64,000 bases of DNA from Verrucomicrobiota bacterium (GCA_038214755.1 JBBQRQ010000008.1:1-64000); one strand, 5' to 3'. Positions 1 to 64,000 are shown, numbered from the stretch's first letter. The notes: generated by a model not told the origin, from the letters alone. Numbers and translations: made by a program.

Positions 1-302
1 GGAGTTGCCCGCGCAACCGCCGCCGAAAATCACGGGTGCAAAGCCACCGGCCAAACCGGTCCTGTAGTGAAGACCTGGGAAAGGCGCGCCCTGATTTTCA
101 AGCCTTTGCGCAATTTACCTCCTCGAATCCGCCAAGTCGGGTTAGTGTCCGCCGGTCGGATAGACGCTCGCGTTGGGGTTCGTTTACTTTTTGTCACGGC
201 GAAAAATCTTACCATCTTGGCCGAGCGAAAACATTTGACGGTAGTTTTTTTGTCGGATAAAAGAATGAGCTTCCTGATAACAATTGCGTTAAAAAAATCT
301 TT

Positions 303-2423
303 ATGAAAATTGACTCCAATAATTCGCTCGTTGGTTTTTCGCCAGTTTGGGCGAAAAAATTGACCTTGTCCTTTGCGTTCATTGCCACCTGTGGCTTGGC
401 CGTATTCTCCCCCGGCCTATTGCTGGCCGATATTGTGTACGTGAGTTCTTCGCCGCAAGGCGGGTGTACGGTAACGGCAAATTGCCCCGGTCCCAACACC
501 GATGGCACGTATGCCGAGATCGGTGGTCTTAACGTCGGTGACTTTGGCGCGCGAGGCACTGCGGTGGGCCGGCCGTCGCTTCGTCCTGTGCCGAGAACTT
601 ACATCTCAGGGACTTCGCTGACTGACACCAATCAAGGGGTTGACATCATGCCCGCATTAGGCGTTCCCGGCGCGGTTTATCAAATCGATTACAATTTCAG
701 CAGCACAGCGGGCAACACCAGCACGGATATTGTGATGTCGGCCACTGCTGCGAATGGCAGCTTGTCCTTCACTGAAACGGATAAGTTGCAGCGACAATTT
801 GGAAGTCCGAATAACCAATGGCAACTCATGGGCTACATCACCAATGGGACTGGCACTCCCACCATCTCCTTTCGCTATAAAAGCGGAGCCGTTAACGGTG
901 GAACGCAAAACCGGCTAATCATCGACACCTGGAGATTCACCCAAGTAGTCCCTTGCCTCGCCGTGCCCGTTGTCGATGTGACCGGCCCGCTTTCGACTAA
1001 CTCAAATCAGGTCATAGTGGCCGGTGTTAACAGTGCTGCAAACACAATTACGGTTTATCAGAAAACCACTTCCAGCTTCGTTCCAATCGGTACGAAAACA
1101 ACGGGTGTTACCGCGGGCGCTAATAGCGTCACCGTCACCGGACTGGTCAAGGGAGCACAAGTCGCCGCTACTCAAACGATCGGTACTCAGGAAGGTTGTG
1201 TGCCCACGGCTGGCACTCTCGTTGGCGGGGGAGCCAATCCCACCGTGCGGATTGCTTACACCATCCGGGAAACGATCGACACCGGGCCAGTTGGCGCTCC
1301 GGCCATTAATTTCAGCAACGCGAATCTCCATTTCCTGGGAGCGAACGTTGTTTCTGTTGGGGCACCCATCGATGCCAATGTCGTTTTCCCCAGTAATCAG
1401 TGGCAGACGTTCAGCTTGGTGCGCGGGGCCGCCAGTATCGCAGACGCCTCCAATGTGGTTGGAACCGTGATAGCCATCCCGGGATATAGCGCCAGTAGCA
1501 GCGTCGCGATCCGAGTATATGCCTATCGAACGGTCAATGGGATTCGGCTCTATTCGACCAACGGTGTGCAGTCGAGTACGGTGACAAGTAATGACACGTT
1601 CTCCGTTAATTGGGCGTGGAGTGCTGTGACGGGCGCAGAAGGATATCGTCTGCTCAGGAATGTTTTGGGCGACTTTCTGGAAAATGTAGACGTTCTTACC
1701 AACAGTTATACGGACAATAGCAGCGGATGGGGCTCCAACATCGAGGTGACTCCGAACAGCGCGCAGATAGATCGTTCCGTCCAATGGAATCCAACCATTG
1801 GGAATACCAATAATCTTCCAGGACAATGGGGCATTCTCGAATCGATCAATTTTGCGATCGTTTCCGACGACACCGGCCCGTTCGATCTCTACATCGACAA
1901 CATCCAAAATGGGTCAACCGTATTTCAGACGTTTGAAAATGCGTTGGCAGGAAGAACTGATTTTGGTTTTCGTTCTCCCACTTTTTCGGGAACAACCAGT
2001 GGCAATCTCCTTTCTGCTCCGAATGTCGGGGTCGTCACCAACAGCGCGGCGGACACGGGAACCAAATCGTTCCATGTGCAGTTCCAATGGAGTGGAACAA
2101 ATATAGCAAGGTGGTTGCGCTTGACGACCTCTGGCGTTGGCTCCTCCAATGGAACAGGTAATCCGTTGGTGAATCTGGATGATCCTATTTCTATCCGTCT
2201 TTTGCTTCTTCCCGTCGGCGCTCCTGCTCCAATAGCTCCTCCGGCCCCTTCGCTCTCAATCAGCAAGGTTGGTTCGGACGTATTGCTGAACTGGCCTGGC
2301 GCACATCGGCTGCTCGAAGCAACCAACGTCACGGGCCCTTATCTGACCAACGGCGTTACATTCGGGCCCTATACAAACGCCGCTCCGATCGATCCGCAGA
2401 AGTTCTACCGTCTCAAAGACTAA
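303..2423 (+). CDS. Secreted beta-rich (Thr/Gly/Ser/Asn) hypothetical protein with short C-terminal domain ending QKFYRLKD
   Basis: 706-aa ORF, hydrophobic N-terminal signal-like segment, Pro-rich linker before the terminal domain. Confidence 0.8.
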   Translation: MKIDSNNSLVGFSPVWAKKLTLSFAFIATCGLAVFSPGLLLADIVYVSSSPQGGCTVTANCPGPNTDGTYAEIGGLNVGDFGARGTAVGRPSLRPVPRTYISGTSLTDTNQGVDIMPALGVPGAVYQIDYNFSSTAGNTSTDIVMSATAANGSLSFTETDKLQRQFGSPNNQWQLMGYITNGTGTPTISFRYKSGAVNGGTQNRLIIDTWRFTQVVPCLAVPVVDVTGPLSTNSNQVIVAGVNSAANTITVYQKTTSSFVPIGTKTTGVTAGANSVTVTGLVKGAQVAATQTIGTQEGCVPTAGTLVGGGANPTVRIAYTIRETIDTGPVGAPAINFSNANLHFLGANVVSVGAPIDANVVFPSNQWQTFSLVRGAASIADASNVVGTVIAIPGYSASSSVAIRVYAYRTVNGIRLYSTNGVQSSTVTSNDTFSVNWAWSAVTGAEGYRLLRNVLGDFLENVDVLTNSYTDNSSGWGSNIEVTPNSAQIDRSVQWNPTIGNTNNLPGQWGILESINFAIVSDDTGPFDLYIDNIQNGSTVFQTFENALAGRTDFGFRSPTFSGTTSGNLLSAPNVGVVTNSAADTGTKSFHVQFQWSGTNIARWLRLTTSGVGSSNGTGNPLVNLDDPISIRLLLLPVGAPAPIAPPAPSLSISKVGSDVLLNWPGAHRLLEATNVTGPYLTNGVTFGPYTNAAPIDPQKFYRLKD

Positions 2424-2441
2424 ATAACTCTTTGTAGGTTC

Positions 2442-2474
2442 AAAGACCGGCGGACACCGCCGGTCTTTTTTTTT
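2442..2474 (+). terminator. Rho-independent terminator
   Basis: AAAGACCGGCGG-ACA-CCGCCGGTCTTT hairpin followed by a T run, just after the 2423 stop. Confidence 0.85.
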
Positions 2475-2516
2475 GATAAGTTGCTGAGGCATTGCGCGCC
2501 GTGCTAATTAAACTCC

Positions 2517-3284
2517 GTGAAACGAAAACTGTGGCGATGGCTGGCTTATGGATTTTTCGCATTGGCCCTTCTTTTCATCGCGTTCATTTTATCCATCGAC
2601 ACTCTTGCAAAATCCATTGCGGAGAAACGCCTCAGCGCCCAGACCGGGATGAAAGCGCATATTGGAAAATTTTCCATCGGCTTGTCCTCCCCCACCATCC
2701 ATATCCAAAATTTCGTTCTGAAAAATCCTGCGGAGTTTGGCGGAGATTCATTTCTCGAAATGCCGGAATTGTATCTGGACTATGACCGTGAGGCTTTACG
2801 CTCGGGCAAACTCCATTTGAACCGCGTCCGAATCGACATCGCAAAAATCCATTTGATCGAAAATAAAGATGGGAAAAAGAATCTCGACGGCTTGCAAAAG
2901 CGTCAGGCGAAATCAAAGTCATCCAGCGGCTCCGCTCGCAGGAGTGAACGTGCGTTCGCCTTCGACGGCATTGACCTGCTGGATGTCAGTTTAAATTCTG
3001 TCCAATTTACCAGTGAAAAACATCCCGATCAAAACCTGCAACAGGATTTCGCGATAGAACATGAGATGTTTAAAAATCTAAAGACGGATCTGGATTTCCA
3101 GACTGCGGCGGCCGTCTTGCTTTTGAAAGCGTGTCTCTCCGGCGTGCTCGACCTCGATACCTTTTTTAAAACAAGTCGGAAAGCGGGGAAGAAGACGAAG
3201 AAAGTTTTAGAGGAGCTTCCTAAACCTTTGGAACTGATTTCCACAAACTTGAATTGGACCAATTCGATTTCCACCAATTTTTGA
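2517..3284 (+). CDS. AsmA-like membrane-anchored protein
   Basis: N-terminal TM helix then IQNFVLKNPAEF..FLEMPEL pattern typical of AsmA N-terminal domains. Confidence 0.65.
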   Translation: MKRKLWRWLAYGFFALALLFIAFILSIDTLAKSIAEKRLSAQTGMKAHIGKFSIGLSSPTIHIQNFVLKNPAEFGGDSFLEMPELYLDYDREALRSGKLHLNRVRIDIAKIHLIENKDGKKNLDGLQKRQAKSKSSSGSARRSERAFAFDGIDLLDVSLNSVQFTSEKHPDQNLQQDFAIEHEMFKNLKTDLDFQTAAAVLLLKACLSGVLDLDTFFKTSRKAGKKTKKVLEELPKPLELISTNLNWTNSISTNF

Positions 3285-3294
3285 AAGAACTCTG

Positions 3295-4047
3295 ATGATT
3301 ATTCTTTTCGACATCGGAAATACGAACACACACCTCGGTCTGGCCACTCCGCACCGCGTGTTGCAGCAAAGAAATATTCCAACGGCGTGCTTGTTCAGCG
3401 GCGTTGCGGAGAAATTAATTTCCAGTTTCGTCCGCCACGAAAAAATCACCCATGCGGCGCTCTGTAGCGTGGTTCCTCGCGCCACGCCTCGTGTCCATGC
3501 GTTGTGCCGAGACATCTGGGATTTAAAATGTCTGGAGCTGACTCATAACACCGTGCGTGGAGTTGGGATCGACTATCCGAAACCAGAAACGATTGGGCCG
3601 GACCGGCTGGCCAACGCGCTCGCGGCAAAAATTCATTTCGGCGCTCCCTCGGTCGTGGTGGATTTCGGAACCGCCGTCACCTTTGACGTGGTGGATGCGA
3701 AAGGAAATTATGTCGGAGGAATTATCGCGCCGGGGCTGGCGGCGATGACCGATTATCTGCACGAGAAAACAGCGTTGCTGCCAAAAATCAAAATCCGCGA
3801 AGTGCGCGCGGTCGTGGGAAAAAATACCGGGCAAGCGATGTTGATCGGAGCGGTGCATGGTTATCGCGGATTAGTCCGGCAACTGTTGATCGAACTCAAA
3901 AACACTCTGGATTGCGAAAATCTCCCGGTCGTCGCCACGGGGGGATACGCGAAGCTCATTGCTGGTAAGCTGCCGGAAATCATCGCGGTTGAACCGTTGC
4001 TCACATTAGAAGGCCTGCGCCTCTTCTGGAAAAACACGCGAACATAA
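3295..4047 (+). CDS. coaX: Type III pantothenate kinase
   Basis: DIGNTN, GPDR, VVDFGTAVT, GGIIAPG, ATGG motifs. Confidence 0.95.
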   Translation: MIILFDIGNTNTHLGLATPHRVLQQRNIPTACLFSGVAEKLISSFVRHEKITHAALCSVVPRATPRVHALCRDIWDLKCLELTHNTVRGVGIDYPKPETIGPDRLANALAAKIHFGAPSVVVDFGTAVTFDVVDAKGNYVGGIIAPGLAAMTDYLHEKTALLPKIKIREVRAVVGKNTGQAMLIGAVHGYRGLVRQLLIELKNTLDCENLPVVATGGYAKLIAGKLPEIIAVEPLLTLEGLRLFWKNTRT

Positions 4048-4088
4048 AAACCTCTGCTGAGCGCCAGAAATAAATTCTCCGTCCGCCG

Positions 4089-4151
4089 GGAACGCCGATC
4101 TCCCGAATCCGCCATCGTCTCTCTAACTGCCGATCAGGAGATCGGCGCTCC
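4089..4151. repeat. Palindromic repeat family A (GGAACGCCGATCTCC...GGAGATCGGCGCTCC)
   Basis: Same arms recur at 15910-15979 and 54529-54599. Confidence 0.85.
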
Positions 4152-4161
4152 AATTCGAAAA

Positions 4162-5280
4162 TTACTTTTGGCCATCGTTCCAACCAGCGGGATTAACTTT
4201 GATTTCAGCCAGCGCGCGATGCCGGTTGCTTTTCGACATGCGGGAAAACTTTTTTGTCTCAACGAAAAACTTGCTCATCTCCCCGCCACAATCCCGAATG
4301 ATCTGGTGAAACGTCGGCACCAAATTGTAATAAGTCGCGACGGTGTTGAGGTGGGCGTTGTTGAGCGATTCGCCGAACCAATCGTCGTAAGCCGAGTCAC
4401 CGCCCCATTCCTGTTTGAGTTGCGCGTAATTTTCCAGGAGCCGTTGCAAAACCAAATTCTTTTCCTCGCGCATCGCCGCCGTATCGAGAAGCGCGCTGCC
4501 ATTTTTTGAATCCGCCTTTTCGTAAATTTCACCCAGTCGGGCGCGCGCGTCCTGAATCAAATTGACGAATTGTTTTTTTCGTTTGAGAGCCATTTGATAT
4601 TTTTTCAACGCCGCTAAATCATTTTTCTCGACGAGCCAGCGCCGCACGCCTTCCTCAGCAACGGCCGTGGCAAATGCCTCGTTGAATTCCGTGTCGCCAG
4701 AAATAAAAACGCGTTGATGCGCGAGTTCGTGAAAAATCAGCGCGGCCAACCGGCGCTCCGAATCGTCGATGAACGTGTTCAACACCGGATCTTTAAACCA
4801 GCCGAGAGTGGAGTAGGCATCGACTCCGCCGACAAAAACATCGAATCCTTTCTTTCGCAATTTTGCCGCATAAGTTAGCGCTGGTTGCTCCGAGAAGTAG
4901 CCGCGATACGTGACACGGCCGACGATGGGAAACCACCACGATTTTGGTTCAAGCGAAAACTCGGGTGCGGCGTAAACATTCCAGACCGCGTTCGAGCGAT
5001 GCAGATCAACGTAGGAAAGATAATGTCCATCGGCGGGCAGGCTCAGTCTGGTTTCGGCAAATTGCCGCAAAGCAAGGATCAGCCGGAATTTTTCCTTTAA
5101 CTGCGGAGGCGTTTCCGGCTCTCCGATGAGTCGCTGCAGCGGGCGCTGGTGCGACAACATTTTCATCTGCCCGGAAATCGCCTGCTTGTAATAACCGATC
5201 TCGTGACAACCTGCGACGAGCGCAACTAATAAAATCATCAGCGCACTGCCGAGCCATTTTTTTTTCTGCACGATAGACAT
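4162..5280 (-). CDS. Putative zinc aminopeptidase lipoprotein
   Basis: Lipobox LVAGC; AYSTLGWF.DP, HELAH and FNEAFA motifs. Confidence 0.85.
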   Translation of the reverse strand: MSIVQKKKWLGSALMILLVALVAGCHEIGYYKQAISGQMKMLSHQRPLQRLIGEPETPPQLKEKFRLILALRQFAETRLSLPADGHYLSYVDLHRSNAVWNVYAAPEFSLEPKSWWFPIVGRVTYRGYFSEQPALTYAAKLRKKGFDVFVGGVDAYSTLGWFKDPVLNTFIDDSERRLAALIFHELAHQRVFISGDTEFNEAFATAVAEEGVRRWLVEKNDLAALKKYQMALKRKKQFVNLIQDARARLGEIYEKADSKNGSALLDTAAMREEKNLVLQRLLENYAQLKQEWGGDSAYDDWFGESLNNAHLNTVATYYNLVPTFHQIIRDCGGEMSKFFVETKKFSRMSKSNRHRALAEIKVNPAGWNDGQK

Positions 5281-5398
5281 TTTTGTCCCTGGTCATTCCA
5301 CCCTGATTCATTAAAGCGTCGCGCAAGTTTTTCACCTTCCATATCGCGGCGACATCGCCGGCTTGCAACCCGCTAGCCGTCGCCGGGTGGAATTCCAC

Positions 5399-5529
5399 GT
5401 AGCGCAGGTTTGCAACCTGTATCGCCGATTTCCAATCGGCAGAGTGTAACCCTCCCGATGATGGCAACGGCATTCTCCGCCGCGCAGGCTGGAAGCGCTG
5501 CGATACGGCAGATTTGAAAACTGCGCTAC
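5399..5529. repeat. REP-like palindrome family B (GTAGCGCAG...CTGCGCTAC)
   Basis: GTAG-footed inverted arms; copies at 60226-60354 and 62039-62189. Confidence 0.85.
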
Positions 5530-5650
5530 GACTGGGATTGACCGACAGTTTAAATCACACCCGTATCACGGCCGATGTTTTCTTACGGGCGAGTGAAATG
5601 AAAAGACGTTGCCGGTTCTCCGTGGATGCAAAGAACCGGTTTTTGCGTTG

Positions 5651-5956
5651 TTACTTGGTTTCTCCCTTGTTGGCGTCTTTGATTTTCTTCATGTATTTGG
5701 CCGGCTCTTTCTTGAAGTCTTTCAAGCAATCTTTGCAGCACAGTTTGATTTCCTGACCCTGATGCGTGAAGACGTAAGGCTTGCCGTGTTCGCCCAGCTT
5801 TTCGTCGGAGACGACGCACTTCTCCAGCGGATACGGTTTGGCTTTTGCGTCCTTCTGCTCGCTCTTATCTTTGTGGTCTTCCGCGCGAATGCTCTGGACT
5901 CCGGCAACCAGGCCAGTGAACAAAACCGCGGTGAGGATATGTTTCGTTAATTTCAT
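5651..5956 (-). CDS. Secreted YHS/TRASH-like metal-binding protein
   Basis: Signal peptide; CVVSDEKLG..GKP..H.GQEIKLCCKDC; AAGGA RBS upstream. Confidence 0.8.
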   Translation of the reverse strand: MKLTKHILTAVLFTGLVAGVQSIRAEDHKDKSEQKDAKAKPYPLEKCVVSDEKLGEHGKPYVFTHQGQEIKLCCKDCLKDFKKEPAKYMKKIKDANKGETK

Positions 5957-6032
5957 TTCGTTCCTTTCTTTTTTTGTTTGTTGTTTTTCGCCGTCAACGT
6001 AGCGGCAAAATTTTTTATAGCGAAACGTTTTG

Positions 6033-6089
6033 GTAGGGCGGCGTTGCTGCGCCGGAAGGTCACGGCCAAGCAGCAACTTTGCCCGACCG
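6033..6089. repeat. Degenerate GTAG-footed REP-like palindrome
   Basis: GTAGGGCGGCGTTGCTGCGCCG...CGGCCAAGCAGCAACTTTGCCCGAC imperfect inverted arms. Confidence 0.55.
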
Positions 6090-6096
6090 ATTGCTT

Positions 6097-6300
6097 CTAG
6101 TGTTTCTCAACGAGAGCCATGCCGCACTTTGGACATTTACCCGGAGCGTCCTGCACAACTTCCGGATGCATGGTGCAAGTGTATTGATGAGCGTGACCCG
6201 CCGATTCGTGCTCGGATTTTTTACATCCATTCACGCCAATAACCATGACACCTATCGCCAGCGCGGACAGCACTGACACCAGCCATTTTGTTTTTTTCAT
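6097..6300 (-). CDS. Small lipoprotein with heavy-metal-binding domain
   Basis: Lipobox [28 protein letters not shown]. Confidence 0.9.
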
Positions 6301-6353
6301 ATTTCCTTTTGTTAGTTTTGTTAGTTCTGCAAAACGCGTTGTAGTCGCGACCA

Positions 6354-6455
6354 AAAGCGCCAGAGGACTGGCGCAGTCCAAGACGCTTCGCGTTCTTCAT
6401 GCCTCATCGAAATTCGCGCGAGCGTCTTGGACTGCGGTAGCCCTCTACCGCTTTT
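6354..6455. repeat. Intergenic palindromic repeat
   Basis: AAAGCG..AGAGG.CT..CGCAGTCCAAGACGCT ... AGCGTCTTGGACTGCG..AG.CCTCT..CGCTTT inverted arms. Confidence 0.75.
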
Positions 6456-6465
6456 CCGGTTTTGT

Positions 6466-7968
6466 TTACTGCACTTTGATTCGCATCGTTACTTCGTTTT
6501 TCGCGAGCAACGATTTCGTCGGTGGCAACGTTCCGCAAATCGCTTCATTGGATAATGACGAGGAGGCGGATGCCGTTTTCTCTTTCTGTTTTGGCAACTC
6601 AATCCCATCGCGTTTCAAATCTTCTTCCTGCGCGGCTACGGCGAGAGTTCCTTCAGGATGTTGATACCAGCCGGGGTCTTCGTAATTCATGATGCCTTCG
6701 CGCACTTTCAAAATCGTGAACAGTCCGCCCATCGTGATGTAATCGAATGGTCCCGGCCCGCCGACCATCGGGATGCTGTTCTTCGGATTTTTCATTCCCA
6801 TGTCGCCCATATCGCCCATGCCGTCCTGACCCATCGTCATGTAGCCGGGAAGGAACTTGCGGATTTTTTGGTTCAAACCCGTTGGATCAATTCCAATCAA
6901 GTTCGGAAACCGATGTCCCATTTGATTCATCACGTGATGCGTCATGTGGCAGTGCATCGCCCAATCGCCCGGCTCATCCGCCACGAATTCAAAGGTTCGG
7001 GTCTGTCCTACGGCGGTCAATGCAGTCACCTCTACTTGTTGCGCCGATTCCGCGATTTGTCCGCCATCCGTTTCCGTAATTTTGAACTGGTATCCGTGCA
7101 GATGAATCGGGTGATGACTCATCGCGCTTAAGTTTCCCAATCGAACGCGCACACGTTCGCCGAGTTTCACCACGAGCGGCGCTGTGCCCGGAAATGCTTT
7201 GGCGTTGAACGTGAAAATATTGAAGTCGGTCATTTCATTCGGATCAGGACGGCTGGCGCCCACTTCAATTTTCCATTCACTCAGCATGTAAGCGAAATCG
7301 CGATCGGGACGCGGATGTTTCGGATTGCGCGGATGAATGACAAACAGCCCCATCATGCCGAGCGCCATTTGCGTCATCTCGTCGTGATGCGAGTGATACA
7401 TGTGCGTGCCGTGTTGCCGGAGCGTGAATTCGTATTTGAACGTCTCGTCAGGCTGGATTGCTTTCTGGTTCAGGCCCGCAACGCCGTCCATTCCATTGGG
7501 CAAAAGAATTCCGTGCCAGTGAACGCTCGTCGGCGCGGGAAGTTTGTTCGTGACGTAAATGCGAACGCGGTCGCCTTCGACTGCTTCAATCGTCGGGCCG
7601 TGAACCTGCCCGTTGTAACCCCAACAATGCGCTTTGAGGCCGGGCGCGAATTCATGATTCATCACCGGCTCGGCAATCAAATGAAACACCTTCACGCCGT
7701 CCACGATTCTCCACGGCAGCGAACTTCCGTTTGGCGTGATGACGGGCGTGTAATCTTTTCCCGCCTCACCGGGCGGATGAGTTGGTTTGGGATCGATGCG
7801 CTCCAGCAGCGGTTTGTTTTTGTTGGCAGCGGCGGAAGTTTCGCGCGGTTTGTCCGGCTCACGCGTTTCGATTTGCGCGTTGAGTTTGTGCAAGAGAGTC
7901 GCGCCACCGGCCAGAGTTGCCGCGCCCGCCACAAATTTTCGACGAGAGAATTTAGTTTCGTTGTTCAT
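6466..7968 (-). CDS. Tat-exported multicopper oxidase
   Basis: SRRKFV Tat motif; HWHG, MYHSH, HPIHLHG, HCHMTHH Cu ligands; Met-rich segment. Confidence 0.93.
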   Translation of the reverse strand: MNNETKFSRRKFVAGAATLAGGATLLHKLNAQIETREPDKPRETSAAANKNKPLLERIDPKPTHPPGEAGKDYTPVITPNGSSLPWRIVDGVKVFHLIAEPVMNHEFAPGLKAHCWGYNGQVHGPTIEAVEGDRVRIYVTNKLPAPTSVHWHGILLPNGMDGVAGLNQKAIQPDETFKYEFTLRQHGTHMYHSHHDEMTQMALGMMGLFVIHPRNPKHPRPDRDFAYMLSEWKIEVGASRPDPNEMTDFNIFTFNAKAFPGTAPLVVKLGERVRVRLGNLSAMSHHPIHLHGYQFKITETDGGQIAESAQQVEVTALTAVGQTRTFEFVADEPGDWAMHCHMTHHVMNQMGHRFPNLIGIDPTGLNQKIRKFLPGYMTMGQDGMGDMGDMGMKNPKNSIPMVGGPGPFDYITMGGLFTILKVREGIMNYEDPGWYQHPEGTLAVAAQEEDLKRDGIELPKQKEKTASASSSLSNEAICGTLPPTKSLLAKNEVTMRIKVQ

Positions 7969-8027
7969 AGATTTTTTAGTTTTCAAATTTACCAGTGAAA
8001 AAATTCGCCCCTGCGTGATTTTTGTTC

Positions 8028-8231
8028 ACGCTCGCCCTCACCCCAGCCCTCTCCCCCGAGGAGAGGGAGCACGATGGTACGTCGCAGGAGATTCGTTTGT
8101 CGCGGTTTCAGTTTCCGTTTTCAGATCTTTTTGGAGAACAATGCGTCAAAACAGAAACGTCCCGCATCGCGACAAATCGGCGAATGTTTCTCCCTCTCCT
8201 TGGGGGAGAGGGCTGGGGTGAGGGCGAGCGT
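8028..8231. repeat. CCCTCACCCC-type long inverted repeat element
   Basis: ACGCTCGCCCTCACCCCAGCCCTCTCCCCC...GGGGGAGAGGGCTGGGGTGAGGGCGAGCGT arms. Confidence 0.85.
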
Positions 8232-8340
8232 TCATCATAATACATTCCGGGTTGAGGGTGAGCGTTTCATTTCATTTCATCATTGTAAAAAACACATCGC
8301 GGCCAGCATCGCTGACGCCATTGCCAAAATAATTTTCATA

Positions 8341-9756
8341 TCAATGTTTGTGTTTGGGTGGTGGTTCGTGGGAATTCGATTTTGTCGGCGCGGGCGTGGG
8401 AGAAACATCGCCGCTCAATTTTCCGCCAACGGCGCGCTCCAATTCAGCCCGCGCAATCCAGTAATCACGCAACGCTTCCGCGGAGGCACGCTCGGCGATT
8501 TGTTCGCGCTCCTTGGCGGCGAGCAATTGATAAGTGCCTTCCTGCATGGCGTTGTATTGCAGCAATGTTTCGCGCAAGACGCGCTGGCGCTGCGGCAGAA
8601 GAATTTTTTGATAATACTCCGCGACGTCACGCGCGGCGATGAGCGCATCGCGAGCTTCGCGGACTTCGGAGCGGACATTGACGGCCAATGCTTCAAAGTT
8701 CCGTTGCGCCTGACGATATTGCGCGGCGAGTCTTGCCAGCGCGGATTGGCCTTGATCGAACAACGGCAACTCCAGGGAAAGATTCGGCCCGGTGACTCGC
8801 TGTCCATCTGTCTCTCGCTCCGTGCTGACGCCAATTTTTGCGCCGGGAAAGAAGCGTGAATTGCTTTTCAATCGCAATGCGCTGGCAACGGATTGAGCCT
8901 GATTTCGCGAGGCGGACAAATCCAATCGCTGCTCGACCGCGAGCGATTCGAGATTTTCCAGCGGCAATTCTTTTTCCGGCAATGCAGGCAAATTCTCTGC
9001 GGCCTTCCAACTGGTTTGTTTTCCCCAAAGACCGAGCAAGCGATTCAACTTCTCACGGTCAGCACGCGATTGTGCCGTCGCTTGCGCAAAGTCCAGCCGC
9101 GATTGCGAGTAAGCCGTTTGTTGATTGAAAAATTCCAGATCAGGAATATTGCCCGCGTCGTGCTGCCGCTTCGCCAAATCCGCCGCCGCTTCGTTGACTT
9201 CAATAATCACACTCAATCGTTTTGCGAATTGTTCCCGCGCTTGCAACGTGTAGAACGCGGTTTGAACTTCGCTCGCCAAACGCAGGACTGCTCCGGCCAC
9301 GCGCAATTTCGTTTGCTCCAAACTTCGCGCCGCAATTTTTTTTCGGATGGGCAACGTCAGCAAATCGAGAAAATCCGCCGCTGCGGAATATTCCGTGTTC
9401 ACCATCGAAGGCGGTCGGTCGGGAATGCGCCAGCTTCCGGCAATCTCGATGTTTCGCAGCCGCGAGACTTGCGCCAATTCCGCTTGTGAAATTCCAATCT
9501 CCTCAAACTCCGCTTGCAGTGTGCGATTGTTCAACAGCGCAATTGCCACGGCGGATTGCGCGGTGAGATTCGTTTGCAGCAACGTTTCGACTGACTTCGT
9601 AATTTCTTCTCCGCCGTCGCGCATCCATTGCACGCGGTGGCCGGTGCGGTCGCTCACAGTTTTTCCAACATCATCAAACGCCGCTTTGGGATTCGGGCTG
9701 ATGCAACCGGCCAATATCACCGGAAACGCGCTCGCCAGAAAAATAGCTTTATTCAT
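8341..9756 (-). CDS. TolC-family outer-membrane efflux lipoprotein, copper-associated
   Basis: Lipobox LAGC; AVAIALLNN, LELPLFDQG, ARAELERAVG; His-rich tail; next to the multicopper oxidase. Confidence 0.9.
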   Translation of the reverse strand: MNKAIFLASAFPVILAGCISPNPKAAFDDVGKTVSDRTGHRVQWMRDGGEEITKSVETLLQTNLTAQSAVAIALLNNRTLQAEFEEIGISQAELAQVSRLRNIEIAGSWRIPDRPPSMVNTEYSAAADFLDLLTLPIRKKIAARSLEQTKLRVAGAVLRLASEVQTAFYTLQAREQFAKRLSVIIEVNEAAADLAKRQHDAGNIPDLEFFNQQTAYSQSRLDFAQATAQSRADREKLNRLLGLWGKQTSWKAAENLPALPEKELPLENLESLAVEQRLDLSASRNQAQSVASALRLKSNSRFFPGAKIGVSTERETDGQRVTGPNLSLELPLFDQGQSALARLAAQYRQAQRNFEALAVNVRSEVREARDALIAARDVAEYYQKILLPQRQRVLRETLLQYNAMQEGTYQLLAAKEREQIAERASAEALRDYWIARAELERAVGGKLSGDVSPTPAPTKSNSHEPPPKHKH

Positions 9757-10015
9757 GGTCATGTTTGTGTGCGGGTTTGGATTCAGGTTTTGCGCCGTGC
9801 TGATCATGTTCCGATGACGCCGGTTTTTCTTCGGAAGAAGTCAGCGTCAATAAATTGGTGTCGCTCATCAGAAACGCCATCGCGGGCGCCGAACCTTCCG
9901 GCGCATTCGGATTCATCGGGCTTGAATTCGACGACAAGTCTTGCGTTTTGATACCGACACAACCGGCCAAAGCCAGTGCGGCAGTTCCGAAAAGTAAATT
10001 GGTTAAGAATTTCAT
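9749..10015 (-). CDS. Small His-rich lipoprotein
   Basis: Lipobox LAGC; HDQH..HKHDHE tail; overlaps TolC start. Confidence 0.7.
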   Translation of the reverse strand: MKFLTNLLFGTAALALAGCVGIKTQDLSSNSSPMNPNAPEGSAPAMAFLMSDTNLLTLTSSEEKPASSEHDQHGAKPESKPAHKHDHE

Positions 10016-10038
10016 AATTGTATTTCTCACTTCTAAAA

Positions 10039-12342
10039 TCATTGCTTCTGTCGGGCGCGGAAAAATAAATTGGGCCGGTTGGTTTCCATCTTTTCAGTGA
10101 GGCGGGTTGCGCCGGTGACGTTGAGGAGCGTGGTCAAGTATTGCCAGGAAGTGAAATCCTTGGAGGTTTCGATTTCACAAACGCGAGTTGCCGGACCATT
10201 CAGCGTCAAATCAAACTGATCGCCGACCGGACTGCTTATTTCCAAAACGAGCGGCGGCACATTGATTTCGTTGTCGAGAATCAGAGCCGTCGCGTTCGTG
10301 GAAGGTCCGACGTGATAGCCGGCGTTGTCGAACAGCGAGAGCTTCACGCTTTCATCGCCCTCGACCGCGCCATCGTCTTTCGGTGTCACGGTGATGATGT
10401 TGGAATTTGTTCCCGCCGCGATGACCACGAAATTGCTGATCGCATTGAAGTCCGCGCCATTCACGGCTGTTCCAGCGATTGAATAACTCACCGTCAGCGG
10501 AGCGGTCGTGCCGCCGGTGCGAGTGACACGGAGCGTCGCGATGTTGACGCCAGGTTCTGCCGCCGTCGCATCGTCCGCCGTGAGGCTCACCGTCGAAAGC
10601 AGGAGCGGCGCGACGGGCGTTGGAGTGATGCGCACCATCCGGCCAACGGACGGAATATCGTCCACCATCGCGAACAGAATATACCAGCCCGCCAAGGCGC
10701 GAACCGGGTCGTTCGGAATCGTGGCCGTGACCAGCGAATTGCTCTGCGTGAAATCCAGCGAGAGAAATCGTTGCGGCCCGCCGTCCACCCAATGCGTCAC
10801 CGTGCGGGCGCTCACCAACACGAGCTTGGTGATGCGAGCCGTGAGCGAGACTTGCAGAGTGAAGTTAGTTCCCAGCACCAAATCGGTTGTCGAGAGCGAA
10901 TCAATTCGTGGCCGCACGCCGCGAAAGAGATACGGCGGCTCGAAGGCTTCAATCGAAGAATCATCGCCCGCGAACGAACGATTGCTCGTCAGGCCCGCGC
11001 CGCCGGTCGCGATGACGCGGCCATCGGGCGCGAGCACCGTCACGTTGTGGTAGTGGATGAAGCGATTCAGGTCAGCCATCGCCCGCCAGGCGTTGCTCGT
11101 TGCGTCATACAGGTCGCAAACTTTTGTGCAGTTGGGAATCGTGCCCGCGTTGGCCGTTGGCACGGGAGCGGGAGCCGGGCCGTTGTATTGACCGCCAAAA
11201 CACAGCACGCGGCCATCGGGGAGAATCAACGCTTCGGGCTGGCCGCGAATGGCGCGAGGGTTTGGGCCGAGCGTCCAGGTGTTGTTCGAGGGATTGTAGA
11301 ATTCGCAGAAGCGCGTGCTGGCGTTGGTCACGACCGGCAGGATTCCGACGGCCATCACGCGTCCATCGGGCAGATGCACAATTTCGTGATCGGCATGATC
11401 GCCGTTGTTCTGACCGCGCCGGGCTTGAATCATGTTTGCGGCCGCACGCCACGTTCCGTTGCTGATATTGTAAAGCTCCGGGTAACGCCACGTCTTCAAG
11501 ACCTCGCCCGTGAACAAAACCAGCGCGGGCGGAATTTCTGTCGGCAAATTGAACGAGCCAGTGATGCTCCATGAATTCGAGCGCGGATTGTAAATTTCAC
11601 AACCATTGGTTCTGCCGTAACCGGGATCGTTCAATTCACCGCCGAGAACCAACAGCCGTTCATCCGGCAAACGCACCAGCCCCGGATACCAACGGCCAGT
11701 AATCATGTCCGCGTTACGAACCCAGGCGTTGGTGTTGCGCCAATACGTCTTGGCAATTTTCACCACCGGGTCTTGCGGATTCCCACCCATTGACCCGCCC
11801 GTGAGAAACATACCGCCATCGGTGTTGACCGTGACCATGTGGCAGCCTTGAGCCGACAAAGAATTGGGCGGATACCACTTCGTCCCGCTCACCGGATCGA
11901 ACATGATCGGCTCTTGCGTGTCGTGGCAGAAAAAGATTTCGCCGGTCGGCAACAGATTGCCCGAGCCGCTGCCGTCGAGGAGTTCCGGTTCGGTGTTGCC
12001 CACAATCGTCCAGCGACCGCCGTTGGTTTCCAAGTTGAGGCGGAAGTTCAACGAGACTGCCGCATTGGAAATTGTGACGGTCGTTTCCTGATATTCAAAA
12101 CCCAGTGCTGCGATTCCCAATTGATAATTTCCAGAGCCAACGTAATCGAAACGGAAATTCCCATTGGTTTCGGTGCGCTGTTCCCGGAAAAATCGAAAGT
12201 CCGGCGTGAACAACGTCACGCGCACTCCCGCGATGCTGTTGCTGGAAATGGCAGCGGAAACCTGGCCGGTAATGGAGACGGCCTGCAACTTGAGAGGCGC
12301 CAGCACGGCAATTGCGGCGGCGAAAAGATGGGTGAATTTCAT
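10039..12342 (-). CDS. Galactose/glyoxal-oxidase-like (AA5) kelch copper radical oxidase with N-terminal carboxypeptidase-regulatory-like, Calx-beta and C-terminal domains
   Basis: Kelch repeats (LPDGRV); GCH, RWYP, YHN, VTH ligand motifs; DDGAVEGDESV Calx-beta signature. Confidence 0.85.
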   Translation of the reverse strand: MKFTHLFAAAIAVLAPLKLQAVSITGQVSAAISSNSIAGVRVTLFTPDFRFFREQRTETNGNFRFDYVGSGNYQLGIAALGFEYQETTVTISNAAVSLNFRLNLETNGGRWTIVGNTEPELLDGSGSGNLLPTGEIFFCHDTQEPIMFDPVSGTKWYPPNSLSAQGCHMVTVNTDGGMFLTGGSMGGNPQDPVVKIAKTYWRNTNAWVRNADMITGRWYPGLVRLPDERLLVLGGELNDPGYGRTNGCEIYNPRSNSWSITGSFNLPTEIPPALVLFTGEVLKTWRYPELYNISNGTWRAAANMIQARRGQNNGDHADHEIVHLPDGRVMAVGILPVVTNASTRFCEFYNPSNNTWTLGPNPRAIRGQPEALILPDGRVLCFGGQYNGPAPAPVPTANAGTIPNCTKVCDLYDATSNAWRAMADLNRFIHYHNVTVLAPDGRVIATGGAGLTSNRSFAGDDSSIEAFEPPYLFRGVRPRIDSLSTTDLVLGTNFTLQVSLTARITKLVLVSARTVTHWVDGGPQRFLSLDFTQSNSLVTATIPNDPVRALAGWYILFAMVDDIPSVGRMVRITPTPVAPLLLSTVSLTADDATAAEPGVNIATLRVTRTGGTTAPLTVSYSIAGTAVNGADFNAISNFVVIAAGTNSNIITVTPKDDGAVEGDESVKLSLFDNAGYHVGPSTNATALILDNEINVPPLVLEISSPVGDQFDLTLNGPATRVCEIETSKDFTSWQYLTTLLNVTGATRLTEKMETNRPNLFFRARQKQ

Positions 12343-12361
12343 AATATTTGTGTCTCACAGG

Positions 12362-13351
12362 TTACTGTTTTTTCATTTGTTGTTCGAGTTGTTCCAAGGC
12401 TTCGCCAAATTCTTTGAAGTTGTTTTTCATGACCGATTCGCTCCCGGTCTCCGCTGAACTTTTCAATCCATCGAGCGCGTGAACGATTTTGTTGACTCCA
12501 CTTTCGACAGCGGGCTTGTGATCTGGATGCGCAACTTCAACGAGCTTTTTTGCCAGCGCGCTGATTTCCTTCGCGTGAGATGGAATGTCGCTGAACTTCT
12601 TGTCGTTGACGGCGGATTCCAACTCGCCGTGATGTTCGTGAATCGCTTTCCAGATTCCTTCAAGCGTGTCAGGCAGCGGCTTTTTTTCGGTGGCCTGCTC
12701 AGGAGTGGCGCCATGTTTATGGCCGTTTGTTTTCGACATCTGCATCGTTTCATGCGATGGCTCGGATGCGCCGTGTTCGTGTGAAGCGGCCTTCGTCGAA
12801 GTGGCTGACATCGCGCGAAATTCGGGATGTCGAATCTGTCCGCCGGCTTTGGCAATCCATCCGCAAGCGCCCAGCGAAGTCATACCGAGAAAAAGCGTGG
12901 TGAGCGCAAACGGCGTCGCGGCTCTGGGAAATTTTTTCCGGCTAACCATCGCGACGATGCCGAGCAATGCCGTCGCGTAAAAAAGATAAACCAGTTTCTC
13001 CGCGCGCTCCATGTGCTCGTCCAACGCATCCGCGCCTGCCTCATCCGCCAACTCGCGAAGGTGTTTGAAGGCGTTGGTCCCAAAGTGCGTCACCGGCCAG
13101 ACCGACGCGCAAGCGATGACGACCAGAGCGAGGCCGATGAGTTGCGCAGTCCTATTTCGCGCGACCAATGCGCTGGCTAGCGCCAGAAGACCCATCGCGA
13201 GTCCGTAACCAGGAATCGGATTCAACAGCACGTGAATATATTCGGGCGGCAATCCGAACAGGCCGCCGCCTGCCGCGTGTTCGTGCGCTTCGTGCGCCAA
13301 CGCAGTTGTGCCGAGAAATGCCGCGACAAAAATAGCAATTAAAGTTTTCAT
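12362..13351 (-). CDS. Membrane protein (DUF2231-like) with His-rich linker and helical C-terminal domain
   Basis: HVLLNPIP, four TM helices, GGQIRHPEFR. Confidence 0.7.
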   Translation of the reverse strand: MKTLIAIFVAAFLGTTALAHEAHEHAAGGGLFGLPPEYIHVLLNPIPGYGLAMGLLALASALVARNRTAQLIGLALVVIACASVWPVTHFGTNAFKHLRELADEAGADALDEHMERAEKLVYLFYATALLGIVAMVSRKKFPRAATPFALTTLFLGMTSLGACGWIAKAGGQIRHPEFRAMSATSTKAASHEHGASEPSHETMQMSKTNGHKHGATPEQATEKKPLPDTLEGIWKAIHEHHGELESAVNDKKFSDIPSHAKEISALAKKLVEVAHPDHKPAVESGVNKIVHALDGLKSSAETGSESVMKNNFKEFGEALEQLEQQMKKQ

Positions 13352-13459
13352 CAAATTTGATTCCGCGTGACCGAGTGGATAGAATTTTTCCATGACGAAT
13401 GGCGGCACGGAACGAGTGAAGAAGCGAATCAGCCGCGCGCGAGGCGCGAAGGAGTCCCC

Positions 13460-13903
13460 TTAGAGAAGAACGGGCGGAGCGAGACTGCGGAACGCCGGGC
13501 CAAGATACACTTCGGGCGTGAACACCAAATCAGGGAGTTGCGCCTGGCGGGAAACTGGCGTTTTAAGTTCCGCAACCGTCAATGATTGCGACTGCGAAAC
13601 AAAATTTAAAAAAGCGAAACCGAAATCGGGCCTGGAAAAAACTTCACTGCCATGAGGGTGAACCACGGATTTGAGCGAATCGCAGAATGAATCTTTGTGA
13701 TCGTCATGCTGGTCAGAGTGGGGCGATCGATCGTTGGCATGGTGTGAAGCATCGGCATGTTCATCGTGACTCGACTCACAGTGCGATTCCCCAATGCAAC
13801 AAGCGCCAGAACAAAAAAGAAACGCCGCGAGCCAGACCATCAACGACACCGCCGCACAGAAGCGAGTCGCAGTCCTCAAGCTTGTTTTTCGAGAATAGGT
13901 CAT
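13460..13903 (-). CDS. His/Cys-rich small membrane protein heading the metal operon
   Basis: TM helix, His-rich tract, C-terminal RSLAPP typical of leaders of metal-efflux operons. Confidence 0.65.
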   Translation of the reverse strand: MTYSRKTSLRTATRFCAAVSLMVWLAAFLFCSGACCIGESHCESSHDEHADASHHANDRSPHSDQHDDHKDSFCDSLKSVVHPHGSEVFSRPDFGFAFLNFVSQSQSLTVAELKTPVSRQAQLPDLVFTPEVYLGPAFRSLAPPVLL

Positions 13904-14240
13904 GGCTGTTTCCGTCGGTAGGTTGCAGAGCCAAATCTTCTTTGTCAAATTTCCATCTTGATTCGGGGAGAAGCAGGGTGTGATTAAAAGCGGGTGAGGC
14001 TGGATTTGGTTTCTTGGGCGGCGGCGGCATGACGCCGCTTTTCCTGCACGTTACGCGATGGAGAAAGTGCCAAAATGAAGAACCTTTCCGGCTTTTCCAC
14101 CGTGCAGCCAATGCGGGGACGTGTCCCCGCAGTCCAAAATAAGTTCGGTTCCAACCTCACCCACTTTTAATCACACCCGGAGAAGCACAGAAAAATGCGC
14201 CGGAAAATTTTCCAGCGCGCTGTGTTGTTCTAAAATTTCT

Positions 14241-15719
14241 TCAATCTTCCTTGAGAATTTCAAAGCGGCTCGTGCCTTTGGTGATGAAATTGATGCTTAC
14301 ACCTTTTTTTGGATCGGTTGATTTCATCGCATCGCGAAATTGTTTTAGAGTTGCCACCGGCACGCGATTGATTTCAGTGACCACATCGCCGGGCTTGATC
14401 CCCTGATCAGCCGCCGGGCTGTCCGGCGCAACGGCGGTGACGAGCACGCCCGTCTTCGTCTCAATGCCATATTCGTCGGCCAGCGCCGGCGTCAGTGGCC
14501 GGACGGTCAGCCCAAAACCAGTCGGTTCAGCAGAGGAAGGAGAAGACTTGTTCGTCTTTCCGGCATCGGCGGTTTCCTCGCCGGGAAAAGCGTCCGTTTT
14601 AACTTTGATTTTTAAATTTTTAATTTTGCCCCCAGCATCAACTCGCGCCACGTCGAGCGTGACGGATTGTCCAACTTTTTTGTAGGAGATCTCGTCTTTC
14701 AATTCACGTGAGGTTTTGACGGGCTTGCCATCGACCGCCGTGATGATATCGCCCGCCTTCAGTTCAGATTTTGCGGCCGGCCCATCGGGTGGAATGGTGC
14801 GGATGACCACCCCGTCTTCCAGGTTGGGGATTCTGGTTTTATAATCCTGATATTTCCGCAAGTCCTCAATGCCAACTCCGATGCGCGAGCGGGTGAATTT
14901 TCCTTCCTGAATCAAATGGCCCATCACCTGTTTGGCGAGGTTGACGGGAATGGCAAAACCGATTCCGGTATTCATTCCGAAAATCATGGAATTAATTCCG
15001 ATGACTTCGCCGTAAAGATTTACCAGCGGCCCGCCGCTGTTGCCGGGGTTGATGCTCGCGTCGGTCTGGAGAAAATCCTGATCGAGCAAAGGCTGATTTG
15101 GAACCACGCGTCCTTTGCCGCTGATGTGCCCGATGGTGACCGTATAATCCCAAATGAAAGGTCCGCCAATCGCGATGGCAAATTCCCCAACTCGCGTCGC
15201 AGCCGAGTCTCCCAATTTCGCCGGCACCAAACCCTTCGCATCAATTTTAATGACGGCGATATCCGATTGAGGATCGCGGCCTTTGACGGTGGCTTTGTAG
15301 GATGTGCTGTTCTGAAATCGCACCGTGATTTTCTCCGCATCCTCCACCACATGGTTGTTCGTCAAAATATATCCGTCCTCCGTCACGACAATGCCTGAAC
15401 CTTTTCCGGTTGGAACCGGCTGGCGACGCCGAGGCTGATTTTCTCCCCGCTGGCCAAACCGCTCTTCAAAACGACGCCGAAACTCGGGAGGAAGCGCGTC
15501 CAGGAACGATCCCTCATCTTCCGTGCGACTGGTTGGTTTTTGGGTGACCTCGATGACCACGACTGCCGGTGAAACTTTGTCGGCGACTTCGATGAAAGCC
15601 TGATTGAGTTGACGGGCCATATCCAGCGCCGGTGAAGTCTCTTTTGCAAAAGAAGAAGCCCCGGAGAGAGAGAGGCAACTCGCTGCCATTAAGATCGAAA
15701 ATAATTTTTTTGATTTCAT
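14241..15719 (-). CDS. htrA: HtrA/DegP-family serine protease with two PDZ domains
   Basis: TNNHV, DIAV, GNSGGPL catalytic motifs; two PDZ domains. Confidence 0.92.
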   Translation of the reverse strand: MKSKKLFSILMAASCLSLSGASSFAKETSPALDMARQLNQAFIEVADKVSPAVVVIEVTQKPTSRTEDEGSFLDALPPEFRRRFEERFGQRGENQPRRRQPVPTGKGSGIVVTEDGYILTNNHVVEDAEKITVRFQNSTSYKATVKGRDPQSDIAVIKIDAKGLVPAKLGDSAATRVGEFAIAIGGPFIWDYTVTIGHISGKGRVVPNQPLLDQDFLQTDASINPGNSGGPLVNLYGEVIGINSMIFGMNTGIGFAIPVNLAKQVMGHLIQEGKFTRSRIGVGIEDLRKYQDYKTRIPNLEDGVVIRTIPPDGPAAKSELKAGDIITAVDGKPVKTSRELKDEISYKKVGQSVTLDVARVDAGGKIKNLKIKVKTDAFPGEETADAGKTNKSSPSSAEPTGFGLTVRPLTPALADEYGIETKTGVLVTAVAPDSPAADQGIKPGDVVTEINRVPVATLKQFRDAMKSTDPKKGVSINFITKGTSRFEILKED

Positions 15720-15871
15720 ATTGTTTACTATTCGTTCCGTAGTTATGGAGTCGCTTTCGAGGAAAATGTTCAAAATGCGTTGGGGCGTGAATGCGTTGCC
15801 GGGTGAAAATATATTTTTGCTCCGAAAGGTAACAAGAGGTGGATTGTTTTAATTTTTTATGGAGGAACGCC

Positions 15872-16019
15872 GGGTAGCATCTGCCTCCGGCGGGTGCGGC
15901 GACATTTTCGGAACGCCGATCTCCCGATCGGCTTGTTGTCGGGCAGTGGGGGCAATGCCGATCGGGAGATCGGCGCTCCCAAGAGGTTTCTTCGCACCCG
16001 CCGGAGGCAGATGCTACCC
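15872..16019. repeat. Nested palindromes: outer GGGTAGCATCTGCCTCCGGCGGGTGCG inverted repeat enclosing a family A element
   Basis: Perfect 27-bp outer arms; inner element at 15910-15979. Confidence 0.9.
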
Positions 16020-16139
16020 ACGGAGCCTCGCTCTCCTTTCGGTAGAGCAAGACTCCGTCGATCTCCATTTAAAAATTTTTAGCGAATGAGAAAGTAATCA
16101 CGAATTGCGCACCTCATTTCATTTCACTAACTTGGCCGC

Positions 16140-17075
16140 ATGACAACGCTTGCTCTGCCCTCGCCCGCAAAACGTTTCCAATCGATGCGCGCAATCGTCC
16201 CGACGGTTGATCAGGTGATGATTGAGGAACGAGCGGCGGCGTTCACGAAACGAAGCATCAAAACGAGCGCGAAACTCGCCGGTTTGAAAATGGCGGTGTC
16301 GATGATGGATCTCACGACGCTCGAAGGAAAAGATACGCCGGGAAAAGTTGCGTATCTCTGCCAGAAGGCGCTGCATCCGCTGGAGGCGAAATACGACGTG
16401 CCGAGTTGCGGCGCGGTTTGCGTTTATCCGAACATGGTGAAGTACGCGCGAAAATTTCTCGGAGAAAATTCGCCGGTTCATGTCGCATCCGTCGCGACTG
16501 GATTTCCCAGCGGCCAGGTTCCATTGCGCGTGAAGCTCGAAGAAACCCGCCGCGCCGCCGGCGATGGCGCGGACGAAATCGACATGGTGATTGATCGCGG
16601 CGCATTTCTCTCGGGAGATCACGGAAAAGTTTTTGACGAAATCGCCGCGGTGAAACAAGCCTGCGGCGTCGCCCATCTCAAAGTCATTTTGGAAACCGGC
16701 GAGTTGGTGACTTACGACAACGTGCGCCTCGCCAGCCAGATCGCGATGGAAGCCGGTGGAGATTTTATCAAAACTTCGACCGGCAAAGTTTCACCCGCGG
16801 CGACGATTCCGGTCACGCTCGTGATGCTCGAAGCAATTCGCGATTATTTTTTTGCGACAGGCATTCGCATCGGAATGAAACCCGCCGGCGGCATTCGCAA
16901 TTCCAAGCAGGCTTTGGCCTATCTCGTGATGGTCAAAGAAACCCTCGGCGACGATTGGCTCACGCCGGATTTATTTCGCTTCGGCGCGAGCACACTGGTC
17001 AACGACGTCCTCATGCAAATCGTCAAAACCGTGGACGGAAATTATCAAAGCCTCGATTACTTTTCGCTGCCGTGA
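16140..17075 (+). CDS. deoC: Deoxyribose-phosphate aldolase
   Basis: DLTTL, AVCVYP, GADEIDMV, KVILETG, FIKTSTGK, KPAGG, RFGAS. Confidence 0.95.
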   Translation: MTTLALPSPAKRFQSMRAIVPTVDQVMIEERAAAFTKRSIKTSAKLAGLKMAVSMMDLTTLEGKDTPGKVAYLCQKALHPLEAKYDVPSCGAVCVYPNMVKYARKFLGENSPVHVASVATGFPSGQVPLRVKLEETRRAAGDGADEIDMVIDRGAFLSGDHGKVFDEIAAVKQACGVAHLKVILETGELVTYDNVRLASQIAMEAGGDFIKTSTGKVSPAATIPVTLVMLEAIRDYFFATGIRIGMKPAGGIRNSKQALAYLVMVKETLGDDWLTPDLFRFGASTLVNDVLMQIVKTVDGNYQSLDYFSLP

Positions 17076-17093
17076 GTTGAACGATCCGCAGTC

Positions 17094-17402
17094 ATGATTG
17101 AAGAAATTCGAGAAAAGTTCTAAAGCGGCTTGGTGGAATATTCGTTGCATGCCGTCCGGCAAATGATTTTGCGGAACGTCGTCACGAATGAAGTTTTGCA
17201 ATGCGTATTGGCAGGCGAAGTGGTTGAAGATTATCCTGAAGATAAATATGGGCCGAGTTGTTTGATTTCCGGTAGAACGGCGGAGGGTCGAGCGTTGCAT
17301 GTCCAATGCACCCATCCCAGCCGCCCGCTCATCAAAGTCGTCACGGCTTATGAACCTGATCCCGCAGAGTGGAGCGAGAATTTAAAAGAAAGAAAACAAT
17401 GA
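17094..17402 (+). pseudogene. DUF4258-family toxin with in-frame stop at codon 10
   Basis: MIEEIREKF*SGLVEYSLHA...EDYPEDKYGPSCLI..LHV..VVTAYEPDP; TAA at 17121-17123. Confidence 0.8.
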
Positions 17403-17635
17403 AAACACACGACTGGAAAGAAACCTTTGAAGAACGCGTTGTCACCTACACCCAAGAAGTGGGCGGACGCTTCGTCATCATTGAACATGTTCCCTGTCGG
17501 GTCTGCCGCGAGACCGGCGAACAATTGTTCGCGCCGGAAACCGTGGATCGGTTGCAAGCGATTATTCGTTCGCACGTCAAACCCGCGCGCGTTCTGGAAA
17601 CGCCCGTCTATGAATTCTCCGCCGTTGCAGCTTGA
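17399..17635 (+). CDS. YgiT/MqsA-type zinc-finger antitoxin
   Basis: IIEHVPCRVCRETGEQLF; overlaps the DUF4258 stop. Confidence 0.85.
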   Translation: MKTHDWKETFEERVVTYTQEVGGRFVIIEHVPCRVCRETGEQLFAPETVDRLQAIIRSHVKPARVLETPVYEFSAVAA

Positions 17636-17694
17636 AACTCAAAACGCGAATGAAACTGGAAAAGCGTTCGTTTGTTCCATGGGAAAAAAACCCC

Positions 17695-17823
17695 GGCGAC
17701 GACTGGCTCACGCCCGACCTGTTCCGCTTCGGCGCGAGCACGCTCGGCAACGACGCACTCATGCAAATCGTTAAAACCGTGGACGGAAATTATCAAAGCC
17801 TCGATTACTTTTCGCTGCCGTGA
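17695..17823 (+). pseudogene. Diverged second copy of deoC 3' end
   Basis: 129 nt aligning to 16947-17075; last 51 nt identical. Confidence 0.95.
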
Positions 17824-18857
17824 GCAAGGAAGAAAATAATCCATCCGGGCTAATCCTCTACCAAACTGAGGATGGCCGGACGCGCGTGGAGTGCCGATTT
17901 GAGAATAAGAATGTCTGGTTGACGCAGAAGTTGATGGCGGAGTTGTTTCAAAAAGATGTCCGCACCATCAACGAACACATCCAAAATGTTTTCGAGGAAG
18001 GCGAGTTGTCGCCGGATTCAGTTATCCGGAATTTCCGGATAACTGCGGTGGACGGCAAAACCTACGCGACGAACCATTACAGTCTCGACCTCATCCTCGC
18101 CGTTGGCTATCGCGTGAAATCACCGCGCGGCACGCAGTTTCGCCAATGGGCCACGGCGCGGCTCAAGGAATATCTCGTCAAAGGTTTCACGATGGATGAC
18201 GAGCGATTGAAGCAGGGCGGTGGCGGTGATTATTTCGACGAATTGCTCCAGCGCATTCGGGAAATTCGTCTTTCGGAGCGCAATTTCTACCGGAAAATTT
18301 GCGACATTTATCAGACGAGCGTGGATTACGATCCCGACGTGGAAATGACGCGGCGATTTTTTCAGGCCGTGCAAAATAAGATGCACTGGGCAGCGCACGG
18401 ACACACGGCGGCGGAAATCATCCATCAGCGCGCCGATGCGACCAAACCGAACGCCGGTTTGACTTCGTGGCGCGGCGCGAAGCCACGGAAAGCCGATGCG
18501 TCTGTCGCCAAGAATTATCTCACGGAAGACGAATTGAAGCGGCTTGGCCTGATTGTCAGCCAGTATCTCGACTTCGCGGAGTTGCAGGCGTTGGATCGTC
18601 GCCAGATGACCATGCGTGATTGGATTGCGAAGCTCGATGCTTTCCTCGGTGCAGGCGGACAGAAAATTCTCAACCACGGTGGAAATATTTCTGCCGAAGA
18701 CGCGAAGCTGAAAGCGGAATTGGAGTTCGACAAATTTGAAGTGAAGCGTCGCGGTCTCGAAGATGCCCAGGTCAACGCAGAGTTCGCGAAGCAAGTGGAA
18801 GATCTGGCGAAGCAAACAAAACAATTCGCGCCGCTGAAACGAAAGCCGAAGAAGTGA
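17820..18857 (+). CDS. rhuM: RhuM-family protein
   Basis: WLTQKLMAELF, YSLDLILAVGYRVKS.RGTQFRQWA, VQNKMHWA. Confidence 0.9.
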   Translation: MSKEENNPSGLILYQTEDGRTRVECRFENKNVWLTQKLMAELFQKDVRTINEHIQNVFEEGELSPDSVIRNFRITAVDGKTYATNHYSLDLILAVGYRVKSPRGTQFRQWATARLKEYLVKGFTMDDERLKQGGGGDYFDELLQRIREIRLSERNFYRKICDIYQTSVDYDPDVEMTRRFFQAVQNKMHWAAHGHTAAEIIHQRADATKPNAGLTSWRGAKPRKADASVAKNYLTEDELKRLGLIVSQYLDFAELQALDRRQMTMRDWIAKLDAFLGAGGQKILNHGGNISAEDAKLKAELEFDKFEVKRRGLEDAQVNAEFAKQVEDLAKQTKQFAPLKRKPKK

Positions 18858-18886
18858 GATGACGAAGGACACTTGCTTTCCCACGC

Positions 18887-21016
18887 ATGGACTCAAAAGA
18901 AATCCAAGTCAAAGCCCTTCAGTTGTTGCGCCAATCCACCGGCGATTCACAAGCGACGTTCCGTTCTGGCCAACTTGAAGCAATCGAACATTTGATTGAA
19001 CGACGCGGTCCGCTTCTGGTTGTGCAACGCACCGGTTGGGGCAAGAGCAACGTCTATTTTATCGCTGCAAAACTCCTGCGCGAACAACAAGCCGGGCCAA
19101 CACTGATCATTTCTCCATTGCTGGCGTTGATGCGAAATCAAATCACTGCCGCTGAACGCGCGGGTGTCCGCGCTGTTCGAGTCACGTCGGAGGAAAAGAA
19201 CCGCGACGATTGGGGACGCATCCGTGATGAACTGCTCGCCGACCGCGTGGACGTTTTGCTCATTTCACCGGAGCGGTTGGGCAACGAGGAATTTGTGCAG
19301 ACGATGTTGCAGCCGGTTGCGGCGCGCATTGGCTTGCTCGTGGTGGACGAGGCGCATTGCATTTCGGATTGGGGACACGACTTCCGCCCGGACTACCGCC
19401 GCATCACGCGCATCCTGAAATCGTTGCCGCCAAATGTTCGCGTGCTCGCGACGACAGCGACGGCGAATGATCGCGTCGTGGCTGATTTGAAATCGCAACT
19501 TGGCGCGGCGCTCACGGTTCAGCGCGGTAAACTGGCGCGGGCAAGTTTGCAACTGCAAAATATTTCTCTTCCCAGTGAAATCGCCCGACTGGCCTGGCTC
19601 GCGCACACGTTGCCCAAACTTCCCGGCAGCGGTGTGATTTACACGCTGACCATCCGCGACGCGCGCACGGTGGCTGCGTGGTTGCGCGAAAATGGTATTG
19701 ATGCTGAACCATATTGGGGCGGGCTGGATGAAGAACTCGGACAACCCGGCTTGCGCGAGCGGCTTGAAGCGCGTCTGCTCCGCAACGAACTTAAAGCGCT
19801 CGTCGCCACCACCGCGCTCGGCATGGGCTTTGATAAACCCGATCTCGCATTTGTCATTCACTATCAACTTCCCGGTTCTGTGGTGCATTACTATCAACAA
19901 GTGGGTCGTGCCGGCCGCGCGTTGCCTGATGCCTTTGCGGTGTTGCTCGGCGGTGGCGGCGACAGCGACATCACAGACCACTTCATCGAGACCGCATTTC
20001 CGCCGCGTGAGTTGGTTGAAAAAATTCTCTCGCAACTCGACGCTGCGCCCGACGGACTGACGCTCGGTGAGTTGCAAATCAAACTGAACGCTCCGCGCGG
20101 GCGTTTGGATCACGCGCTGAAATTGCTTTCACTCGAATCACCTGCGCCGCTCTTGAAACTCGATAGCCATTGGAAACGCACCTCCGCGCTCCTCGCTCCA
20201 TCGTTTTGGGAACGCGTCGAGCGGCTCACGGAACTTCGCAAGCGCGAACAAACCCGGATGTGCGAATACCTTCACGCGCGTTCTTGTCTCATGCAATTTC
20301 TCGCCCGCGAACTGGATGAAGACGACGCGCCGCGATGCGGACGTTGCTCGGTTTGTCGCGGTGAACCATTGCTGGCCGAACAATTTACTCCGACGTTTGC
20401 CGAACGCGCCGCGCAATTTCTCCAACGCACCCATCATCCGATAAAGCCCCGCAAATTGTGGCCGAAGGACGCCTTCAGCACTTACCAGTTCACGGGAAAA
20501 ATTTCAGAATCGCTCCGTGCCGAAACGGGTCGCGTGCTGGCGATTTGGGGCGACGCGGGGTGGGGCGATTTGGTGCGCGCGGGAAAATATTCCACCACCA
20601 ACCGCTTCGATGACCGTCTGGTTGCCGCTGTCATAGAGATGATCCACGAATGGAATCCGCAGCCGCAGCCAGCATGGGTGACGTATGTACCGTCGTTGAA
20701 TCGCACAACCCTTGTTGCCGAATTTGCCGAACGGCTGGCGAACCATTTGAAACTGCCCTTTCATTCCGTGTTGCAAAAAACTCGACCCTCGCCGCCACAG
20801 AAAGAAATGCAAAACAGTTTTCAACAGGCGCACAATCTCGACGGCGCGTTCACGGTCAAGCCGGGCGTTGGTTTTACAAAGCCGGTAATGTTGGTGGACG
20901 ACATGGTGGATAGCGGCTGGACGTTTACGGTTTGCGCCGCGCTGCTTCGGCAGGCGGGCAGCGGGCCGGTGTTCCCCATCGCGCTTGCGCAAACCAGCAA
21001 ATCTGACGAAACTTGA
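18887..21016 (+). CDS. RecQ-like DEAH helicase with C-terminal phosphoribosyltransferase (ComF-like) domain
   Basis: TGWGKS, DEAHCISDWGHDFRPDY, QQVGRAGR, Zn motif CGRCSVC, LVDDMVDSGWT. Confidence 0.9.
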   Translation: MDSKEIQVKALQLLRQSTGDSQATFRSGQLEAIEHLIERRGPLLVVQRTGWGKSNVYFIAAKLLREQQAGPTLIISPLLALMRNQITAAERAGVRAVRVTSEEKNRDDWGRIRDELLADRVDVLLISPERLGNEEFVQTMLQPVAARIGLLVVDEAHCISDWGHDFRPDYRRITRILKSLPPNVRVLATTATANDRVVADLKSQLGAALTVQRGKLARASLQLQNISLPSEIARLAWLAHTLPKLPGSGVIYTLTIRDARTVAAWLRENGIDAEPYWGGLDEELGQPGLRERLEARLLRNELKALVATTALGMGFDKPDLAFVIHYQLPGSVVHYYQQVGRAGRALPDAFAVLLGGGGDSDITDHFIETAFPPRELVEKILSQLDAAPDGLTLGELQIKLNAPRGRLDHALKLLSLESPAPLLKLDSHWKRTSALLAPSFWERVERLTELRKREQTRMCEYLHARSCLMQFLARELDEDDAPRCGRCSVCRGEPLLAEQFTPTFAERAAQFLQRTHHPIKPRKLWPKDAFSTYQFTGKISESLRAETGRVLAIWGDAGWGDLVRAGKYSTTNRFDDRLVAAVIEMIHEWNPQPQPAWVTYVPSLNRTTLVAEFAERLANHLKLPFHSVLQKTRPSPPQKEMQNSFQQAHNLDGAFTVKPGVGFTKPVMLVDDMVDSGWTFTVCAALLRQAGSGPVFPIALAQTSKSDET

Positions 21017-21021
21017 AACCC

Positions 21022-22080
21022 ATGAACGCCAACCCGCTTTCACCCGCAACACAGGTTACGCTGCTATTGTGTTCGCCGTTGCGCGCCGGGCGGAACAAGG
21101 ACGTTCGGACGTTGAATATCGGCGAGTTCAATGAACTGGAAAAGCAGCTGCTACGTCTCGGTGCGCCGCTGGAACAGTTGCTCGAAACGGACGCTGCGAC
21201 GCTGCTTAAAAAGATTTCTCCGGCGATGGATGGGGCAAAAATCGAAACTCTGTTGGGACGCGGCTTCATGTTGAGTATGGCCGTTGAAATGTGGCAAAGC
21301 GCGGGCGTATGGGTCACCAGTCGCAATGAAACTGATTACCCGGAACGCCTGCATCGCCTGAAACAAAATACTCCACCATTGCTTTACGGTTGCGGCGAAA
21401 AAAAACTTTTGTCGCGCGGCGGACTCGCGATTGTTGGATCACGTGATGTGGACGAGGCGGGCGAAGAATTTGCCAAACGCGCGGCGGCATCTGCGGCGCG
21501 CGAAGACGTGCAGGTTGTATCGGGAGGCGCGCGCGGTGTGGACCAATTCGCGATGTTGGCCGCGCTCGAAGTCGGTGGGACAGTTGTAGGCGTACTCGCA
21601 GATAGTCTTTTGCGGTCAGCTACATCTGGCCATGCGCGTGAAGCAATTCAAGACGGACGGCTCACGCTTGTCTCGGCATTCGATCCTGAAGCTGGATTCA
21701 ATGTCGGCAATGCGATGCAACGCAACAAACACATTTATGCGCTGGCCGATTTTGGGCTGGTCGTAAGTTCCGGCTACAATGAAGGCGGCACATGGTCGGG
21801 CGCGATTGAGCAATTGGAAAAACTTCGTCTCACCCCAATCTTTGTTCGCGGCGGCGACGATGTGCCGGAAGGGAATCGCCAGTTGCTTCGACGTGACGCG
21901 TTGCCATTTTTGCCAGAACCGTGGCCAGCTTCGTTGCGCGAATTTTTTGGAGCGTTGTCGCAAAAGAAAGTTCAGTCGATGGAGACAGCCGACTTGTTCG
22001 CTCTACATGAAACACCGCTCAAATATCATAGCAGCCGACGTGAGGAGGCTCTGAATTCTTCGCGAAAACGAAAGCATTGA
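21022..22080 (+). CDS. dprA: DprA/Smf-family protein
   Basis: PPLLYG.G, AIVGSR, VSGGARGVD, AMQRN, GGTWSGA. Confidence 0.88.
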   Translation: MNANPLSPATQVTLLLCSPLRAGRNKDVRTLNIGEFNELEKQLLRLGAPLEQLLETDAATLLKKISPAMDGAKIETLLGRGFMLSMAVEMWQSAGVWVTSRNETDYPERLHRLKQNTPPLLYGCGEKKLLSRGGLAIVGSRDVDEAGEEFAKRAAASAAREDVQVVSGGARGVDQFAMLAALEVGGTVVGVLADSLLRSATSGHAREAIQDGRLTLVSAFDPEAGFNVGNAMQRNKHIYALADFGLVVSSGYNEGGTWSGAIEQLEKLRLTPIFVRGGDDVPEGNRQLLRRDALPFLPEPWPASLREFFGALSQKKVQSMETADLFALHETPLKYHSSRREEALNSSRKRKH

Positions 22081-22081
22081 A

Positions 22082-23689
22082 ATGAAAACTAAACTCAAGC
22101 CCGTCACCCGCAAACTTTCCGCCAAGCGTGCGCTTGCCACCATTTCGTTACAGCCTGTCGTGCCAGTCAAAGATCGTCGTCTGAATTTTGGCGACAAATG
22201 GGATTACGCGCCCGCGCCGGAAACGGTGCCGGTGAAAATTCAGCCGCGCTACGAATTGTTCATCAACGGGAAATTCACCGCGCCGAGTTCTGGAAAATAT
22301 TTTGAGTCGATCAATCCTGCGACCGAACAAAAACTTTCGGACATCGCAGCGGCGAATGGAGCGGATGTGGATGTGGCTGTGAAATCGGCGCGGCGCGCTT
22401 ATGAAAAAGTTTGGAGCAAAATGTCGGGACGCGAGCGCGGCAAATATCTTTACCGCATCGCGCGCATCATTCAGGAAAAGTCGCGCGAACTCGCCATGAT
22501 GGAAACGATGGATGGCGGCAAAACCATCAAGGAAAGCCGCGACATCGATCTGCCGCTCGTGGCCGCGCACTTTTTTTACTACGCCGGTTGGGCGGATAAA
22601 CTGAAATACGCGTTTCCCGGAAAAACTCCGCAACCGCTCGGCGTCGCGGGACAAATTATTCCGTGGAATTTTCCCTTGCTCATGGCCGCGTGGAAAATTG
22701 CTCCGGCCCTCGCGTGCGGAAATACCGTTGTTTTAAAGCCCGCCGAAACCACCAGCATCACCGCGATGCATCTCGCGCAAATTTTTCAGGAAGCCGAATT
22801 GCCTGAAGGCGTGGTGAACATCGTAACTGGCGCGGGCGAAACCGGCGCGGCCATCGTCAATCATCCTGAGATCAACAAAATCGCGTTCACTGGCAGCACG
22901 GAGGTGGGGAAGGCGATTGCGAAAAGCATTGCGAATAGGAGCGCGGACAGCCATGTCCGCGAGAACCAAAACGGCGGAAAACACGCGGACAAGGCTGTCT
23001 GCGCTCCTCGTCTCACGCTCGAACTCGGCGGCAAAGCGGCGAACATTATTTTCGAAGACGCCCCGATTGATCAAGCCGTCGAAGGAATTATTTCCGGAAT
23101 TTATTTTAATCAAGGCCACGTCTGCTGCGCCGGTTCGCGTCTGCTCGTGCAGGAAGGAATTTTCCGGACCGTGATTCGCAAGTTGCGCGACCGCATCGCC
23201 ACGTTGCGCGTTGGAAATCCGCTCGATAAAAACACCGACATCGGCGCGATCAATTCGCGGATGCAACTCGAAAAAATCCGCGAGCTGGTGCAAAGCGGCG
23301 TCGATGAAGGTGCTGAATTGGTGCAGCCGCGCTGCGCGTTGCCGGAAAAAGGTTATTGGTATCCGCCAAGTTTTCTAACGGGTGTCACCGCGTCGCATCG
23401 CATCGCGCAGGAAGAAATTTTCGGCCCGGTGTTGAGCGTGATGACCTTTCGCACACCGGAAGAAGCGTTCGAGCGCGCGAACAATACGCCCTACGGATTG
23501 AGCGCCGGCGTCTGGACCGACAAAGGCAGCAAGATTTTCAAGATGGTCAACAAACTCCGCGCCGGCGTCGTCTGGGCAAACACGTTTAACAAGTTCGATC
23601 CGACAAGTCCGTTCGGCGGGTACAAAGAAAGTGGATTTGGCCGTGAAGGTGGTTTGCAAGGACTCGCCGCTTACTGCCGACTCGACTAA
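22082..23689 (+). CDS. NAD-dependent aldehyde dehydrogenase containing an in-frame repeat insertion
   Basis: IPWNFP, FTGST, LELGGK, GHVCCAG, EEIFGPV, FGGYKESG. Confidence 0.93.
   Translation: MKTKLKPVTRKLSAKRALATISLQPVVPVKDRRLNFGDKWDYAPAPETVPVKIQPRYELFINGKFTAPSSGKYFESINPATEQKLSDIAAANGADVDVAVKSARRAYEKVWSKMSGRERGKYLYRIARIIQEKSRELAMMETMDGGKTIKESRDIDLPLVAAHFFYYAGWADKLKYAFPGKTPQPLGVAGQIIPWNFPLLMAAWKIAPALACGNTVVLKPAETTSITAMHLAQIFQEAELPEGVVNIVTGAGETGAAIVNHPEINKIAFTGSTEVGKAIAKSIANRSADSHVRENQNGGKHADKAVCAPRLTLELGGKAANIIFEDAPIDQAVEGIISGIYFNQGHVCCAGSRLLVQEGIFRTVIRKLRDRIATLRVGNPLDKNTDIGAINSRMQLEKIRELVQSGVDEGAELVQPRCALPEKGYWYPPSFLTGVTASHRIAQEEIFGPVLSVMTFRTPEEAFERANNTPYGLSAGVWTDKGSKIFKMVNKLRAGVVWANTFNKFDPTSPFGGYKESGFGREGGLQGLAAYCRLD
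22937..23008. repeat. Palindromic family C element inside the ALDH ORF
   Basis: AGGAGCGCGGACAGCCATGTCCGCG...CGCGGACAAGGCTGTCTGCGCTCCT; intergenic relatives at 40969, 48802, 56289. Confidence 0.92.
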
Positions 23690-23701
23690 ATCGCAAAATT
23701 C

Positions 23702-24368
23702 TTGTTGTCATCTGTGAACGAAGCCGTGTGCGAATTCCCATTCCAAATCAAGGCGGAAGGCGCAGCGCAAATGGCGACGCTGCACTTTGCGACCCAAGTC
23801 GAACTACGTCGTTATCATCGCAGCCTGTCGCCATTCGCGCGCGAGGCTTCCACAGTCGTTCGGGAAGCCGTCGAATTCACCCGGCTTGCCGCCAAACGGT
23901 GGCGTTATTATTTCCACACTGATGAAGCCGCCGAGAGTTTTGCCGCTGCAACGCGAAATTCACCGCCACCCAAAATGCGAAGTCGCCTTCATTATGGTTG
24001 CCACGATTCGGCAGGCGAACCGCGACTTGCCGGTTGACCTCGCCTATTGCCGACGAACCTGGTGTCATCACCTTGCGCTTGATTTCCTCGCGTTGCATCC
24101 GGGCGCGCTGGCGCGAAACTGGCGGGTGAGCGGCGTAGGCAGCGGCATCGTATTCGGACTGGTTCAATTGGCGAACGCGTTGAACATTTCGCGCATCTGG
24201 GGCGAGGCCACGGTGAATTCTGCTCCGTTCTACGAAAAGCTGCTGGCCGTTTCTCCCGTTCAAGATTTGTTCCTCATCGAAGCGCCGGAGATGGCGGCCA
24301 TTACCAAACGGCAGGAAAAAATCAGCCATCCAACTCTTGTCACCAAAACCACAACTGAACTACATTGA
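23702..24368 (+). pseudogene. Probable GNAT-fold toxin, apparently frameshifted near 23945
   Basis: Overlapping ORFs 23702..24037 and 23787..24368; C-terminal LDFLALHP..SGVGSG..GEATVNSAPFYEKL resembles GNAT motifs. Confidence 0.55.
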
Positions 24369-24377
24369 CGCCGTGAC

Positions 24378-24570
24378 AGTGAAACGCACAAAGCCAGTGA
24401 GCCTTGAAGAACTCTGGGATTACGAAGCAAGGCATCCCGTGGTCTTCGCCTCGCCTCGTGCCTTGGCCGATGCACGGTTGATTGCCAAACTGGAGCGCAC
24501 GACACGGAATCACCGTCGCAGCACACACCGCAATGGTGTTGCCCATCGCCGTAAAGCCGTGTCCGCCTGA
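24378..24570 (+). CDS. Small basic protein, possible antitoxin partner
   Basis: Short ORF right after the GNAT-like gene; start uncertain. Confidence 0.4.
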
Positions 24571-24579
24571 AAAAGTAGC

Positions 24580-24675
24580 GCTGGCGTCGTCTGAGCGAAC
24601 ACGTTCAACAAATTCGATCCGACAAGTCCGTTTGGTGGATACAAAGAAAGCGTCTTCGGTTGCGAGGGTGGACTG
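24580..24675 (+). pseudogene. Diverged second copy of ALDH 3' region
   Basis: 96 nt aligning to 23561-23656 (AGVV*ANTFNKFDPTSPFGGYKES..). Confidence 0.93.
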
Positions 24676-24694
24676 AATTTGAATTGGATTTTCC

Positions 24695-25264
24695 ATGCCG
24701 ACTTATATTGCAATGCTGCGCGGCATCAATGTCAGCGGGCACAAGACGATCAAAATGGCGCGTCTTCGTGCGTCATTCGAGGAGTTGGGATTCAGCGATG
24801 TCGAAACTTATATTCAGAGCGGCAACGTCATCTTCAGAGCGGGGCAGGAATCCGCAGCCAGCTTGTCCAAACAAATTGGAGGAAAAATTTTAAGTGATTT
24901 TAGTTTCTCAGTTCCTGTGCTGGTCAAAACAGCGAATGAGATGGGTGAGGTCGTGAAAAAGAATCCGTTTTTGAAGGATGGGGGAATTGACCCGTCCAAA
25001 TTGCACGTCACTTTCCTCTCGAAAACCGCGCCGCAAATGGCTGAAAAAATTCTGGAGACATTGGCCGCGAAGTCCGAACGATTCTGCGTTTGCGACCGGG
25101 AAATTTATCTCTATTGCCCAGATGGATACGGCAACACCAAACTTTCGAACAGCGCCATTGAAAAAAAGTTTTCAGTCCAGGCCACCACTAGAAATTGGAA
25201 AACGGTGAATGTCCTTTTGGCGAGATGTTCGTTTGCAAAACAGAAACTGGTTGGAGAAAAATAG
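24695..25264 (+). CDS. DUF1697 family protein
   Basis: YIAMLRGINVSG, TYIQSGNV, TTRNWKTV. Confidence 0.9.
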   Translation: MPTYIAMLRGINVSGHKTIKMARLRASFEELGFSDVETYIQSGNVIFRAGQESAASLSKQIGGKILSDFSFSVPVLVKTANEMGEVVKKNPFLKDGGIDPSKLHVTFLSKTAPQMAEKILETLAAKSERFCVCDREIYLYCPDGYGNTKLSNSAIEKKFSVQATTRNWKTVNVLLARCSFAKQKLVGEK

Positions 25265-25277
25265 AACACTCAATTCC

Positions 25278-25316
25278 AATTGGCGGTGTCCTAATTAATC
25301 CAAATTAGGACACCGC
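25278..25316. repeat. Intergenic hairpin
   Basis: GGCGGTGTCCTAAT-loop-ATTAGGACACCGCC. Confidence 0.65.
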
Positions 25317-25348
25317 CCGGCTTCCCACTGGTTTGACGATTTTCGTAA

Positions 25349-26926
25349 ATGGTGGATAGATTGTGTCGAATCTTCATGAGCCCTCCTCTCTCATTGAATG
25401 CACGCTGTGCCCTTTCGCGATGGAGCGCGGGTATATTCTTCCTCACCGCGCTCGCCGTCGCGGGCGCAGACTGGCCGCAGTATCGCGGTCCCAATCACAA
25501 CGGCGTTTCAACCGATCATCTCAATACACAATGGACCGGCTCTGTAACCAATCCGTTGTGGCTGGTTTCATTCACCAACGGTCTTGGCAGTTTTTCAGTC
25601 AGCGGAGCAAGGGCTTTCACCCAGGTTCGCCGCACCACCAATGATCTCGAAAAGGAATTCTGTGTGGCCTTAAGCAGCGCTAGCGGAACTGAACTCTGGG
25701 CGACGATGGTGGACGACGGCGATTATCCTGACTTCGGCGTGGGCTTTACCGACGACGGACCGCGCACGACACCAGCCGTCGATGGTGACTCGGTTTATGT
25801 GTTGTCGTCCTACATCAAATTGTATCGGCTCAATGCCGCCAGCGGCGCGGTGATCTGGCAAAAGGATTTACGGGCAATCTATGGAGGGGAGGTCATCGCG
25901 TGGCAAAATGCAGCGTCACCCTTGATTGAGGATGGGTTGATCTTCGTCAACGCCAACTGTGGGACTTCAACCTTGATGGCATTGCGCACGAGTGACGGAG
26001 AACCAGCGTGGCGCTCGCAGAACGAAGCGATGACCCACGCCACGCCGGTGCTCGCCACCATTCATGGAGTGCGGCAAGTGATCTTTGCCACCCAAAGCGG
26101 CCTGGTCTCTTTGAATCCCCAAACGGGAAATTTGGTGTGGAGATTCGATTACCCGTTTTCCTACACCACTTCACTCGCAGCCTCACCCGCAGTAGATGGA
26201 GACATGGTTTTCGTTACCGGCTTTTACGGGATGGGTTCGGTCGTCGTAAAAATCCTCAACCCGAACGGGACATTCGTGCCGACGCAACTTTGGTACAATG
26301 CGTCGCTGCAAAGCCATTGGTCCACGCCCGTCTGCTATCAGGGATGTCTCTTCGGGCAATTCACGCCGGACGGCGCGAACGCCCAACTGAGATGCATCGA
26401 CATGGCGAGCGGCAGTTTGAAATGGGCGGTGAACGGTTTCGGGCGTGGCAGCGTGTCGCTGGTGGGCAATCATCTTCTGGCCATCACGGAACGCGGTCAA
26501 TTGGTGGCAGCCCAACCGAACACAAATACCTACACCGAGGTCGCACGTTTTCTGGCAATTCCAGGTTACAACGATGGCGGAAATAAATGTTGGAACTCTT
26601 TGGCGGTAGCTGACGGAAAAGTTTTTGTTCGTAGCACGGCCTACGCCGCCGCATTTGATCTTTCGCTGCCAGCTCTCAAATTGGATTCGCCCCAACTCGA
26701 ACCGGCCAACAAGGTTCAACTCACCATTCGCACTGTCAACGGAACTCCCGTGAACTCCAACCGGCTGGCGGGCTTGTCGGTGCGATCCACCACCAATCTG
26801 GCGCTCTCGCCTTCACTGTGGCCGGCGCTCACCAACAATCTGGTGCTCAGCAACGATGTGCTGCGGGTGGGCGGCGTCGATGCAAAACCGCCCATACAGT
26901 TTTTTATCCTGGACGAACTACAGTAG
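25349..26926 (+). CDS. PQQ-like beta-propeller secreted protein with extra C-terminal domain
   Basis: DWPQYRGPNHNG, GPRTTP, repeated G..xW blades; start may be downstream (e.g. 25376). Confidence 0.85.
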   Translation: MVDRLCRIFMSPPLSLNARCALSRWSAGIFFLTALAVAGADWPQYRGPNHNGVSTDHLNTQWTGSVTNPLWLVSFTNGLGSFSVSGARAFTQVRRTTNDLEKEFCVALSSASGTELWATMVDDGDYPDFGVGFTDDGPRTTPAVDGDSVYVLSSYIKLYRLNAASGAVIWQKDLRAIYGGEVIAWQNAASPLIEDGLIFVNANCGTSTLMALRTSDGEPAWRSQNEAMTHATPVLATIHGVRQVIFATQSGLVSLNPQTGNLVWRFDYPFSYTTSLAASPAVDGDMVFVTGFYGMGSVVVKILNPNGTFVPTQLWYNASLQSHWSTPVCYQGCLFGQFTPDGANAQLRCIDMASGSLKWAVNGFGRGSVSLVGNHLLAITERGQLVAAQPNTNTYTEVARFLAIPGYNDGGNKCWNSLAVADGKVFVRSTAYAAAFDLSLPALKLDSPQLEPANKVQLTIRTVNGTPVNSNRLAGLSVRSTTNLALSPSLWPALTNNLVLSNDVLRVGGVDAKPPIQFFILDELQ

Positions 26927-26933
26927 GAGGTAA

Positions 26934-27707
26934 TTGATGAAGACGAAATTATTTGCGCGCTCATCGAAGAACGTCGCCTTTACGCTCATCGAGCTTTTAG
27001 TGGTGATTGCGATCATCGCCATTCTGGCGGCGCTGCTTCTGCCATCGCTCGCCGGCAGCAAAGAAAAAGCGCGACGCACCAGTTGTAAGAGTTCCGAGCG
27101 CCAACTTCTTTTGGCCGCGCATCTTTATGGCGACGACAATTTGCAGCGTCTGCCCAGTGGCGCGCCCAACAAACCGATGCCCGAGGATGACGATCATCTG
27201 CCCGTAATTAGTGGCGCGACCAGCAACGCGTTTGTGCAATACCTGGGCCATGAGCGTATGGTTCATTGTCCAAGCTTCGCGGATTATTTCGTGAAGAAAC
27301 AAACCGAGCGTCCGTTTGAAGAGCGCCAATACGGCTACGTCATTGGTTACAACTATCACGGCGGTCACTCGAAAACACCGTGGAAACCGATGCCCGGTTT
27401 CGACGCCACATGGGTTTCGCCACAACGCCTGACTGATTCGGGTACGCTGGTTTTGGTGACCGACATGAATGACTGGTCGCCACTCTATGGAAAGAGTTTT
27501 ACCGCGCATGCCAAGAGCGGCCCGGTGCTCCAGGAAGTGGACGACGCCAGCCCAAGCGGCCCTGCTCCGTCTGCCGCCGCTATCGGTTCGACGGGTGGGA
27601 ACATTGGGCTGCTCGACGGCTCGGTTTCCTGGAAGAACATTCAAAAGATGCAAACCTATCGTGGTTCACAAAAGTGGGACAACGATGGCTGCTGGGCGAT
27701 GTGGTGA
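26934..27707 (+). CDS. Prepilin-type N-terminal cleavage/methylation protein (PVC DUF1559-like)
   Basis: [24 protein letters not shown]-terminal [11 protein letters not shown]. Confidence 0.9.
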
Positions 27708-27715
27708 AACTTGTT

Positions 27716-27976
27716 TCAGCGATAAATCTCCCGGCGATGCCCGACCGCAACCACCAGAACAACCAATTGTTCGTCCCGGATTTGGTAAATAATGCGGTAG
27801 TCACCGACGCGAACTCGATAAACATTTTCCTCGCCAGATAGTTTCACGCAGCCGGAGGGTCGCGGATTTTCCCCCAAGCTGCGAAACGCCTGCGTCAAAC
27901 GTTGTCGCAAAGATTGATCCCGCAATTTCTCCAGAAATTTCGTGGGTGTAGCGGCGATGCGAACCGTGTAATTCAC
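27716..27976 (-). CDS. relE: RelE/ParE-family toxin
   Basis: LGENPRPSGCVKLSG..YRVRVGDYRIIY..VGHRREIYR. Confidence 0.92.
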   Translation of the reverse strand: MNYTVRIAATPTKFLEKLRDQSLRQRLTQAFRSLGENPRPSGCVKLSGEENVYRVRVGDYRIIYQIRDEQLVVLVVAVGHRREIYR

Positions 27977-28173
27977 ATTCCGAGACGTTGTTCCAGTTCG
28001 TCAACGGTGATGCATTCACCGGGATGGGCGAGGGTGGCGCGCGCGGCTTTGAGATCCGCGTCGTTTTCGAGCGTCTCCAATTCCGCTAGATCATCGATTA
28101 AAGAAACGACCTTGTTGGCTCTTTCCACGGAAAGATTTTCCAATTTCGCCACAGCTTCCAGAACAGTGCTCAT
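27973..28173 (-). CDS. Cognate antitoxin
   Basis: 66-aa acidic ORF with ATGA overlap to the toxin; ITVDELEQRLG. Confidence 0.8.
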   Translation of the reverse strand: MSTVLEAVAKLENLSVERANKVVSLIDDLAELETLENDADLKAARATLAHPGECITVDELEQRLGM

Positions 28174-28179
28174 GAGTTT

Positions 28180-28212
28180 ATTCTGCCTGGATTAAAACCT
28201 TTCTTCAAGCGC
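28180..28212 (-). promoter_or_regulatory. Putative sigma70 promoter, leaderless antitoxin mRNA
   Basis: TTGAAG-17nt-CAGAAT-6nt-ATG. Confidence 0.55.
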
Positions 28213-28253
28213 GGCGCATTATTGATTCTCTCACCGTTTCCAAAACATCCTTT

Positions 28254-28374
28254 TCAAAACTTTACAATCTTTCCGCATTTCATCGCCTCCTCACCCGCAA
28301 TCGCCAGTAAAGTTGCGTCCACACAATTTTTTACGGACGTGAGCGACTCTCGTTTTGCCAAAATGCATTTCACA
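28254..28374 (-). pseudogene. Diverged second copy of Gfo/Idh/MocA 3' end
   Basis: VKCILAKRESLTSVKNCVDATLLAIAGEEAMKCGKIVKF* versus 29121-29241. Confidence 0.93.
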
Positions 28375-28448
28375 GTTTCGGGTGGGTTTCGTCATAGTCG
28401 AGATGGTGGCACCCACGAAGTTCATTGTTCAGATGAAGGGATAAGTTT

Positions 28449-28799
28449 TCAGATATAGATCAATTGGTTTTTCATTTCCTCGCGAGACGTGGTGTTGAGA
28501 ATCCCCAGCACACGCCGCGCGATCTGTGCCGGCGGACGGCGCACAGCAATAACGATCCCAAAATGCGTTTTGCCGAGTTCAAAATATTCTCGGGCCAAGG
28601 CCTCAAAATCTCGGCGGTTATGCGTCAAAATTGTTTTCCCAGCCTCGGCTGCATAGCTTAACTGTTGGGCATCTTCCGCTTCATTCATCCCCGCCATCTG
28701 TGTCGTTGTGAAAGAGTAGAAGCCGCGAGCTTGAACAAGTTTTCCAATCAACGGATCAACGTCTTCATCCAAATGCAACTCAATAGCAGGTCCCGTCAC
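28449..28799 (-). CDS. DUF5615 PIN-like toxin
   Basis: LHLDEDV, D..QL.YA, ILTHNRRDF, HFGIV. Confidence 0.88.
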   Translation of the reverse strand: MTGPAIELHLDEDVDPLIGKLVQARGFYSFTTTQMAGMNEAEDAQQLSYAAEAGKTILTHNRRDFEALAREYFELGKTHFGIVIAVRRPPAQIARRVLGILNTTSREEMKNQLIYI

Positions 28800-29077
28800 A
28801 GGTGTTTGACTCGGGGGTCAATCCATTCATCCGGAATGCGATTGCGTTCAATGTAATTATGGATTTCTTCCTGATGATCGCTGTAATAACTGAGGGCATC
28901 AAAAATTTGTGCCATGGAAAGGTGTGGCACCGACTGTAGAATTTCTTCCGGGCTTTTTCCCATACGCCAAATTTCTACAATCGCGCGCACTGTCACCCGC
29001 GTGCCTTTGATGATTGGTTCCCCGCCCGCGATTTTTTCGTTCCTGCCGATGTAACAATGTTCTGTGGCCGTTGTCAT
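28796..29077 (-). CDS. DUF433 antitoxin
   Basis: GGEPIIKGTRVTV, PHLSMAQIFDALSYY. Confidence 0.92.
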   Translation of the reverse strand: MTTATEHCYIGRNEKIAGGEPIIKGTRVTVRAIVEIWRMGKSPEEILQSVPHLSMAQIFDALSYYSDHQEEIHNYIERNRIPDEWIDPRVKHL

Positions 29078-29083
29078 AAATCC

Positions 29084-29116
29084 ATTGTGCCTTTGCGGAC
29101 ACCTGTCTTCAAGCGC
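29084..29116 (-). promoter_or_regulatory. Putative sigma70 promoter, leaderless DUF433 mRNA
   Basis: TTGAAG-17nt-CACAAT-6nt-ATG. Confidence 0.55.
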
Positions 29117-29120
29117 CGCA

Positions 29121-30158
29121 TCATAACTTAACTATTTCTCCTTTTCTAATGGCTTCCTCACCCGCAATCGCCAGTAAGGTTGCATCCACACAATTTTTCA
29201 CGCTGGTTAGCGGCTCAGATTTTTCCAAAATGCATTTCACAAATTCGAGGTGGATTTCATCGAAGCCCAGATGATTTCCCCAGCCTTCGCCGAAATTCGC
29301 GGCGACTTTGCGGATGATCGGTTCTTTCTGATTTGTTCCGCGTTTCCATTGCAGAATTTCGATTTGCGAAATGCGCGTTTGCAAGATGCCGCCGTCGCCG
29401 ATGATTCCCATCTCCAAATCTTCGTGGGGAAAATCAAGCGCGAACATGCAGAGTTGATGCGTTCCGAGAACGCCATTTTCGTATTCAAAACTCATCGTGA
29501 CGTGATCGTGGACTTGATGCGGCCCTTCGATCACGCGATTGACCGCGTTCCCGCCGAACGCCGCGACACGTTTTGGTTTTGAGCTGACCCACCAGTTCAT
29601 CAAATCGAAGTGATGACAATTTTTATCGACGAGCGCGCCGCCGGAGCGGCGTTCATCCTGAATCCAATCCCGAGATTTTTTTTGAAACGGCCCGCGAAAT
29701 TCTTTGCACCAAACCATGCGGGGCGCACCGATTTCTCCCGCATCGACGAGCGATTTTATTTTCTGGAAAAACGGCGAGTAACGCAGTTCGTGGCCGATCA
29801 TTATAACGCGATCCGATTTTTCCGAAGCGGTCAGAAGTTTCTGACATTCCTCCCGCGTGATGCCACACGGCTTTTCGAGAAACAGATGCTTTCCTTCGCG
29901 TAAAATTTCGAGCGCGAGCGGGACGTGCGTAAAATTAGGAGTGGAAACGATGACGGCATCGAGCGGTGAAGCGATGAGTTCAGATTCGTTTTTGAAAACT
30001 TTTACTTTTGATGAAAGTTCGAGAGCTTTTTTGATGTTCGCGTCGTTGGAAGAACAGATGGCGGCAATCTCGATTTGTTCGCCGCAAAGTTTTGCGAACG
30101 AATTCACGTGGCTGAACCCCATCGCGCCCAAGCCCAGAAAACCGAATCGCAGTTTCAC
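29121..30158 (-). CDS. Gfo/Idh/MocA oxidoreductase
   Basis: GLGAMG, STPNFTH, LEKP, GGALVDKNCHHFDL; GTG start inferred. Confidence 0.9.
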   Translation of the reverse strand: MKLRFGFLGLGAMGFSHVNSFAKLCGEQIEIAAICSSNDANIKKALELSSKVKVFKNESELIASPLDAVIVSTPNFTHVPLALEILREGKHLFLEKPCGITREECQKLLTASEKSDRVIMIGHELRYSPFFQKIKSLVDAGEIGAPRMVWCKEFRGPFQKKSRDWIQDERRSGGALVDKNCHHFDLMNWWVSSKPKRVAAFGGNAVNRVIEGPHQVHDHVTMSFEYENGVLGTHQLCMFALDFPHEDLEMGIIGDGGILQTRISQIEILQWKRGTNQKEPIIRKVAANFGEGWGNHLGFDEIHLEFVKCILEKSEPLTSVKNCVDATLLAIAGEEAIRKGEIVKL

Positions 30159-30223
30159 TTGAGAAGTAAATCCCACAACGTTTGCCGTTTGCAATTTCCA
30201 TCCTGGCGCGAAACACTTTCTCG

Positions 30224-31513
30224 GTGGAGACCAAACACATCGTGGTTCTCGGAGCGGGTTTCGGCGGTTTGACTTTTTGCCAGGATTTTCACCATGCCTC
30301 GGCTCGCGTGACTTTGATTGACCGCCAAAATCATCATTTGTTTCAACCATTGCTCTATCAGGTCGCCTCCGCTGGTTTGTCCGCGCCAGACATCGCGCAA
30401 CCGATTCGTTCGATCCTCGCGGAGAAAGATAACCTCGTCGTGTTGATGGAAAACGTGGTCGATCTCGACTTGAAAGAAAGGCGCGTCACTCTCGAAAAGA
30501 AAAATCTTCATTATGATTATCTAGTTTTAGCGCTCGGCAGCATGACCGGATATTTTGGTCATCCAGAATGGGAACCATTTGCTCCGGGATTAAAGACACT
30601 CGACGACGCCTTGCGGATTCGCCGCGAAATTTTATTCGCATTTGAAAAAGCCGAAACGGAAACGGATCCTGCGAAACGCGAACAACTTTTGACCATGGTC
30701 ATCGTGGGCGGCGGGCCGACCGGCGTGGAGTTGGCGGGCGCTTTTGCGGAATTGCGCCGTTACGTTTTGGCGCGAGACTTCGATCACATTGATCCAACCA
30801 AAGCGCGCGTGATTTTGATCGAGGCCAGCCCGCGCGTGTTGTCGCATTTGTCAGAGCACCTTTCCGAAAGCACGCAGGAACAGCTTGAGAAACTTGGCGT
30901 GGAAGTTCGCCTGAACACGCGCGTCAAAAACATCACGAGCAAATGTGTCGAGTTTGTCAGCGGCGAAATGATCCATGCCGAAAATATTATTTGGGCGGCG
31001 GGCGTGGCGGCCTCGCCCTTGACTAAAAAACTGGGCGCGGAACTCGACAAAGCGGGCCGCGTGAAAGTGAATTCCGATTTAAGTTTGCCGGATCATCCCG
31101 AAGTTTTTGCGATTGGCGACATGGCGCTGGTGCTCGACGAAGACGGCAAACAAGTTCCCGGCGTTTCTCCCGCTGCGATGCAAATGGCGCGGCACGTTTC
31201 GCAAATCATTCACGAGGAACTGACTTATCCCGGTCGCGCGGAACGTCCGCGATTCAAATATTGGGACAAAGGAACGATGGCGACGATTGGCCGTTCCGCG
31301 GCCGTCGCGAAAATTAAAAATTTTGAATTCACGGGATACTTTGCGTGGCTGGCCTGGCTGTTTATTCACCTGCTTTTTCTGGTGGGACTTCGCAACAAAA
31401 TTTCCGTTTTGTTTTCGTGGGCCTATTCCTACTTCACCTACAAACGCGGGTCGCGAATCATCACGGGTCTGCAAAACGACGACGCGGTTCAGAACCTGGG
31501 CGATACGGTTTAA
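30224..31513 (+). CDS. ndh: Type II NADH dehydrogenase
   Basis: GAGFGG, FQPLLYQVA, GGGPTGVELAG, WAAGV, DKGTMATIGR. Confidence 0.92.
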   Translation: METKHIVVLGAGFGGLTFCQDFHHASARVTLIDRQNHHLFQPLLYQVASAGLSAPDIAQPIRSILAEKDNLVVLMENVVDLDLKERRVTLEKKNLHYDYLVLALGSMTGYFGHPEWEPFAPGLKTLDDALRIRREILFAFEKAETETDPAKREQLLTMVIVGGGPTGVELAGAFAELRRYVLARDFDHIDPTKARVILIEASPRVLSHLSEHLSESTQEQLEKLGVEVRLNTRVKNITSKCVEFVSGEMIHAENIIWAAGVAASPLTKKLGAELDKAGRVKVNSDLSLPDHPEVFAIGDMALVLDEDGKQVPGVSPAAMQMARHVSQIIHEELTYPGRAERPRFKYWDKGTMATIGRSAAVAKIKNFEFTGYFAWLAWLFIHLLFLVGLRNKISVLFSWAYSYFTYKRGSRIITGLQNDDAVQNLGDTV

Positions 31514-31620
31514 AATTAAAAGGGTTCTCGCGATCACCTTCACGGACAAATCCTTTTTATCGCTTTGGATGCGAGACGCGGAATTGACCCTCTGCACGGG
31601 AAGTGCTACCTACCTCGCTA

Positions 31621-31875
31621 ATGAAATCCACCTTCACCATCGCGGAAGCTCAGGCCAATTTTTCCAGGATCGCTCGAAGCAATTCGGTGGTCGGCATTTC
31701 CAAGAACAGCAAAGTGATCGGCTTTTACATTCCGCGAGAACGGTTTGAGGGCTTGCTCGAAACGATGGAAATTCTCGCCAACCCCGAAGCCATTAAATGG
31801 ATCAACGCGGATAAGGCAGGCAAGCTTAAATATAAACCATTGGCCGAGTGCGAAAAAGAATGGGGGATCGATTGA
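31621..31875 (+). CDS. Phd/YefM-like antitoxin
   Basis: FTIAEAQANF; LLETMEILANP. Confidence 0.8.
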   Translation: MKSTFTIAEAQANFSRIARSNSVVGISKNSKVIGFYIPRERFEGLLETMEILANPEAIKWINADKAGKLKYKPLAECEKEWGID

Positions 31876-32159
31876 TCCGTTTGTCTCCGCAAGTTAACGC
31901 CTACATTAAAACGCTTCCACCGGAGACCCGCCGAAAAGTTCGGGACGCCTTGCGCGGGTTGGAGCAAGGTCAAGGAGAGATTGCCCCGCTCCAGAGGCAA
32001 CTCGAAGGTTATCACCGCCTCAAACTTCCGCCCCGCCGGGTAATCTTACGCTATCAGGAAAGCTCTCGCGGCCCGGAATGCTATTGCGCCTTCATCGAAA
32101 TGCGCGACGTGGTTTACGAAGCTTTTGCCGCCATTGTCTCCGGGCAAGAACATATCTAA
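31860..32159 (+). CDS. RelE-like toxin
   Basis: Overlaps antitoxin; IAPLQRQLEGYHRL..RVI..RDVVYE. Confidence 0.7.
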   Translation: MGDRLIRLSPQVNAYIKTLPPETRRKVRDALRGLEQGQGEIAPLQRQLEGYHRLKLPPRRVILRYQESSRGPECYCAFIEMRDVVYEAFAAIVSGQEHI

Positions 32160-32243
32160 TCGAACACGGTCCAAGTTTGTCGCCTTATTCCCAGTGCCGG
32201 ACTCAGCGCTTGTGTTTGGTTAGCGCGACTTTAAACTGTCTTT

Positions 32244-32507
32244 ATGAAAACGCTGACCGCCACCGAAGCTCGCCAGAATATTGGCAACTGGCTTTCTCGT
32301 GCCATCAAAGGCGAAGACATCGGGATTGTTTATGAAGGGAAAGTTGTCGCGCTTCGTCCCGTGGAAGTTTACAGCGAGGATTACGCCATGATGGAATACG
32401 GCGTGACCGAACAAGAATTAAAGCGTTTCGATAAAAAAATGTTGAAACAACTCCAGAATGAAAAATCCAACCTCTGGGACGGAACCGCCAATGGCCTTCG
32501 CGGTTGA
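32244..32507 (+). CDS. Phd-like antitoxin
   Basis: MKTLTATEARQNIG; upstream TTGTGT-16-TAAACT-6nt-ATG. Confidence 0.75.
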   Translation: MKTLTATEARQNIGNWLSRAIKGEDIGIVYEGKVVALRPVEVYSEDYAMMEYGVTEQELKRFDKKMLKQLQNEKSNLWDGTANGLRG

Positions 32508-32778
32508 ACCGGGCACTACTTGGAAACGCTGGGCGAAACACCGCACGAACGCCGAACTTCAAGCCATCTCCGAACGGCTGGAGCAACTCAAAGAAGATTT
32601 CGGCAAACCGCACCAACATGCCGGCCTTGGGGTCCGGCGTTTGTCTCAACATTTTTTTGAGTTTAGAATCTCCCGCGACGTGCGCGTCGTTTTCGCATTG
32701 ATCAAACCAAACATCATTCGTCTGGCTATGTGCGGCAATCACAATGAAGTCAGAAACTGGATCAAAGAAAATTCTTAA
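32491..32778 (+). CDS. RelE/YafQ-like toxin
   Basis: FGKPHQHAGLGVRRL..FEFRISRDVRVVF..GNHNEV; overlaps antitoxin. Confidence 0.7.
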   Translation: MAFAVEPGTTWKRWAKHRTNAELQAISERLEQLKEDFGKPHQHAGLGVRRLSQHFFEFRISRDVRVVFALIKPNIIRLAMCGNHNEVRNWIKENS

Positions 32779-32813
32779 TCATTGGGATTGTCGCGATGGA
32801 TTGGACATTCAAA

Positions 32814-33033
32814 TCATGCCTTCAACTTCGCGATCAAATCCTTGCTCTCCACCGTATCCCCGACTTGCGCGAAGATTTTATCCACTGTTCCGTCCGCCGA
32901 CGTTGCCGAAATCGCGGTTGAATTTTGTAAACTCAGCAAAAACTTCGGGATACATCAAATGGCTGTAAAGATCATCCTCGGTCGCCTCGCGTTTCAATTT
33001 GCCGGAAATTTCTTCGCGAACTTTTTTCAAGTT
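32814..33033 (-). pseudogene. Diverged, internally deleted copy of pyc 3' end
   Basis: 32814-32902 aligns to 36818-36906; about 32895-33033 aligns to 37264-37402. Confidence 0.95.
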
Positions 33034-33065
33034 GGCGGGTCTGCAATGCGCGCTCGGACGGTCAA

Positions 33066-34054
33066 TCAACGTTCCTTTATCCCAGTAAAAAATACGATTG
33101 TTTCGACTTTTTCCTGCCACTTCAAATTACCTTGCCACCGCAGCAGTGGCGGGATGACTTTTTGAAATTTTTCGGGGGCGTCCTCGAAATAAATCACTTC
33201 AACATTTTCCAATTCAAGAATAGCGGACTTGTCGGCCTTGACGATTTCCCAAAAATCAGACTCCCTGAGAGCAAATATCTCTTTGCAATCAGCGAACATT
33301 TTTATTTGCTCTGCCAGCGATGCGACTCGGATGTTTGAAAGTGGTTTGGTTGCACGAGCCGTCAACTCAACCTGATGGAGTTTCCCGTTGATTCCAAACC
33401 CGACTCGCAAGCCGCCGTAGTAATGCCCAGTCACAACTCGATACCCATCAATCGCGCGCCGGAAAAATACATGCCGGGAAACGACGCGCGTCGGTTTGTT
33501 GTATGAGTCGCGTTCTGTTTTTTCAAAGACGTAATCCAACCTCTCCGCGGTAGGATGTTTCATCAAATCCACATCTTTATTCAGTCCAAGAAGCTGCGCC
33601 ATTTCCAATCCGCGTCGCACGGTTTCTTCTTCTCCCGGTGCTGCTCCGGTAACATTAGTGATTGCGCCAAGACACCGTATCGAATCCATCCTTGGGCGGG
33701 GATAATCGTCAGCGTGTGTGTCTGTTCCAAACTTCCATAGTATTTAACTCCCGGAGTTCCGAACACTCCTCGGTTATTTCCTTTGAAAGTCTTTTGTGAA
33801 TCAAGCCCTCCCATTCTCAAAAGAGTAGCGATGGTTGCTGGCGATAACTGACGCGGGACGACGCTCTGCACTGCGATCTGGTCAGGAATTTTGCATCTCA
33901 GCAGTTCTTTCGTGGAAACGACTTTGGGGCAAAACCGCACCGGCTCGCCTAAACTTCTTAATGCTTTGCGAGAGGCCTGCTCGTAATCCGAAGCCAACGC
34001 TTGCCCAACCGACAGCCATACCACCAAAAGGCTGCAACTCCATCGCGTCATCAT
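33066..34054 (-). pseudogene. Secreted hypothetical protein, probably one gene split by a frameshift near 33675
   Basis: Overlapping ORFs 33581..34054 (signal peptide) and 33066..33689 (none). Confidence 0.5.
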
Positions 34055-36330
34055 TGCGGCGTGTAAACGGTTGTCTTGTCGAAGTGAAGATTTTCAACTG
34101 AGCGACCGGCCAAACTGAAATTGGCTGAGAAGGGCTGGAATCTGTCGGTTAAGGTGTAAGCTCCGCTTTCTTGGCGAGCGTCCCAATATAGATAGCTCAT
34201 TATGACCGTATGATCGATCAGAGGTTTTCCCCTTTTTCGGCGGCTCTCATTTTCAGCCGCGTGCGCGCGTCGCCCGGCTTCCACCCAGGCGTTGATGACG
34301 GTCATAGGTGTGCCGTTTAATTCTCCTTGTAGACCTTGCGCCCAAAGCCTGCCCATTGTTGGGTAAATGTAGATGGTCGATCCAGTGGCAAGATACACAT
34401 TCAAGGAAGCGCTCATCGGCCAAAAGCCCCGTTCCTTCACACCCCCCGCCCAACGGGTTTGCGTCAAAGCATTGCACCCGTAGTAGCCCATCCACTTAAG
34501 AAATTGGCTTCCGAATCTCATTTCCGCATCGGGAACCCATGTGTAACCATTGGTGTTCTGGCTGCTGTTGTACAAAGGATAGCTTGCCAGCGAACCAAAC
34601 GTCCCTGAGGGCCAGCCGGGTGGATTATATTCAACGGTGTGTCCGGCTAAAATGCCGATGTTACAGCCCGAATTAAATTTGCTGTTAAGCGAATTAATTC
34701 CCTGAGGAGTCTTGCCCGCGCCCACAAGATTGGTTTTGGTGAGTGCATCATCAATCAGATGAAAATTATTCCTCCAAGAAGGAAATTTCGTGGATTTCGC
34801 CCCCTGCGCCATTTTATCTATGAACCCTTTTGCAACGGCCGTTGCGTTCTGTAGCGGCCCATACGCCCACGCCGTTTTAGGATGATGCCCCTGCGAACCT
34901 GCGCCAGTCACGCCGACAAACGACATTTGGGTGCGGCCGGGCTCTCGGTGAGGATCTCGGGTGGTTTGATTAGTTTGGCTTCCTGCAACCGCAGGTTGAA
35001 ACGCATCGAGATTTTCTGATGATAACGTGGTGGGTTCGATTGAACTTTTCGCAACGGCTGGAGTTTTCTGAAAAGAAGGATTAGCGCTTAGTTGAGCGAT
35101 CATGCCCGGCGGCAGCGGTGGCAACTCCGGCTCCATTAGTTGGCTACCCCGTGCAGCTTCATTAGCTTTTAATGCGGCCTTGCGTGCCACAAACCACGGA
35201 ACCCGCTTCGCACGATGAGCAAGAGCCGAAGAAGCAGCAGAATCTATTGGCAATGGAATCGAGAAATAGCCATTTTTAATTGGTTTTTCTACAAATGATT
35301 TTGCTCCTTCGATGGCGGAACCTGACTCAGTGCTCTGCAATGACCCCGGAGCCGGTGGCGGGTCACTCGGCGGTGAATTCGTGTCTTCGCCTTCGCTGGA
35401 TTGGCCCCCTCCAATAACCGCTGCGGTCAAAATGTAATCATAATATCCCGGCGGATAAAAATTGTTAAAGCCGTCGGAGCCGTCCCATTCCCCATAGATT
35501 TCCGTTCCCGTGCCCGTTATCATTTTTACCGTATTCTCATTCTCGTCCACGATTTCAACGCTCCAATCGCAATTAAGAACAAGGTTTGCGTAAACGATTT
35601 GCTCTTCTGGAAAAGAAGGATCAAAAGGATCAAAGAATGGATTCACAATAGTGAAGTCTTGAATCAAATTATCGAAATGAAGCGTGATTGGCGCAGAACA
35701 TCCGACATCGAGATTGCCGCTGGTGTCGTCACCTGCGCCGCCCGTCGTTTCCCCGGACGTAGCAAGTTCAACGGTGGCATGGATTACATGATCTCCATTA
35801 ATCCATTCGCATGTATTTATGGAGAACTGGAAAGAATCAACGTCCGTTTCTTCATCGACTCGTTGTCCGTCAACATAGAGGCGAATCCAACCTACCTGAT
35901 TGGTTGTGTTAACGGTTACTTCGACGATCAAATTGCTGCTGACTGTCGCATTGTTCGTTGGCGCAACGATGGAAATCGAAACAGGCGCGTTCGTGGATTG
36001 CGCGACTTGCCGCACTCGATAAAAACGATGAGGCCTGTCAGCGGGGTGAAGGATTCGGTTTAACGCAGTCGGGTCACCATAATCGAGCCACGTCGTATTT
36101 GTGCCTTGCGAAACAATGCGTTGTTCCCTCGGGATAAACGCCAAATTGCCATCCTGATCTACTGCCGAAAGATTTCCCACAGACTGAACCTCATACACCG
36201 CGCCGGTTTCACTCTGCCAATGCAGTTGAATGGATAAATCGTCGAAGACGCGAGGCTGTTTGAGCACGGGTTGCGCGAGAAGCGGCGAGGCGGCGATTGA
36301 GAAGAGAAGAATGAGTTGGTTACGTTTCAT
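34051..36330 (-). CDS. Large secreted multidomain protein: terminal-type domain, Ig-like/FlgD-like domains, C-terminal His-Cys (DUF6345-like) domain
   Basis: Signal peptide; LYVDGQ, WDGSDG..GYYDY; AGH...FGSQFLKWMGYYGCNAL. Confidence 0.6.
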   Translation of the reverse strand: MKRNQLILLFSIAASPLLAQPVLKQPRVFDDLSIQLHWQSETGAVYEVQSVGNLSAVDQDGNLAFIPREQRIVSQGTNTTWLDYGDPTALNRILHPADRPHRFYRVRQVAQSTNAPVSISIVAPTNNATVSSNLIVEVTVNTTNQVGWIRLYVDGQRVDEETDVDSFQFSINTCEWINGDHVIHATVELATSGETTGGAGDDTSGNLDVGCSAPITLHFDNLIQDFTIVNPFFDPFDPSFPEEQIVYANLVLNCDWSVEIVDENENTVKMITGTGTEIYGEWDGSDGFNNFYPPGYYDYILTAAVIGGGQSSEGEDTNSPPSDPPPAPGSLQSTESGSAIEGAKSFVEKPIKNGYFSIPLPIDSAASSALAHRAKRVPWFVARKAALKANEAARGSQLMEPELPPLPPGMIAQLSANPSFQKTPAVAKSSIEPTTLSSENLDAFQPAVAGSQTNQTTRDPHREPGRTQMSFVGVTGAGSQGHHPKTAWAYGPLQNATAVAKGFIDKMAQGAKSTKFPSWRNNFHLIDDALTKTNLVGAGKTPQGINSLNSKFNSGCNIGILAGHTVEYNPPGWPSGTFGSLASYPLYNSSQNTNGYTWVPDAEMRFGSQFLKWMGYYGCNALTQTRWAGGVKERGFWPMSASLNVYLATGSTIYIYPTMGRLWAQGLQGELNGTPMTVINAWVEAGRRAHAAENESRRKRGKPLIDHTVIMSYLYWDARQESGAYTLTDRFQPFSANFSLAGRSVENLHFDKTTVYTPQ

Positions 36331-36483
36331 ATTTAAGTTTTTTTTGGAAATCCATACGAATCCTCGCTCGGCAATTTTCACGGTTGCGCGGCCACTCTCC
36401 GCGGTCTGCGTAAGTGAAGCAAGCACAAAACTTAGCCTGCGGGTTATGGCCGGTTTTTTTGCTGCTTGTTTCTGTAATCGCCC

Positions 36484-36726
36484 GTGTCAGAAATTCCACA
36501 ACATCGACTTGCCGTCGCCAAAACGATTCGCAAGTATCGGCTCAAAGCGGATTGGAGTCAGGAAAAACTCGCAGAAATGGCGGACCTTCATCCCGTTCAT
36601 ATTAGCAATCTGGAACACGGGAAAAAAAATATTTCTTTGGACACGCTCGTGAAAGTCGCCGACGCGTTGGGAGTTCAATTGTCCCAGTTGGTTCGCAATG
36701 TTCAGCCAAAAGAGAAGAACGACTAG
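36484..36726 (+). CDS. XRE-family HTH regulator
   Basis: WSQEKLAEMADLHPVHISNLEHGKKNISL. Confidence 0.9.
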   Translation: MSEIPQHRLAVAKTIRKYRLKADWSQEKLAEMADLHPVHISNLEHGKKNISLDTLVKVADALGVQLSQLVRNVQPKEKND

Positions 36727-36817
36727 AGGCGTGGGATTGTATCTCCGGTAAACGACTTGCGATTTTAAGTGGGTGTAACTGGTATATGACACACGTTCGG
36801 AATCGGCGCTTTGATTC

Positions 36818-39800
36818 TTATCCCTTCAACTTCACGATCAAATCCTTGCTCTCCACCGTGTCGCCGACTTGCGCGAAAATTTTGTCCACCGTCCCGTCCG
36901 CTGACGCGTAAATTGTCGTCTGCATTTTCATCGCTTCCATCGTGAGCAGCTTGTCGCCTTTCGCCACTTTCGCTCCAACGGTGGCGTTGACTGTTGTAAT
37001 CAAACCGGGAATCGGCGCGCCGATTTGCAATGGGTCGGCGGGATCGGCTTTGAGACGCGGCTTGGTTTTTGGCTGGACAGAACGATCTTGAATTGCCGTT
37101 TCGCGCGACATGCCGTTTAATTCAAAGGTGACAATTCTGCGCCCGTCCTTGTCCACTTGTCCGATGTTGATGAGACGAATAAAAAGCGTTTTGCCTTCTT
37201 CGATGTCCACGGAAACTTCCTCGCCCGGTTTCAGTCCATAAAAAAAGGCGGGAGTCGGCAACACGCCCACATCGCTGAAATCGCGATTGAATTTTGTGAA
37301 CTCAGCAAAAACGTCGGGATACATCAAATGGCTGTAAAGATCGTCTGCGGTCGCTTCGCGTTTCAATTTCCCGGAAATTTCTTCGCGAACTTTTTTCAAA
37401 TTCAGCGGTTTCAAATTCGCGCCTGGCCTGGTCGTCATCGGCTTTTGATTTCCCAAAACGACTTGCTGCAATTTTTTCGGCCAGCCGCCAAGAGGTTGTC
37501 CGAGATTGCCCATGAGCATGTCGATGACGGACTCGGGAAATGGCGTGGCGCCCGGTTCCAAATTCAAAACATCCGCCGGCTTGATGCCGCGCGTGATCAA
37601 AAACATCGCCATGTCTCCGACGACTTTGCTGCTCGGCGTGACTTTGACAATGTCGCCGAAAAGTTGGTTTACCTCGGCGTAAGTGCGCGCTATTTCCGGC
37701 CAGCGATTTCCCAGACCCATGCTCGCCGCTTGCTCCTTGAGATTCGTGTATTGGCCGCCCGGCATTTCGTGCAGATAAACTTCCGCGCTGCCACTGCGCG
37801 GGGCGGTGTCGAACGGTTTGTAAAATTGCTGAACGTGCTCCCAGTAATCGGAAAATTCATCGAGCGTTTCCAAATTCAATTCGGTGTCGCGCGGAGTATT
37901 TTTCAGCGCGGCCACGAGCGAATTCAAATTCGGCTGGCTCGTTGAACCACTCATTGACGCAATCGCCAAATCCACCACATCCACATTCGCGTCGCTGGCG
38001 CGCAAAATTGCGGAGGCGTTGATCCCGCTTGAATCGTGCGTGTGAAAGTGAATGGGAATTCCGATTTCTTCTTTCAACGCTTTGACCAATTGAAAGGCGG
38101 CGTACGGCCGGCACAATCCGGCCATGTCTTTGATCGCGAGAAAATGCGCGCCCATCCGTTCGAGTTCCTTCGCGAGGTTCACATAATATTTCAGAGAATA
38201 TTTTGTGCGCTTCGGGTCGAGAATATCGCCGGTGTAACAAATGGCCGGTTCGCAAATCGCCCGCGTTTTCTGCACCGCCTCCATCGCGACTTTCAAATTC
38301 GGCGTGTAATTGAGCGAATCGAAAATCCGAAAAATATCGATGCCCGCTTCCGCGGAATGCTTTACAAAACCGGCGACGACATTGTCGGGATAATTGGAAT
38401 AGCCCACCGCATTCGAGCCACGAAAAAGCATTTGGAAACAGATGTTGGGAATGCGTTCGCGAAGTTGGCGGAGCCTTTTCCACGGGTCTTCGTGGAGAAA
38501 ACGCATCGCGGTATCGAAGGTCGCGCCGCCCCACATTTCCAAACTGAAAAGTTCCGGCGTGCGGCGAGCCACTGCGCCTGCAATCGCGAGCATGTCGTAG
38601 GAACGAACGCGCGTGGCGAGGAGCGATTGGTGCGCGTCACGAAACGTAGTGTCGGTGATGAGCAAACGTTTTTGTTTCAGCGTCCATTCGGCAAATTTTT
38701 TCGGGCCAAGTTCAATAAGGAGTTGGCGCGTGCCCTTCGTTGGAATTTGTTTGTGGTCGTAAGTAGGAGGAGTCGCTGGCGTCAGCGCCTTTTGCGGGAG
38801 GTAACCTTTGGCTTGCGGATTGCCGTTGATGATGACGTCGCCTAAAAAATTCAGAAGCTTGGTCGCGCGGTCGCGGCGCGGCTTGAACTTGAACAACTCC
38901 GGCGTGGTGTCGATGAGTGTAGTGGTCGCAAATCCATCGCGAAAAACTTTGTTGTGAATGACATTCTCAAGAAAGGGGATGTTCGTCTTGACTCCGCGAA
39001 TTCTGAATTCCCGCAAGACGCGATCCATGCGTTGCAGCGCCATGTGAAAATCCTGGCCGCTCGCCGTAATTTTCACGAGCAATGAATCGTAAAACGGCGT
39101 GATGACAGAACCGGCGTAACCCATGCCGCCGTCCAAACGAACACCAAAGCCGCCCGCTGATCGATAGGTCAAAATTTTTCCGTAATCGGGCGTGAATTTA
39201 TTTTCCGGATCTTCCGTGGTGACGCGGCATTGCACGGCGCAACCGTTGCGTGGAATTTTTTCCTGAGGCGGCAAATTAATTTCCGGCCCGTGCAAAGCGA
39301 ATCCTTGCGCGATCAAGATTTGCGCCCGCACCAAATCGATTCCCGTGATGACTTCGGTCACGGTGTGCTCGACCTGGATGCGTGGATTCATCTCGATGAA
39401 AAACCATTCCTTCGAGTCGAGGTTGTAGAGAAATTCAATCGTGCCCGCGTTGTCGTAACGAACTTCCTTCGCCATGCGCACCGCCGCGTCGCAAAGTTCA
39501 CCGCGCACTTTTTCGTCGAGAGCAATGGACGGAGCGATCTCGATCACTTTTTGGTGGCGGCGCTGCACGGAGCAATCGCGTTCGTGCAGATGCAAAACAT
39601 TTCCGTGTTTGTCGCCGAGGATTTGCACTTCGATGTGTTTGGCGCGCGGAATATATTTTTCCAAAAACACGGCGGAATTTCCGAAAGCGCGTTCGGCTTC
39701 ACTGCGCGCTTCGTCGAGGAGATTTTGCAAATCGCCCGCTTTGTGAACGACGCGCATCCCGCGTCCGCCGCCACCGAAAGCGGCTTTGATGATGAGTGGG

Positions 39801-40330
39801 AAACCAATTTCCTTCCCGATTTTCAGGGCGGTGTCGCGATTTTCAATCGGCTCTTCCGTCCCCGACAAAGTCGGCACGCCGATTTTTTTCGCGAGACCGC
39901 GCGCGGCCGTTTTGTCGCCCATCAATTCGAGCAGTTCAGGACGCGGGCCGACGAAAACGATTCCTGCCTTTTCGCAAGCACGAGCGAACTGCGCATTTTC
40001 CGCGAGAAAACCGTAGCCGGGATGAATGAGGTCGATTTCTTTTTCTTTGGCGAGCGAGACAATTCCGTCGATGTCGAGATACGCGCCGACCGGCCCTTTG
40101 CCCTGGCCAACGAGATAGGCTTCATCGGCTTTGAAACGGTGAATGGAGAGTCGATCTTCCTGCGCGTAAATGGCGACGGTGCGCAGACCGAGTTCGGTGG
40201 CCGCGCGAAAAATGCGGATGGAAATTTCACTGCGATTGGCGGCGAGCAGTTTTTTAAAAGGGCGGTTTGCTGAAGCTGGTTTTTGCTCTGGGGAAGTTTT
40301 GGTTTTGCTCACAGCTTTTTGCGCGGACAT
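36818..40330 (-). CDS. pyc: Pyruvate carboxylase
   Basis: Biotin carboxylase (ANRSEI, GGGGRGMR), carboxyltransferase (RDAHQS, HTHD) and EAMKM biotinyl domain. Confidence 0.97.
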   Translation of the reverse strand: MSAQKAVSKTKTSPEQKPASANRPFKKLLAANRSEISIRIFRAATELGLRTVAIYAQEDRLSIHRFKADEAYLVGQGKGPVGAYLDIDGIVSLAKEKEIDLIHPGYGFLAENAQFARACEKAGIVFVGPRPELLELMGDKTAARGLAKKIGVPTLSGTEEPIENRDTALKIGKEIGFPLIIKAAFGGGGRGMRVVHKAGDLQNLLDEARSEAERAFGNSAVFLEKYIPRAKHIEVQILGDKHGNVLHLHERDCSVQRRHQKVIEIAPSIALDEKVRGELCDAAVRMAKEVRYDNAGTIEFLYNLDSKEWFFIEMNPRIQVEHTVTEVITGIDLVRAQILIAQGFALHGPEINLPPQEKIPRNGCAVQCRVTTEDPENKFTPDYGKILTYRSAGGFGVRLDGGMGYAGSVITPFYDSLLVKITASGQDFHMALQRMDRVLREFRIRGVKTNIPFLENVIHNKVFRDGFATTTLIDTTPELFKFKPRRDRATKLLNFLGDVIINGNPQAKGYLPQKALTPATPPTYDHKQIPTKGTRQLLIELGPKKFAEWTLKQKRLLITDTTFRDAHQSLLATRVRSYDMLAIAGAVARRTPELFSLEMWGGATFDTAMRFLHEDPWKRLRQLRERIPNICFQMLFRGSNAVGYSNYPDNVVAGFVKHSAEAGIDIFRIFDSLNYTPNLKVAMEAVQKTRAICEPAICYTGDILDPKRTKYSLKYYVNLAKELERMGAHFLAIKDMAGLCRPYAAFQLVKALKEEIGIPIHFHTHDSSGINASAILRASDANVDVVDLAIASMSGSTSQPNLNSLVAALKNTPRDTELNLETLDEFSDYWEHVQQFYKPFDTAPRSGSAEVYLHEMPGGQYTNLKEQAASMGLGNRWPEIARTYAEVNQLFGDIVKVTPSSKVVGDMAMFLITRGIKPADVLNLEPGATPFPESVIDMLMGNLGQPLGGWPKKLQQVVLGNQKPMTTRPGANLKPLNLKKVREEISGKLKREATADDLYSHLMYPDVFAEFTKFNRDFSDVGVLPTPAFFYGLKPGEEVSVDIEEGKTLFIRLINIGQVDKDGRRIVTFELNGMSRETAIQDRSVQPKTKPRLKADPADPLQIGAPIPGLITTVNATVGAKVAKGDKLLTMEAMKMQTTIYASADGTVDKIFAQVGDTVESKDLIVKLKG

Positions 40331-40394
40331 AAAGTTCGCGTGTTTATACGGGCGAAAGCCGGGTTTGGCAAAATTTTTCCGGGAAAACTGCCGG

Positions 40395-40730
40395 TCAAGA
40401 CTGCGAGTCCGTTGAGTCTTCTGACACAGAGAAAAAGCGTCTCCAATCCTGAGCGGCGTGAAGAATCCGCACCACCATGATTGTCGCTTGAAACGGCTGA
40501 TAAAAAATCAAGCAATTGCGAAATTGCGGCACGACGATCCAACGGATTTTCGCATGACGAGGAGCAGCGTTGCGAATGCGATTCCCAATTCAGGATGTTG
40601 AGCGAGCAAATCGGCGCTATCGAGGATCACTTGACGGACGCGTTGGGCAGCTTCGAGGTTATCCGCGCGAATCTGGTTGGAGATATTTTCCAAGTCGTTC
40701 TGCGCTTTCGGGCTAAGTTTAGCACGACTC
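40395..40730 (-). pseudogene. Frameshifted ParE-family toxin, no antitoxin
   Basis: LSPKAQNDLENI..HPELG / RIRN..VPQFRNCLIFY..VVRILHAAQDW; frameshift near 40582. Confidence 0.8.
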
Positions 40731-40822
40731 GAATCTCTGTTAACGCGACGCATCCAATTTCAGAATGGAAATTTCACTGCGATTGGGCGCTAAAAAAATT
40801 TCCAACGCGCGCGCCCACCAAG

Positions 40823-40915
40823 GAGTGGGGCACACATCCTGTCTGCCATCTGGGCTTCCAGCCGCAGGATTCGCGGGCAAGATGCCCGCTCAGACAGGCT
40901 GGCAGCCTGCCCCAC
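40823..40915. repeat. REP-like palindrome (GTGGGGCA...TGCCCCAC)
   Basis: Degenerate inverted arms. Confidence 0.6.
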
Positions 40916-40945
40916 GGCCTCTTGATCGGATTGGTGGTGGTGTCA

Positions 40946-41087
40946 AGGGCGTGTTGCCCAAATCAGTAGGAGCGCGGACGTTCTTCGTCCGCGTGAATCG
41001 TGAGAGACGAAAGCACAAGGGTTTTGTCCGTTTTGAAGCTCGCGGACGAGAACGTCCGCGCTCCTTTTCATTTGGGCAACACGCCCT
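40946..41087. mobile_element. MITE-like element with 18-bp terminal inverted repeats enclosing a family C palindrome
   Basis: AGGGCGTGTTGCCCAAAT...ATTTGGGCAACACGCCCT; relative at 48782-48914. Confidence 0.65.
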
Positions 41088-41235
41088 CAAGATGCGCCCG
41101 GTCGATGATTAGCTCTCTGAAAATTTAGTGCGCCCGGCGTTGCTCAATCGTATAGGCGGATCGCGCGATAATTTGTTCCGCTTCCAAATTTTTACAGGCG
41201 ACCGCGACTCTGCTGTTGGGCGTCTTTTTTTATCG

Positions 41236-41448
41236 ATGCCCGTGGCGAGGCACGGTTCTCCACAAAAAAATTTGGTCGATTTTCGTTCGCAGATTCTTCC
41301 CATCATTTCCACAAAATGTTTTCACTGCCACGGGCCGGATGAGGCCGCGCGAAAAGCAAAACTGCGATTGGATATCCGCGACGAGGCGATCAAGGAACGC
41401 GAAGGCAAAATGTTCGCCATCAAACCAACGTCTGATTGGTCCTACTAA
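41236..41448 (+). pseudogene. Truncated planctomycete-type cytochrome c domain fragment
   Basis: VDFRSQILPIISTKCFHCHGPD..RKAKLRLD..AIKP then abrupt stop. Confidence 0.75.
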
Positions 41449-41629
41449 CGAAGCGCGGGTGGTAAGGGAGATACTGGGTTAGGAAATTGTCTGGGTTCAT
41501 TAGCTTTCTTACATTGCCAGCCATTGAAACAGCCTCGCCGATCTGACTCTCCTTCTTCGACGAAGCTGGAAGCTTCGTAACCTGCAGGCTGAAAGCCCGC
41601 GCGACGGTCAGAATTCTTTCTTCGTGGGG

Positions 41630-41672
41630 AAAAAAACAACCGAGGGATGGAGCAACTCCACTATCCCTCGGT
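41630..41672 (-). terminator. Rho-independent terminator of the giant repeat protein gene
   Basis: CCGAGGGAT..ATCCCTCGG hairpin with T run on minus strand. Confidence 0.75.
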
Positions 41673-41702
41673 CGGTAGTTCGTTTCCGGTGCGGCCGGCC
41701 AA

Positions 41703-44700
41703 TTATTGCTCTCCGCCTCCAGGGAAGGTAGCCGGTTCAAGGACGACCCGTCCGCTTTGGTTGGTGCCCAGGAAGTAACCGGAAGCATCGTTGGCTTTTT
41801 GCAGGACTGCGCCTTTGAAGGTGCTTGTTTTGAGTGTGCCCTTTTCCTTGAACGTTCCGGTGAACAGTCCAGAGGAGAGCGTAAAGCTCATGGTCACTGT
41901 GTTCGTGCTGTTATTCGTGATGTGACTGCTCGGACCCATTGTCACGGGGTTCGCAAATGCGTGAGGCAGATTTCCCCCGGTCACAGTAACTACACCGTTG
42001 GTAATACGGAGCACCTTGTTCGTGCCGACCGGCGCTACGTAGCGCGAGCCTATCGAGTCACTACCTACGTTGAAGCCGGCAGGGTAGAGTAACGTTGCCA
42101 TACGCGGGCGAATCCAATTGAGCATACCCGCGACGTCGCTGTTAGTGTGAGTCGTGTCGAAGGACATCCAACCGAGCAATGATCCCCGACCACTGTAGAG
42201 CGACGAGTAGAGCGGCCAATCGCCATTCTTCGAGATACTCGTGGTCTGCGGAGCGGCCGTCCCATCAGCCAGTGTTCCGCTGAAGGTGACCACGCCGCTT
42301 GAATTAACCACCACCGTGCCATATCCGTCCCCTTCCGGAGAGGTAGTGGCACCGGGTATACCCGGGATAATCAACGTATAACGTCCGGCTTGAGGCGCGG
42401 GGTTGGTCGCGTTAAAGACAGCGCGGTCACCGAGTAATGGCGCGGTCCAGGTAGCATTACTTACTACTCCGGTAATGCGGTCTGAGTCAGTCGGGTCAAG
42501 CATCCAGAATACGGTGACGGCATTGGTGCCAGTTCGAGGCACGGTATTAGTTGCTTTGCCTTCGGAGGAAAGCTTGCCGCTGGTGGGATAGTTCTTGCCG
42601 GTTGATTTCAAAGTTGCGGTATAGCCGCCGTTCGTGGCGAGAATCAAGCTGAAGAAACCAGAGCGGTCGTTTTGCACGTCGTCCGTGACTGCGAACAAGC
42701 CATTATAGGTTCCTTTGGCGAAGCGAACTGCATTCGTCGTCGGCGGCGGCGGATTGATCGTGCCGGAGCAACTGGCCGATGCGGCTACGCTGACGGAGTG
42801 GCATACACTTAAACCGCGAGCCGTGACGGTGCCTGCTGCGGGATTGACTCCCGCAGTGACGATATAGCTTCCGGTGAATTGCTGTGACTCACCGGGCGCG
42901 AGTTCAATTGGTCCGAGCACCGGCGTATTGGCAGCGGGCAGACTGCTGACGACAAACACATTGGTGAGAACCCCATCGCCAGAGTTGCTGACGGTGCCGC
43001 TGTAATTAAATGCCTGGCCCACGGCGATAGTGCCAGTCGGACAATTCTTGGTAACGGTGATGCGGGGATTGGTCTTCAACGGGCAAACGTCGGACACTTC
43101 GTCCGTGACCGTGACGCCGGAGCAACGGTCATCGCCCCGCGCAGCCACTGTACTCGGCACGTCGCAACAATCCGACGGAGCCGTAAAGGTAGCGGTAAAG
43201 TTGCTGGAGGCTCCTGGAGCCAGAGTGATGGGACCGAGGATAGGTGTGTTGGGGTTAGGAACACTGCTCACGACAAACACATTTACCAGAGTGCCATTTC
43301 CCGTATTTTTAACTGTGCCGGTGTAGGTGAAGACGCCGCCGAGCGGAGGTGGCGTCGCCGGGCAATTCTTGGTGACCTTAATCGACGGAGTATAAGTGAT
43401 TGGGCAAGTCGTCGTGGTACTGTTGGTTACCGCGACATCGCAGATGCTCACGCCGCGGGCGGTGACAGTGTCGGTTCCGCAGAAATCAACCGGCACGGTA
43501 TTGGAGCCGGTGTAACTGACCGTTTGACCCGGCGCCAAAGTGATGGGACCGAGCACGCGAGTGTTGTTGGTCGGTGTGCTATGGACGACGGTCACATTAG
43601 TTAGCGAGATGTCGCCGGTGTTTCTAACCGTGCCGCTAAATTGCAACACTTGTCCGGGACCGGTCGTATTCGTGGAGCACACTCTGGTTACGACTATGCC
43701 GGGCGAACTAAGTATCGGGCAAGTGCGGGTCGCGGCGGCGGCAACGACGACTCCGTTGCATGGATTGGCGCCAGTCGCTTTAACCGTGCTTGTATCGGTG
43801 CAACAATTGGTATGTGCCGTGTAACTGCCAGTAAAGTTCGCCGAAGCGCCTGGAGCCAGTGAAGCCACGCTGAAGACCACGGTATTGGTGTTGGGCCGAT
43901 CACTCACCACAACGACGTTGGTCAAAACCACGTTACCGGAATTACTAACAGTACCACTGTAAGTCAGGGTTCCACCAGGGGCCGTCGCTCCCGGCGGACA
44001 AGTCTGGCTCACGGTGATGCCGGGAGTACCAGCCACCGGGCAGGTTGACGAAGTCGAGTCGGCGACAGTGATTCCGCTGCAAGCGTCCCGTCCCGTAGCC
44101 GTGGTCGTGGAGGTGACCGAACATACTCCAGCGGGGGCGGTATAACTCCCGGTGAAGTTGGCGATGGCGTGCGGCGCAAGAGACGCCACGGTGAAGACGG
44201 GGGTAGCCCCTGTCCGATCATTGGTCACAACGATATTGGTCAAGGAAATGTTACCGGAGTTACTGACACTGCCGCTGTAGGAGAGAACGCCGCCGGGACT
44301 AGTCACGCTCGCCGGACAGTTCTGCCGGACAACGATGCCTGGAGCGGTTCCGAGCGGGCAGGTGGCGGAGGCGGTGTTTGAAACCACCAGCGAGGTGCAG
44401 GCCGAGGTGCCTCTTGCAACAACTGCGGCGCTGACGGAACAACCACTTAACGGCGCAGTGAAAGTGGCGGTGAAGTTAGTCGATGCCCCAGGCGCAAGAC
44501 TGGCCAGGGTAAGAACCGTTGTGGGAGAAGGCTGGCTGCTCGCAACGGTTACGTTATTCAAGGTAACATCGCCCGGATTGCTTACGGTGCCCGTGTAGGT
44601 GACCGGACCTCCCGGCGAAGCTGGCGCAACCGGACAAGCCAGGCTGACCGCAATGACCGGAGTCGTCGCAATCGGGCAGGTGGTTGAATTAACATTGGTG

Positions 44701-47453
44701 ACCGCGTTGCCATTGCACGTGTTGTTGGCAGTGGCAGTAAGCGTTGCCGTGACCGAGCAGCCGCTACTCGGCGCGATATAACTACCCGTGAAATTAGTGG
44801 TGGCGCCCGGCGCCAGCGTAGCGACGGTGAAGACCGGGCTGGGTCCACTGCGATCATTGACTACGACGACGTTGGTCAAAGTGATGTTACCCGAGTTGTT
44901 GACGCTGCCGCTGTAAGTCAGGAGGCCACCGGCGCTCGGCGCGATGGTCGGACAACTTTGGCGAACGATGAGGCTCGGACTGGTGGTGAGCTGGCACGTG
45001 GCCGAAGCGGTGTCGCTGACACTACCGGCGGCGCAACTGTTCGTCGCGCTGGCCGTAACGGTGCTCGTGACGGAACAGGTATTGGTCGGGGTAACGAAAG
45101 TTGCGCTGAAATTTGCGGTGGCTCCGGGAGCGAGACTAGCCAGTGTGAAAACCGTGCTCGGTGAAGCCTGATTATTCACAACAACGATATTGTTCAAAGT
45201 GACATTGCCCGGATTTTTGACCGTTCCCGTATAAGTAATCGACGCGCCCGTAGCGACGGGGGTCGTGGGACAGTTCAAGGTCACAGCAATAATGGGAGAG
45301 CCGGAGATGGGGCAGGTGGAAGAGAACGAACTGGTAGCCACGGCGCCATTGCAAGCGTTCACGCCTGTGGCAGTAGCAACAGATGTAACAGAGCAACCGC
45401 TGTTCGTGGGCACGACGTAACTTCCCGTAAAATTAACCGTTGCTCCGGCAGCCAATGTGGGGGCCGTGAAGACCGGGGTGGTTCCAGTGCGGCTGTTGGT
45501 TACCAGGACGTTGGTCAACGTAACGCTGCCCGCGTTACTGACGGTGCCGCTGTAAGTCAGCGTGCCTCCGGGAGCGGTGGGGATACTGGGACAATTCTGG
45601 GTAACGACAATGGTTCCGGTAGTGGTGTAAGGACAAGTCGCCGAAGCACTATTGGTAACTACCACGGAAGTGCAGGCATCACTGCCGCTCGCGCTTACAG
45701 TGCTGCTGACTGAGCAGGCAGCAACCGGCGTGGTGAAACTCGCGGTGAAATTGGAGGAGACTCCCGGAGCGAGGGTGGCAATGGTTAACACCACCGGACT
45801 GGGCACCGCATCGTCATCCCGGACAACCACGTTGTTCAAAGTTACATTACCGGAGTTTCGGACGGAACCGGTATAGGTCACATTGGACCCGCCATTGACC
45901 GGCGTTGTGGGGCAATTCAAGGTAACCGCGATGCCGGGGGCCGTGGTAACCGCACAGGTTGCGGAAGTGGAATTAGTGACTCCAGTGCCGTTGCAGGCAT
46001 TCTTGCCGCCGGCAGTGAGGTTTGCCGTAACCGAACAGGAAATCCCCCCCGGAACGGTATAACTGCCGGTGAAGTTAGCGGACGCTCCGACCGCAAGCGT
46101 CGCCAATGAGAAGACGGTTGTATTCGACGAAGGACGATCACTGATGACGGTGACGTTCGTGAGGGTCACGTTTCCGGCATTGCTGACGGTGCCGCTATAA
46201 GTAGCGGTCCCGCCGGGCGAGAGCGGAATGGACGAACAAACTGCGGTTACTAAAATAACCGGAGTCGTCGCAATCGGACAGGTCGTCGTAACGCTGTTCG
46301 CCACTGGCACGTTACAACGGCTGCCGGCACTGGCGGTTAACGTATCCGTCACCGAACAATTGGTTGGGGCGATATAACTTCCCGTAAAATTGGCCGAAGC
46401 GCCGGGAGCCAGTGAAGCCAGGGTGAAAACCGGGGTGGACCCTGTCTGGCTATCGGTGACGAGAACGTTGGTCAAGGTAATGTTCCCTGTGTTGCTGACC
46501 GTTCCCGAGTAGGTGAGCGTCTGGCCAGGGAAGGGAGCGACCACGGGACAAACCTTGGTGACGACAATTCCGGGAGACGTCGTAACTGAGCAGGTTATGG
46601 GAACGACGCTCGTGACAAGCTGGGGACTGGCCGTAGCCGCATCCCGGCCCGAGGCGGTCAACGTGGCGGTGGTTGGTCCGCATGAATTCGTCGGCACATA
46701 GCTTCCGCTAAAAGAAACAGTTTGATTGCTGGTGAGGTTCACAGGGCCGAAAACAAGCACTGCCGTGCCATCCACCACATTACTGACGGTCACCCCGCTC
46801 AATGGGTTGTTGCCGCAATTGAATACCATGCCGGTAAAACTAATAGAACCATTTTCTCCGGTGCTACCGACGCATTGCGCGGTGAGACGAATACAAGGCT
46901 TACTCACTTCAGTGTTCACTCCCTGGTCGGCGCCGCCGTTGCTGTCGGTGTCGTTTTGATGAATGGTTGCACGATCCTGGGCAGTGGCGCGGAGTGTATC
47001 GTCAGGCCTCACATCCTGAGCGCGGGCCACATAACTGACAACGTTGCTGTAGAAGTCCGATTGTCCGTTGGAGAGATTCGTGCGGACGAGAGTAATAGGG
47101 TGAAGCACGCCGTCTGGTGTCGTAAGAGATGCAGTGATACCCGTGGCATCGCAGACTACTGGACCCACGCCGGTTCCATTGAAGACGAGAATACTGTAAT
47201 TCAGTGTATCCCCAATATGAATGTCCGGCGCATCGGTAAAAAGTGTTATCCCCAACCCGCTGCCGGTGCATCCAGGCGGCCTTGAGTCGGCCCGCCCCTG
47301 GGTTGTTCCAAAGAGCAGGATGATCAAAGCAGACAGACAGGTCAAAGTCGTTGCCATAACGCTGCTATTGAACCAGCGTTTTTCTTTTCTTGTTCGATTG
47401 CCCGGCAACGGCGCAAGGCAATTTGAGGCTGGGTAGTGGATTGAGGTATTCAT
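41703..47453 (-). CDS. 1916-aa surface protein with 13 Cys-containing DUF11/DUF7507-like Ig repeats and a beta-rich C-terminal domain
   Basis: Repeated P.I.VT..CP...G..LTYSGTVSN.GN.TLTNV.V...LAPG.S.NFTGSY; signal peptide. Confidence 0.88.
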   Translation of the reverse strand: MNTSIHYPASNCLAPLPGNRTRKEKRWFNSSVMATTLTCLSALIILLFGTTQGRADSRPPGCTGSGLGITLFTDAPDIHIGDTLNYSILVFNGTGVGPVVCDATGITASLTTPDGVLHPITLVRTNLSNGQSDFYSNVVSYVARAQDVRPDDTLRATAQDRATIHQNDTDSNGGADQGVNTEVSKPCIRLTAQCVGSTGENGSISFTGMVFNCGNNPLSGVTVSNVVDGTAVLVFGPVNLTSNQTVSFSGSYVPTNSCGPTTATLTASGRDAATASPQLVTSVVPITCSVTTSPGIVVTKVCPVVAPFPGQTLTYSGTVSNTGNITLTNVLVTDSQTGSTPVFTLASLAPGASANFTGSYIAPTNCSVTDTLTASAGSRCNVPVANSVTTTCPIATTPVILVTAVCSSIPLSPGGTATYSGTVSNAGNVTLTNVTVISDRPSSNTTVFSLATLAVGASANFTGSYTVPGGISCSVTANLTAGGKNACNGTGVTNSTSATCAVTTAPGIAVTLNCPTTPVNGGSNVTYTGSVRNSGNVTLNNVVVRDDDAVPSPVVLTIATLAPGVSSNFTASFTTPVAACSVSSTVSASGSDACTSVVVTNSASATCPYTTTGTIVVTQNCPSIPTAPGGTLTYSGTVSNAGSVTLTNVLVTNSRTGTTPVFTAPTLAAGATVNFTGSYVVPTNSGCSVTSVATATGVNACNGAVATSSFSSTCPISGSPIIAVTLNCPTTPVATGASITYTGTVKNPGNVTLNNIVVVNNQASPSTVFTLASLAPGATANFSATFVTPTNTCSVTSTVTASATNSCAAGSVSDTASATCQLTTSPSLIVRQSCPTIAPSAGGLLTYSGSVNNSGNITLTNVVVVNDRSGPSPVFTVATLAPGATTNFTGSYIAPSSGCSVTATLTATANNTCNGNAVTNVNSTTCPIATTPVIAVSLACPVAPASPGGPVTYTGTVSNPGDVTLNNVTVASSQPSPTTVLTLASLAPGASTNFTATFTAPLSGCSVSAAVVARGTSACTSLVVSNTASATCPLGTAPGIVVRQNCPASVTSPGGVLSYSGSVSNSGNISLTNIVVTNDRTGATPVFTVASLAPHAIANFTGSYTAPAGVCSVTSTTTATGRDACSGITVADSTSSTCPVAGTPGITVSQTCPPGATAPGGTLTYSGTVSNSGNVVLTNVVVVSDRPNTNTVVFSVASLAPGASANFTGSYTAHTNCCTDTSTVKATGANPCNGVVVAAAATRTCPILSSPGIVVTRVCSTNTTGPGQVLQFSGTVRNTGDISLTNVTVVHSTPTNNTRVLGPITLAPGQTVSYTGSNTVPVDFCGTDTVTARGVSICDVAVTNSTTTTCPITYTPSIKVTKNCPATPPPLGGVFTYTGTVKNTGNGTLVNVFVVSSVPNPNTPILGPITLAPGASSNFTATFTAPSDCCDVPSTVAARGDDRCSGVTVTDEVSDVCPLKTNPRITVTKNCPTGTIAVGQAFNYSGTVSNSGDGVLTNVFVVSSLPAANTPVLGPIELAPGESQQFTGSYIVTAGVNPAAGTVTARGLSVCHSVSVAASASCSGTINPPPPTTNAVRFAKGTYNGLFAVTDDVQNDRSGFFSLILATNGGYTATLKSTGKNYPTSGKLSSEGKATNTVPRTGTNAVTVFWMLDPTDSDRITGVVSNATWTAPLLGDRAVFNATNPAPQAGRYTLIIPGIPGATTSPEGDGYGTVVVNSSGVVTFSGTLADGTAAPQTTSISKNGDWPLYSSLYSGRGSLLGWMSFDTTHTNSDVAGMLNWIRPRMATLLYPAGFNVGSDSIGSRYVAPVGTNKVLRITNGVVTVTGGNLPHAFANPVTMGPSSHITNNSTNTVTMSFTLSSGLFTGTFKEKGTLKTSTFKGAVLQKANDASGYFLGTNQSGRVVLEPATFPGGGEQ

Positions 47454-47995
47454 AGGTTTTGTTTTTGGAGGGTGCAGGTCTGGATTTGCGGCCCCAACGG
47501 CCTTGAGTAAATTTCTAATTGTCTGTGCTTACAACGCGACTCCGAACTTTTTTTTGTTGCGCGATAATGAACGCAACCTTTCCACGGTCAAGCCCAATTT
47601 AGTTTTTTTTTCAGCGCGGGTTTGATTAACAATTATCGGTTGGCCATACGGAAAAAGTAAAAAACGGAATTGATTGCGGTGAACTTTGATCCTCCATCCG
47701 GCAGGTAGCAGAGGGAAAATCGATGCACGAGATGAAATAGTTATTTCCTGGACCTGGCCGCAAAGGGTCCGCTGTTCAGTGGTTACTTGAAGGATTGCCT
47801 TAACGCAAAATCGGGGACTTGGCCGTCGTAGCATTAGTCCCTATCCCCGATCTTCCGGTTCGCCCGCGGGAGGAAGGTTCAATTCTCTCCCGAAATTTTT
47901 TCAAAAATTTCGTTGCAAACCTTTTAAGTTTTATCAAGCTCTCCCCGCGGCCCATCGTGAACGATGGGTCGCTTTGAAACCAAAAAATAAGACCT

Positions 47996-48757
47996 ATGAA
48001 CGTATCCAAAAAAATAAACGCCTGGTACGGCTGGGTGCCCGACCGGCCGGACTACCGCGATAAACTTTACTCCGCCATCGCCTCGCCGCCCAGGAAGCTG
48101 CCGCCTGCGGTGGACCTTAGTCCGCAATGTTCGGCCGTCGAGGACCAGGGCCAACTCGGCAGTTGCACGGCCAACGCGCTCGTGGGCAATCTGGAGTTTT
48201 TAGAAAAGAAAAATGGAAAGCCCGTCACTAATCTCAGCCGCCTCTTCGTCTATTACAACGAGCGCGTCATGGAAGGCACGGTCAAGGAAGATGCGGGCGC
48301 GATGATCCGTGATGGGGTGAAGAGTCTGGTTAACCAAGGCGTATGTTCGGAGAAGCAATGGCCCTATACCACCTCGAAGTTCGCGCAACAACCCTCCGCT
48401 GCCTGCGTCAAGGCCGCGCTTAAGCGAAAGGTTATTTCCTACCATCGCCTCCTTTCTCTACAGGATATGAAGAAATGTTTGGCGGAAGGTTATCCTTTCG
48501 TATTCGGCTTTTCCGTTTATGAAGGCTTCGAGACGCCCAATGTTGCGAAGACAGGGATGCTTGAGCTACCTCAACCCGGCGAACGTCAACTCGGCGGTCA
48601 CGCCATCATGGCCGTCGGTTACACCGACTCTACCCAGCGCCTTCTGATTCGTAATTCATGGGGGAACGACTGGGGATTGAAAGGCTACTTCACTATGCCC
48701 TATTCCTATGCCTCGAACAGCAATCTGTCGGATGACTTTTGGACCATTCGCGCTTGA
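47996..48757 (+). CDS. Papain-family (C1) cysteine peptidase
   Basis: DQGQLGSCTANA, GGHA, RNSWG. Confidence 0.93.
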   Translation: MNVSKKINAWYGWVPDRPDYRDKLYSAIASPPRKLPPAVDLSPQCSAVEDQGQLGSCTANALVGNLEFLEKKNGKPVTNLSRLFVYYNERVMEGTVKEDAGAMIRDGVKSLVNQGVCSEKQWPYTTSKFAQQPSAACVKAALKRKVISYHRLLSLQDMKKCLAEGYPFVFGFSVYEGFETPNVAKTGMLELPQPGERQLGGHAIMAVGYTDSTQRLLIRNSWGNDWGLKGYFTMPYSYASNSNLSDDFWTIRA

Positions 48758-48781
48758 AATCGGGTCAAGCAATTCTCTCAT

Positions 48782-48914
48782 GAGCCTGTTGCCCAAAGGA
48801 CGGAGCGCGGACAGCCTTGTCCGCGCGTTTCAAAACCGACAACAACTGTTTTCATCATTTTGAGTTCGCGCGAACAAGGCTGTCTGCGCTCCTGTTGATT
48901 TGGCCAACACCCTC
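48782..48914. mobile_element. MITE-like element enclosing a family C palindrome
   Basis: GAGCCTGTTGCCCAAA...TTTGGCCAACACCCTC. Confidence 0.6.
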
Positions 48915-49029
48915 TCAGCTATCGGTGCTATCAAGGGCGAAGGCCAATTTAGCTGCGCCCCATCCGGTTATTATTTGTGAATGACTTTCGACACGGCCAA
49001 TAGATGCATCTTGGAATTTCAACATCCTT

Positions 49030-50517
49030 ATGAAAACAAAGAGAACGAAACCGGTGAGCAGGACAAAGGCTAAATCGAAATCTCCCCTCAAAACTACATC
49101 GGCGGCGATGACGGGAGATCCTATCCAACACGTCATCGTGCTCATGTTGGAGAACCGTTCCTTCGACCATCTTCTTGGCTGCATGAAGTCGCTCCATCCG
49201 AAGTTAGTCGGATTTGATCCAGCCAAACCCGGGCTGAACAAGGAGGGGCTGACATGGTATCCGCAGACTCCCGATGCGAAGTTTCTATTGCCTTATGGCG
49301 TGGACCCCAAGCATGAACTGAGTGACGTGCAGGAACAGGTTGCCTTCAACGGCGCGGCTGGTGGGTATGTCCATAACTTCATCCGCAATTATCCCGACAA
49401 AAAGTCCAGCGCGCCGCAAGTCATGTCTTACTTCGACCGCAAAGGTAAGACCAGGTTGCCTGTGTTGCATACGCTGGCGGAGTCATTCACGATTTGCGAC
49501 CGTTGGTTCTCGAGTGTGCCGGGGCCGACTTGGCCGAACCGTTTCTTCGTGCATAGCGGGACCTCCAATGGTTGGATTTATATGCCAGCCGGTTTGTTCA
49601 GTCATTGGCATAACTATAATCAACCCACCCTTTACCGTCGATTGAAGGAGAAGAACGTCACCTGGCGCATCTACCATGATGGCATTCCGCAATCTCTGAT
49701 GCTAACGGAATTGCGACAACCAAGTTACGCGACCAACTTCAGCGACATAAAATATTTCTGGGAGGATACAAAGCAGTCCGAAACGAAATTTCCCCAATAC
49801 GTGTTCATCGAACCCAATTACTTCGGCGGTTATGAGAACGATCAGCATCCACCCGCCAACATGATGGAAGGAGAGGTGTTGATGGCGAAGATTTATAACG
49901 CGCTTCGGGCTAACGATGCGCTTTGGCAAAAGACCTTACTGGTTATTCTCTATGACGAACATGGCGGCTTCTATGACCAGGTAGTCCCGCCTGCTGCTAC
50001 TCCTCCAGATCCGCTCGCCGGAGATGGATTCAAGTTTGATCGATACGGTCCGCGCGTCCCTGCTTTATTGGTGTCGCCTTACGCGCCGCAAAATATCCTT
50101 TCAACTTCGTTCGATCACACTTCGCTTCTCCGCTACCTCTCGGACAAGTGGGGTTTAGGCCCGCTCGGCTCACGAACAGCTGCAGCCAAATCTTTCGCCA
50201 GCGTACTGCTCTCCACTCCGCGCGCGGATACTCCCGCAAACATCCCGCAACCTTCCACGCAACTCAGTGCCACGCTCAAGCTGGCGGCGCGCCAACCTGC
50301 GCGCACCCAGGCACCGCCACCGATTAATGATCTGCAAGCAACCCTCCTTGCCTTTACTCAGGTGCTCGACGCGGAGATCGATGAACCCGCCGCCCACAAA
50401 GCGCGGCGACTCCGCCTCTCGGTGCAAAGCCCGGAGGATCACATCGCTGTCGCGGAAGAACGGGTGAAGAAATTTCTCGCGCAACAAAAGCGTCGGGCGA
50501 AAACGCAGAGGCGGTGA
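49030..50517 (+). CDS. Phosphoesterase / phospholipase C family protein
   Basis: LMLENRSFDH, GPTWPNR, DQHPP, YDEHGGFYD, GPRVP. Confidence 0.92.
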   Translation: MKTKRTKPVSRTKAKSKSPLKTTSAAMTGDPIQHVIVLMLENRSFDHLLGCMKSLHPKLVGFDPAKPGLNKEGLTWYPQTPDAKFLLPYGVDPKHELSDVQEQVAFNGAAGGYVHNFIRNYPDKKSSAPQVMSYFDRKGKTRLPVLHTLAESFTICDRWFSSVPGPTWPNRFFVHSGTSNGWIYMPAGLFSHWHNYNQPTLYRRLKEKNVTWRIYHDGIPQSLMLTELRQPSYATNFSDIKYFWEDTKQSETKFPQYVFIEPNYFGGYENDQHPPANMMEGEVLMAKIYNALRANDALWQKTLLVILYDEHGGFYDQVVPPAATPPDPLAGDGFKFDRYGPRVPALLVSPYAPQNILSTSFDHTSLLRYLSDKWGLGPLGSRTAAAKSFASVLLSTPRADTPANIPQPSTQLSATLKLAARQPARTQAPPPINDLQATLLAFTQVLDAEIDEPAAHKARRLRLSVQSPEDHIAVAEERVKKFLAQQKRRAKTQRR

Positions 50518-50528
50518 GATATTTTCGT

Positions 50529-50740
50529 TAAATCCGAATTCCGAAATCCGAGGACCGAAAGAAATCCGAAGACCGAAGGGCGAAAGAGGTGCGGGACGGC
50601 GCACATGGCAAAGCGTCTCCGGGTGTCGGTGAAAGTCGTTTTCGGCATTCGGATTTCGGGCTTCTTTCGGGATTTCGGGATTTCGGGATTTCGGGATTTC
50701 TGGAATTCGGATTTCTGGAATTCGGAATTCGGAGTTCGAG
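50529..50740. repeat. Inverted array of degenerate 7-8-mers (TCCGAA.. / ..TTCGGA)
   Basis: CCGAA-unit left arm, TTCGG-unit right arm; relative at 57076-57244. Confidence 0.85.
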
Positions 50741-50761
50741 CCAACACCTGAATCCTAATAA

Positions 50762-50796
50762 GAAAAAGCCAGCGCACTTGTTATAGCGCGCTGGCC
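50762..50796 (-). terminator. Rho-independent terminator
   Basis: GCCAGCGC..GCGCTGGC hairpin with T run on minus strand. Confidence 0.65.
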
Positions 50797-50834
50797 ATTG
50801 TTATCGAAAACAGAACCAGATTAAATACGACAAG

Positions 50835-51353
50835 TTATTTCTGTCGACCGGCAGAGGGGGTTTCTTCTTCGTCTTCTTCTTCCTCAGCCTCCTCCACGTT
50901 AATCGCCGTTTCCGCGATCTCCGTCAGCTTCTCGTCGGTTTCCTTTTCTTCGTTGAGCGTTTCTTCGAGCAACTCAACAGCTTCATCTTCTTCGAGCAGT
51001 TCCGCCCAGGCGACGAGCGAGCCATAGGAAGCAATCTCATAATGTTCCACTTTTTGCGCCCCGCAAATCAACGCAGCGTCACCCGCCTCCTCTTCAATGA
51101 GTTCTTTACCCTCTTCCAATAGTCCCTGCATGGCCTTGCATTTCTTGCCTCGCGCTGTTTCGCCAAAAATTTCAAAAACTTTTTCCAATCTTTCGATGTG
51201 CGTTTCAGTTTGCGAAAGATGTTCCTCAAACGCCGCCTTCAACTCTTCGTGTTTCGCGGCCTTCGCCATTTTTGGCAAACCTTTGGTCAATTGTTTTTCA
51301 GCATCGTAAAGGTCCTTCAATTCATCGATAAATGTTTCCCTTAAGTTCGGCAT
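50835..51353 (-). CDS. yciF: YciE/YciF ferritin-like protein (DUF892)
   Basis: DLYDAEKQL, KCKAMQGL, AQKVEHYEIASYG. Confidence 0.9.
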   Translation of the reverse strand: MPNLRETFIDELKDLYDAEKQLTKGLPKMAKAAKHEELKAAFEEHLSQTETHIERLEKVFEIFGETARGKKCKAMQGLLEEGKELIEEEAGDAALICGAQKVEHYEIASYGSLVAWAELLEEDEAVELLEETLNEEKETDEKLTEIAETAINVEEAEEEEDEEETPSAGRQK

Positions 51354-51738
51354 AATTTCTCCTTGGTTTCTCCAAAGAAGGAGCCTGCACAGCGCAAACC
51401 CCGGTTGGAGCGCAAGGAAAATAAATTTCTTCCCTATTGTTTCAATACCGGCAAAGCCTGAAAATATCCCATTCCTTTTTGCTGACTTCAGAGCGAAAGA
51501 AGAAAGAATCCCACAGAGAACTCGACTGCAAGTTTTCCCATTTCAACAGCATCTCCGAAAGAACGTGTTCAGTCCCCGCCCTGTTTTTCTCAGGTTCGCA
51601 ATACGAGAAGCTCCTGAGCGTCCGATGGGTAAAAATTTCTCAATTGTCCGTTGACACTCCAATAATCGCGCGGATAAATTGCGCGCCTTAAAATTTCGGT
51701 TGGAACAGAAGTTTTTCAGCGGCAAAAAAATAATAGCC

Positions 51739-53577
51739 ATGGAGCCTACAACTCACGAAACACATCACGACGACGCGCACGCCCATCACGAGCCAGGATT
51801 CTGGGGAAAATATGTTTTCTCCACCGACCATAAAATTATTGGGATCCAATACGGCATCACCGCCCTCGTCTTTTTATTCTTCGGCTTTTCCTTGATGATG
51901 ATAATGCGCTGGCAACTCGCCTATCCGAATCAGCCCATCCCGGTCGTCGGAAAACTTCTGGAAAAAGCGCTCGGCGACGTCGCCGCTGGTGGGAAAATGT
52001 CCCCGGATTTGTATAACGCTTTTGGCGCGATGCACGGGACGATCATGGTCTTTCTCGGAATCGTGCCGCTGGCTTTCGCCGCCTTTGGAAATTACGTCGT
52101 GCCACTCCAAATCGGTGCCGTGGACATGGCGTTTCCGCGCATCAACATGGCGAGCTACCAATCGTTTGTCATCGGAGGCGTCATCATGTTGGTCAGCTTT
52201 TTTATTCCGGGTGGCGCGGCGCAAGCGGGTTGGACTTCTTACTCACCTCTTGCAACAGTTATTCCGTCGCATGGACAAACTTTTTGGATCATCGGAATGG
52301 TGTTTTTAATTACCTCGTCGCTTCTCGGCGCCGTGAATTTTATTGCCACGATTATTCAAATGCGCGCCCCGGGAATGAATTGGATGCGCCTGCCGTTTTT
52401 TGTTTGGGCGCAATTTGTCACCGCCTTTCTTTTGCTGCTGGCATTTCCTCCACTCGAAGCCGCGGCCATCATGCAGTTGATGGATAAAGTCGCGCATACC
52501 AGTTTCTTTCTTCCCACCGGTTTAATTGTCTCCGGCCAAATCGCCAACATCAGCGGCGGCGGCAGTCCATTGCTCTGGCAACATCTGTTTTGGTTCCTTG
52601 CTCATCCCGAAGTTTATGTTTTGATTCTTCCCGCGATGGGCATCGTTTGCGAAATCATCGCGAACAATACGCGCAAGCCGATTTGGGGTTACAAATCGTT
52701 GGTCTATTCGGTGCTGGCCATCGGATTTTTGTCATTCATCGTTTGGGCGCATCACATGTATCTCACCGGAATGGGAACGAAGATCAGCACGTTTTTTCAG
52801 ACGACCACGATGATCATTTCAATTCCATCCGTCATCATTTTGACCTGTTTCTTTATTTCACTTTGGGGCGGCTCAATTCGTTTCAACACGCCGATGCTTT
52901 TCTGTCTTTCGTTCCTCCCAATGTTTGGCATTGGCGGACTGACCGGCCTTCCGCTCGGTTTCAATTACAGCGATTTATTTTTGCACGACACTTATTACGT
53001 CATCGCGCATTTCCATTACATCGTCGCGCCGGGAACCATCTTCGGACTCTTTGCCGGAATTTATTATTGGTATCCCAAAGCGACGGGAAGATTGATGAGC
53101 GAATTCTGGGGCAAAGTGCATTTCTGGCTTTCGTTTCTGTTCATGAATTTGATTTTCCAACCGATGTTCGTGCAAGGAATGGCGGGACTCAATCGCCGTC
53201 TTTACGATGGCGGCGCAACTTACGTCGGCGCGACCAATCCGTCCGGCGGCATTGTCGGCATCCCGCAATTTTTTCTCGATTTAAACAAAATGATTTCGTT
53301 CGCGGCCTGGGCATTGGCGTTGGCGCAAATTCCGTTCATCATCAATTTTTTCTGGAGCATGAAACACGGAAAGAAAATCACGTCGGACAATCCGTGGGAA
53401 GCGACGACGCTCGAATGGCAAACTCCCACACCGCCGCCGCATGGAAATTTTTTGGTCACGCCGAATGTTTATCGCGGGCCGTATGAGTACAGCGTTCCGG
53501 GTCATGCCATTGATTTTACGCCGCAAAACGAACCCGATCATCCCGTGGCTAAACCCGTCCAACCTTCTCACGTTTAA
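51739..53577 (+). CDS. ctaD: Heme-copper oxidase subunit I (A-type)
   Basis: MHGTIM, HPEVY, WAHHM, LHDTYYVIAHFHY, NRR. Confidence 0.95.
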   Translation: MEPTTHETHHDDAHAHHEPGFWGKYVFSTDHKIIGIQYGITALVFLFFGFSLMMIMRWQLAYPNQPIPVVGKLLEKALGDVAAGGKMSPDLYNAFGAMHGTIMVFLGIVPLAFAAFGNYVVPLQIGAVDMAFPRINMASYQSFVIGGVIMLVSFFIPGGAAQAGWTSYSPLATVIPSHGQTFWIIGMVFLITSSLLGAVNFIATIIQMRAPGMNWMRLPFFVWAQFVTAFLLLLAFPPLEAAAIMQLMDKVAHTSFFLPTGLIVSGQIANISGGGSPLLWQHLFWFLAHPEVYVLILPAMGIVCEIIANNTRKPIWGYKSLVYSVLAIGFLSFIVWAHHMYLTGMGTKISTFFQTTTMIISIPSVIILTCFFISLWGGSIRFNTPMLFCLSFLPMFGIGGLTGLPLGFNYSDLFLHDTYYVIAHFHYIVAPGTIFGLFAGIYYWYPKATGRLMSEFWGKVHFWLSFLFMNLIFQPMFVQGMAGLNRRLYDGGATYVGATNPSGGIVGIPQFFLDLNKMISFAAWALALAQIPFIINFFWSMKHGKKITSDNPWEATTLEWQTPTPPPHGNFLVTPNVYRGPYEYSVPGHAIDFTPQNEPDHPVAKPVQPSHV

Positions 53578-53579
53578 AC

Positions 53580-54434
53580 ATGGAAATTCCCTTCACAGTC
53601 AAACCGCGTCCGGACACGGGACTTTACAACGCGAAGGTGGGCATCTGGCTTTTTCTCGCGTCGGAAGTCATGCTCTTCGGCGCGCTTTTTTCCTCCTACA
53701 TTTTGTTGCGCGTTGGCGCGGCGGCGGGAACCTGGCCGCACGGTTTGCTCAACGTGACTCTCGGCACGATCAACACCGTTGTTCTCATTACGTCGAGTAT
53801 CACCGTCGTGATGGCATGGGTTTCATTGAAGCTCAAACAATTTGGAAAATTTAGATTGTACCAGTCGATCACGCTGCTGTGCGCTCTGGCATTTTTGGGA
53901 ATCAAATCTTTTGAATACCGCGACAAATTTAGCCATTACCAAATTTTGAAAAAGGACGGCGCCTACGTCGATGGCCACATGCACGGCGCAACCTATCTCG
54001 ACAAGGAAGGCAAGCCGCGCGAAGAACATAAATTTCGCGGTCTGACTTTTAAAGAAGGCACTGCGGAATATTCGTTGAAGGAAGTAACGCTCAACGGATT
54101 TGAGGCGAAAGAATTGGCAGAAATCAACGAAGCCCATTCCGGTCCCAAACATGAACACACCAACATCTCCGTCGAGGCCACTGAAATAAAAAAAATCGAT
54201 AACTACGGCCCTTGGCACAACACCTACATGGCGATTTATTTCACGCTGACCGGATTGCACGCCTTGCACGTGATCGGCGGCGCACTGGTCATTTTCGTTC
54301 TATGGGCAGGCGGCGGCAAAATGTGGCGGACTGATCCGGAACGTTTCACCAATCGCATCGAAGTCTCGGGACTGTTCTGGCACTTCGTTGATTTGGTTTG
54401 GATATTCCTTTTTCCAGTGCTTTATCTTCTCTAA
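53580..54434 (+). CDS. ctaE: Cytochrome c oxidase subunit III
   Basis: WLFLASEVMLF, TGLHALHV, WHFVDLVW. Confidence 0.93.
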   Translation: MEIPFTVKPRPDTGLYNAKVGIWLFLASEVMLFGALFSSYILLRVGAAAGTWPHGLLNVTLGTINTVVLITSSITVVMAWVSLKLKQFGKFRLYQSITLLCALAFLGIKSFEYRDKFSHYQILKKDGAYVDGHMHGATYLDKEGKPREEHKFRGLTFKEGTAEYSLKEVTLNGFEAKELAEINEAHSGPKHEHTNISVEATEIKKIDNYGPWHNTYMAIYFTLTGLHALHVIGGALVIFVLWAGGGKMWRTDPERFTNRIEVSGLFWHFVDLVWIFLFPVLYLL

Positions 54435-54466
54435 AAAATATGAGCGAAAATCATCCGCGAGAAATC

Positions 54467-54663
54467 GTAGCCGCCGACGTAAGGAGGCGGTTCGATTCTA
54501 CTGCGAAAGACCGCCTATCCGCGACGCCGGAACGCCGATCTCCTGATCGGCCCGGTGCTAGCAGCATTTCCTCCGAGCCGATCAGGAGATCGGCGCTCCT
54601 ACTGCGTCGTGGCCGCGGTGCCCGGTTGCAGGCCGAGGCGTTTCTCCTCACGTCGGCGGCTAC
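54467..54663. repeat. Nested palindromes: GTAGCCGCCGACGT..GAGG outer arms enclosing a family A element
   Basis: GTAGCCGCCGACGT...ACGTCGGCGGCTAC; inner element at 54529-54599. Confidence 0.88.
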
Positions 54664-54681
54664 GTCACAAATTAAAAACTT

Positions 54682-55020
54682 ATGAGCGAAAACCATGCGC
54701 ACCCACATGCGGAGCACGACGCCAGCAAACATGTTCGCGGCTACCTGATCGTCTTCGGCGCGCTGCTGATCGGAACCTTGCTGACCGTTTGGGCGTCCTA
54801 CATTCATTTCGGCAGCAAAGACAGCAACGTGGGAAACATCGTCGTGGCGCTGGTCATCGCGCTGACCAAAGCATTCCTCGTCGCCGGCTATTTCATGCAT
54901 TTGATTTCAGAAAAGAAAATGATCTATTCCATCCTCGCGTTCACCGGTTTCTTTTTCGTCGGCTTGATGTTTCTGACAATCTGGTCGATGGATCCTCGGA
55001 GCATAATTCATTTCAAATAG
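54682..55020 (+). CDS. Cytochrome c oxidase subunit IV family
   Basis: Three TM helices; KAFLVAGYFMHL. Confidence 0.88.
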   Translation: MSENHAHPHAEHDASKHVRGYLIVFGALLIGTLLTVWASYIHFGSKDSNVGNIVVALVIALTKAFLVAGYFMHLISEKKMIYSILAFTGFFFVGLMFLTIWSMDPRSIIHFK

Positions 55021-55022
55021 AT

Positions 55023-55229
55023 ATGTCCCTGAAAGCTTTTCACATTGTTTTTGTCGCCGCGTCCACGCTGCTGGCGTTTGGTTTTGGCGCGTGGGAGCTT
55101 AAAAATTATTTTGCCACTGAAGAAAAACAATCGTTGCTGCTTGGAATTTTTTCGCTCGTGGCCGGCGTCGCTTTGATCTGGTACGGCAAGGTCGTTTTAA
55201 AAAAATTAAAACACATCAGCTATCTATGA
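55023..55229 (+). CDS. Small two-TM membrane protein in the oxidase operon
   Basis: MSLKAFHIVF...; tightly packed between neighbours. Confidence 0.7.
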   Translation: MSLKAFHIVFVAASTLLAFGFGAWELKNYFATEEKQSLLLGIFSLVAGVALIWYGKVVLKKLKHISYL

Positions 55230-55480
55230 AACGCGCCAAAATCATCGCATCAATTTTCCTGCTGCTGGCGCTGGCTCCGGCGGCGATGGCTTGCGCGGTC
55301 TGCGGCGGCGCTTCCGATTCGGCCATGGCGAAGGGCATGAACTGGGGCATTTTCAGTTTGATGGCGGTGATCGGCTCGATGCTCGCGGGCATCGCCAGTT
55401 TTTTTGTTTTCCTCGCGAAAAAATCCGTGCGACTCAATGCCACTCCCGTTTCGGAATCCTCCGATAAAAAAGAATTTTAA
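55226..55480 (+). CDS. Small exported/membrane CxxC protein
   Basis: Signal peptide, ACAVC, C-terminal TM. Confidence 0.75.
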   Translation: MKRAKIIASIFLLLALAPAAMACAVCGGASDSAMAKGMNWGIFSLMAVIGSMLAGIASFFVFLAKKSVRLNATPVSESSDKKEF

Positions 55481-55484
55481 ATCA

Positions 55485-56264
55485 ATGAAGTACCTGGATA
55501 TTTCGCGCTTCCTCCAATTGCCCATTCTCGCTTCCGAGCACGGCCGGAAAGTGGATGCCCTCATCATTTACGTCCATTGGCTGATGATCGTTTTGTTCGT
55601 CGGCTGGATCGCTTACTTTTTTTACGCCATTTATCGATTCCGCCAATCGAAAAATCCCAAGGCGGATTATGTCGGAGTGAAAACTCACGCCTCAACTTAT
55701 ATCGAAGTCGCCGTCGCGGTGGTGGAAGGAGTTTTGTTGCTGGGCATGGCAATTCCGCTCTGGGCAAAATCGGCGGACAAATATCCGCTGGAAAAAGACG
55801 CGACCGTTCTTCGCGTCACGGCTGAACAGTTCTCCTGGAATTCCCGCTATCCGGGCGCGGATGGAATTTTTGGCAAACAGGATTTTCGCTCCATCAGTTC
55901 CAGCAATTTACTCGGCTACGTGGCCGATGACCCAAATGCAAAAGATGACATCGAACCGCCTGCCAAAGAAATTCACGTCCCGGTCAACAAACCCGTTATT
56001 ATTTTTTTGACCTCAAAAGATGTCATTCATTCTTTTCAACTTGATCCGATGCGCGTCACGCAAGATGCGATTCCCGGAATGAGGATCCCCGCGCAGTTCA
56101 CTCCAAACCGAGTCGGCCAATATAAAGTTCAATGCGCGCAACTTTGCGGCAGCGGACATTCCACCATGGACGCAATTTTTACGGTGGAGACGGCGGAAGA
56201 TTATCAAAAATGGTCGGAAGCAAAACTCAAGGCGAAGGCCACCAGCGCCACGGTTTTTGAATAG
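55485..56264 (+). CDS. ctaC: Cytochrome c oxidase subunit II
   Basis: Two TM helices; DVIHSF..CAQLCGSGHSTM CuA site. Confidence 0.93.
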   Translation: MKYLDISRFLQLPILASEHGRKVDALIIYVHWLMIVLFVGWIAYFFYAIYRFRQSKNPKADYVGVKTHASTYIEVAVAVVEGVLLLGMAIPLWAKSADKYPLEKDATVLRVTAEQFSWNSRYPGADGIFGKQDFRSISSSNLLGYVADDPNAKDDIEPPAKEIHVPVNKPVIIFLTSKDVIHSFQLDPMRVTQDAIPGMRIPAQFTPNRVGQYKVQCAQLCGSGHSTMDAIFTVETAEDYQKWSEAKLKAKATSATVFE

Positions 56265-56288
56265 GAGCAAATCCGCGCATCAAAACTC

Positions 56289-56385
56289 GGAGCGCGGACG
56301 TTCTCGTCCGCGAGTCTTGGACGCCGCATCCTTCCAATGAAGTTGAATCACGCTCTCTTCGCGCGGACAAGGCTGTCCGCGCTCC
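56289..56385. repeat. Palindromic family C element
   Basis: GGAGCGCGGAC...GTCCGCGCTCC. Confidence 0.85.
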
Positions 56386-56440
56386 TATGGGTTTCGGCGC
56401 CACGCTTTTTTCCACGCCAGCTGCTCCTAATAATTTCCGA

Positions 56441-57076
56441 ATGAAATCAAAACTGCAACGCGTCCAATTTTTCGTGTGGGGATTTTTATTTTTAGTGAGC
56501 GCCGTGATCGTTGGCGCGTTCATTTGGACGAAGTTGCAGGCGCGCGGAAAACCTCTGCTGATTTACAGCCAGATCGATCATTTTTCTTTGACCAATCAGC
56601 ACAACGAAATTGTTTCCAGCGAGAAGCTCCATGGAAAAATCTGGATCGCCGATGTGATTTTTACGCGTTGTCCGTTGCAATGTGCTCGCATGACCAAACG
56701 GTTCGAGCAATTGCAAGAGGCGTTGCCCAAAGACAATTCCGTTCAACTGATTTCCATCACCGCCGATCCGCAATTCGATACGCCGGAAGTTTTGAAAAAT
56801 TATGCGCAACAATACGGCGCGGACCAAAGTCGCTGGTGGTTTTTGACCGGGCCAAAATCCGAGATCAATCGTGTGGTGGTCTCTGGACTCAAACTGGTTA
56901 TTTACGAAAAAAAACCGGAGGAACGCGAGGTGCCCGCGGATTTATTTTTGCACAGCACGAAATTTGTTCTGGTGGATGGACAAGGAAGAGTTCGAGGCTG
57001 GTTCAATGGCGAAAGCGAGGAAAGCAAAGGGGAAATTCTTCGCGCGGTAAAAACATTGAAGAAGGAGAAAAGATGA
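56441..57076 (+). CDS. SCO1/SenC copper chaperone
   Basis: FTRCPLQC, DPQFDTP, LHS. Confidence 0.92.
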   Translation: MKSKLQRVQFFVWGFLFLVSAVIVGAFIWTKLQARGKPLLIYSQIDHFSLTNQHNEIVSSEKLHGKIWIADVIFTRCPLQCARMTKRFEQLQEALPKDNSVQLISITADPQFDTPEVLKNYAQQYGADQSRWWFLTGPKSEINRVVVSGLKLVIYEKKPEEREVPADLFLHSTKFVLVDGQGRVRGWFNGESEESKGEILRAVKTLKKEKR

Positions 57077-57244
57077 ATTCGAAATCCGAAATCCGAGGTC
57101 CGAAAGAAAGCCGAAGCCCGAAGGCCGAAAGCGGCGGGGAACCGCGGAGTTTGGCAAAATTCTTTTCTGGACACAGGCGCAATCGTTTTCGGTATTCGGA
57201 GTTCGGACTTCTTTCGGATTTCGGGGATTCGGATTTCGGATTTT
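57076..57244. repeat. Inverted heptamer array (second copy)
   Basis: AATCCGAAATCCGAGG.CCGAAAGAAA.CCGAAG shared with the 50529 element. Confidence 0.85.
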
Positions 57245-57284
57245 GGGCTCACCCGTTCTCTTAAAAACAAATCACGACGAAATC

Positions 57285-57710
57285 ATGACGCTTTCCGATC
57301 TTCCCGCCCTCAACGCGACTCTCAATGCCATCAGCGCCATCTTTCTGGCGTGCGGATATTTTTTTATTCGCCGGAAAAATATTCTCGCGCATCGCAACTG
57401 CATGATCAGCGCCTTCTGCACTTCGACCGTGTTCCTGGTTTGTTATCTGGTCTATCACTTCAACGTCGGGCGCACCAACTTCGTCAAGCCGCCCTGGTTC
57501 CGGCCAATCTATCTTACTCTCTTGCTAACCCACACCGTTCTTGCCGTCGTGATTGTGCCGATGATTTTCATAACACTGTCGCGCGCCTTGCGAGCGAAAT
57601 TTGATTTGCACAAAAAAATTGCGCGGTGGACGTGGCCGCTCTGGATGTATGTGTCGGTGACGGGCGTGATAATTTATTTTCTGCTCTACCAAATTTTTCC
57701 ACAGCGTTGA
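57285..57710 (+). CDS. DUF420 membrane protein
   Basis: LPALNATLN, HKKIARWTWPLWMYVSVTG. Confidence 0.92.
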   Translation: MTLSDLPALNATLNAISAIFLACGYFFIRRKNILAHRNCMISAFCTSTVFLVCYLVYHFNVGRTNFVKPPWFRPIYLTLLLTHTVLAVVIVPMIFITLSRALRAKFDLHKKIARWTWPLWMYVSVTGVIIYFLLYQIFPQR

Positions 57711-57861
57711 ACCGCGTTTAGAGCAGCGCGGAATTTATTCCGCTTCAAGGTGAATTCCAAAGTGATGCGGACCGAACTCTCCGCCATTGCCTACAATTCG
57801 TCGCCCGCTTTTCCTTCCCGAAGGGATTGCATTTAGCCCTGGGTTGCGAGGCGCCAGCCGA

Positions 57862-59028
57862 CTAGGAAATTCCTTTGTTGGCGCGCCAGAGTAAAAATCC
57901 GCCGATGATTTGGAAAATAAAATTGGGAATCCAAACGATGAGATGGGGCGCAAATTCGGCGCGGGTGTCCCACGCTTGCGCGAGAATGACGAAGGCATAA
58001 TAAACGAGAACCAGGATGAGGGACATGGCGACACCGAGGCTCGTTTCGCGACGGTGCGCGCGAATGCCGAGCGGGATTCCAATGAGCGTGAACCCAAAAC
58101 ACGCGAAGGAGAACGCCACTTGCCGGTGCATATGCACACGGACGGGCAAGGTGATGTCGCTCTGAATTTTTGCGAGTTGGCGCAACTCGGTGCGCAAGTC
58201 TTGCGGGGAATTCGTTCCCGCCATTTGCGCTCGAGAGAAAGACCGTTCGAGTTTTTTTAGCTGCGCGTGCAATTGCGAAAAAGTCATTTCGCTCAGGGTT
58301 GGCCGGGCCATCGCGCCGCTGCCTCCAAAAGCAATCGTAGAGTCAACCGAATCAAAATGGACGCTCGGAAAAACATTGGCGCCTTGAACCTGAGTGTCGG
58401 TCGCGTCGAACAAAGTCAAAACGAGTTCGTTACTGCGCACGAGGAATTTTCCGGTGGGGGCGGTGATCAACCCGATTGAATTACCGCTCTCGCCGACTTG
58501 ATAAACTTTTACGTCGCGCAAATCATTGTTCTTTATTTTTCGGACATAGACCGACAAGCCGCCCGGAAATTCGTTGTATTGATTCTCGCGCAACATCCCG
58601 GCTGGATTGGATGTGGCCACTTCATAGAGCAAATGTTTATAGGCGACGCGGCATTCCGGCGCGACTTGCAGATTGATCCACCCGCAAAGCCCGCTGAAAA
58701 GAATCCCCAAAAACAAAACCGGCGTAACCAGCGCGACCAGACTGATTCCGCTGGCGCGCGCCGCCGTCAATTCCTGATCGGCGCTGAATCGTCCAAAAAC
58801 CAGCAGCGTCGCGGTCAACATTCCCATCGGCAACGCGAAGAGCAAAATCCACGGGATGAGCAAACTGATGCCTTGAATGACGGCGAGGAATGTCACTTGC
58901 CGATTGATCAAGAGCGGCAGGATTTCTTTGAGGCCATTGCCCAGGAGCAGCACGAACGTAAACACCGCGACCGTCATCATGACCGAGGCCAGCACCTGGC
59001 GTGCTAAATAAAAATGCAGCGTTTTCAT
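57862..59028 (-). CDS. lptF: LptF/LptG permease
   Basis: FGRFSADQELTAARASGIS; six-TM layout; WIPN. Confidence 0.85.
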   Translation of the reverse strand: MKTLHFYLARQVLASVMMTVAVFTFVLLLGNGLKEILPLLINRQVTFLAVIQGISLLIPWILLFALPMGMLTATLLVFGRFSADQELTAARASGISLVALVTPVLFLGILFSGLCGWINLQVAPECRVAYKHLLYEVATSNPAGMLRENQYNEFPGGLSVYVRKIKNNDLRDVKVYQVGESGNSIGLITAPTGKFLVRSNELVLTLFDATDTQVQGANVFPSVHFDSVDSTIAFGGSGAMARPTLSEMTFSQLHAQLKKLERSFSRAQMAGTNSPQDLRTELRQLAKIQSDITLPVRVHMHRQVAFSFACFGFTLIGIPLGIRAHRRETSLGVAMSLILVLVYYAFVILAQAWDTRAEFAPHLIVWIPNFIFQIIGGFLLWRANKGIS

Positions 59029-59032
59029 TTCG

Positions 59033-60145
59033 TCATCGCGCGCGCATGATCATCGCGACCGCCGCGCCGACGAATAAAATATTCGGAAGCCACGCGCCCA
59101 GCCAGCCGGGCAGCCAGCCTCCTGTTCCCAGCGCCAGACCCAGCCGCAACAAAATAAAATAACTAAAACAAATAAAAATACTCCCGGCTACGCCCACAAA
59201 AATATTGCGGCGTCCCGTAATTCCGCCAAACGGCAGCGCGATCAACACGACGACCAGACACGTGACGGGCGCGGCGATGCGGCCATGCAGTTGCGTGCTG
59301 ATCAACCAACGCGACGCGGTGTCGAGCCGTGGATGAAGTTGCAGATAATTCAAAATGTCCGCGATGGAGAGTTGCGGCTTTTTCGTCGCTTGCCGGCTAT
59401 TAAGGCCGCTGATTTTAATTTCGCTTTTGATCAGCGCCGGACTTTCGGACCAATCACTAAATTCAATTTCATTCGTGTGAACCGTGGCGGCGGCGATGTC
59501 CTGTGGATTGACTTGTCCAACGTCGGTGAATTTCCAAACGCCCTGCGAGAAGATTCCGGTTCGCGCGGAAATCACTTTTCGTTTTCCGTCAGGCAAACGC
59601 CAGTCGATGATCACTCCATTCATCTGGGAAGTTTTCAAATTGTAGGCTTTGATCCACCACGCGCGATTGTCGCGAGAGTTTAAAAATTTCAAATCGCGCC
59701 GCCAGTTGGCCTCTTGCGGATTGGCCTGCGCGGGATCGTGGCGATGCAAAATTTCCTCCGCTTTCTCCAAGCTGGGCGGCACCCAAAATTCGTTGACGAC
59801 CAGATAAGCCAGACTAAAAAAAAGTCCCACCGCGAAATAGGGCGCGGACAATCGCCAGATGCTGATTCCTGCGGCGCGCATGGCGGTGAGTTCGTTGTAA
59901 CGAGAGTGAGTCGTCAACGAATAAAGCAGCGCGAGCAGAAGCGCGACCGGCATGACGACCAGCAATGTCTCCGGACTGGTGACCAAATAAAATTCGACGA
60001 CCTCCGCGACACCCAGATGATAGTTTTGAAAGCGGTTAAGCTGGCTGATCAAGTCGAACGAAATCCAAAAAACTAAAAATCCGCCGAGGCAATAGCTGAG
60101 CGGAAGGAGCAATTCGCGCAACAAGTAGCGATCCAAAAGGCGCAT
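59033..60145 (-). CDS. lptG: LptF/LptG permease
   Basis: LLDRYL, NELTAMRAAGIS, WLPN. Confidence 0.82.
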   Translation of the reverse strand: MRLLDRYLLRELLLPLSYCLGGFLVFWISFDLISQLNRFQNYHLGVAEVVEFYLVTSPETLLVVMPVALLLALLYSLTTHSRYNELTAMRAAGISIWRLSAPYFAVGLFFSLAYLVVNEFWVPPSLEKAEEILHRHDPAQANPQEANWRRDLKFLNSRDNRAWWIKAYNLKTSQMNGVIIDWRLPDGKRKVISARTGIFSQGVWKFTDVGQVNPQDIAAATVHTNEIEFSDWSESPALIKSEIKISGLNSRQATKKPQLSIADILNYLQLHPRLDTASRWLISTQLHGRIAAPVTCLVVVLIALPFGGITGRRNIFVGVAGSIFICFSYFILLRLGLALGTGGWLPGWLGAWLPNILFVGAAVAMIMRAR

Positions 60146-60225
60146 GGCGCGGGAGCTTAGCGGGCGAATTTTGGCAAAGCAAGTGGGTCGGCAAATTCGG
60201 GAGTGATTCCACCCGTGATCAAAAC

Positions 60226-60354
60226 GTAGCGCAGGATTCCATCCTGCTGTATCGCCGATTTCCAATCGGCAGGGCGTCACCACACCAACTTCCCCGGCCT
60301 TGGATTCGGCGGGCTGGAAGCGCTGCGATACAGCAGATTGAAAATCTGCGCTAC
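60226..60354. repeat. REP-like family B
   Basis: GTAGCGCAG...CTGCGCTAC. Confidence 0.85.
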
Positions 60355-60369
60355 GACCCGGGGAACTTT

Positions 60370-61608
60370 TTAATCGGATTTTTTGTGAAGTGCAGCGAGA
60401 CCAAAAAGAAAATCATTCATCACGTTGATGGCCACTTGAACGTCCTCCTTTTTGACCGACTCATCGGGATGATGGCTTATTCCATTTTTGCACCGGACAA
60501 ACAGCATGGCGACCGGCGCAATCGAGGCCATCACGGCGGCGTCGTGTCCCGCGCCGCTGGGCAATTTTGGAACCTGCCTTTGATGTCGGCGCGCGGCGGT
60601 GGCAAGCAGATGGGAAAGCTCGACCGACGACGGGACCGCGGCAGTTTCCTGGACGATTTGCCATTTGACGCTCACACCACGGGAACGCCCAATTTTTTGC
60701 GCGCAATTTTTCAAGGCGTTGCTCGAGATGTTTCTTTCCGAATCGCTTTGATGGCGAAGATCGAGGCTCAAAATGGTTCGCGCTGGAATCACATTACTGG
60801 CGCCAGGACTGGCCTCAATTTGGCCGACGGTGGCGACCAACCCGCGATTTGTTTTGGCAAAATTTTCCACCGCCAAAATAAATTGTGCGGCGGCGCACAA
60901 GGCGTCCCGCCGTAAATTCATCGGAGTCGTTCCGGCGTGAGCGGCGCGGCCTTCAAAAATAATTTTCGCGCGGGTTTGTCCGGCAATGGCGGAAACAATT
61001 GCGATGGGGAGATTTTTTTTCTCCAAAACGGGGCCTTGTTCGATATGAACTTCCGCGTAACCGAGAGTTTTTTTTAGGTTGAGCCGCGAAGATTTGAGCG
61101 CGTCGGGATTCCCACCAAACTGACGGATGGCGTCGGCCATGGAAATTCCGTCCGCGTCCCGCCGCTGCAAATCTTTTTCGTCAAAGACACCGGCGAGAAC
61201 TTTGCTGCCCAGGTAGGCGGTTTGATAACGAACGCCTTCTTCGTCGGCAAACCCAATCACGTCTATGGCAAAGGGCGGTTGAATTTTCTTCCGACGAAGA
61301 TGTTCGACACAGGCGATGGCAACGAAGACGCCAAGGGGTCCGTCGAATTTTCCAGCATCGCGCACGCTATCGAGATGCGAGCCGAGCAGAAAAATTTTTG
61401 CGTCAGGATGTTGGGCGGGCCATCGCCCGATGAGATTTCCAATGGCATCTTCTCGCGTGATCATTCCAGCCTGACGCATCCATTTTGCGACCAGCTCATT
61501 GGCGGCTCGCATCGCTGGAGAACAAAAGGTGCGAGTGAGGCGGCCGGGTTCTTCGCTGATCTTCCCAAGCGCGTCGATGCGCTGCATCACGATTTCGGCG
61601 GCGCTCAT
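60370..61608 (-). CDS. allC: Allantoate amidohydrolase (M20)
   Basis: GSHLDSV, DEEG, EVHIEQGP, HAGTTPM, SGAGHDA; next to uraH. Confidence 0.88.
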   Translation of the reverse strand: MSAAEIVMQRIDALGKISEEPGRLTRTFCSPAMRAANELVAKWMRQAGMITREDAIGNLIGRWPAQHPDAKIFLLGSHLDSVRDAGKFDGPLGVFVAIACVEHLRRKKIQPPFAIDVIGFADEEGVRYQTAYLGSKVLAGVFDEKDLQRRDADGISMADAIRQFGGNPDALKSSRLNLKKTLGYAEVHIEQGPVLEKKNLPIAIVSAIAGQTRAKIIFEGRAAHAGTTPMNLRRDALCAAAQFILAVENFAKTNRGLVATVGQIEASPGASNVIPARTILSLDLRHQSDSERNISSNALKNCAQKIGRSRGVSVKWQIVQETAAVPSSVELSHLLATAARRHQRQVPKLPSGAGHDAAVMASIAPVAMLFVRCKNGISHHPDESVKKEDVQVAINVMNDFLFGLAALHKKSD

Positions 61609-61959
61609 TTAACTTCCGCGATAAGTGCTGTAAGCCCACGGAGAAACCAACAGCGGGACGTGATAGGAACTGTTCTCCTCTGAAATTCCAAAGCGCACGG
61701 GGACCTGGTCTAAAAAAGAAATGGGCGAACCGGCCCTTTCTGCAAAATATTTTCCAACGTGGAAAACGATTTCGTATGGGCCGGTTTGAAATTCGGTTTT
61801 GCTCAATAACGGCTCGTCCGTGCGTCCATCCGAATTACTGCGCAAAGTTTTGAGCAGAGAGCGCTCTCCTTTTTTTAATGACCAAAGTTCGATTTGCATT
61901 CCGCTGGCGGGGCGGCCATTGGCGGTGTCGAGAACGTGTGTGCTGAGTTGGCCGGGCAT
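61609..61959 (-). CDS. uraH: 5-hydroxyisourate hydrolase
   Basis: LSTHVLD, DGR, YHVPLL, YRGS. Confidence 0.95.
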
Positions 61960-62038
61960 GGCGAAAACATTAGCGAAGTTCGAGCCCGTCAGGCAAACGA
62001 ACAATTCAAGAAGGGTAGGAATTTCAAGTGGTGGTCAC

Positions 62039-62189
62039 GTAGCGCAGGATTGCATCCTGCTGTATCGCCGGTTTGAAACCGGCTGAACGTCGCAAATGGA
62101 GAGAGTCTTTAGGTTTCGAAAGTCACCTGTTCTGGCGGCCTCTCGCAGGTTGAAAACCTGCGATACGGCAGGATGCAATCCTGCGCTAC
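62039..62189. repeat. REP-like family B
   Basis: GTAGCGCAGGATTGCATCCTGC...GCAGGATGCAATCCTGCGCTAC. Confidence 0.88.
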
Positions 62190-62226
62190 AACTGACCAAC
62201 TGACCGCCAGGTTAAATCACCCCCAT

Positions 62227-62823
62227 TCAAGAACGCGGGGAGGTTTTTCCGGAAACGGGACTGGGCTTGACCAAGGTTCGAAACTCGATGGCGAAGGAAA
62301 GTTTTTCATCGGACACCGAAGACAGCCCGGCCGGTTCCATTTCCAAATGTTGAATGCGAATGTAAGGATACGAGTTTTCGAAACGCGCCAAAAATGTTCC
62401 CAGATCGTGGAAGGTGGCCGCGCCCGCGACATTAAAGGAAATGGTTTTGTAGGAAATATTTATCGGCAAATTCAATTCGACGGACTGGGGCCGATCGATT
62501 TTCGAAAACTCAATCTTTTGTGGCACTTCAAACTCTTTCAGCATTTTGTAAATCCACAAATAAGGATCGCCACTGACCATTTGCGCCTCGATCGCGCTCA
62601 ACTCGCGCGAGCTGGCCGCAAATTCCGTTTTGACTTCCTCGGCGTTTCTGATCACTTGTTTTTTTGCGGCAATTTTCTGGGACAAAGAATTTTCCGCTTG
62701 AGAACTTTCTTTCAATCGGTCCCTTGCCGGAGCGATCAGGAGAAACCAAAGGGCTAGCAGCAAGGCGACGGTGACGACGCTGAGGATCAGGAAGTTTCTT
62801 CGTTGTTGCGGTGAAAAGTTCAT
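62227..62823 (-). CDS. pilO: PilO-like protein
   Basis: TM, coiled coil, TFHDLGTFLARFEN. Confidence 0.75.
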   Translation of the reverse strand: MNFSPQQRRNFLILSVVTVALLLALWFLLIAPARDRLKESSQAENSLSQKIAAKKQVIRNAEEVKTEFAASSRELSAIEAQMVSGDPYLWIYKMLKEFEVPQKIEFSKIDRPQSVELNLPINISYKTISFNVAGAATFHDLGTFLARFENSYPYIRIQHLEMEPAGLSSVSDEKLSFAIEFRTLVKPSPVSGKTSPRS

Positions 62824-63998
62824 TTAAATTTTTGCTCCGCGTAACATTCCACCGTGAAAAGAATGCTGATTTTATTTAGATCACTCGGATCGGTCTGGGG
62901 CGGCTGGCTTTCTTTCAGACGAATGGCTTCGTCGCTGCGCAGCGCGGTTTTAAACCAGGGAGACAGCGCGATTGCATTCATGAAACTTTCGGCCGCGGAC
63001 GGTTTGGCCGAGGACTTGGCCTGGATGGTGAAGACGGTGTGTTCGATTGTTTCAGGCGGTTGTGCGGGCACGATAATCTTGTCAAGCTTCTTGACCGCCG
63101 GTGTTCCCGTGGTCTGGCTGATGTCTTGATTTATCTGGAGGCGGACGATTTCGAAATTATTGACGACGGTTTCTTGCAAGGCGTTTAAAGCGGAGGCCCA
63201 AAGGAAACGGGTTTGTGAAAGCTGATTCAGTTCGTGAAGCGTGGCGCGAATCGAGTCGGCCTTTTTTATATTCAGTTCGGTCTGAATAAACCCAGGCTGC
63301 AATGAAGCAAGGTCGGAGGTCAGCCCTTTCACTCCGACGCTGACCTGTTTATTAAAAAATAACGTCAGCAAATACCATCCCAACATCGCCAGCACCAAAA
63401 TTCCGGCGACGACATATCCGCGTTTCATGGGATCGCGGCTTCTTCTTTCGGCCGCTTCTTTTTGTTCGGCCAGCAGGTCGATGGCGGCCAGAGCCGTTTT
63501 GAAAAAGGTCAAGGCCGCGCCGATGGCGACAGTGAGTTGCGGGGATTCTTCTTGCAGCACGATGGTTTGGGCGCTGGTAAAATTTGATTTCAACGAGGCC
63601 GCCGGGTTCCAACTTTTGCAAGGCAGGTTCAACTCGGTTTGAAGAGTTTCGACGATAAATTTCGAACGGGCTGAGCCGCCAGAGACAAAAACTTCGGAAA
63701 CTTTTTTGTCTTCTTTTTGCTCGAAGAAATGAATGGAGTTAATTAATTCATGGCTTAAGGGCGAGACCAGTGGAATGAGGTGCGCCCGAACCTTCTCCGG
63801 CATGATTTGCTTTAATCCGTCCGCAACCGAATAGGTGATATTCATGCCCTCAGCCAGTCCCGTCGTAAATTTGTCCGCGCCGATATTGACGACGCGAGTC
63901 AGGGTTATTTCACCGTTGACCAGAAGACTGATGGTGGAGTGGCCGAAACCAATATCGACCAATGCGATAACCTTGTTATGCCAAATCTCGGGTGACAT
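62820..63998 (-). CDS. pilM: PilM-PilN fusion (5'-truncated by window edge)
   Basis: VDIG, VSGGSA, AIGAAL actin-like motifs, then IDLL, TM helix and PilN-like region. Confidence 0.75.
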   Translation of the reverse strand: MSPEIWHNKVIALVDIGFGHSTISLLVNGEITLTRVVNIGADKFTTGLAEGMNITYSVADGLKQIMPEKVRAHLIPLVSPLSHELINSIHFFEQKEDKKVSEVFVSGGSARSKFIVETLQTELNLPCKSWNPAASLKSNFTSAQTIVLQEESPQLTVAIGAALTFFKTALAAIDLLAEQKEAAERRSRDPMKRGYVVAGILVLAMLGWYLLTLFFNKQVSVGVKGLTSDLASLQPGFIQTELNIKKADSIRATLHELNQLSQTRFLWASALNALQETVVNNFEIVRLQINQDISQTTGTPAVKKLDKIIVPAQPPETIEHTVFTIQAKSSAKPSAAESFMNAIALSPWFKTALRSDEAIRLKESQPPQTDPSDLNKISILFTVECYAEQKFK

Positions 63999-64000
63999 CA

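Follow-up and report, generated by a model that had tools for sequence, protein, structure and literature searches.

Cassettes flanked by duplicated gene ends in a Verrucomicrobiota genome: probable scars of homology-anchored acquisition at conserved gene borders

Integrative elements that insert at the 3' ends of genes bring a replacement end with them, as e14 does at icd, and in ICE and CIME elements this leads to tandem accretion. The minimal mobile elements of Neisseria are hotspots flanked by core genes and exchanged by homologous recombination. Insertion of restriction-modification (RM) systems together with a long duplication of the target was reportedly described by Nobusato et al. in 2000, and homology-facilitated illegitimate recombination (HFIR) is said to be the subject of works by Jackson et al. 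in 2009 and by de Vries and Wackernagel and Prudhomme et al., both in 2002, which are cited by Kirchberger et al. 2017.

In the part of the paper available, Furuta, Abe and Kobayashi (2010, PMC2853133) describe RM inserts of less than 20 kb, without mobility genes and with selfish or addictive cargo, between direct repeats, 30-420 bp in length, to which one copy corresponds in the alignment of the genome with the empty site; these duplications were found mostly in naturally competent species, and the repeats are mostly near-identical. Sequential displacement of the HFIR type has been presented for T6SS effector-immunity and rhs loci (Kirchberger et al. 2017, PMC5361080), where the accessible text draws an explicit integron analogy, without an integrase, and the former 3' piece is displaced downstream, where it stays as an orphan. 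For TA islets, the general idea of core-gene-flanked exchange by homologous recombination appears in the portion at hand of Belot et al. 2026 (PMC13617665), in which the arrival of chromosomal TA and small defence islets without mobile-element genes is still called "poorly characterised". The literature yielded no account of TA cassettes lying between duplicated gene ends, as judged mostly from titles and the beginnings of abstracts, and the term "long target duplication" is absent from PMC4615327.

Here we analysed a window of 64,000 nt (GCA_038214755.1 JBBQRQ010000008.1:1-64000) from the metagenome-assembled genome of an uncultured soil/sediment Verrucomicrobiota bacterium, a draft of 175 contigs. 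A previous sequence-only reading had described four loci in which an intact gene is followed by cargo and then by a diverged copy of its own 3' end (hereafter, stub). This layout was confirmed at all four, deoC, ALDH, Gfo/Idh/MocA and pyc: the self-comparison of the window by blastn recovered every repeat pair, with E values from 8e-21 to 5e-49. Gene identities were assigned by Pfam profiles. The features are the following.

16140..17075, plus strand: intact deoC-family aldolase gene (Pfam DeoC, E 1.8e-21); its last ~141 nt (16935-17076) are repeat 1
17077..17683, plus strand: cassette 1, with the two genes below
17130-17402, plus strand: DUF4258 toxin-like gene (Pfam DUF4258, E 4e-23)
17427-17774, plus strand: second ORF of cassette 1, no family, extending into the deoC stub
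17684..17824, plus strand: deoC 3'-end stub, 5'-truncated, TGA retained, 90% identical to 16935-17076
17820..22080, plus strand: further deoC-ALDH cargo, with the three genes below and a PADLOC match to PDC-S05 (E 7e-143)
17820-18857, plus strand: RhuM-family gene (Pfam RhuM, E 1e-110)
18887-21016, plus strand: PsyrT-like RecQ helicase-PRTase (PADLOC PsyrT, E 7e-278)
21013-22080, plus strand: PsyrA-like DprA-fold gene (PADLOC PsyrA, E 6.5e-110)
22082..23689, plus strand: intact aldehyde dehydrogenase (ALDH) gene (Pfam Aldedh, E 8e-157); 23559-23652 is repeat 2
23690..24577, plus strand: cassette 2, a two-gene unit, 23702-24368 (frameshifted near 23946) and 24337-24570
24578..24671, plus strand: ALDH 3'-end stub, internal TGA, without the last 37 nt
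27716..28173, minus strand: ParE toxin gene 27716-27976 (Pfam ParE, E 7e-16) and small upstream ORF 27973-28173
28254..28405, minus strand: Gfo/Idh/MocA 3'-end stub, TGA retained, 78% identical to 29121-29273
28449..29077, minus strand: cassette 3, DUF433 gene 28796-29077 and DUF5615 PIN-like gene 28449-28799 (Pfam, E 1e-19 and 1.8e-12)
29121..30350, minus strand: intact Gfo/Idh/MocA oxidoreductase gene (Pfam)
32244..32778, plus strand: older cassette behind pyc, Phd-like antitoxin 32244-32507 (weak Phd matches) and 106-aa ORF 32458-32778
32816..33053, minus strand: two-block pyc 3'-end stub, with 365 nt deleted internally and TGA in place of the TAA of the gene
33054..36817, minus strand: cassette 4, four ORFs, 36487-36792, 34051-36426, 33581-34054 and 33066-33689
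36818..40330, minus strand: intact pyruvate carboxylase (pyc) gene (Pfam)
40508..40811, minus strand: decayed remains of a possible fifth event, 5' of pyc, with a ParE remnant and a pyc copy, weak

The window repeats span 87-153 nt and the inserts 0.6-3.9 kb. In the deoC pair (16935-17076 and 17684-17824, 90% over 142 nt) the homology ends one base past the TGA in both copies, the final 57 nt of gene and stub are identical, and the identity is clustered (p=0.0135). The ALDH copies (23559-23652 and 24578-24671) are 83% identical over 94 nt, and the TGA of the stub is in frame; in the Gfo pair the TGA terminates both copies. The pyc repeat consists of two blocks that are separated in the gene, 36820-36906 with 32816-32902 (90%) and 37264-37402 with 32895-33033 (91%), and therefore the stub carries an internal deletion. 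Differences between gene and stub at codon positions 1/2/3 were 2/2/9 for deoC, 1/1/14 for ALDH, 0/2/7 for the last 87 nt of pyc and 6/9/17 for Gfo; the divergence is therefore mostly synonymous at three loci, as proposed, and less clearly so at Gfo. The copies are real and diverged, in line with the earlier statement that they are not fresh target-site duplications. Likewise, as that reading had stated, the profile scan found no integrase, transposase or RT family among the 75 ORFs of the window.

The cargo agreed only in part with the three TA pairs that had been described. Recognised TA families are present at deoC and Gfo, and the ALDH cargo belongs to no known family; type II TA pairs were recognised in the deoC and Gfo cassettes, at ParE 27716-27976, which adjoins the Gfo stub and for which no stub of its own was found, and in the Phd-like pair, and not in the ALDH or pyc cargo. 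Cassette 2 had no match in Pfam, NCBIfam or PADLOC; in another genome (G013), which carries the ALDH end plus this cassette at 80.6% identity, it encodes intact ORFs of 227 and 76 aa, and the phase of third-position mismatches against that genome supports both frames. It is not a recognised TA pair, and its first gene is frameshifted here. A regulator plus secreted proteins, announced for pyc, could not be confirmed, since only Big_7 and DUF6345 matched the 791-aa ORF of cassette 4 and its other ORFs had no family in the same three databases. Nor can the four genes all be called housekeeping: Gfo was not found in eight genomes of the same genus, and its best relatives were in G009 (77%) and G011 (about 70%). 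The DprA-fold gene of the window is PsyrA-like and is not a competence gene.

Relatives provided empty sites for the deoC-ALDH slot and for pyc. In G003 and G004 deoC and ALDH lie ~14 nt apart, and both deoC copies align with the single deoC end of these genomes. G005 and G007 hold the region 17385/17357-17663 at 94-95% identity, with the toxin gene absent. At pyc, the Phd-like unit directly follows a copy of the pyc end in G003, G004 and G005 (79-81% identity), this copy being the end of the intact gene in G004 and G005, and 5'-truncated and on another contig in G003. In G005 an 84-nt pyc stub comes next; G001 has neither this TA unit nor the stub and is the empty site. In the genome studied here (G000), cargo and stub precede the Phd-like TA pair, itself a stub-flanked cassette in G005. 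The serial stacking that had been suggested is thus seen at pyc, and also in arrays at thrS, ilvD and gyrB. On the 5' side of pyc, a ParE remnant (40508-40753, fragment match E 3e-7) is accompanied at 40765-40811 by a 22-47-nt copy of about codons 23-37 of pyc (47 nt matching at 74%, of which a core of 22 nt is exact).

In the whole genome we found 59 repeat pairs with the gene-cargo-stub geometry, and there are ~50 stub-flanked cassettes in 5.1 Mb, the arrays reaching up to 4 stubs. Gene and stub copies share 70-97% identity, and their differences favour third positions. A 3'-terminal copy with a downstream stub was observed in 38 pairs and a 5'-terminal copy with an upstream stub in 23, a mirror class of gene-start stubs upstream of cargo; the two mirror geometries account for 7 and 10 pairs, an excess of the predicted ones. 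The stub retained a stop codon at the aligned place in 35 of the 59 pairs, in 14 of them a different stop codon, and in these 35 pairs the identity drops from 25.3/30 before the stop to 3.8/15 after it, which is chance level. Differences pooled over 52 pairs were 314/206/593 at codon positions 1/2/3 (28/18.5/53%); indels occurred in 27 of these pairs, and a few stubs have internal stops. The longest identical run was 11-79 nt (20 nt or less in 13 of 38 pairs). Among 38 pairs, identity was clustered at p<0.05 in just 6, and crossover tracts therefore cannot be seen in most cases.

The genes targeted have ordinary metabolic and informational roles (deoC, ALDH, pyc, thrS, gyrB, ilvD, pheT), and the cargo includes DUF4258, DUF433/DUF5615, ParE, PIN, HigB, MNT/HEPN-type, TIR, PsyrTA and RhuM families and family-less ORFs. 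The idea that this would be a main route of TA spreading was not borne out, since of 63 PIN/ParE/DUF4258 toxin genes only 10 lie between detectable repeats, as against 7.1% of random segments. The term integrase-free holds as far as the scan reached: none of the 121 ORFs scanned at cargo loci, a set that takes in flanking genes and stub ORFs, matched an integrase, and no k-mer exceeded shuffled controls at either cargo border of 34 loci, by which a shared att-like motif was rejected. One cargo ORF (L004) had a weak match to an IS200-type Y1 transposase (E 3.8e-4, below the cut-off), and the five PF00589 (tyrosine recombinase) matches of the genome lie on different contigs or at a large distance from the loci. 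The genome also codes for ComEC and Ku. No cargo was shared at high identity between sites of this genome; recent intragenomic moves were discarded, as just three matches of ~140 nt came up, at 77-82%.

Stubs of deoC, ALDH and thrS are also carried by other families of the order, and their 5' borders differ among genomes and families. In other Verrucomicrobiota MAGs the ALDH cargo family lies after a PALP-enzyme gene (L063, L065, L066), before thiS (L067), or beside thiC or a LysR gene; at 10 of 19 loci, stubs of the gene found there again enclose it, 3-4 of them per array, and in L065 the slot was filled from both flanks. Joint travel of this cargo with ALDH was rejected (ALDH or deoC in the flanks of 0/19 loci). 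Fragments of tRNA or tmRNA as the repeat unit of the public arrays were also discarded (none in 8 loci), the unit being the thiS start.

It had been proposed that the intact gene is a mosaic with a relative's end. This was seen at ALDH, whose last ~90 nt (23600-23689) are of other-family type: identity with G005, of the same genus, falls from 91.3% before 23600 to 80.0% after it, and with G001 from 89.8% to 74.4%, whereas with G011, of another family, it rises from 82.1% to 90.9%. In G005 the last ~430 nt of thrS (75%, vs 93% upstream) group with out-of-family alleles; close relatives match the thrS gene at 29 sites and its stub 1 at 13, and a clean switch is absent. By contrast, comparison with the same genus shows intact deoC and pyc to be of native type up to and including the stop codon, with no foreign segment at their ends (for pyc, 79-86% over the last 1.2 kb and no switch at the end), so that the scar as the displaced resident end is not a general rule. 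Among the four window genes this comparison covered ALDH, deoC and pyc, Gfo having no close relatives. The "outgroup-like" 5' half of the deoC stub rests on about 4 sites. A 403-nt SSF-symporter repeat was dropped for fine mapping of crossovers because the relatives' genes are only ~73-75% alike.

We consider it probable that the stub-flanked cassettes are scars of the homology-anchored acquisition of foreign cassettes at conserved gene borders. DNA of a related lineage would bring its own allele of a conserved gene end together with the adjoining small accessory unit, pair with the resident gene end and be joined to it by host homologous recombination. The far side could then be closed by an illegitimate joint within the resident gene end (HFIR), or by a second crossover in a donor-borne stub, that is, by ends-in/Campbell-type integration of a unit or circle made of gene end, cargo and stub; the two ways may alternate. 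Survivors would keep one intact gene, giving either gene, cargo and 5'-truncated end copy or start copy, cargo and gene, and repeated events would stack cassettes. The homology would end at the stop codon because the conservation between donor and recipient ends there, and not by enzyme cutting. TA and defence cargo is probably common because it is frequent in the accessory pool, and it may resist repeat-mediated deletion.

An extension of this proposal, which we hold to be rather unlikely, is that units of stub, cassette and stub are self-propagating integrase-free mobile cassettes of this Verrucomicrobiota order, dozens of core-gene borders jointly acting as a distributed integrase-free integron. 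Host recombination between the gene-end repeats would release a circle with the cargo and one repeat; the circle, or a linear unit, could re-enter genomes that hold the conserved gene, using the repeat as a homing arm, and TA cargo would penalise loss.

It is improbable that the duplication arose in situ, with the cassette captured at a staggered or resected break near a gene end, for example through Ku-dependent end joining. Such a capture would duplicate 50-450 nt of the host's own sequence, and the copies would diverge later, the gene by selection and allelic exchange with relatives and the stub neutrally. The genome does encode Ku, and the pooled codon-position skew is weaker than for two constrained copies; the indels and internal stops of stubs point the same way, but an in situ event should often include intergenic bases, and homology is at chance right after the stop in 35 loci, with a different stop codon in 14 stubs. 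The native-type deoC and pyc ends suit such an origin, whereas the ALDH end and its cargo both resemble sequences of other families and the thrS end of G005 groups outside the family. Empty sites could be explained by precise loss through repeat recombination, and near-identical repeats are known from the RM cases (PMC2853133, available part).

Site-specific elements aimed at gene 3' ends and bearing a replacement end, either decayed with loss of their integrase or mobilised in trans by one acting from elsewhere, are decidedly improbable. The layout equals the attL/attR of gene-end integrating elements, the stacking resembles CIME accretion, and tyrosine recombinase matches exist in the genome. 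Nevertheless, no integrase was present in the cargo-locus or window ORFs, and the junctions have no common motif and are spread over dozens of distinct genes. The 57-nt identical core of deoC speaks for such elements, but in many pairs identical runs do not exceed 20 nt, and the stub length at one gene varies between genomes. Furthermore, the gene-start mirror class and the filling of L065 from two flanks fit homology better than a single att site.

Strain-chimeric joins in the metagenome-assembled draft are extremely improbable: relatives' contigs often break at these repeats, and in the Logan assembly of one run, possibly that of the source sample and the sole strong match beside 17 runs with small shares, the deoC contig stops within the 57-nt identical tract, but copies 78-91% alike share no long k-mers to mislead an assembler, contigs of that second assembly run through the structures at ALDH, Gfo and pyc at even depth (21-25) and show 0 differences, the same deoC structure is found in G005 and G007 and the same pyc-TA join in G003, G004 and G005, deoC and pyc layouts thus being common to relatives' assemblies, and this architecture recurs in public MAGs. 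The contigs of this run, which drop rare variants, include neither an excised circle nor an empty-site joint, so that absence is not implied.

The data suggest that host recombination acting on the borders of conserved genes is one real way in which such cassettes arrive. The loci offer concrete cases for comparing HFIR with ends-in integration and form a dense natural data set, with borders reused across families, arrays built from both flanks and mosaic gene ends. In addition, stubs break short-read assemblies and yield small false ORFs.

Compared with known systems, the integron differs in that no intI lies beside the arrays here, and the inter-cassette sequences are copies of gene ends or starts with no shared motif. 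With e14, ICE and CIME the loci share the order of intact gene, element and displaced end fragment, and the tandem accretion; they differ in that an integrase and a shared att core are absent, the stub borders vary and a gene-start mirror class exists. Small units between conserved genes, strain-variable cargo and host recombination are likewise features of minimal mobile elements and TA-islet hotspots (the latter from the part at hand of PMC13617665), but there a double crossover in both flanks leaves no duplication, whereas here each addition leaves a stub.

The sequence-only reading knew of no description of such stacking as a main TA-spreading route; the mechanism is in print in kind for both RM systems and T6SS/rhs loci, according to the available parts of PMC2853133 and PMC5361080. 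Like the RM long target duplications, as that paper's available part presents them, the present loci have empty-site relatives (for deoC-ALDH and pyc, not Gfo), repeats above 30 bp and inserts under 20 kb without a mobility gene. They differ in that the cargo consists of TA, defence or family-less small genes with no RM system, the repeats are gene ends or starts whose homology halts at the stop, the copies are 70-97% alike instead of mostly near-identical, and ~50 loci occur in one genome, in arrays of up to 4 stubs. With the T6SS/rhs displacement, to the extent of the accessible text, they share the upstream homology anchor, the 3' module that arrives with cargo and the serial stacking; there the variable 3' end, a toxin domain, is the payload, whereas here the replaced end encodes the same protein, the downstream cassette is the payload, and the targets are ordinary metabolic and informational genes. 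On our best reading the mechanism is therefore not new in kind, having been published as insertion of the "long target duplication" type or as HFIR displacement, but here this known kind of scar recurs dozens of times in one genome.

Self-comparison of the window recovered four direct repeat pairs, so that the layout of intact gene, cargo and stub proposed by the sequence-only reading at deoC, ALDH, Gfo/Idh/MocA and pyc was upheld. Each pair consists of the terminal part of an intact gene, identified with Pfam, and a 5'-truncated copy of it further downstream, with 0.6-3.9 kb between the two. The genome is a 5.1-Mb draft in 175 contigs, and the window covers the initial 64 kb of contig C8. The repeat pairs and the genes that they enclose or separate are:

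16935-17076 / 17684-17824: deoC repeat, 90% identity; cargo, a toxin-like DUF4258 gene plus another small ORF
17820-22080: interval between the deoC stub and ALDH; a RhuM-family gene (PADLOC PDC-S05), then genes for a PsyrT-like RecQ helicase-PRTase and for a PsyrA-like protein of DprA fold
23559-23652 / 24578-24671: ALDH repeat, 83% identity; cargo, a unit of two genes without a known family
29121-29273 / 28254-28405, minus strand: Gfo/Idh/MocA repeat, 78% identity; cargo, a DUF433/DUF5615 pair (Pfam)
36820-36906 / 32816-32902 and 37264-37402 / 32895-33033, minus strand: pyc repeat in two blocks, 90-91% identity; cargo, four ORFs, with domains (Big_7, DUF6345) in one only

The homology of the deoC and Gfo pairs ends at a stop codon common to both copies, and in the pyc pair the stop is TAA in the gene and TGA in the stub. 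The ALDH stub contains an internal stop and lacks the last 37 nt of the gene. The pyc repeat is split in two blocks, and therefore 365 nt were lost inside its stub.

Regarding the cargo of the window, the first gene of the ALDH unit is frameshifted here and intact (227 aa) in the relative G013, and the phase of the substitutions between the two shows that it is coding. In the slot between deoC and ALDH, which spans only about 14 nt in the relatives G003 and G004, the matches to the PADLOC profiles were strong (PsyrT, E 7e-278; PsyrA, E 6.5e-110), and by PADLOC naming this pair counts as an anti-phage toxin-antitoxin (TA) system. Among 75 ORFs scanned in the window there was no match to integrase, transposase or RT families.

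Other repeats were also observed in the window. MITE-like palindromic repeats, some 130-290 nt long, are located at 15854-16019 and 40816-41100, with dozens of copies in the genome and almost none in its genus relatives, and further ones at 6353-6455, 8028-8231, 48787-48909, 54529-54599 and 62039-62189; the ORF at 40765-41112, sited on such a repeat, is probably spurious. Dispersed repeats of 75-85% identity are present at 5397-5562, 60224-60357 and 62036-62224. A 170-nt direct repeat (50531-50699 / 57076-57243, 78%) has a geometry unlike that of the gene-end stubs: the second copy lies at the 3' end of the ORF 56476-57264, the first lies 6.5 kb upstream, just behind a phosphoesterase gene, and DUF892 and a cox operon are found between them. 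In addition, a 1916-aa ORF (41703-47453) with 12 DUF7507, CARDB and DUF11 domains carries internal repeats at 64-82%.

The same arrangement was searched for by whole-genome self-BLAST, taking direct repeats of up to 450 nt, no more than 10 kb apart, with one copy ending an ORF of at least 150 aa and the other downstream. This gave 59 local pairs with gene-end and downstream-stub geometry and a median cargo length of about 0.75 kb. The target genes include gyrB, ilvD/edd, thrS, thiC, ftsK, pheT and a mqnC/cofH-type gene. The stub retains a stop codon at the corresponding position of the alignment in 35 of the 59 pairs (33 genes), and in 14 the stop codon is a different one; across these 35 pairs identity is 25.3/30 before the stop versus 3.8/15 after it, which is chance level. 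With symmetric filters there were 38 3'-end pairs and 23 mirror pairs with a gene-start stub upstream, a count that includes some antisense-ORF echoes of the 3' class, as compared with 7 and 10 in two control geometries. Gene and stub differ at codon positions 1/2/3 in 314/206/593 cases (52 pairs pooled), and the codon differences in 25 ungapped pairs were 202 synonymous and 141 non-synonymous. This pattern carries a signal of constraint that is clear, though diluted. It is expected from copies that were functional gene ends while they diverged, with decay of the stubs afterwards, indels being present in 27 of the 52 pairs.

Outside the window, 32 loci were extracted and 121 ORFs scanned, flanking genes and stub ORFs included. 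The recognised cargo families were mostly TA or defence (HigB+HTH, ParE, PIN, Phd+PIN, Gp49+HI1420, DUF4258, DUF5615, AbiEii, SocA, nucleotidyltransferases, TIR and ATPase_2/DUF234); some ORFs encode metabolic or secreted proteins, and many had no family match. None of the 121 ORFs matched an integrase, and the single transposase-like match in the scanned cassettes was a sub-threshold IS200-type Y1 (contig C10, 59253-59945; positions 371-1063 of the extracted locus L004; E 3.8e-4, 21 bits). Within the genome no cargo was common to different sites at high identity. The proposal that such capture is a main route of TA spread found no support, since detectable repeats bracket only 10 of 63 PIN, ParE and DUF4258 toxin genes versus 7.1% of random segments, in a count that is blind to short or old stubs.

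The stubs recur across the order. Where the locus was readable, deoC stubs were observed in five of nine genomes (G000, G005 twice, G006, G007 and G013) and ALDH stubs in five of six (G000, G005 twice, G011, G013 and G027). Their 5' borders vary and their 3' ends lie at the stop codon, except in the 3'-truncated ALDH stub of our genome (G000). Additional thrS 3'-end copies are present in 11 of the 31 listed genomes, the unpublished G009 among them. The relatives of one ALDH cargo protein all belong to Verrucomicrobiota MAGs; this cargo family is found at 19 loci of other Verrucomicrobiota, adjoins ALDH in none and is again bracketed by direct repeats in 10. In three of these public loci (L063, L065 and L066) the repeats around the ALDH-type cargo are the end of an upstream PALP-enzyme gene, and in L065 and L067 an intact thiS is preceded by three stubs of the thiS start. 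In L067 such stubs bracket the ALDH-type cargo and MNT/HEPN, HepT, PIN and HI1420-type units. The PALP-thiS slots filled with TA-type cassettes (MNT/HEPN, HepT, PIN, HI1420-type) in public Verrucomicrobiota MAG contigs are:

L065, 3696-9438: separated by three PALP-gene-end copies and three thiS-start copies, the last thiS copy being the intact gene's own
L067, 3996-7567: separated by four thiS-start copies, the last on the intact gene

Since copies of both flanking genes are present in L065, its slot was filled from both sides.

Another aspect is which copy is foreign. The proposed replacement of the gene end held at ALDH, where the intact gene changes type about 90 nt before the stop, and failed at deoC and pyc, whose intact ends are native-type. 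Across the ALDH switch, identity falls from 91.3% to 80.0% with G005, of the same genus (p=0.002), and from 89.8% to 74.4% with G001 (p=0.0002), and rises from 82.1% to 90.9% with G011, of another family (p=0.045). The 3' part of the deoC stub matches the gene at 58/59 positions, and its 5' part is marginally nearest an out-of-family allele (73/81 versus 61-70/81 for the genus), a difference resting on about four sites. At thrS, the alleles of relatives match the gene at 29 sites and stub 1 at 13, and the two kinds of site are intermingled. The functional thrS of G005 (contig C173, locus L102) is a second clear mosaic gene end: its last ~430 nt are 75% identical to our genome, versus 93% upstream, and group with out-of-family alleles. 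In our genome, contig C42, which bears thrS, has an additional inverted 0.9-kb copy of the thrS 3' part some 18 kb away from that gene (38405-39319; L111), with 86% identity to its last ~430 nt. From these outcomes it follows that polarity is mixed, and crossovers at varying repeat positions, or mixed histories, fit better than one rule.

The best-supported explanation is that the cassettes entered on DNA from relatives by host homologous recombination, with a conserved gene border as the anchor. Such DNA would join the resident gene at the border, and the far side would be closed illegitimately (homology-facilitated illegitimate recombination, HFIR) or through another crossover, of the ends-in or Campbell type, in a stub that the donor already carried. 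The homology would end sharply at the stop codon because diverged lineages are conserved only up to that point. Genes for ComEC and Ku are present in the genome, and we infer that cassette integration depends on DNA uptake and recA. At some loci, an in-situ long target duplication with later divergence of the copies is possible. A dedicated site-specific system, or intragenomic copy-and-paste, is argued against by the lack of an integrase among the scanned cargo ORFs and of a common motif at the cargo junctions, the dozens of unrelated targets, the stub borders that vary at one gene, the use of both flank types and the absence of cargo sharing within the genome.

The structures in the window are not an assembly artefact. 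The only sequencing run in which the window is well represented, X1, is a sediment metagenome. Independently assembled contigs of the sequencing run X1 span the ALDH, Gfo and pyc structures with zero differences and an even depth of 21-25, and the deoC contig stops within a 57-nt identical tract of the repeat; X1 is possibly the source sample, and therefore this agreement is a check on the assembly, not on the biology. The structures recur in independent MAGs: in G005 and G007 the deoC cargo is 94-95% identical and has a short stub behind it, and in G003, G004 and G005 a Phd-like pair sits directly behind pyc. Contigs of the relatives (G003:C441/C329, G004:C1/C212, G008:C57, G007:C144) often end at or inside gene-end repeats; such stubs break up short-read MAGs at conserved genes.

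As regards known systems, the passages cited here indicate that this kind of mechanism is already in print (PMC2853133, PMC5361080). For restriction-modification systems, insertion with long target duplication and without mobility genes was described, mostly in competent species, and a life cycle through the repeats was proposed (PMC2853133); for T6SS and rhs loci, HFIR-type sequential displacement was reported and an analogy with integrons drawn (PMC5361080). For chromosomal TA systems, a study from 2026 regards the mechanisms of integration as poorly characterised and proposes entry mediated by mobile genetic elements, then spread by recombination at flanking core genes, its cited passages making no mention of stubs (PMC13617665). 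What is new here is the density of the cassettes, at about 10 loci per Mb, the TA and defence cargo at ordinary gene ends, the recurrence across families, the two-sided arrays, and a homology that stops sharply at the stop codon, with altered stop codons.
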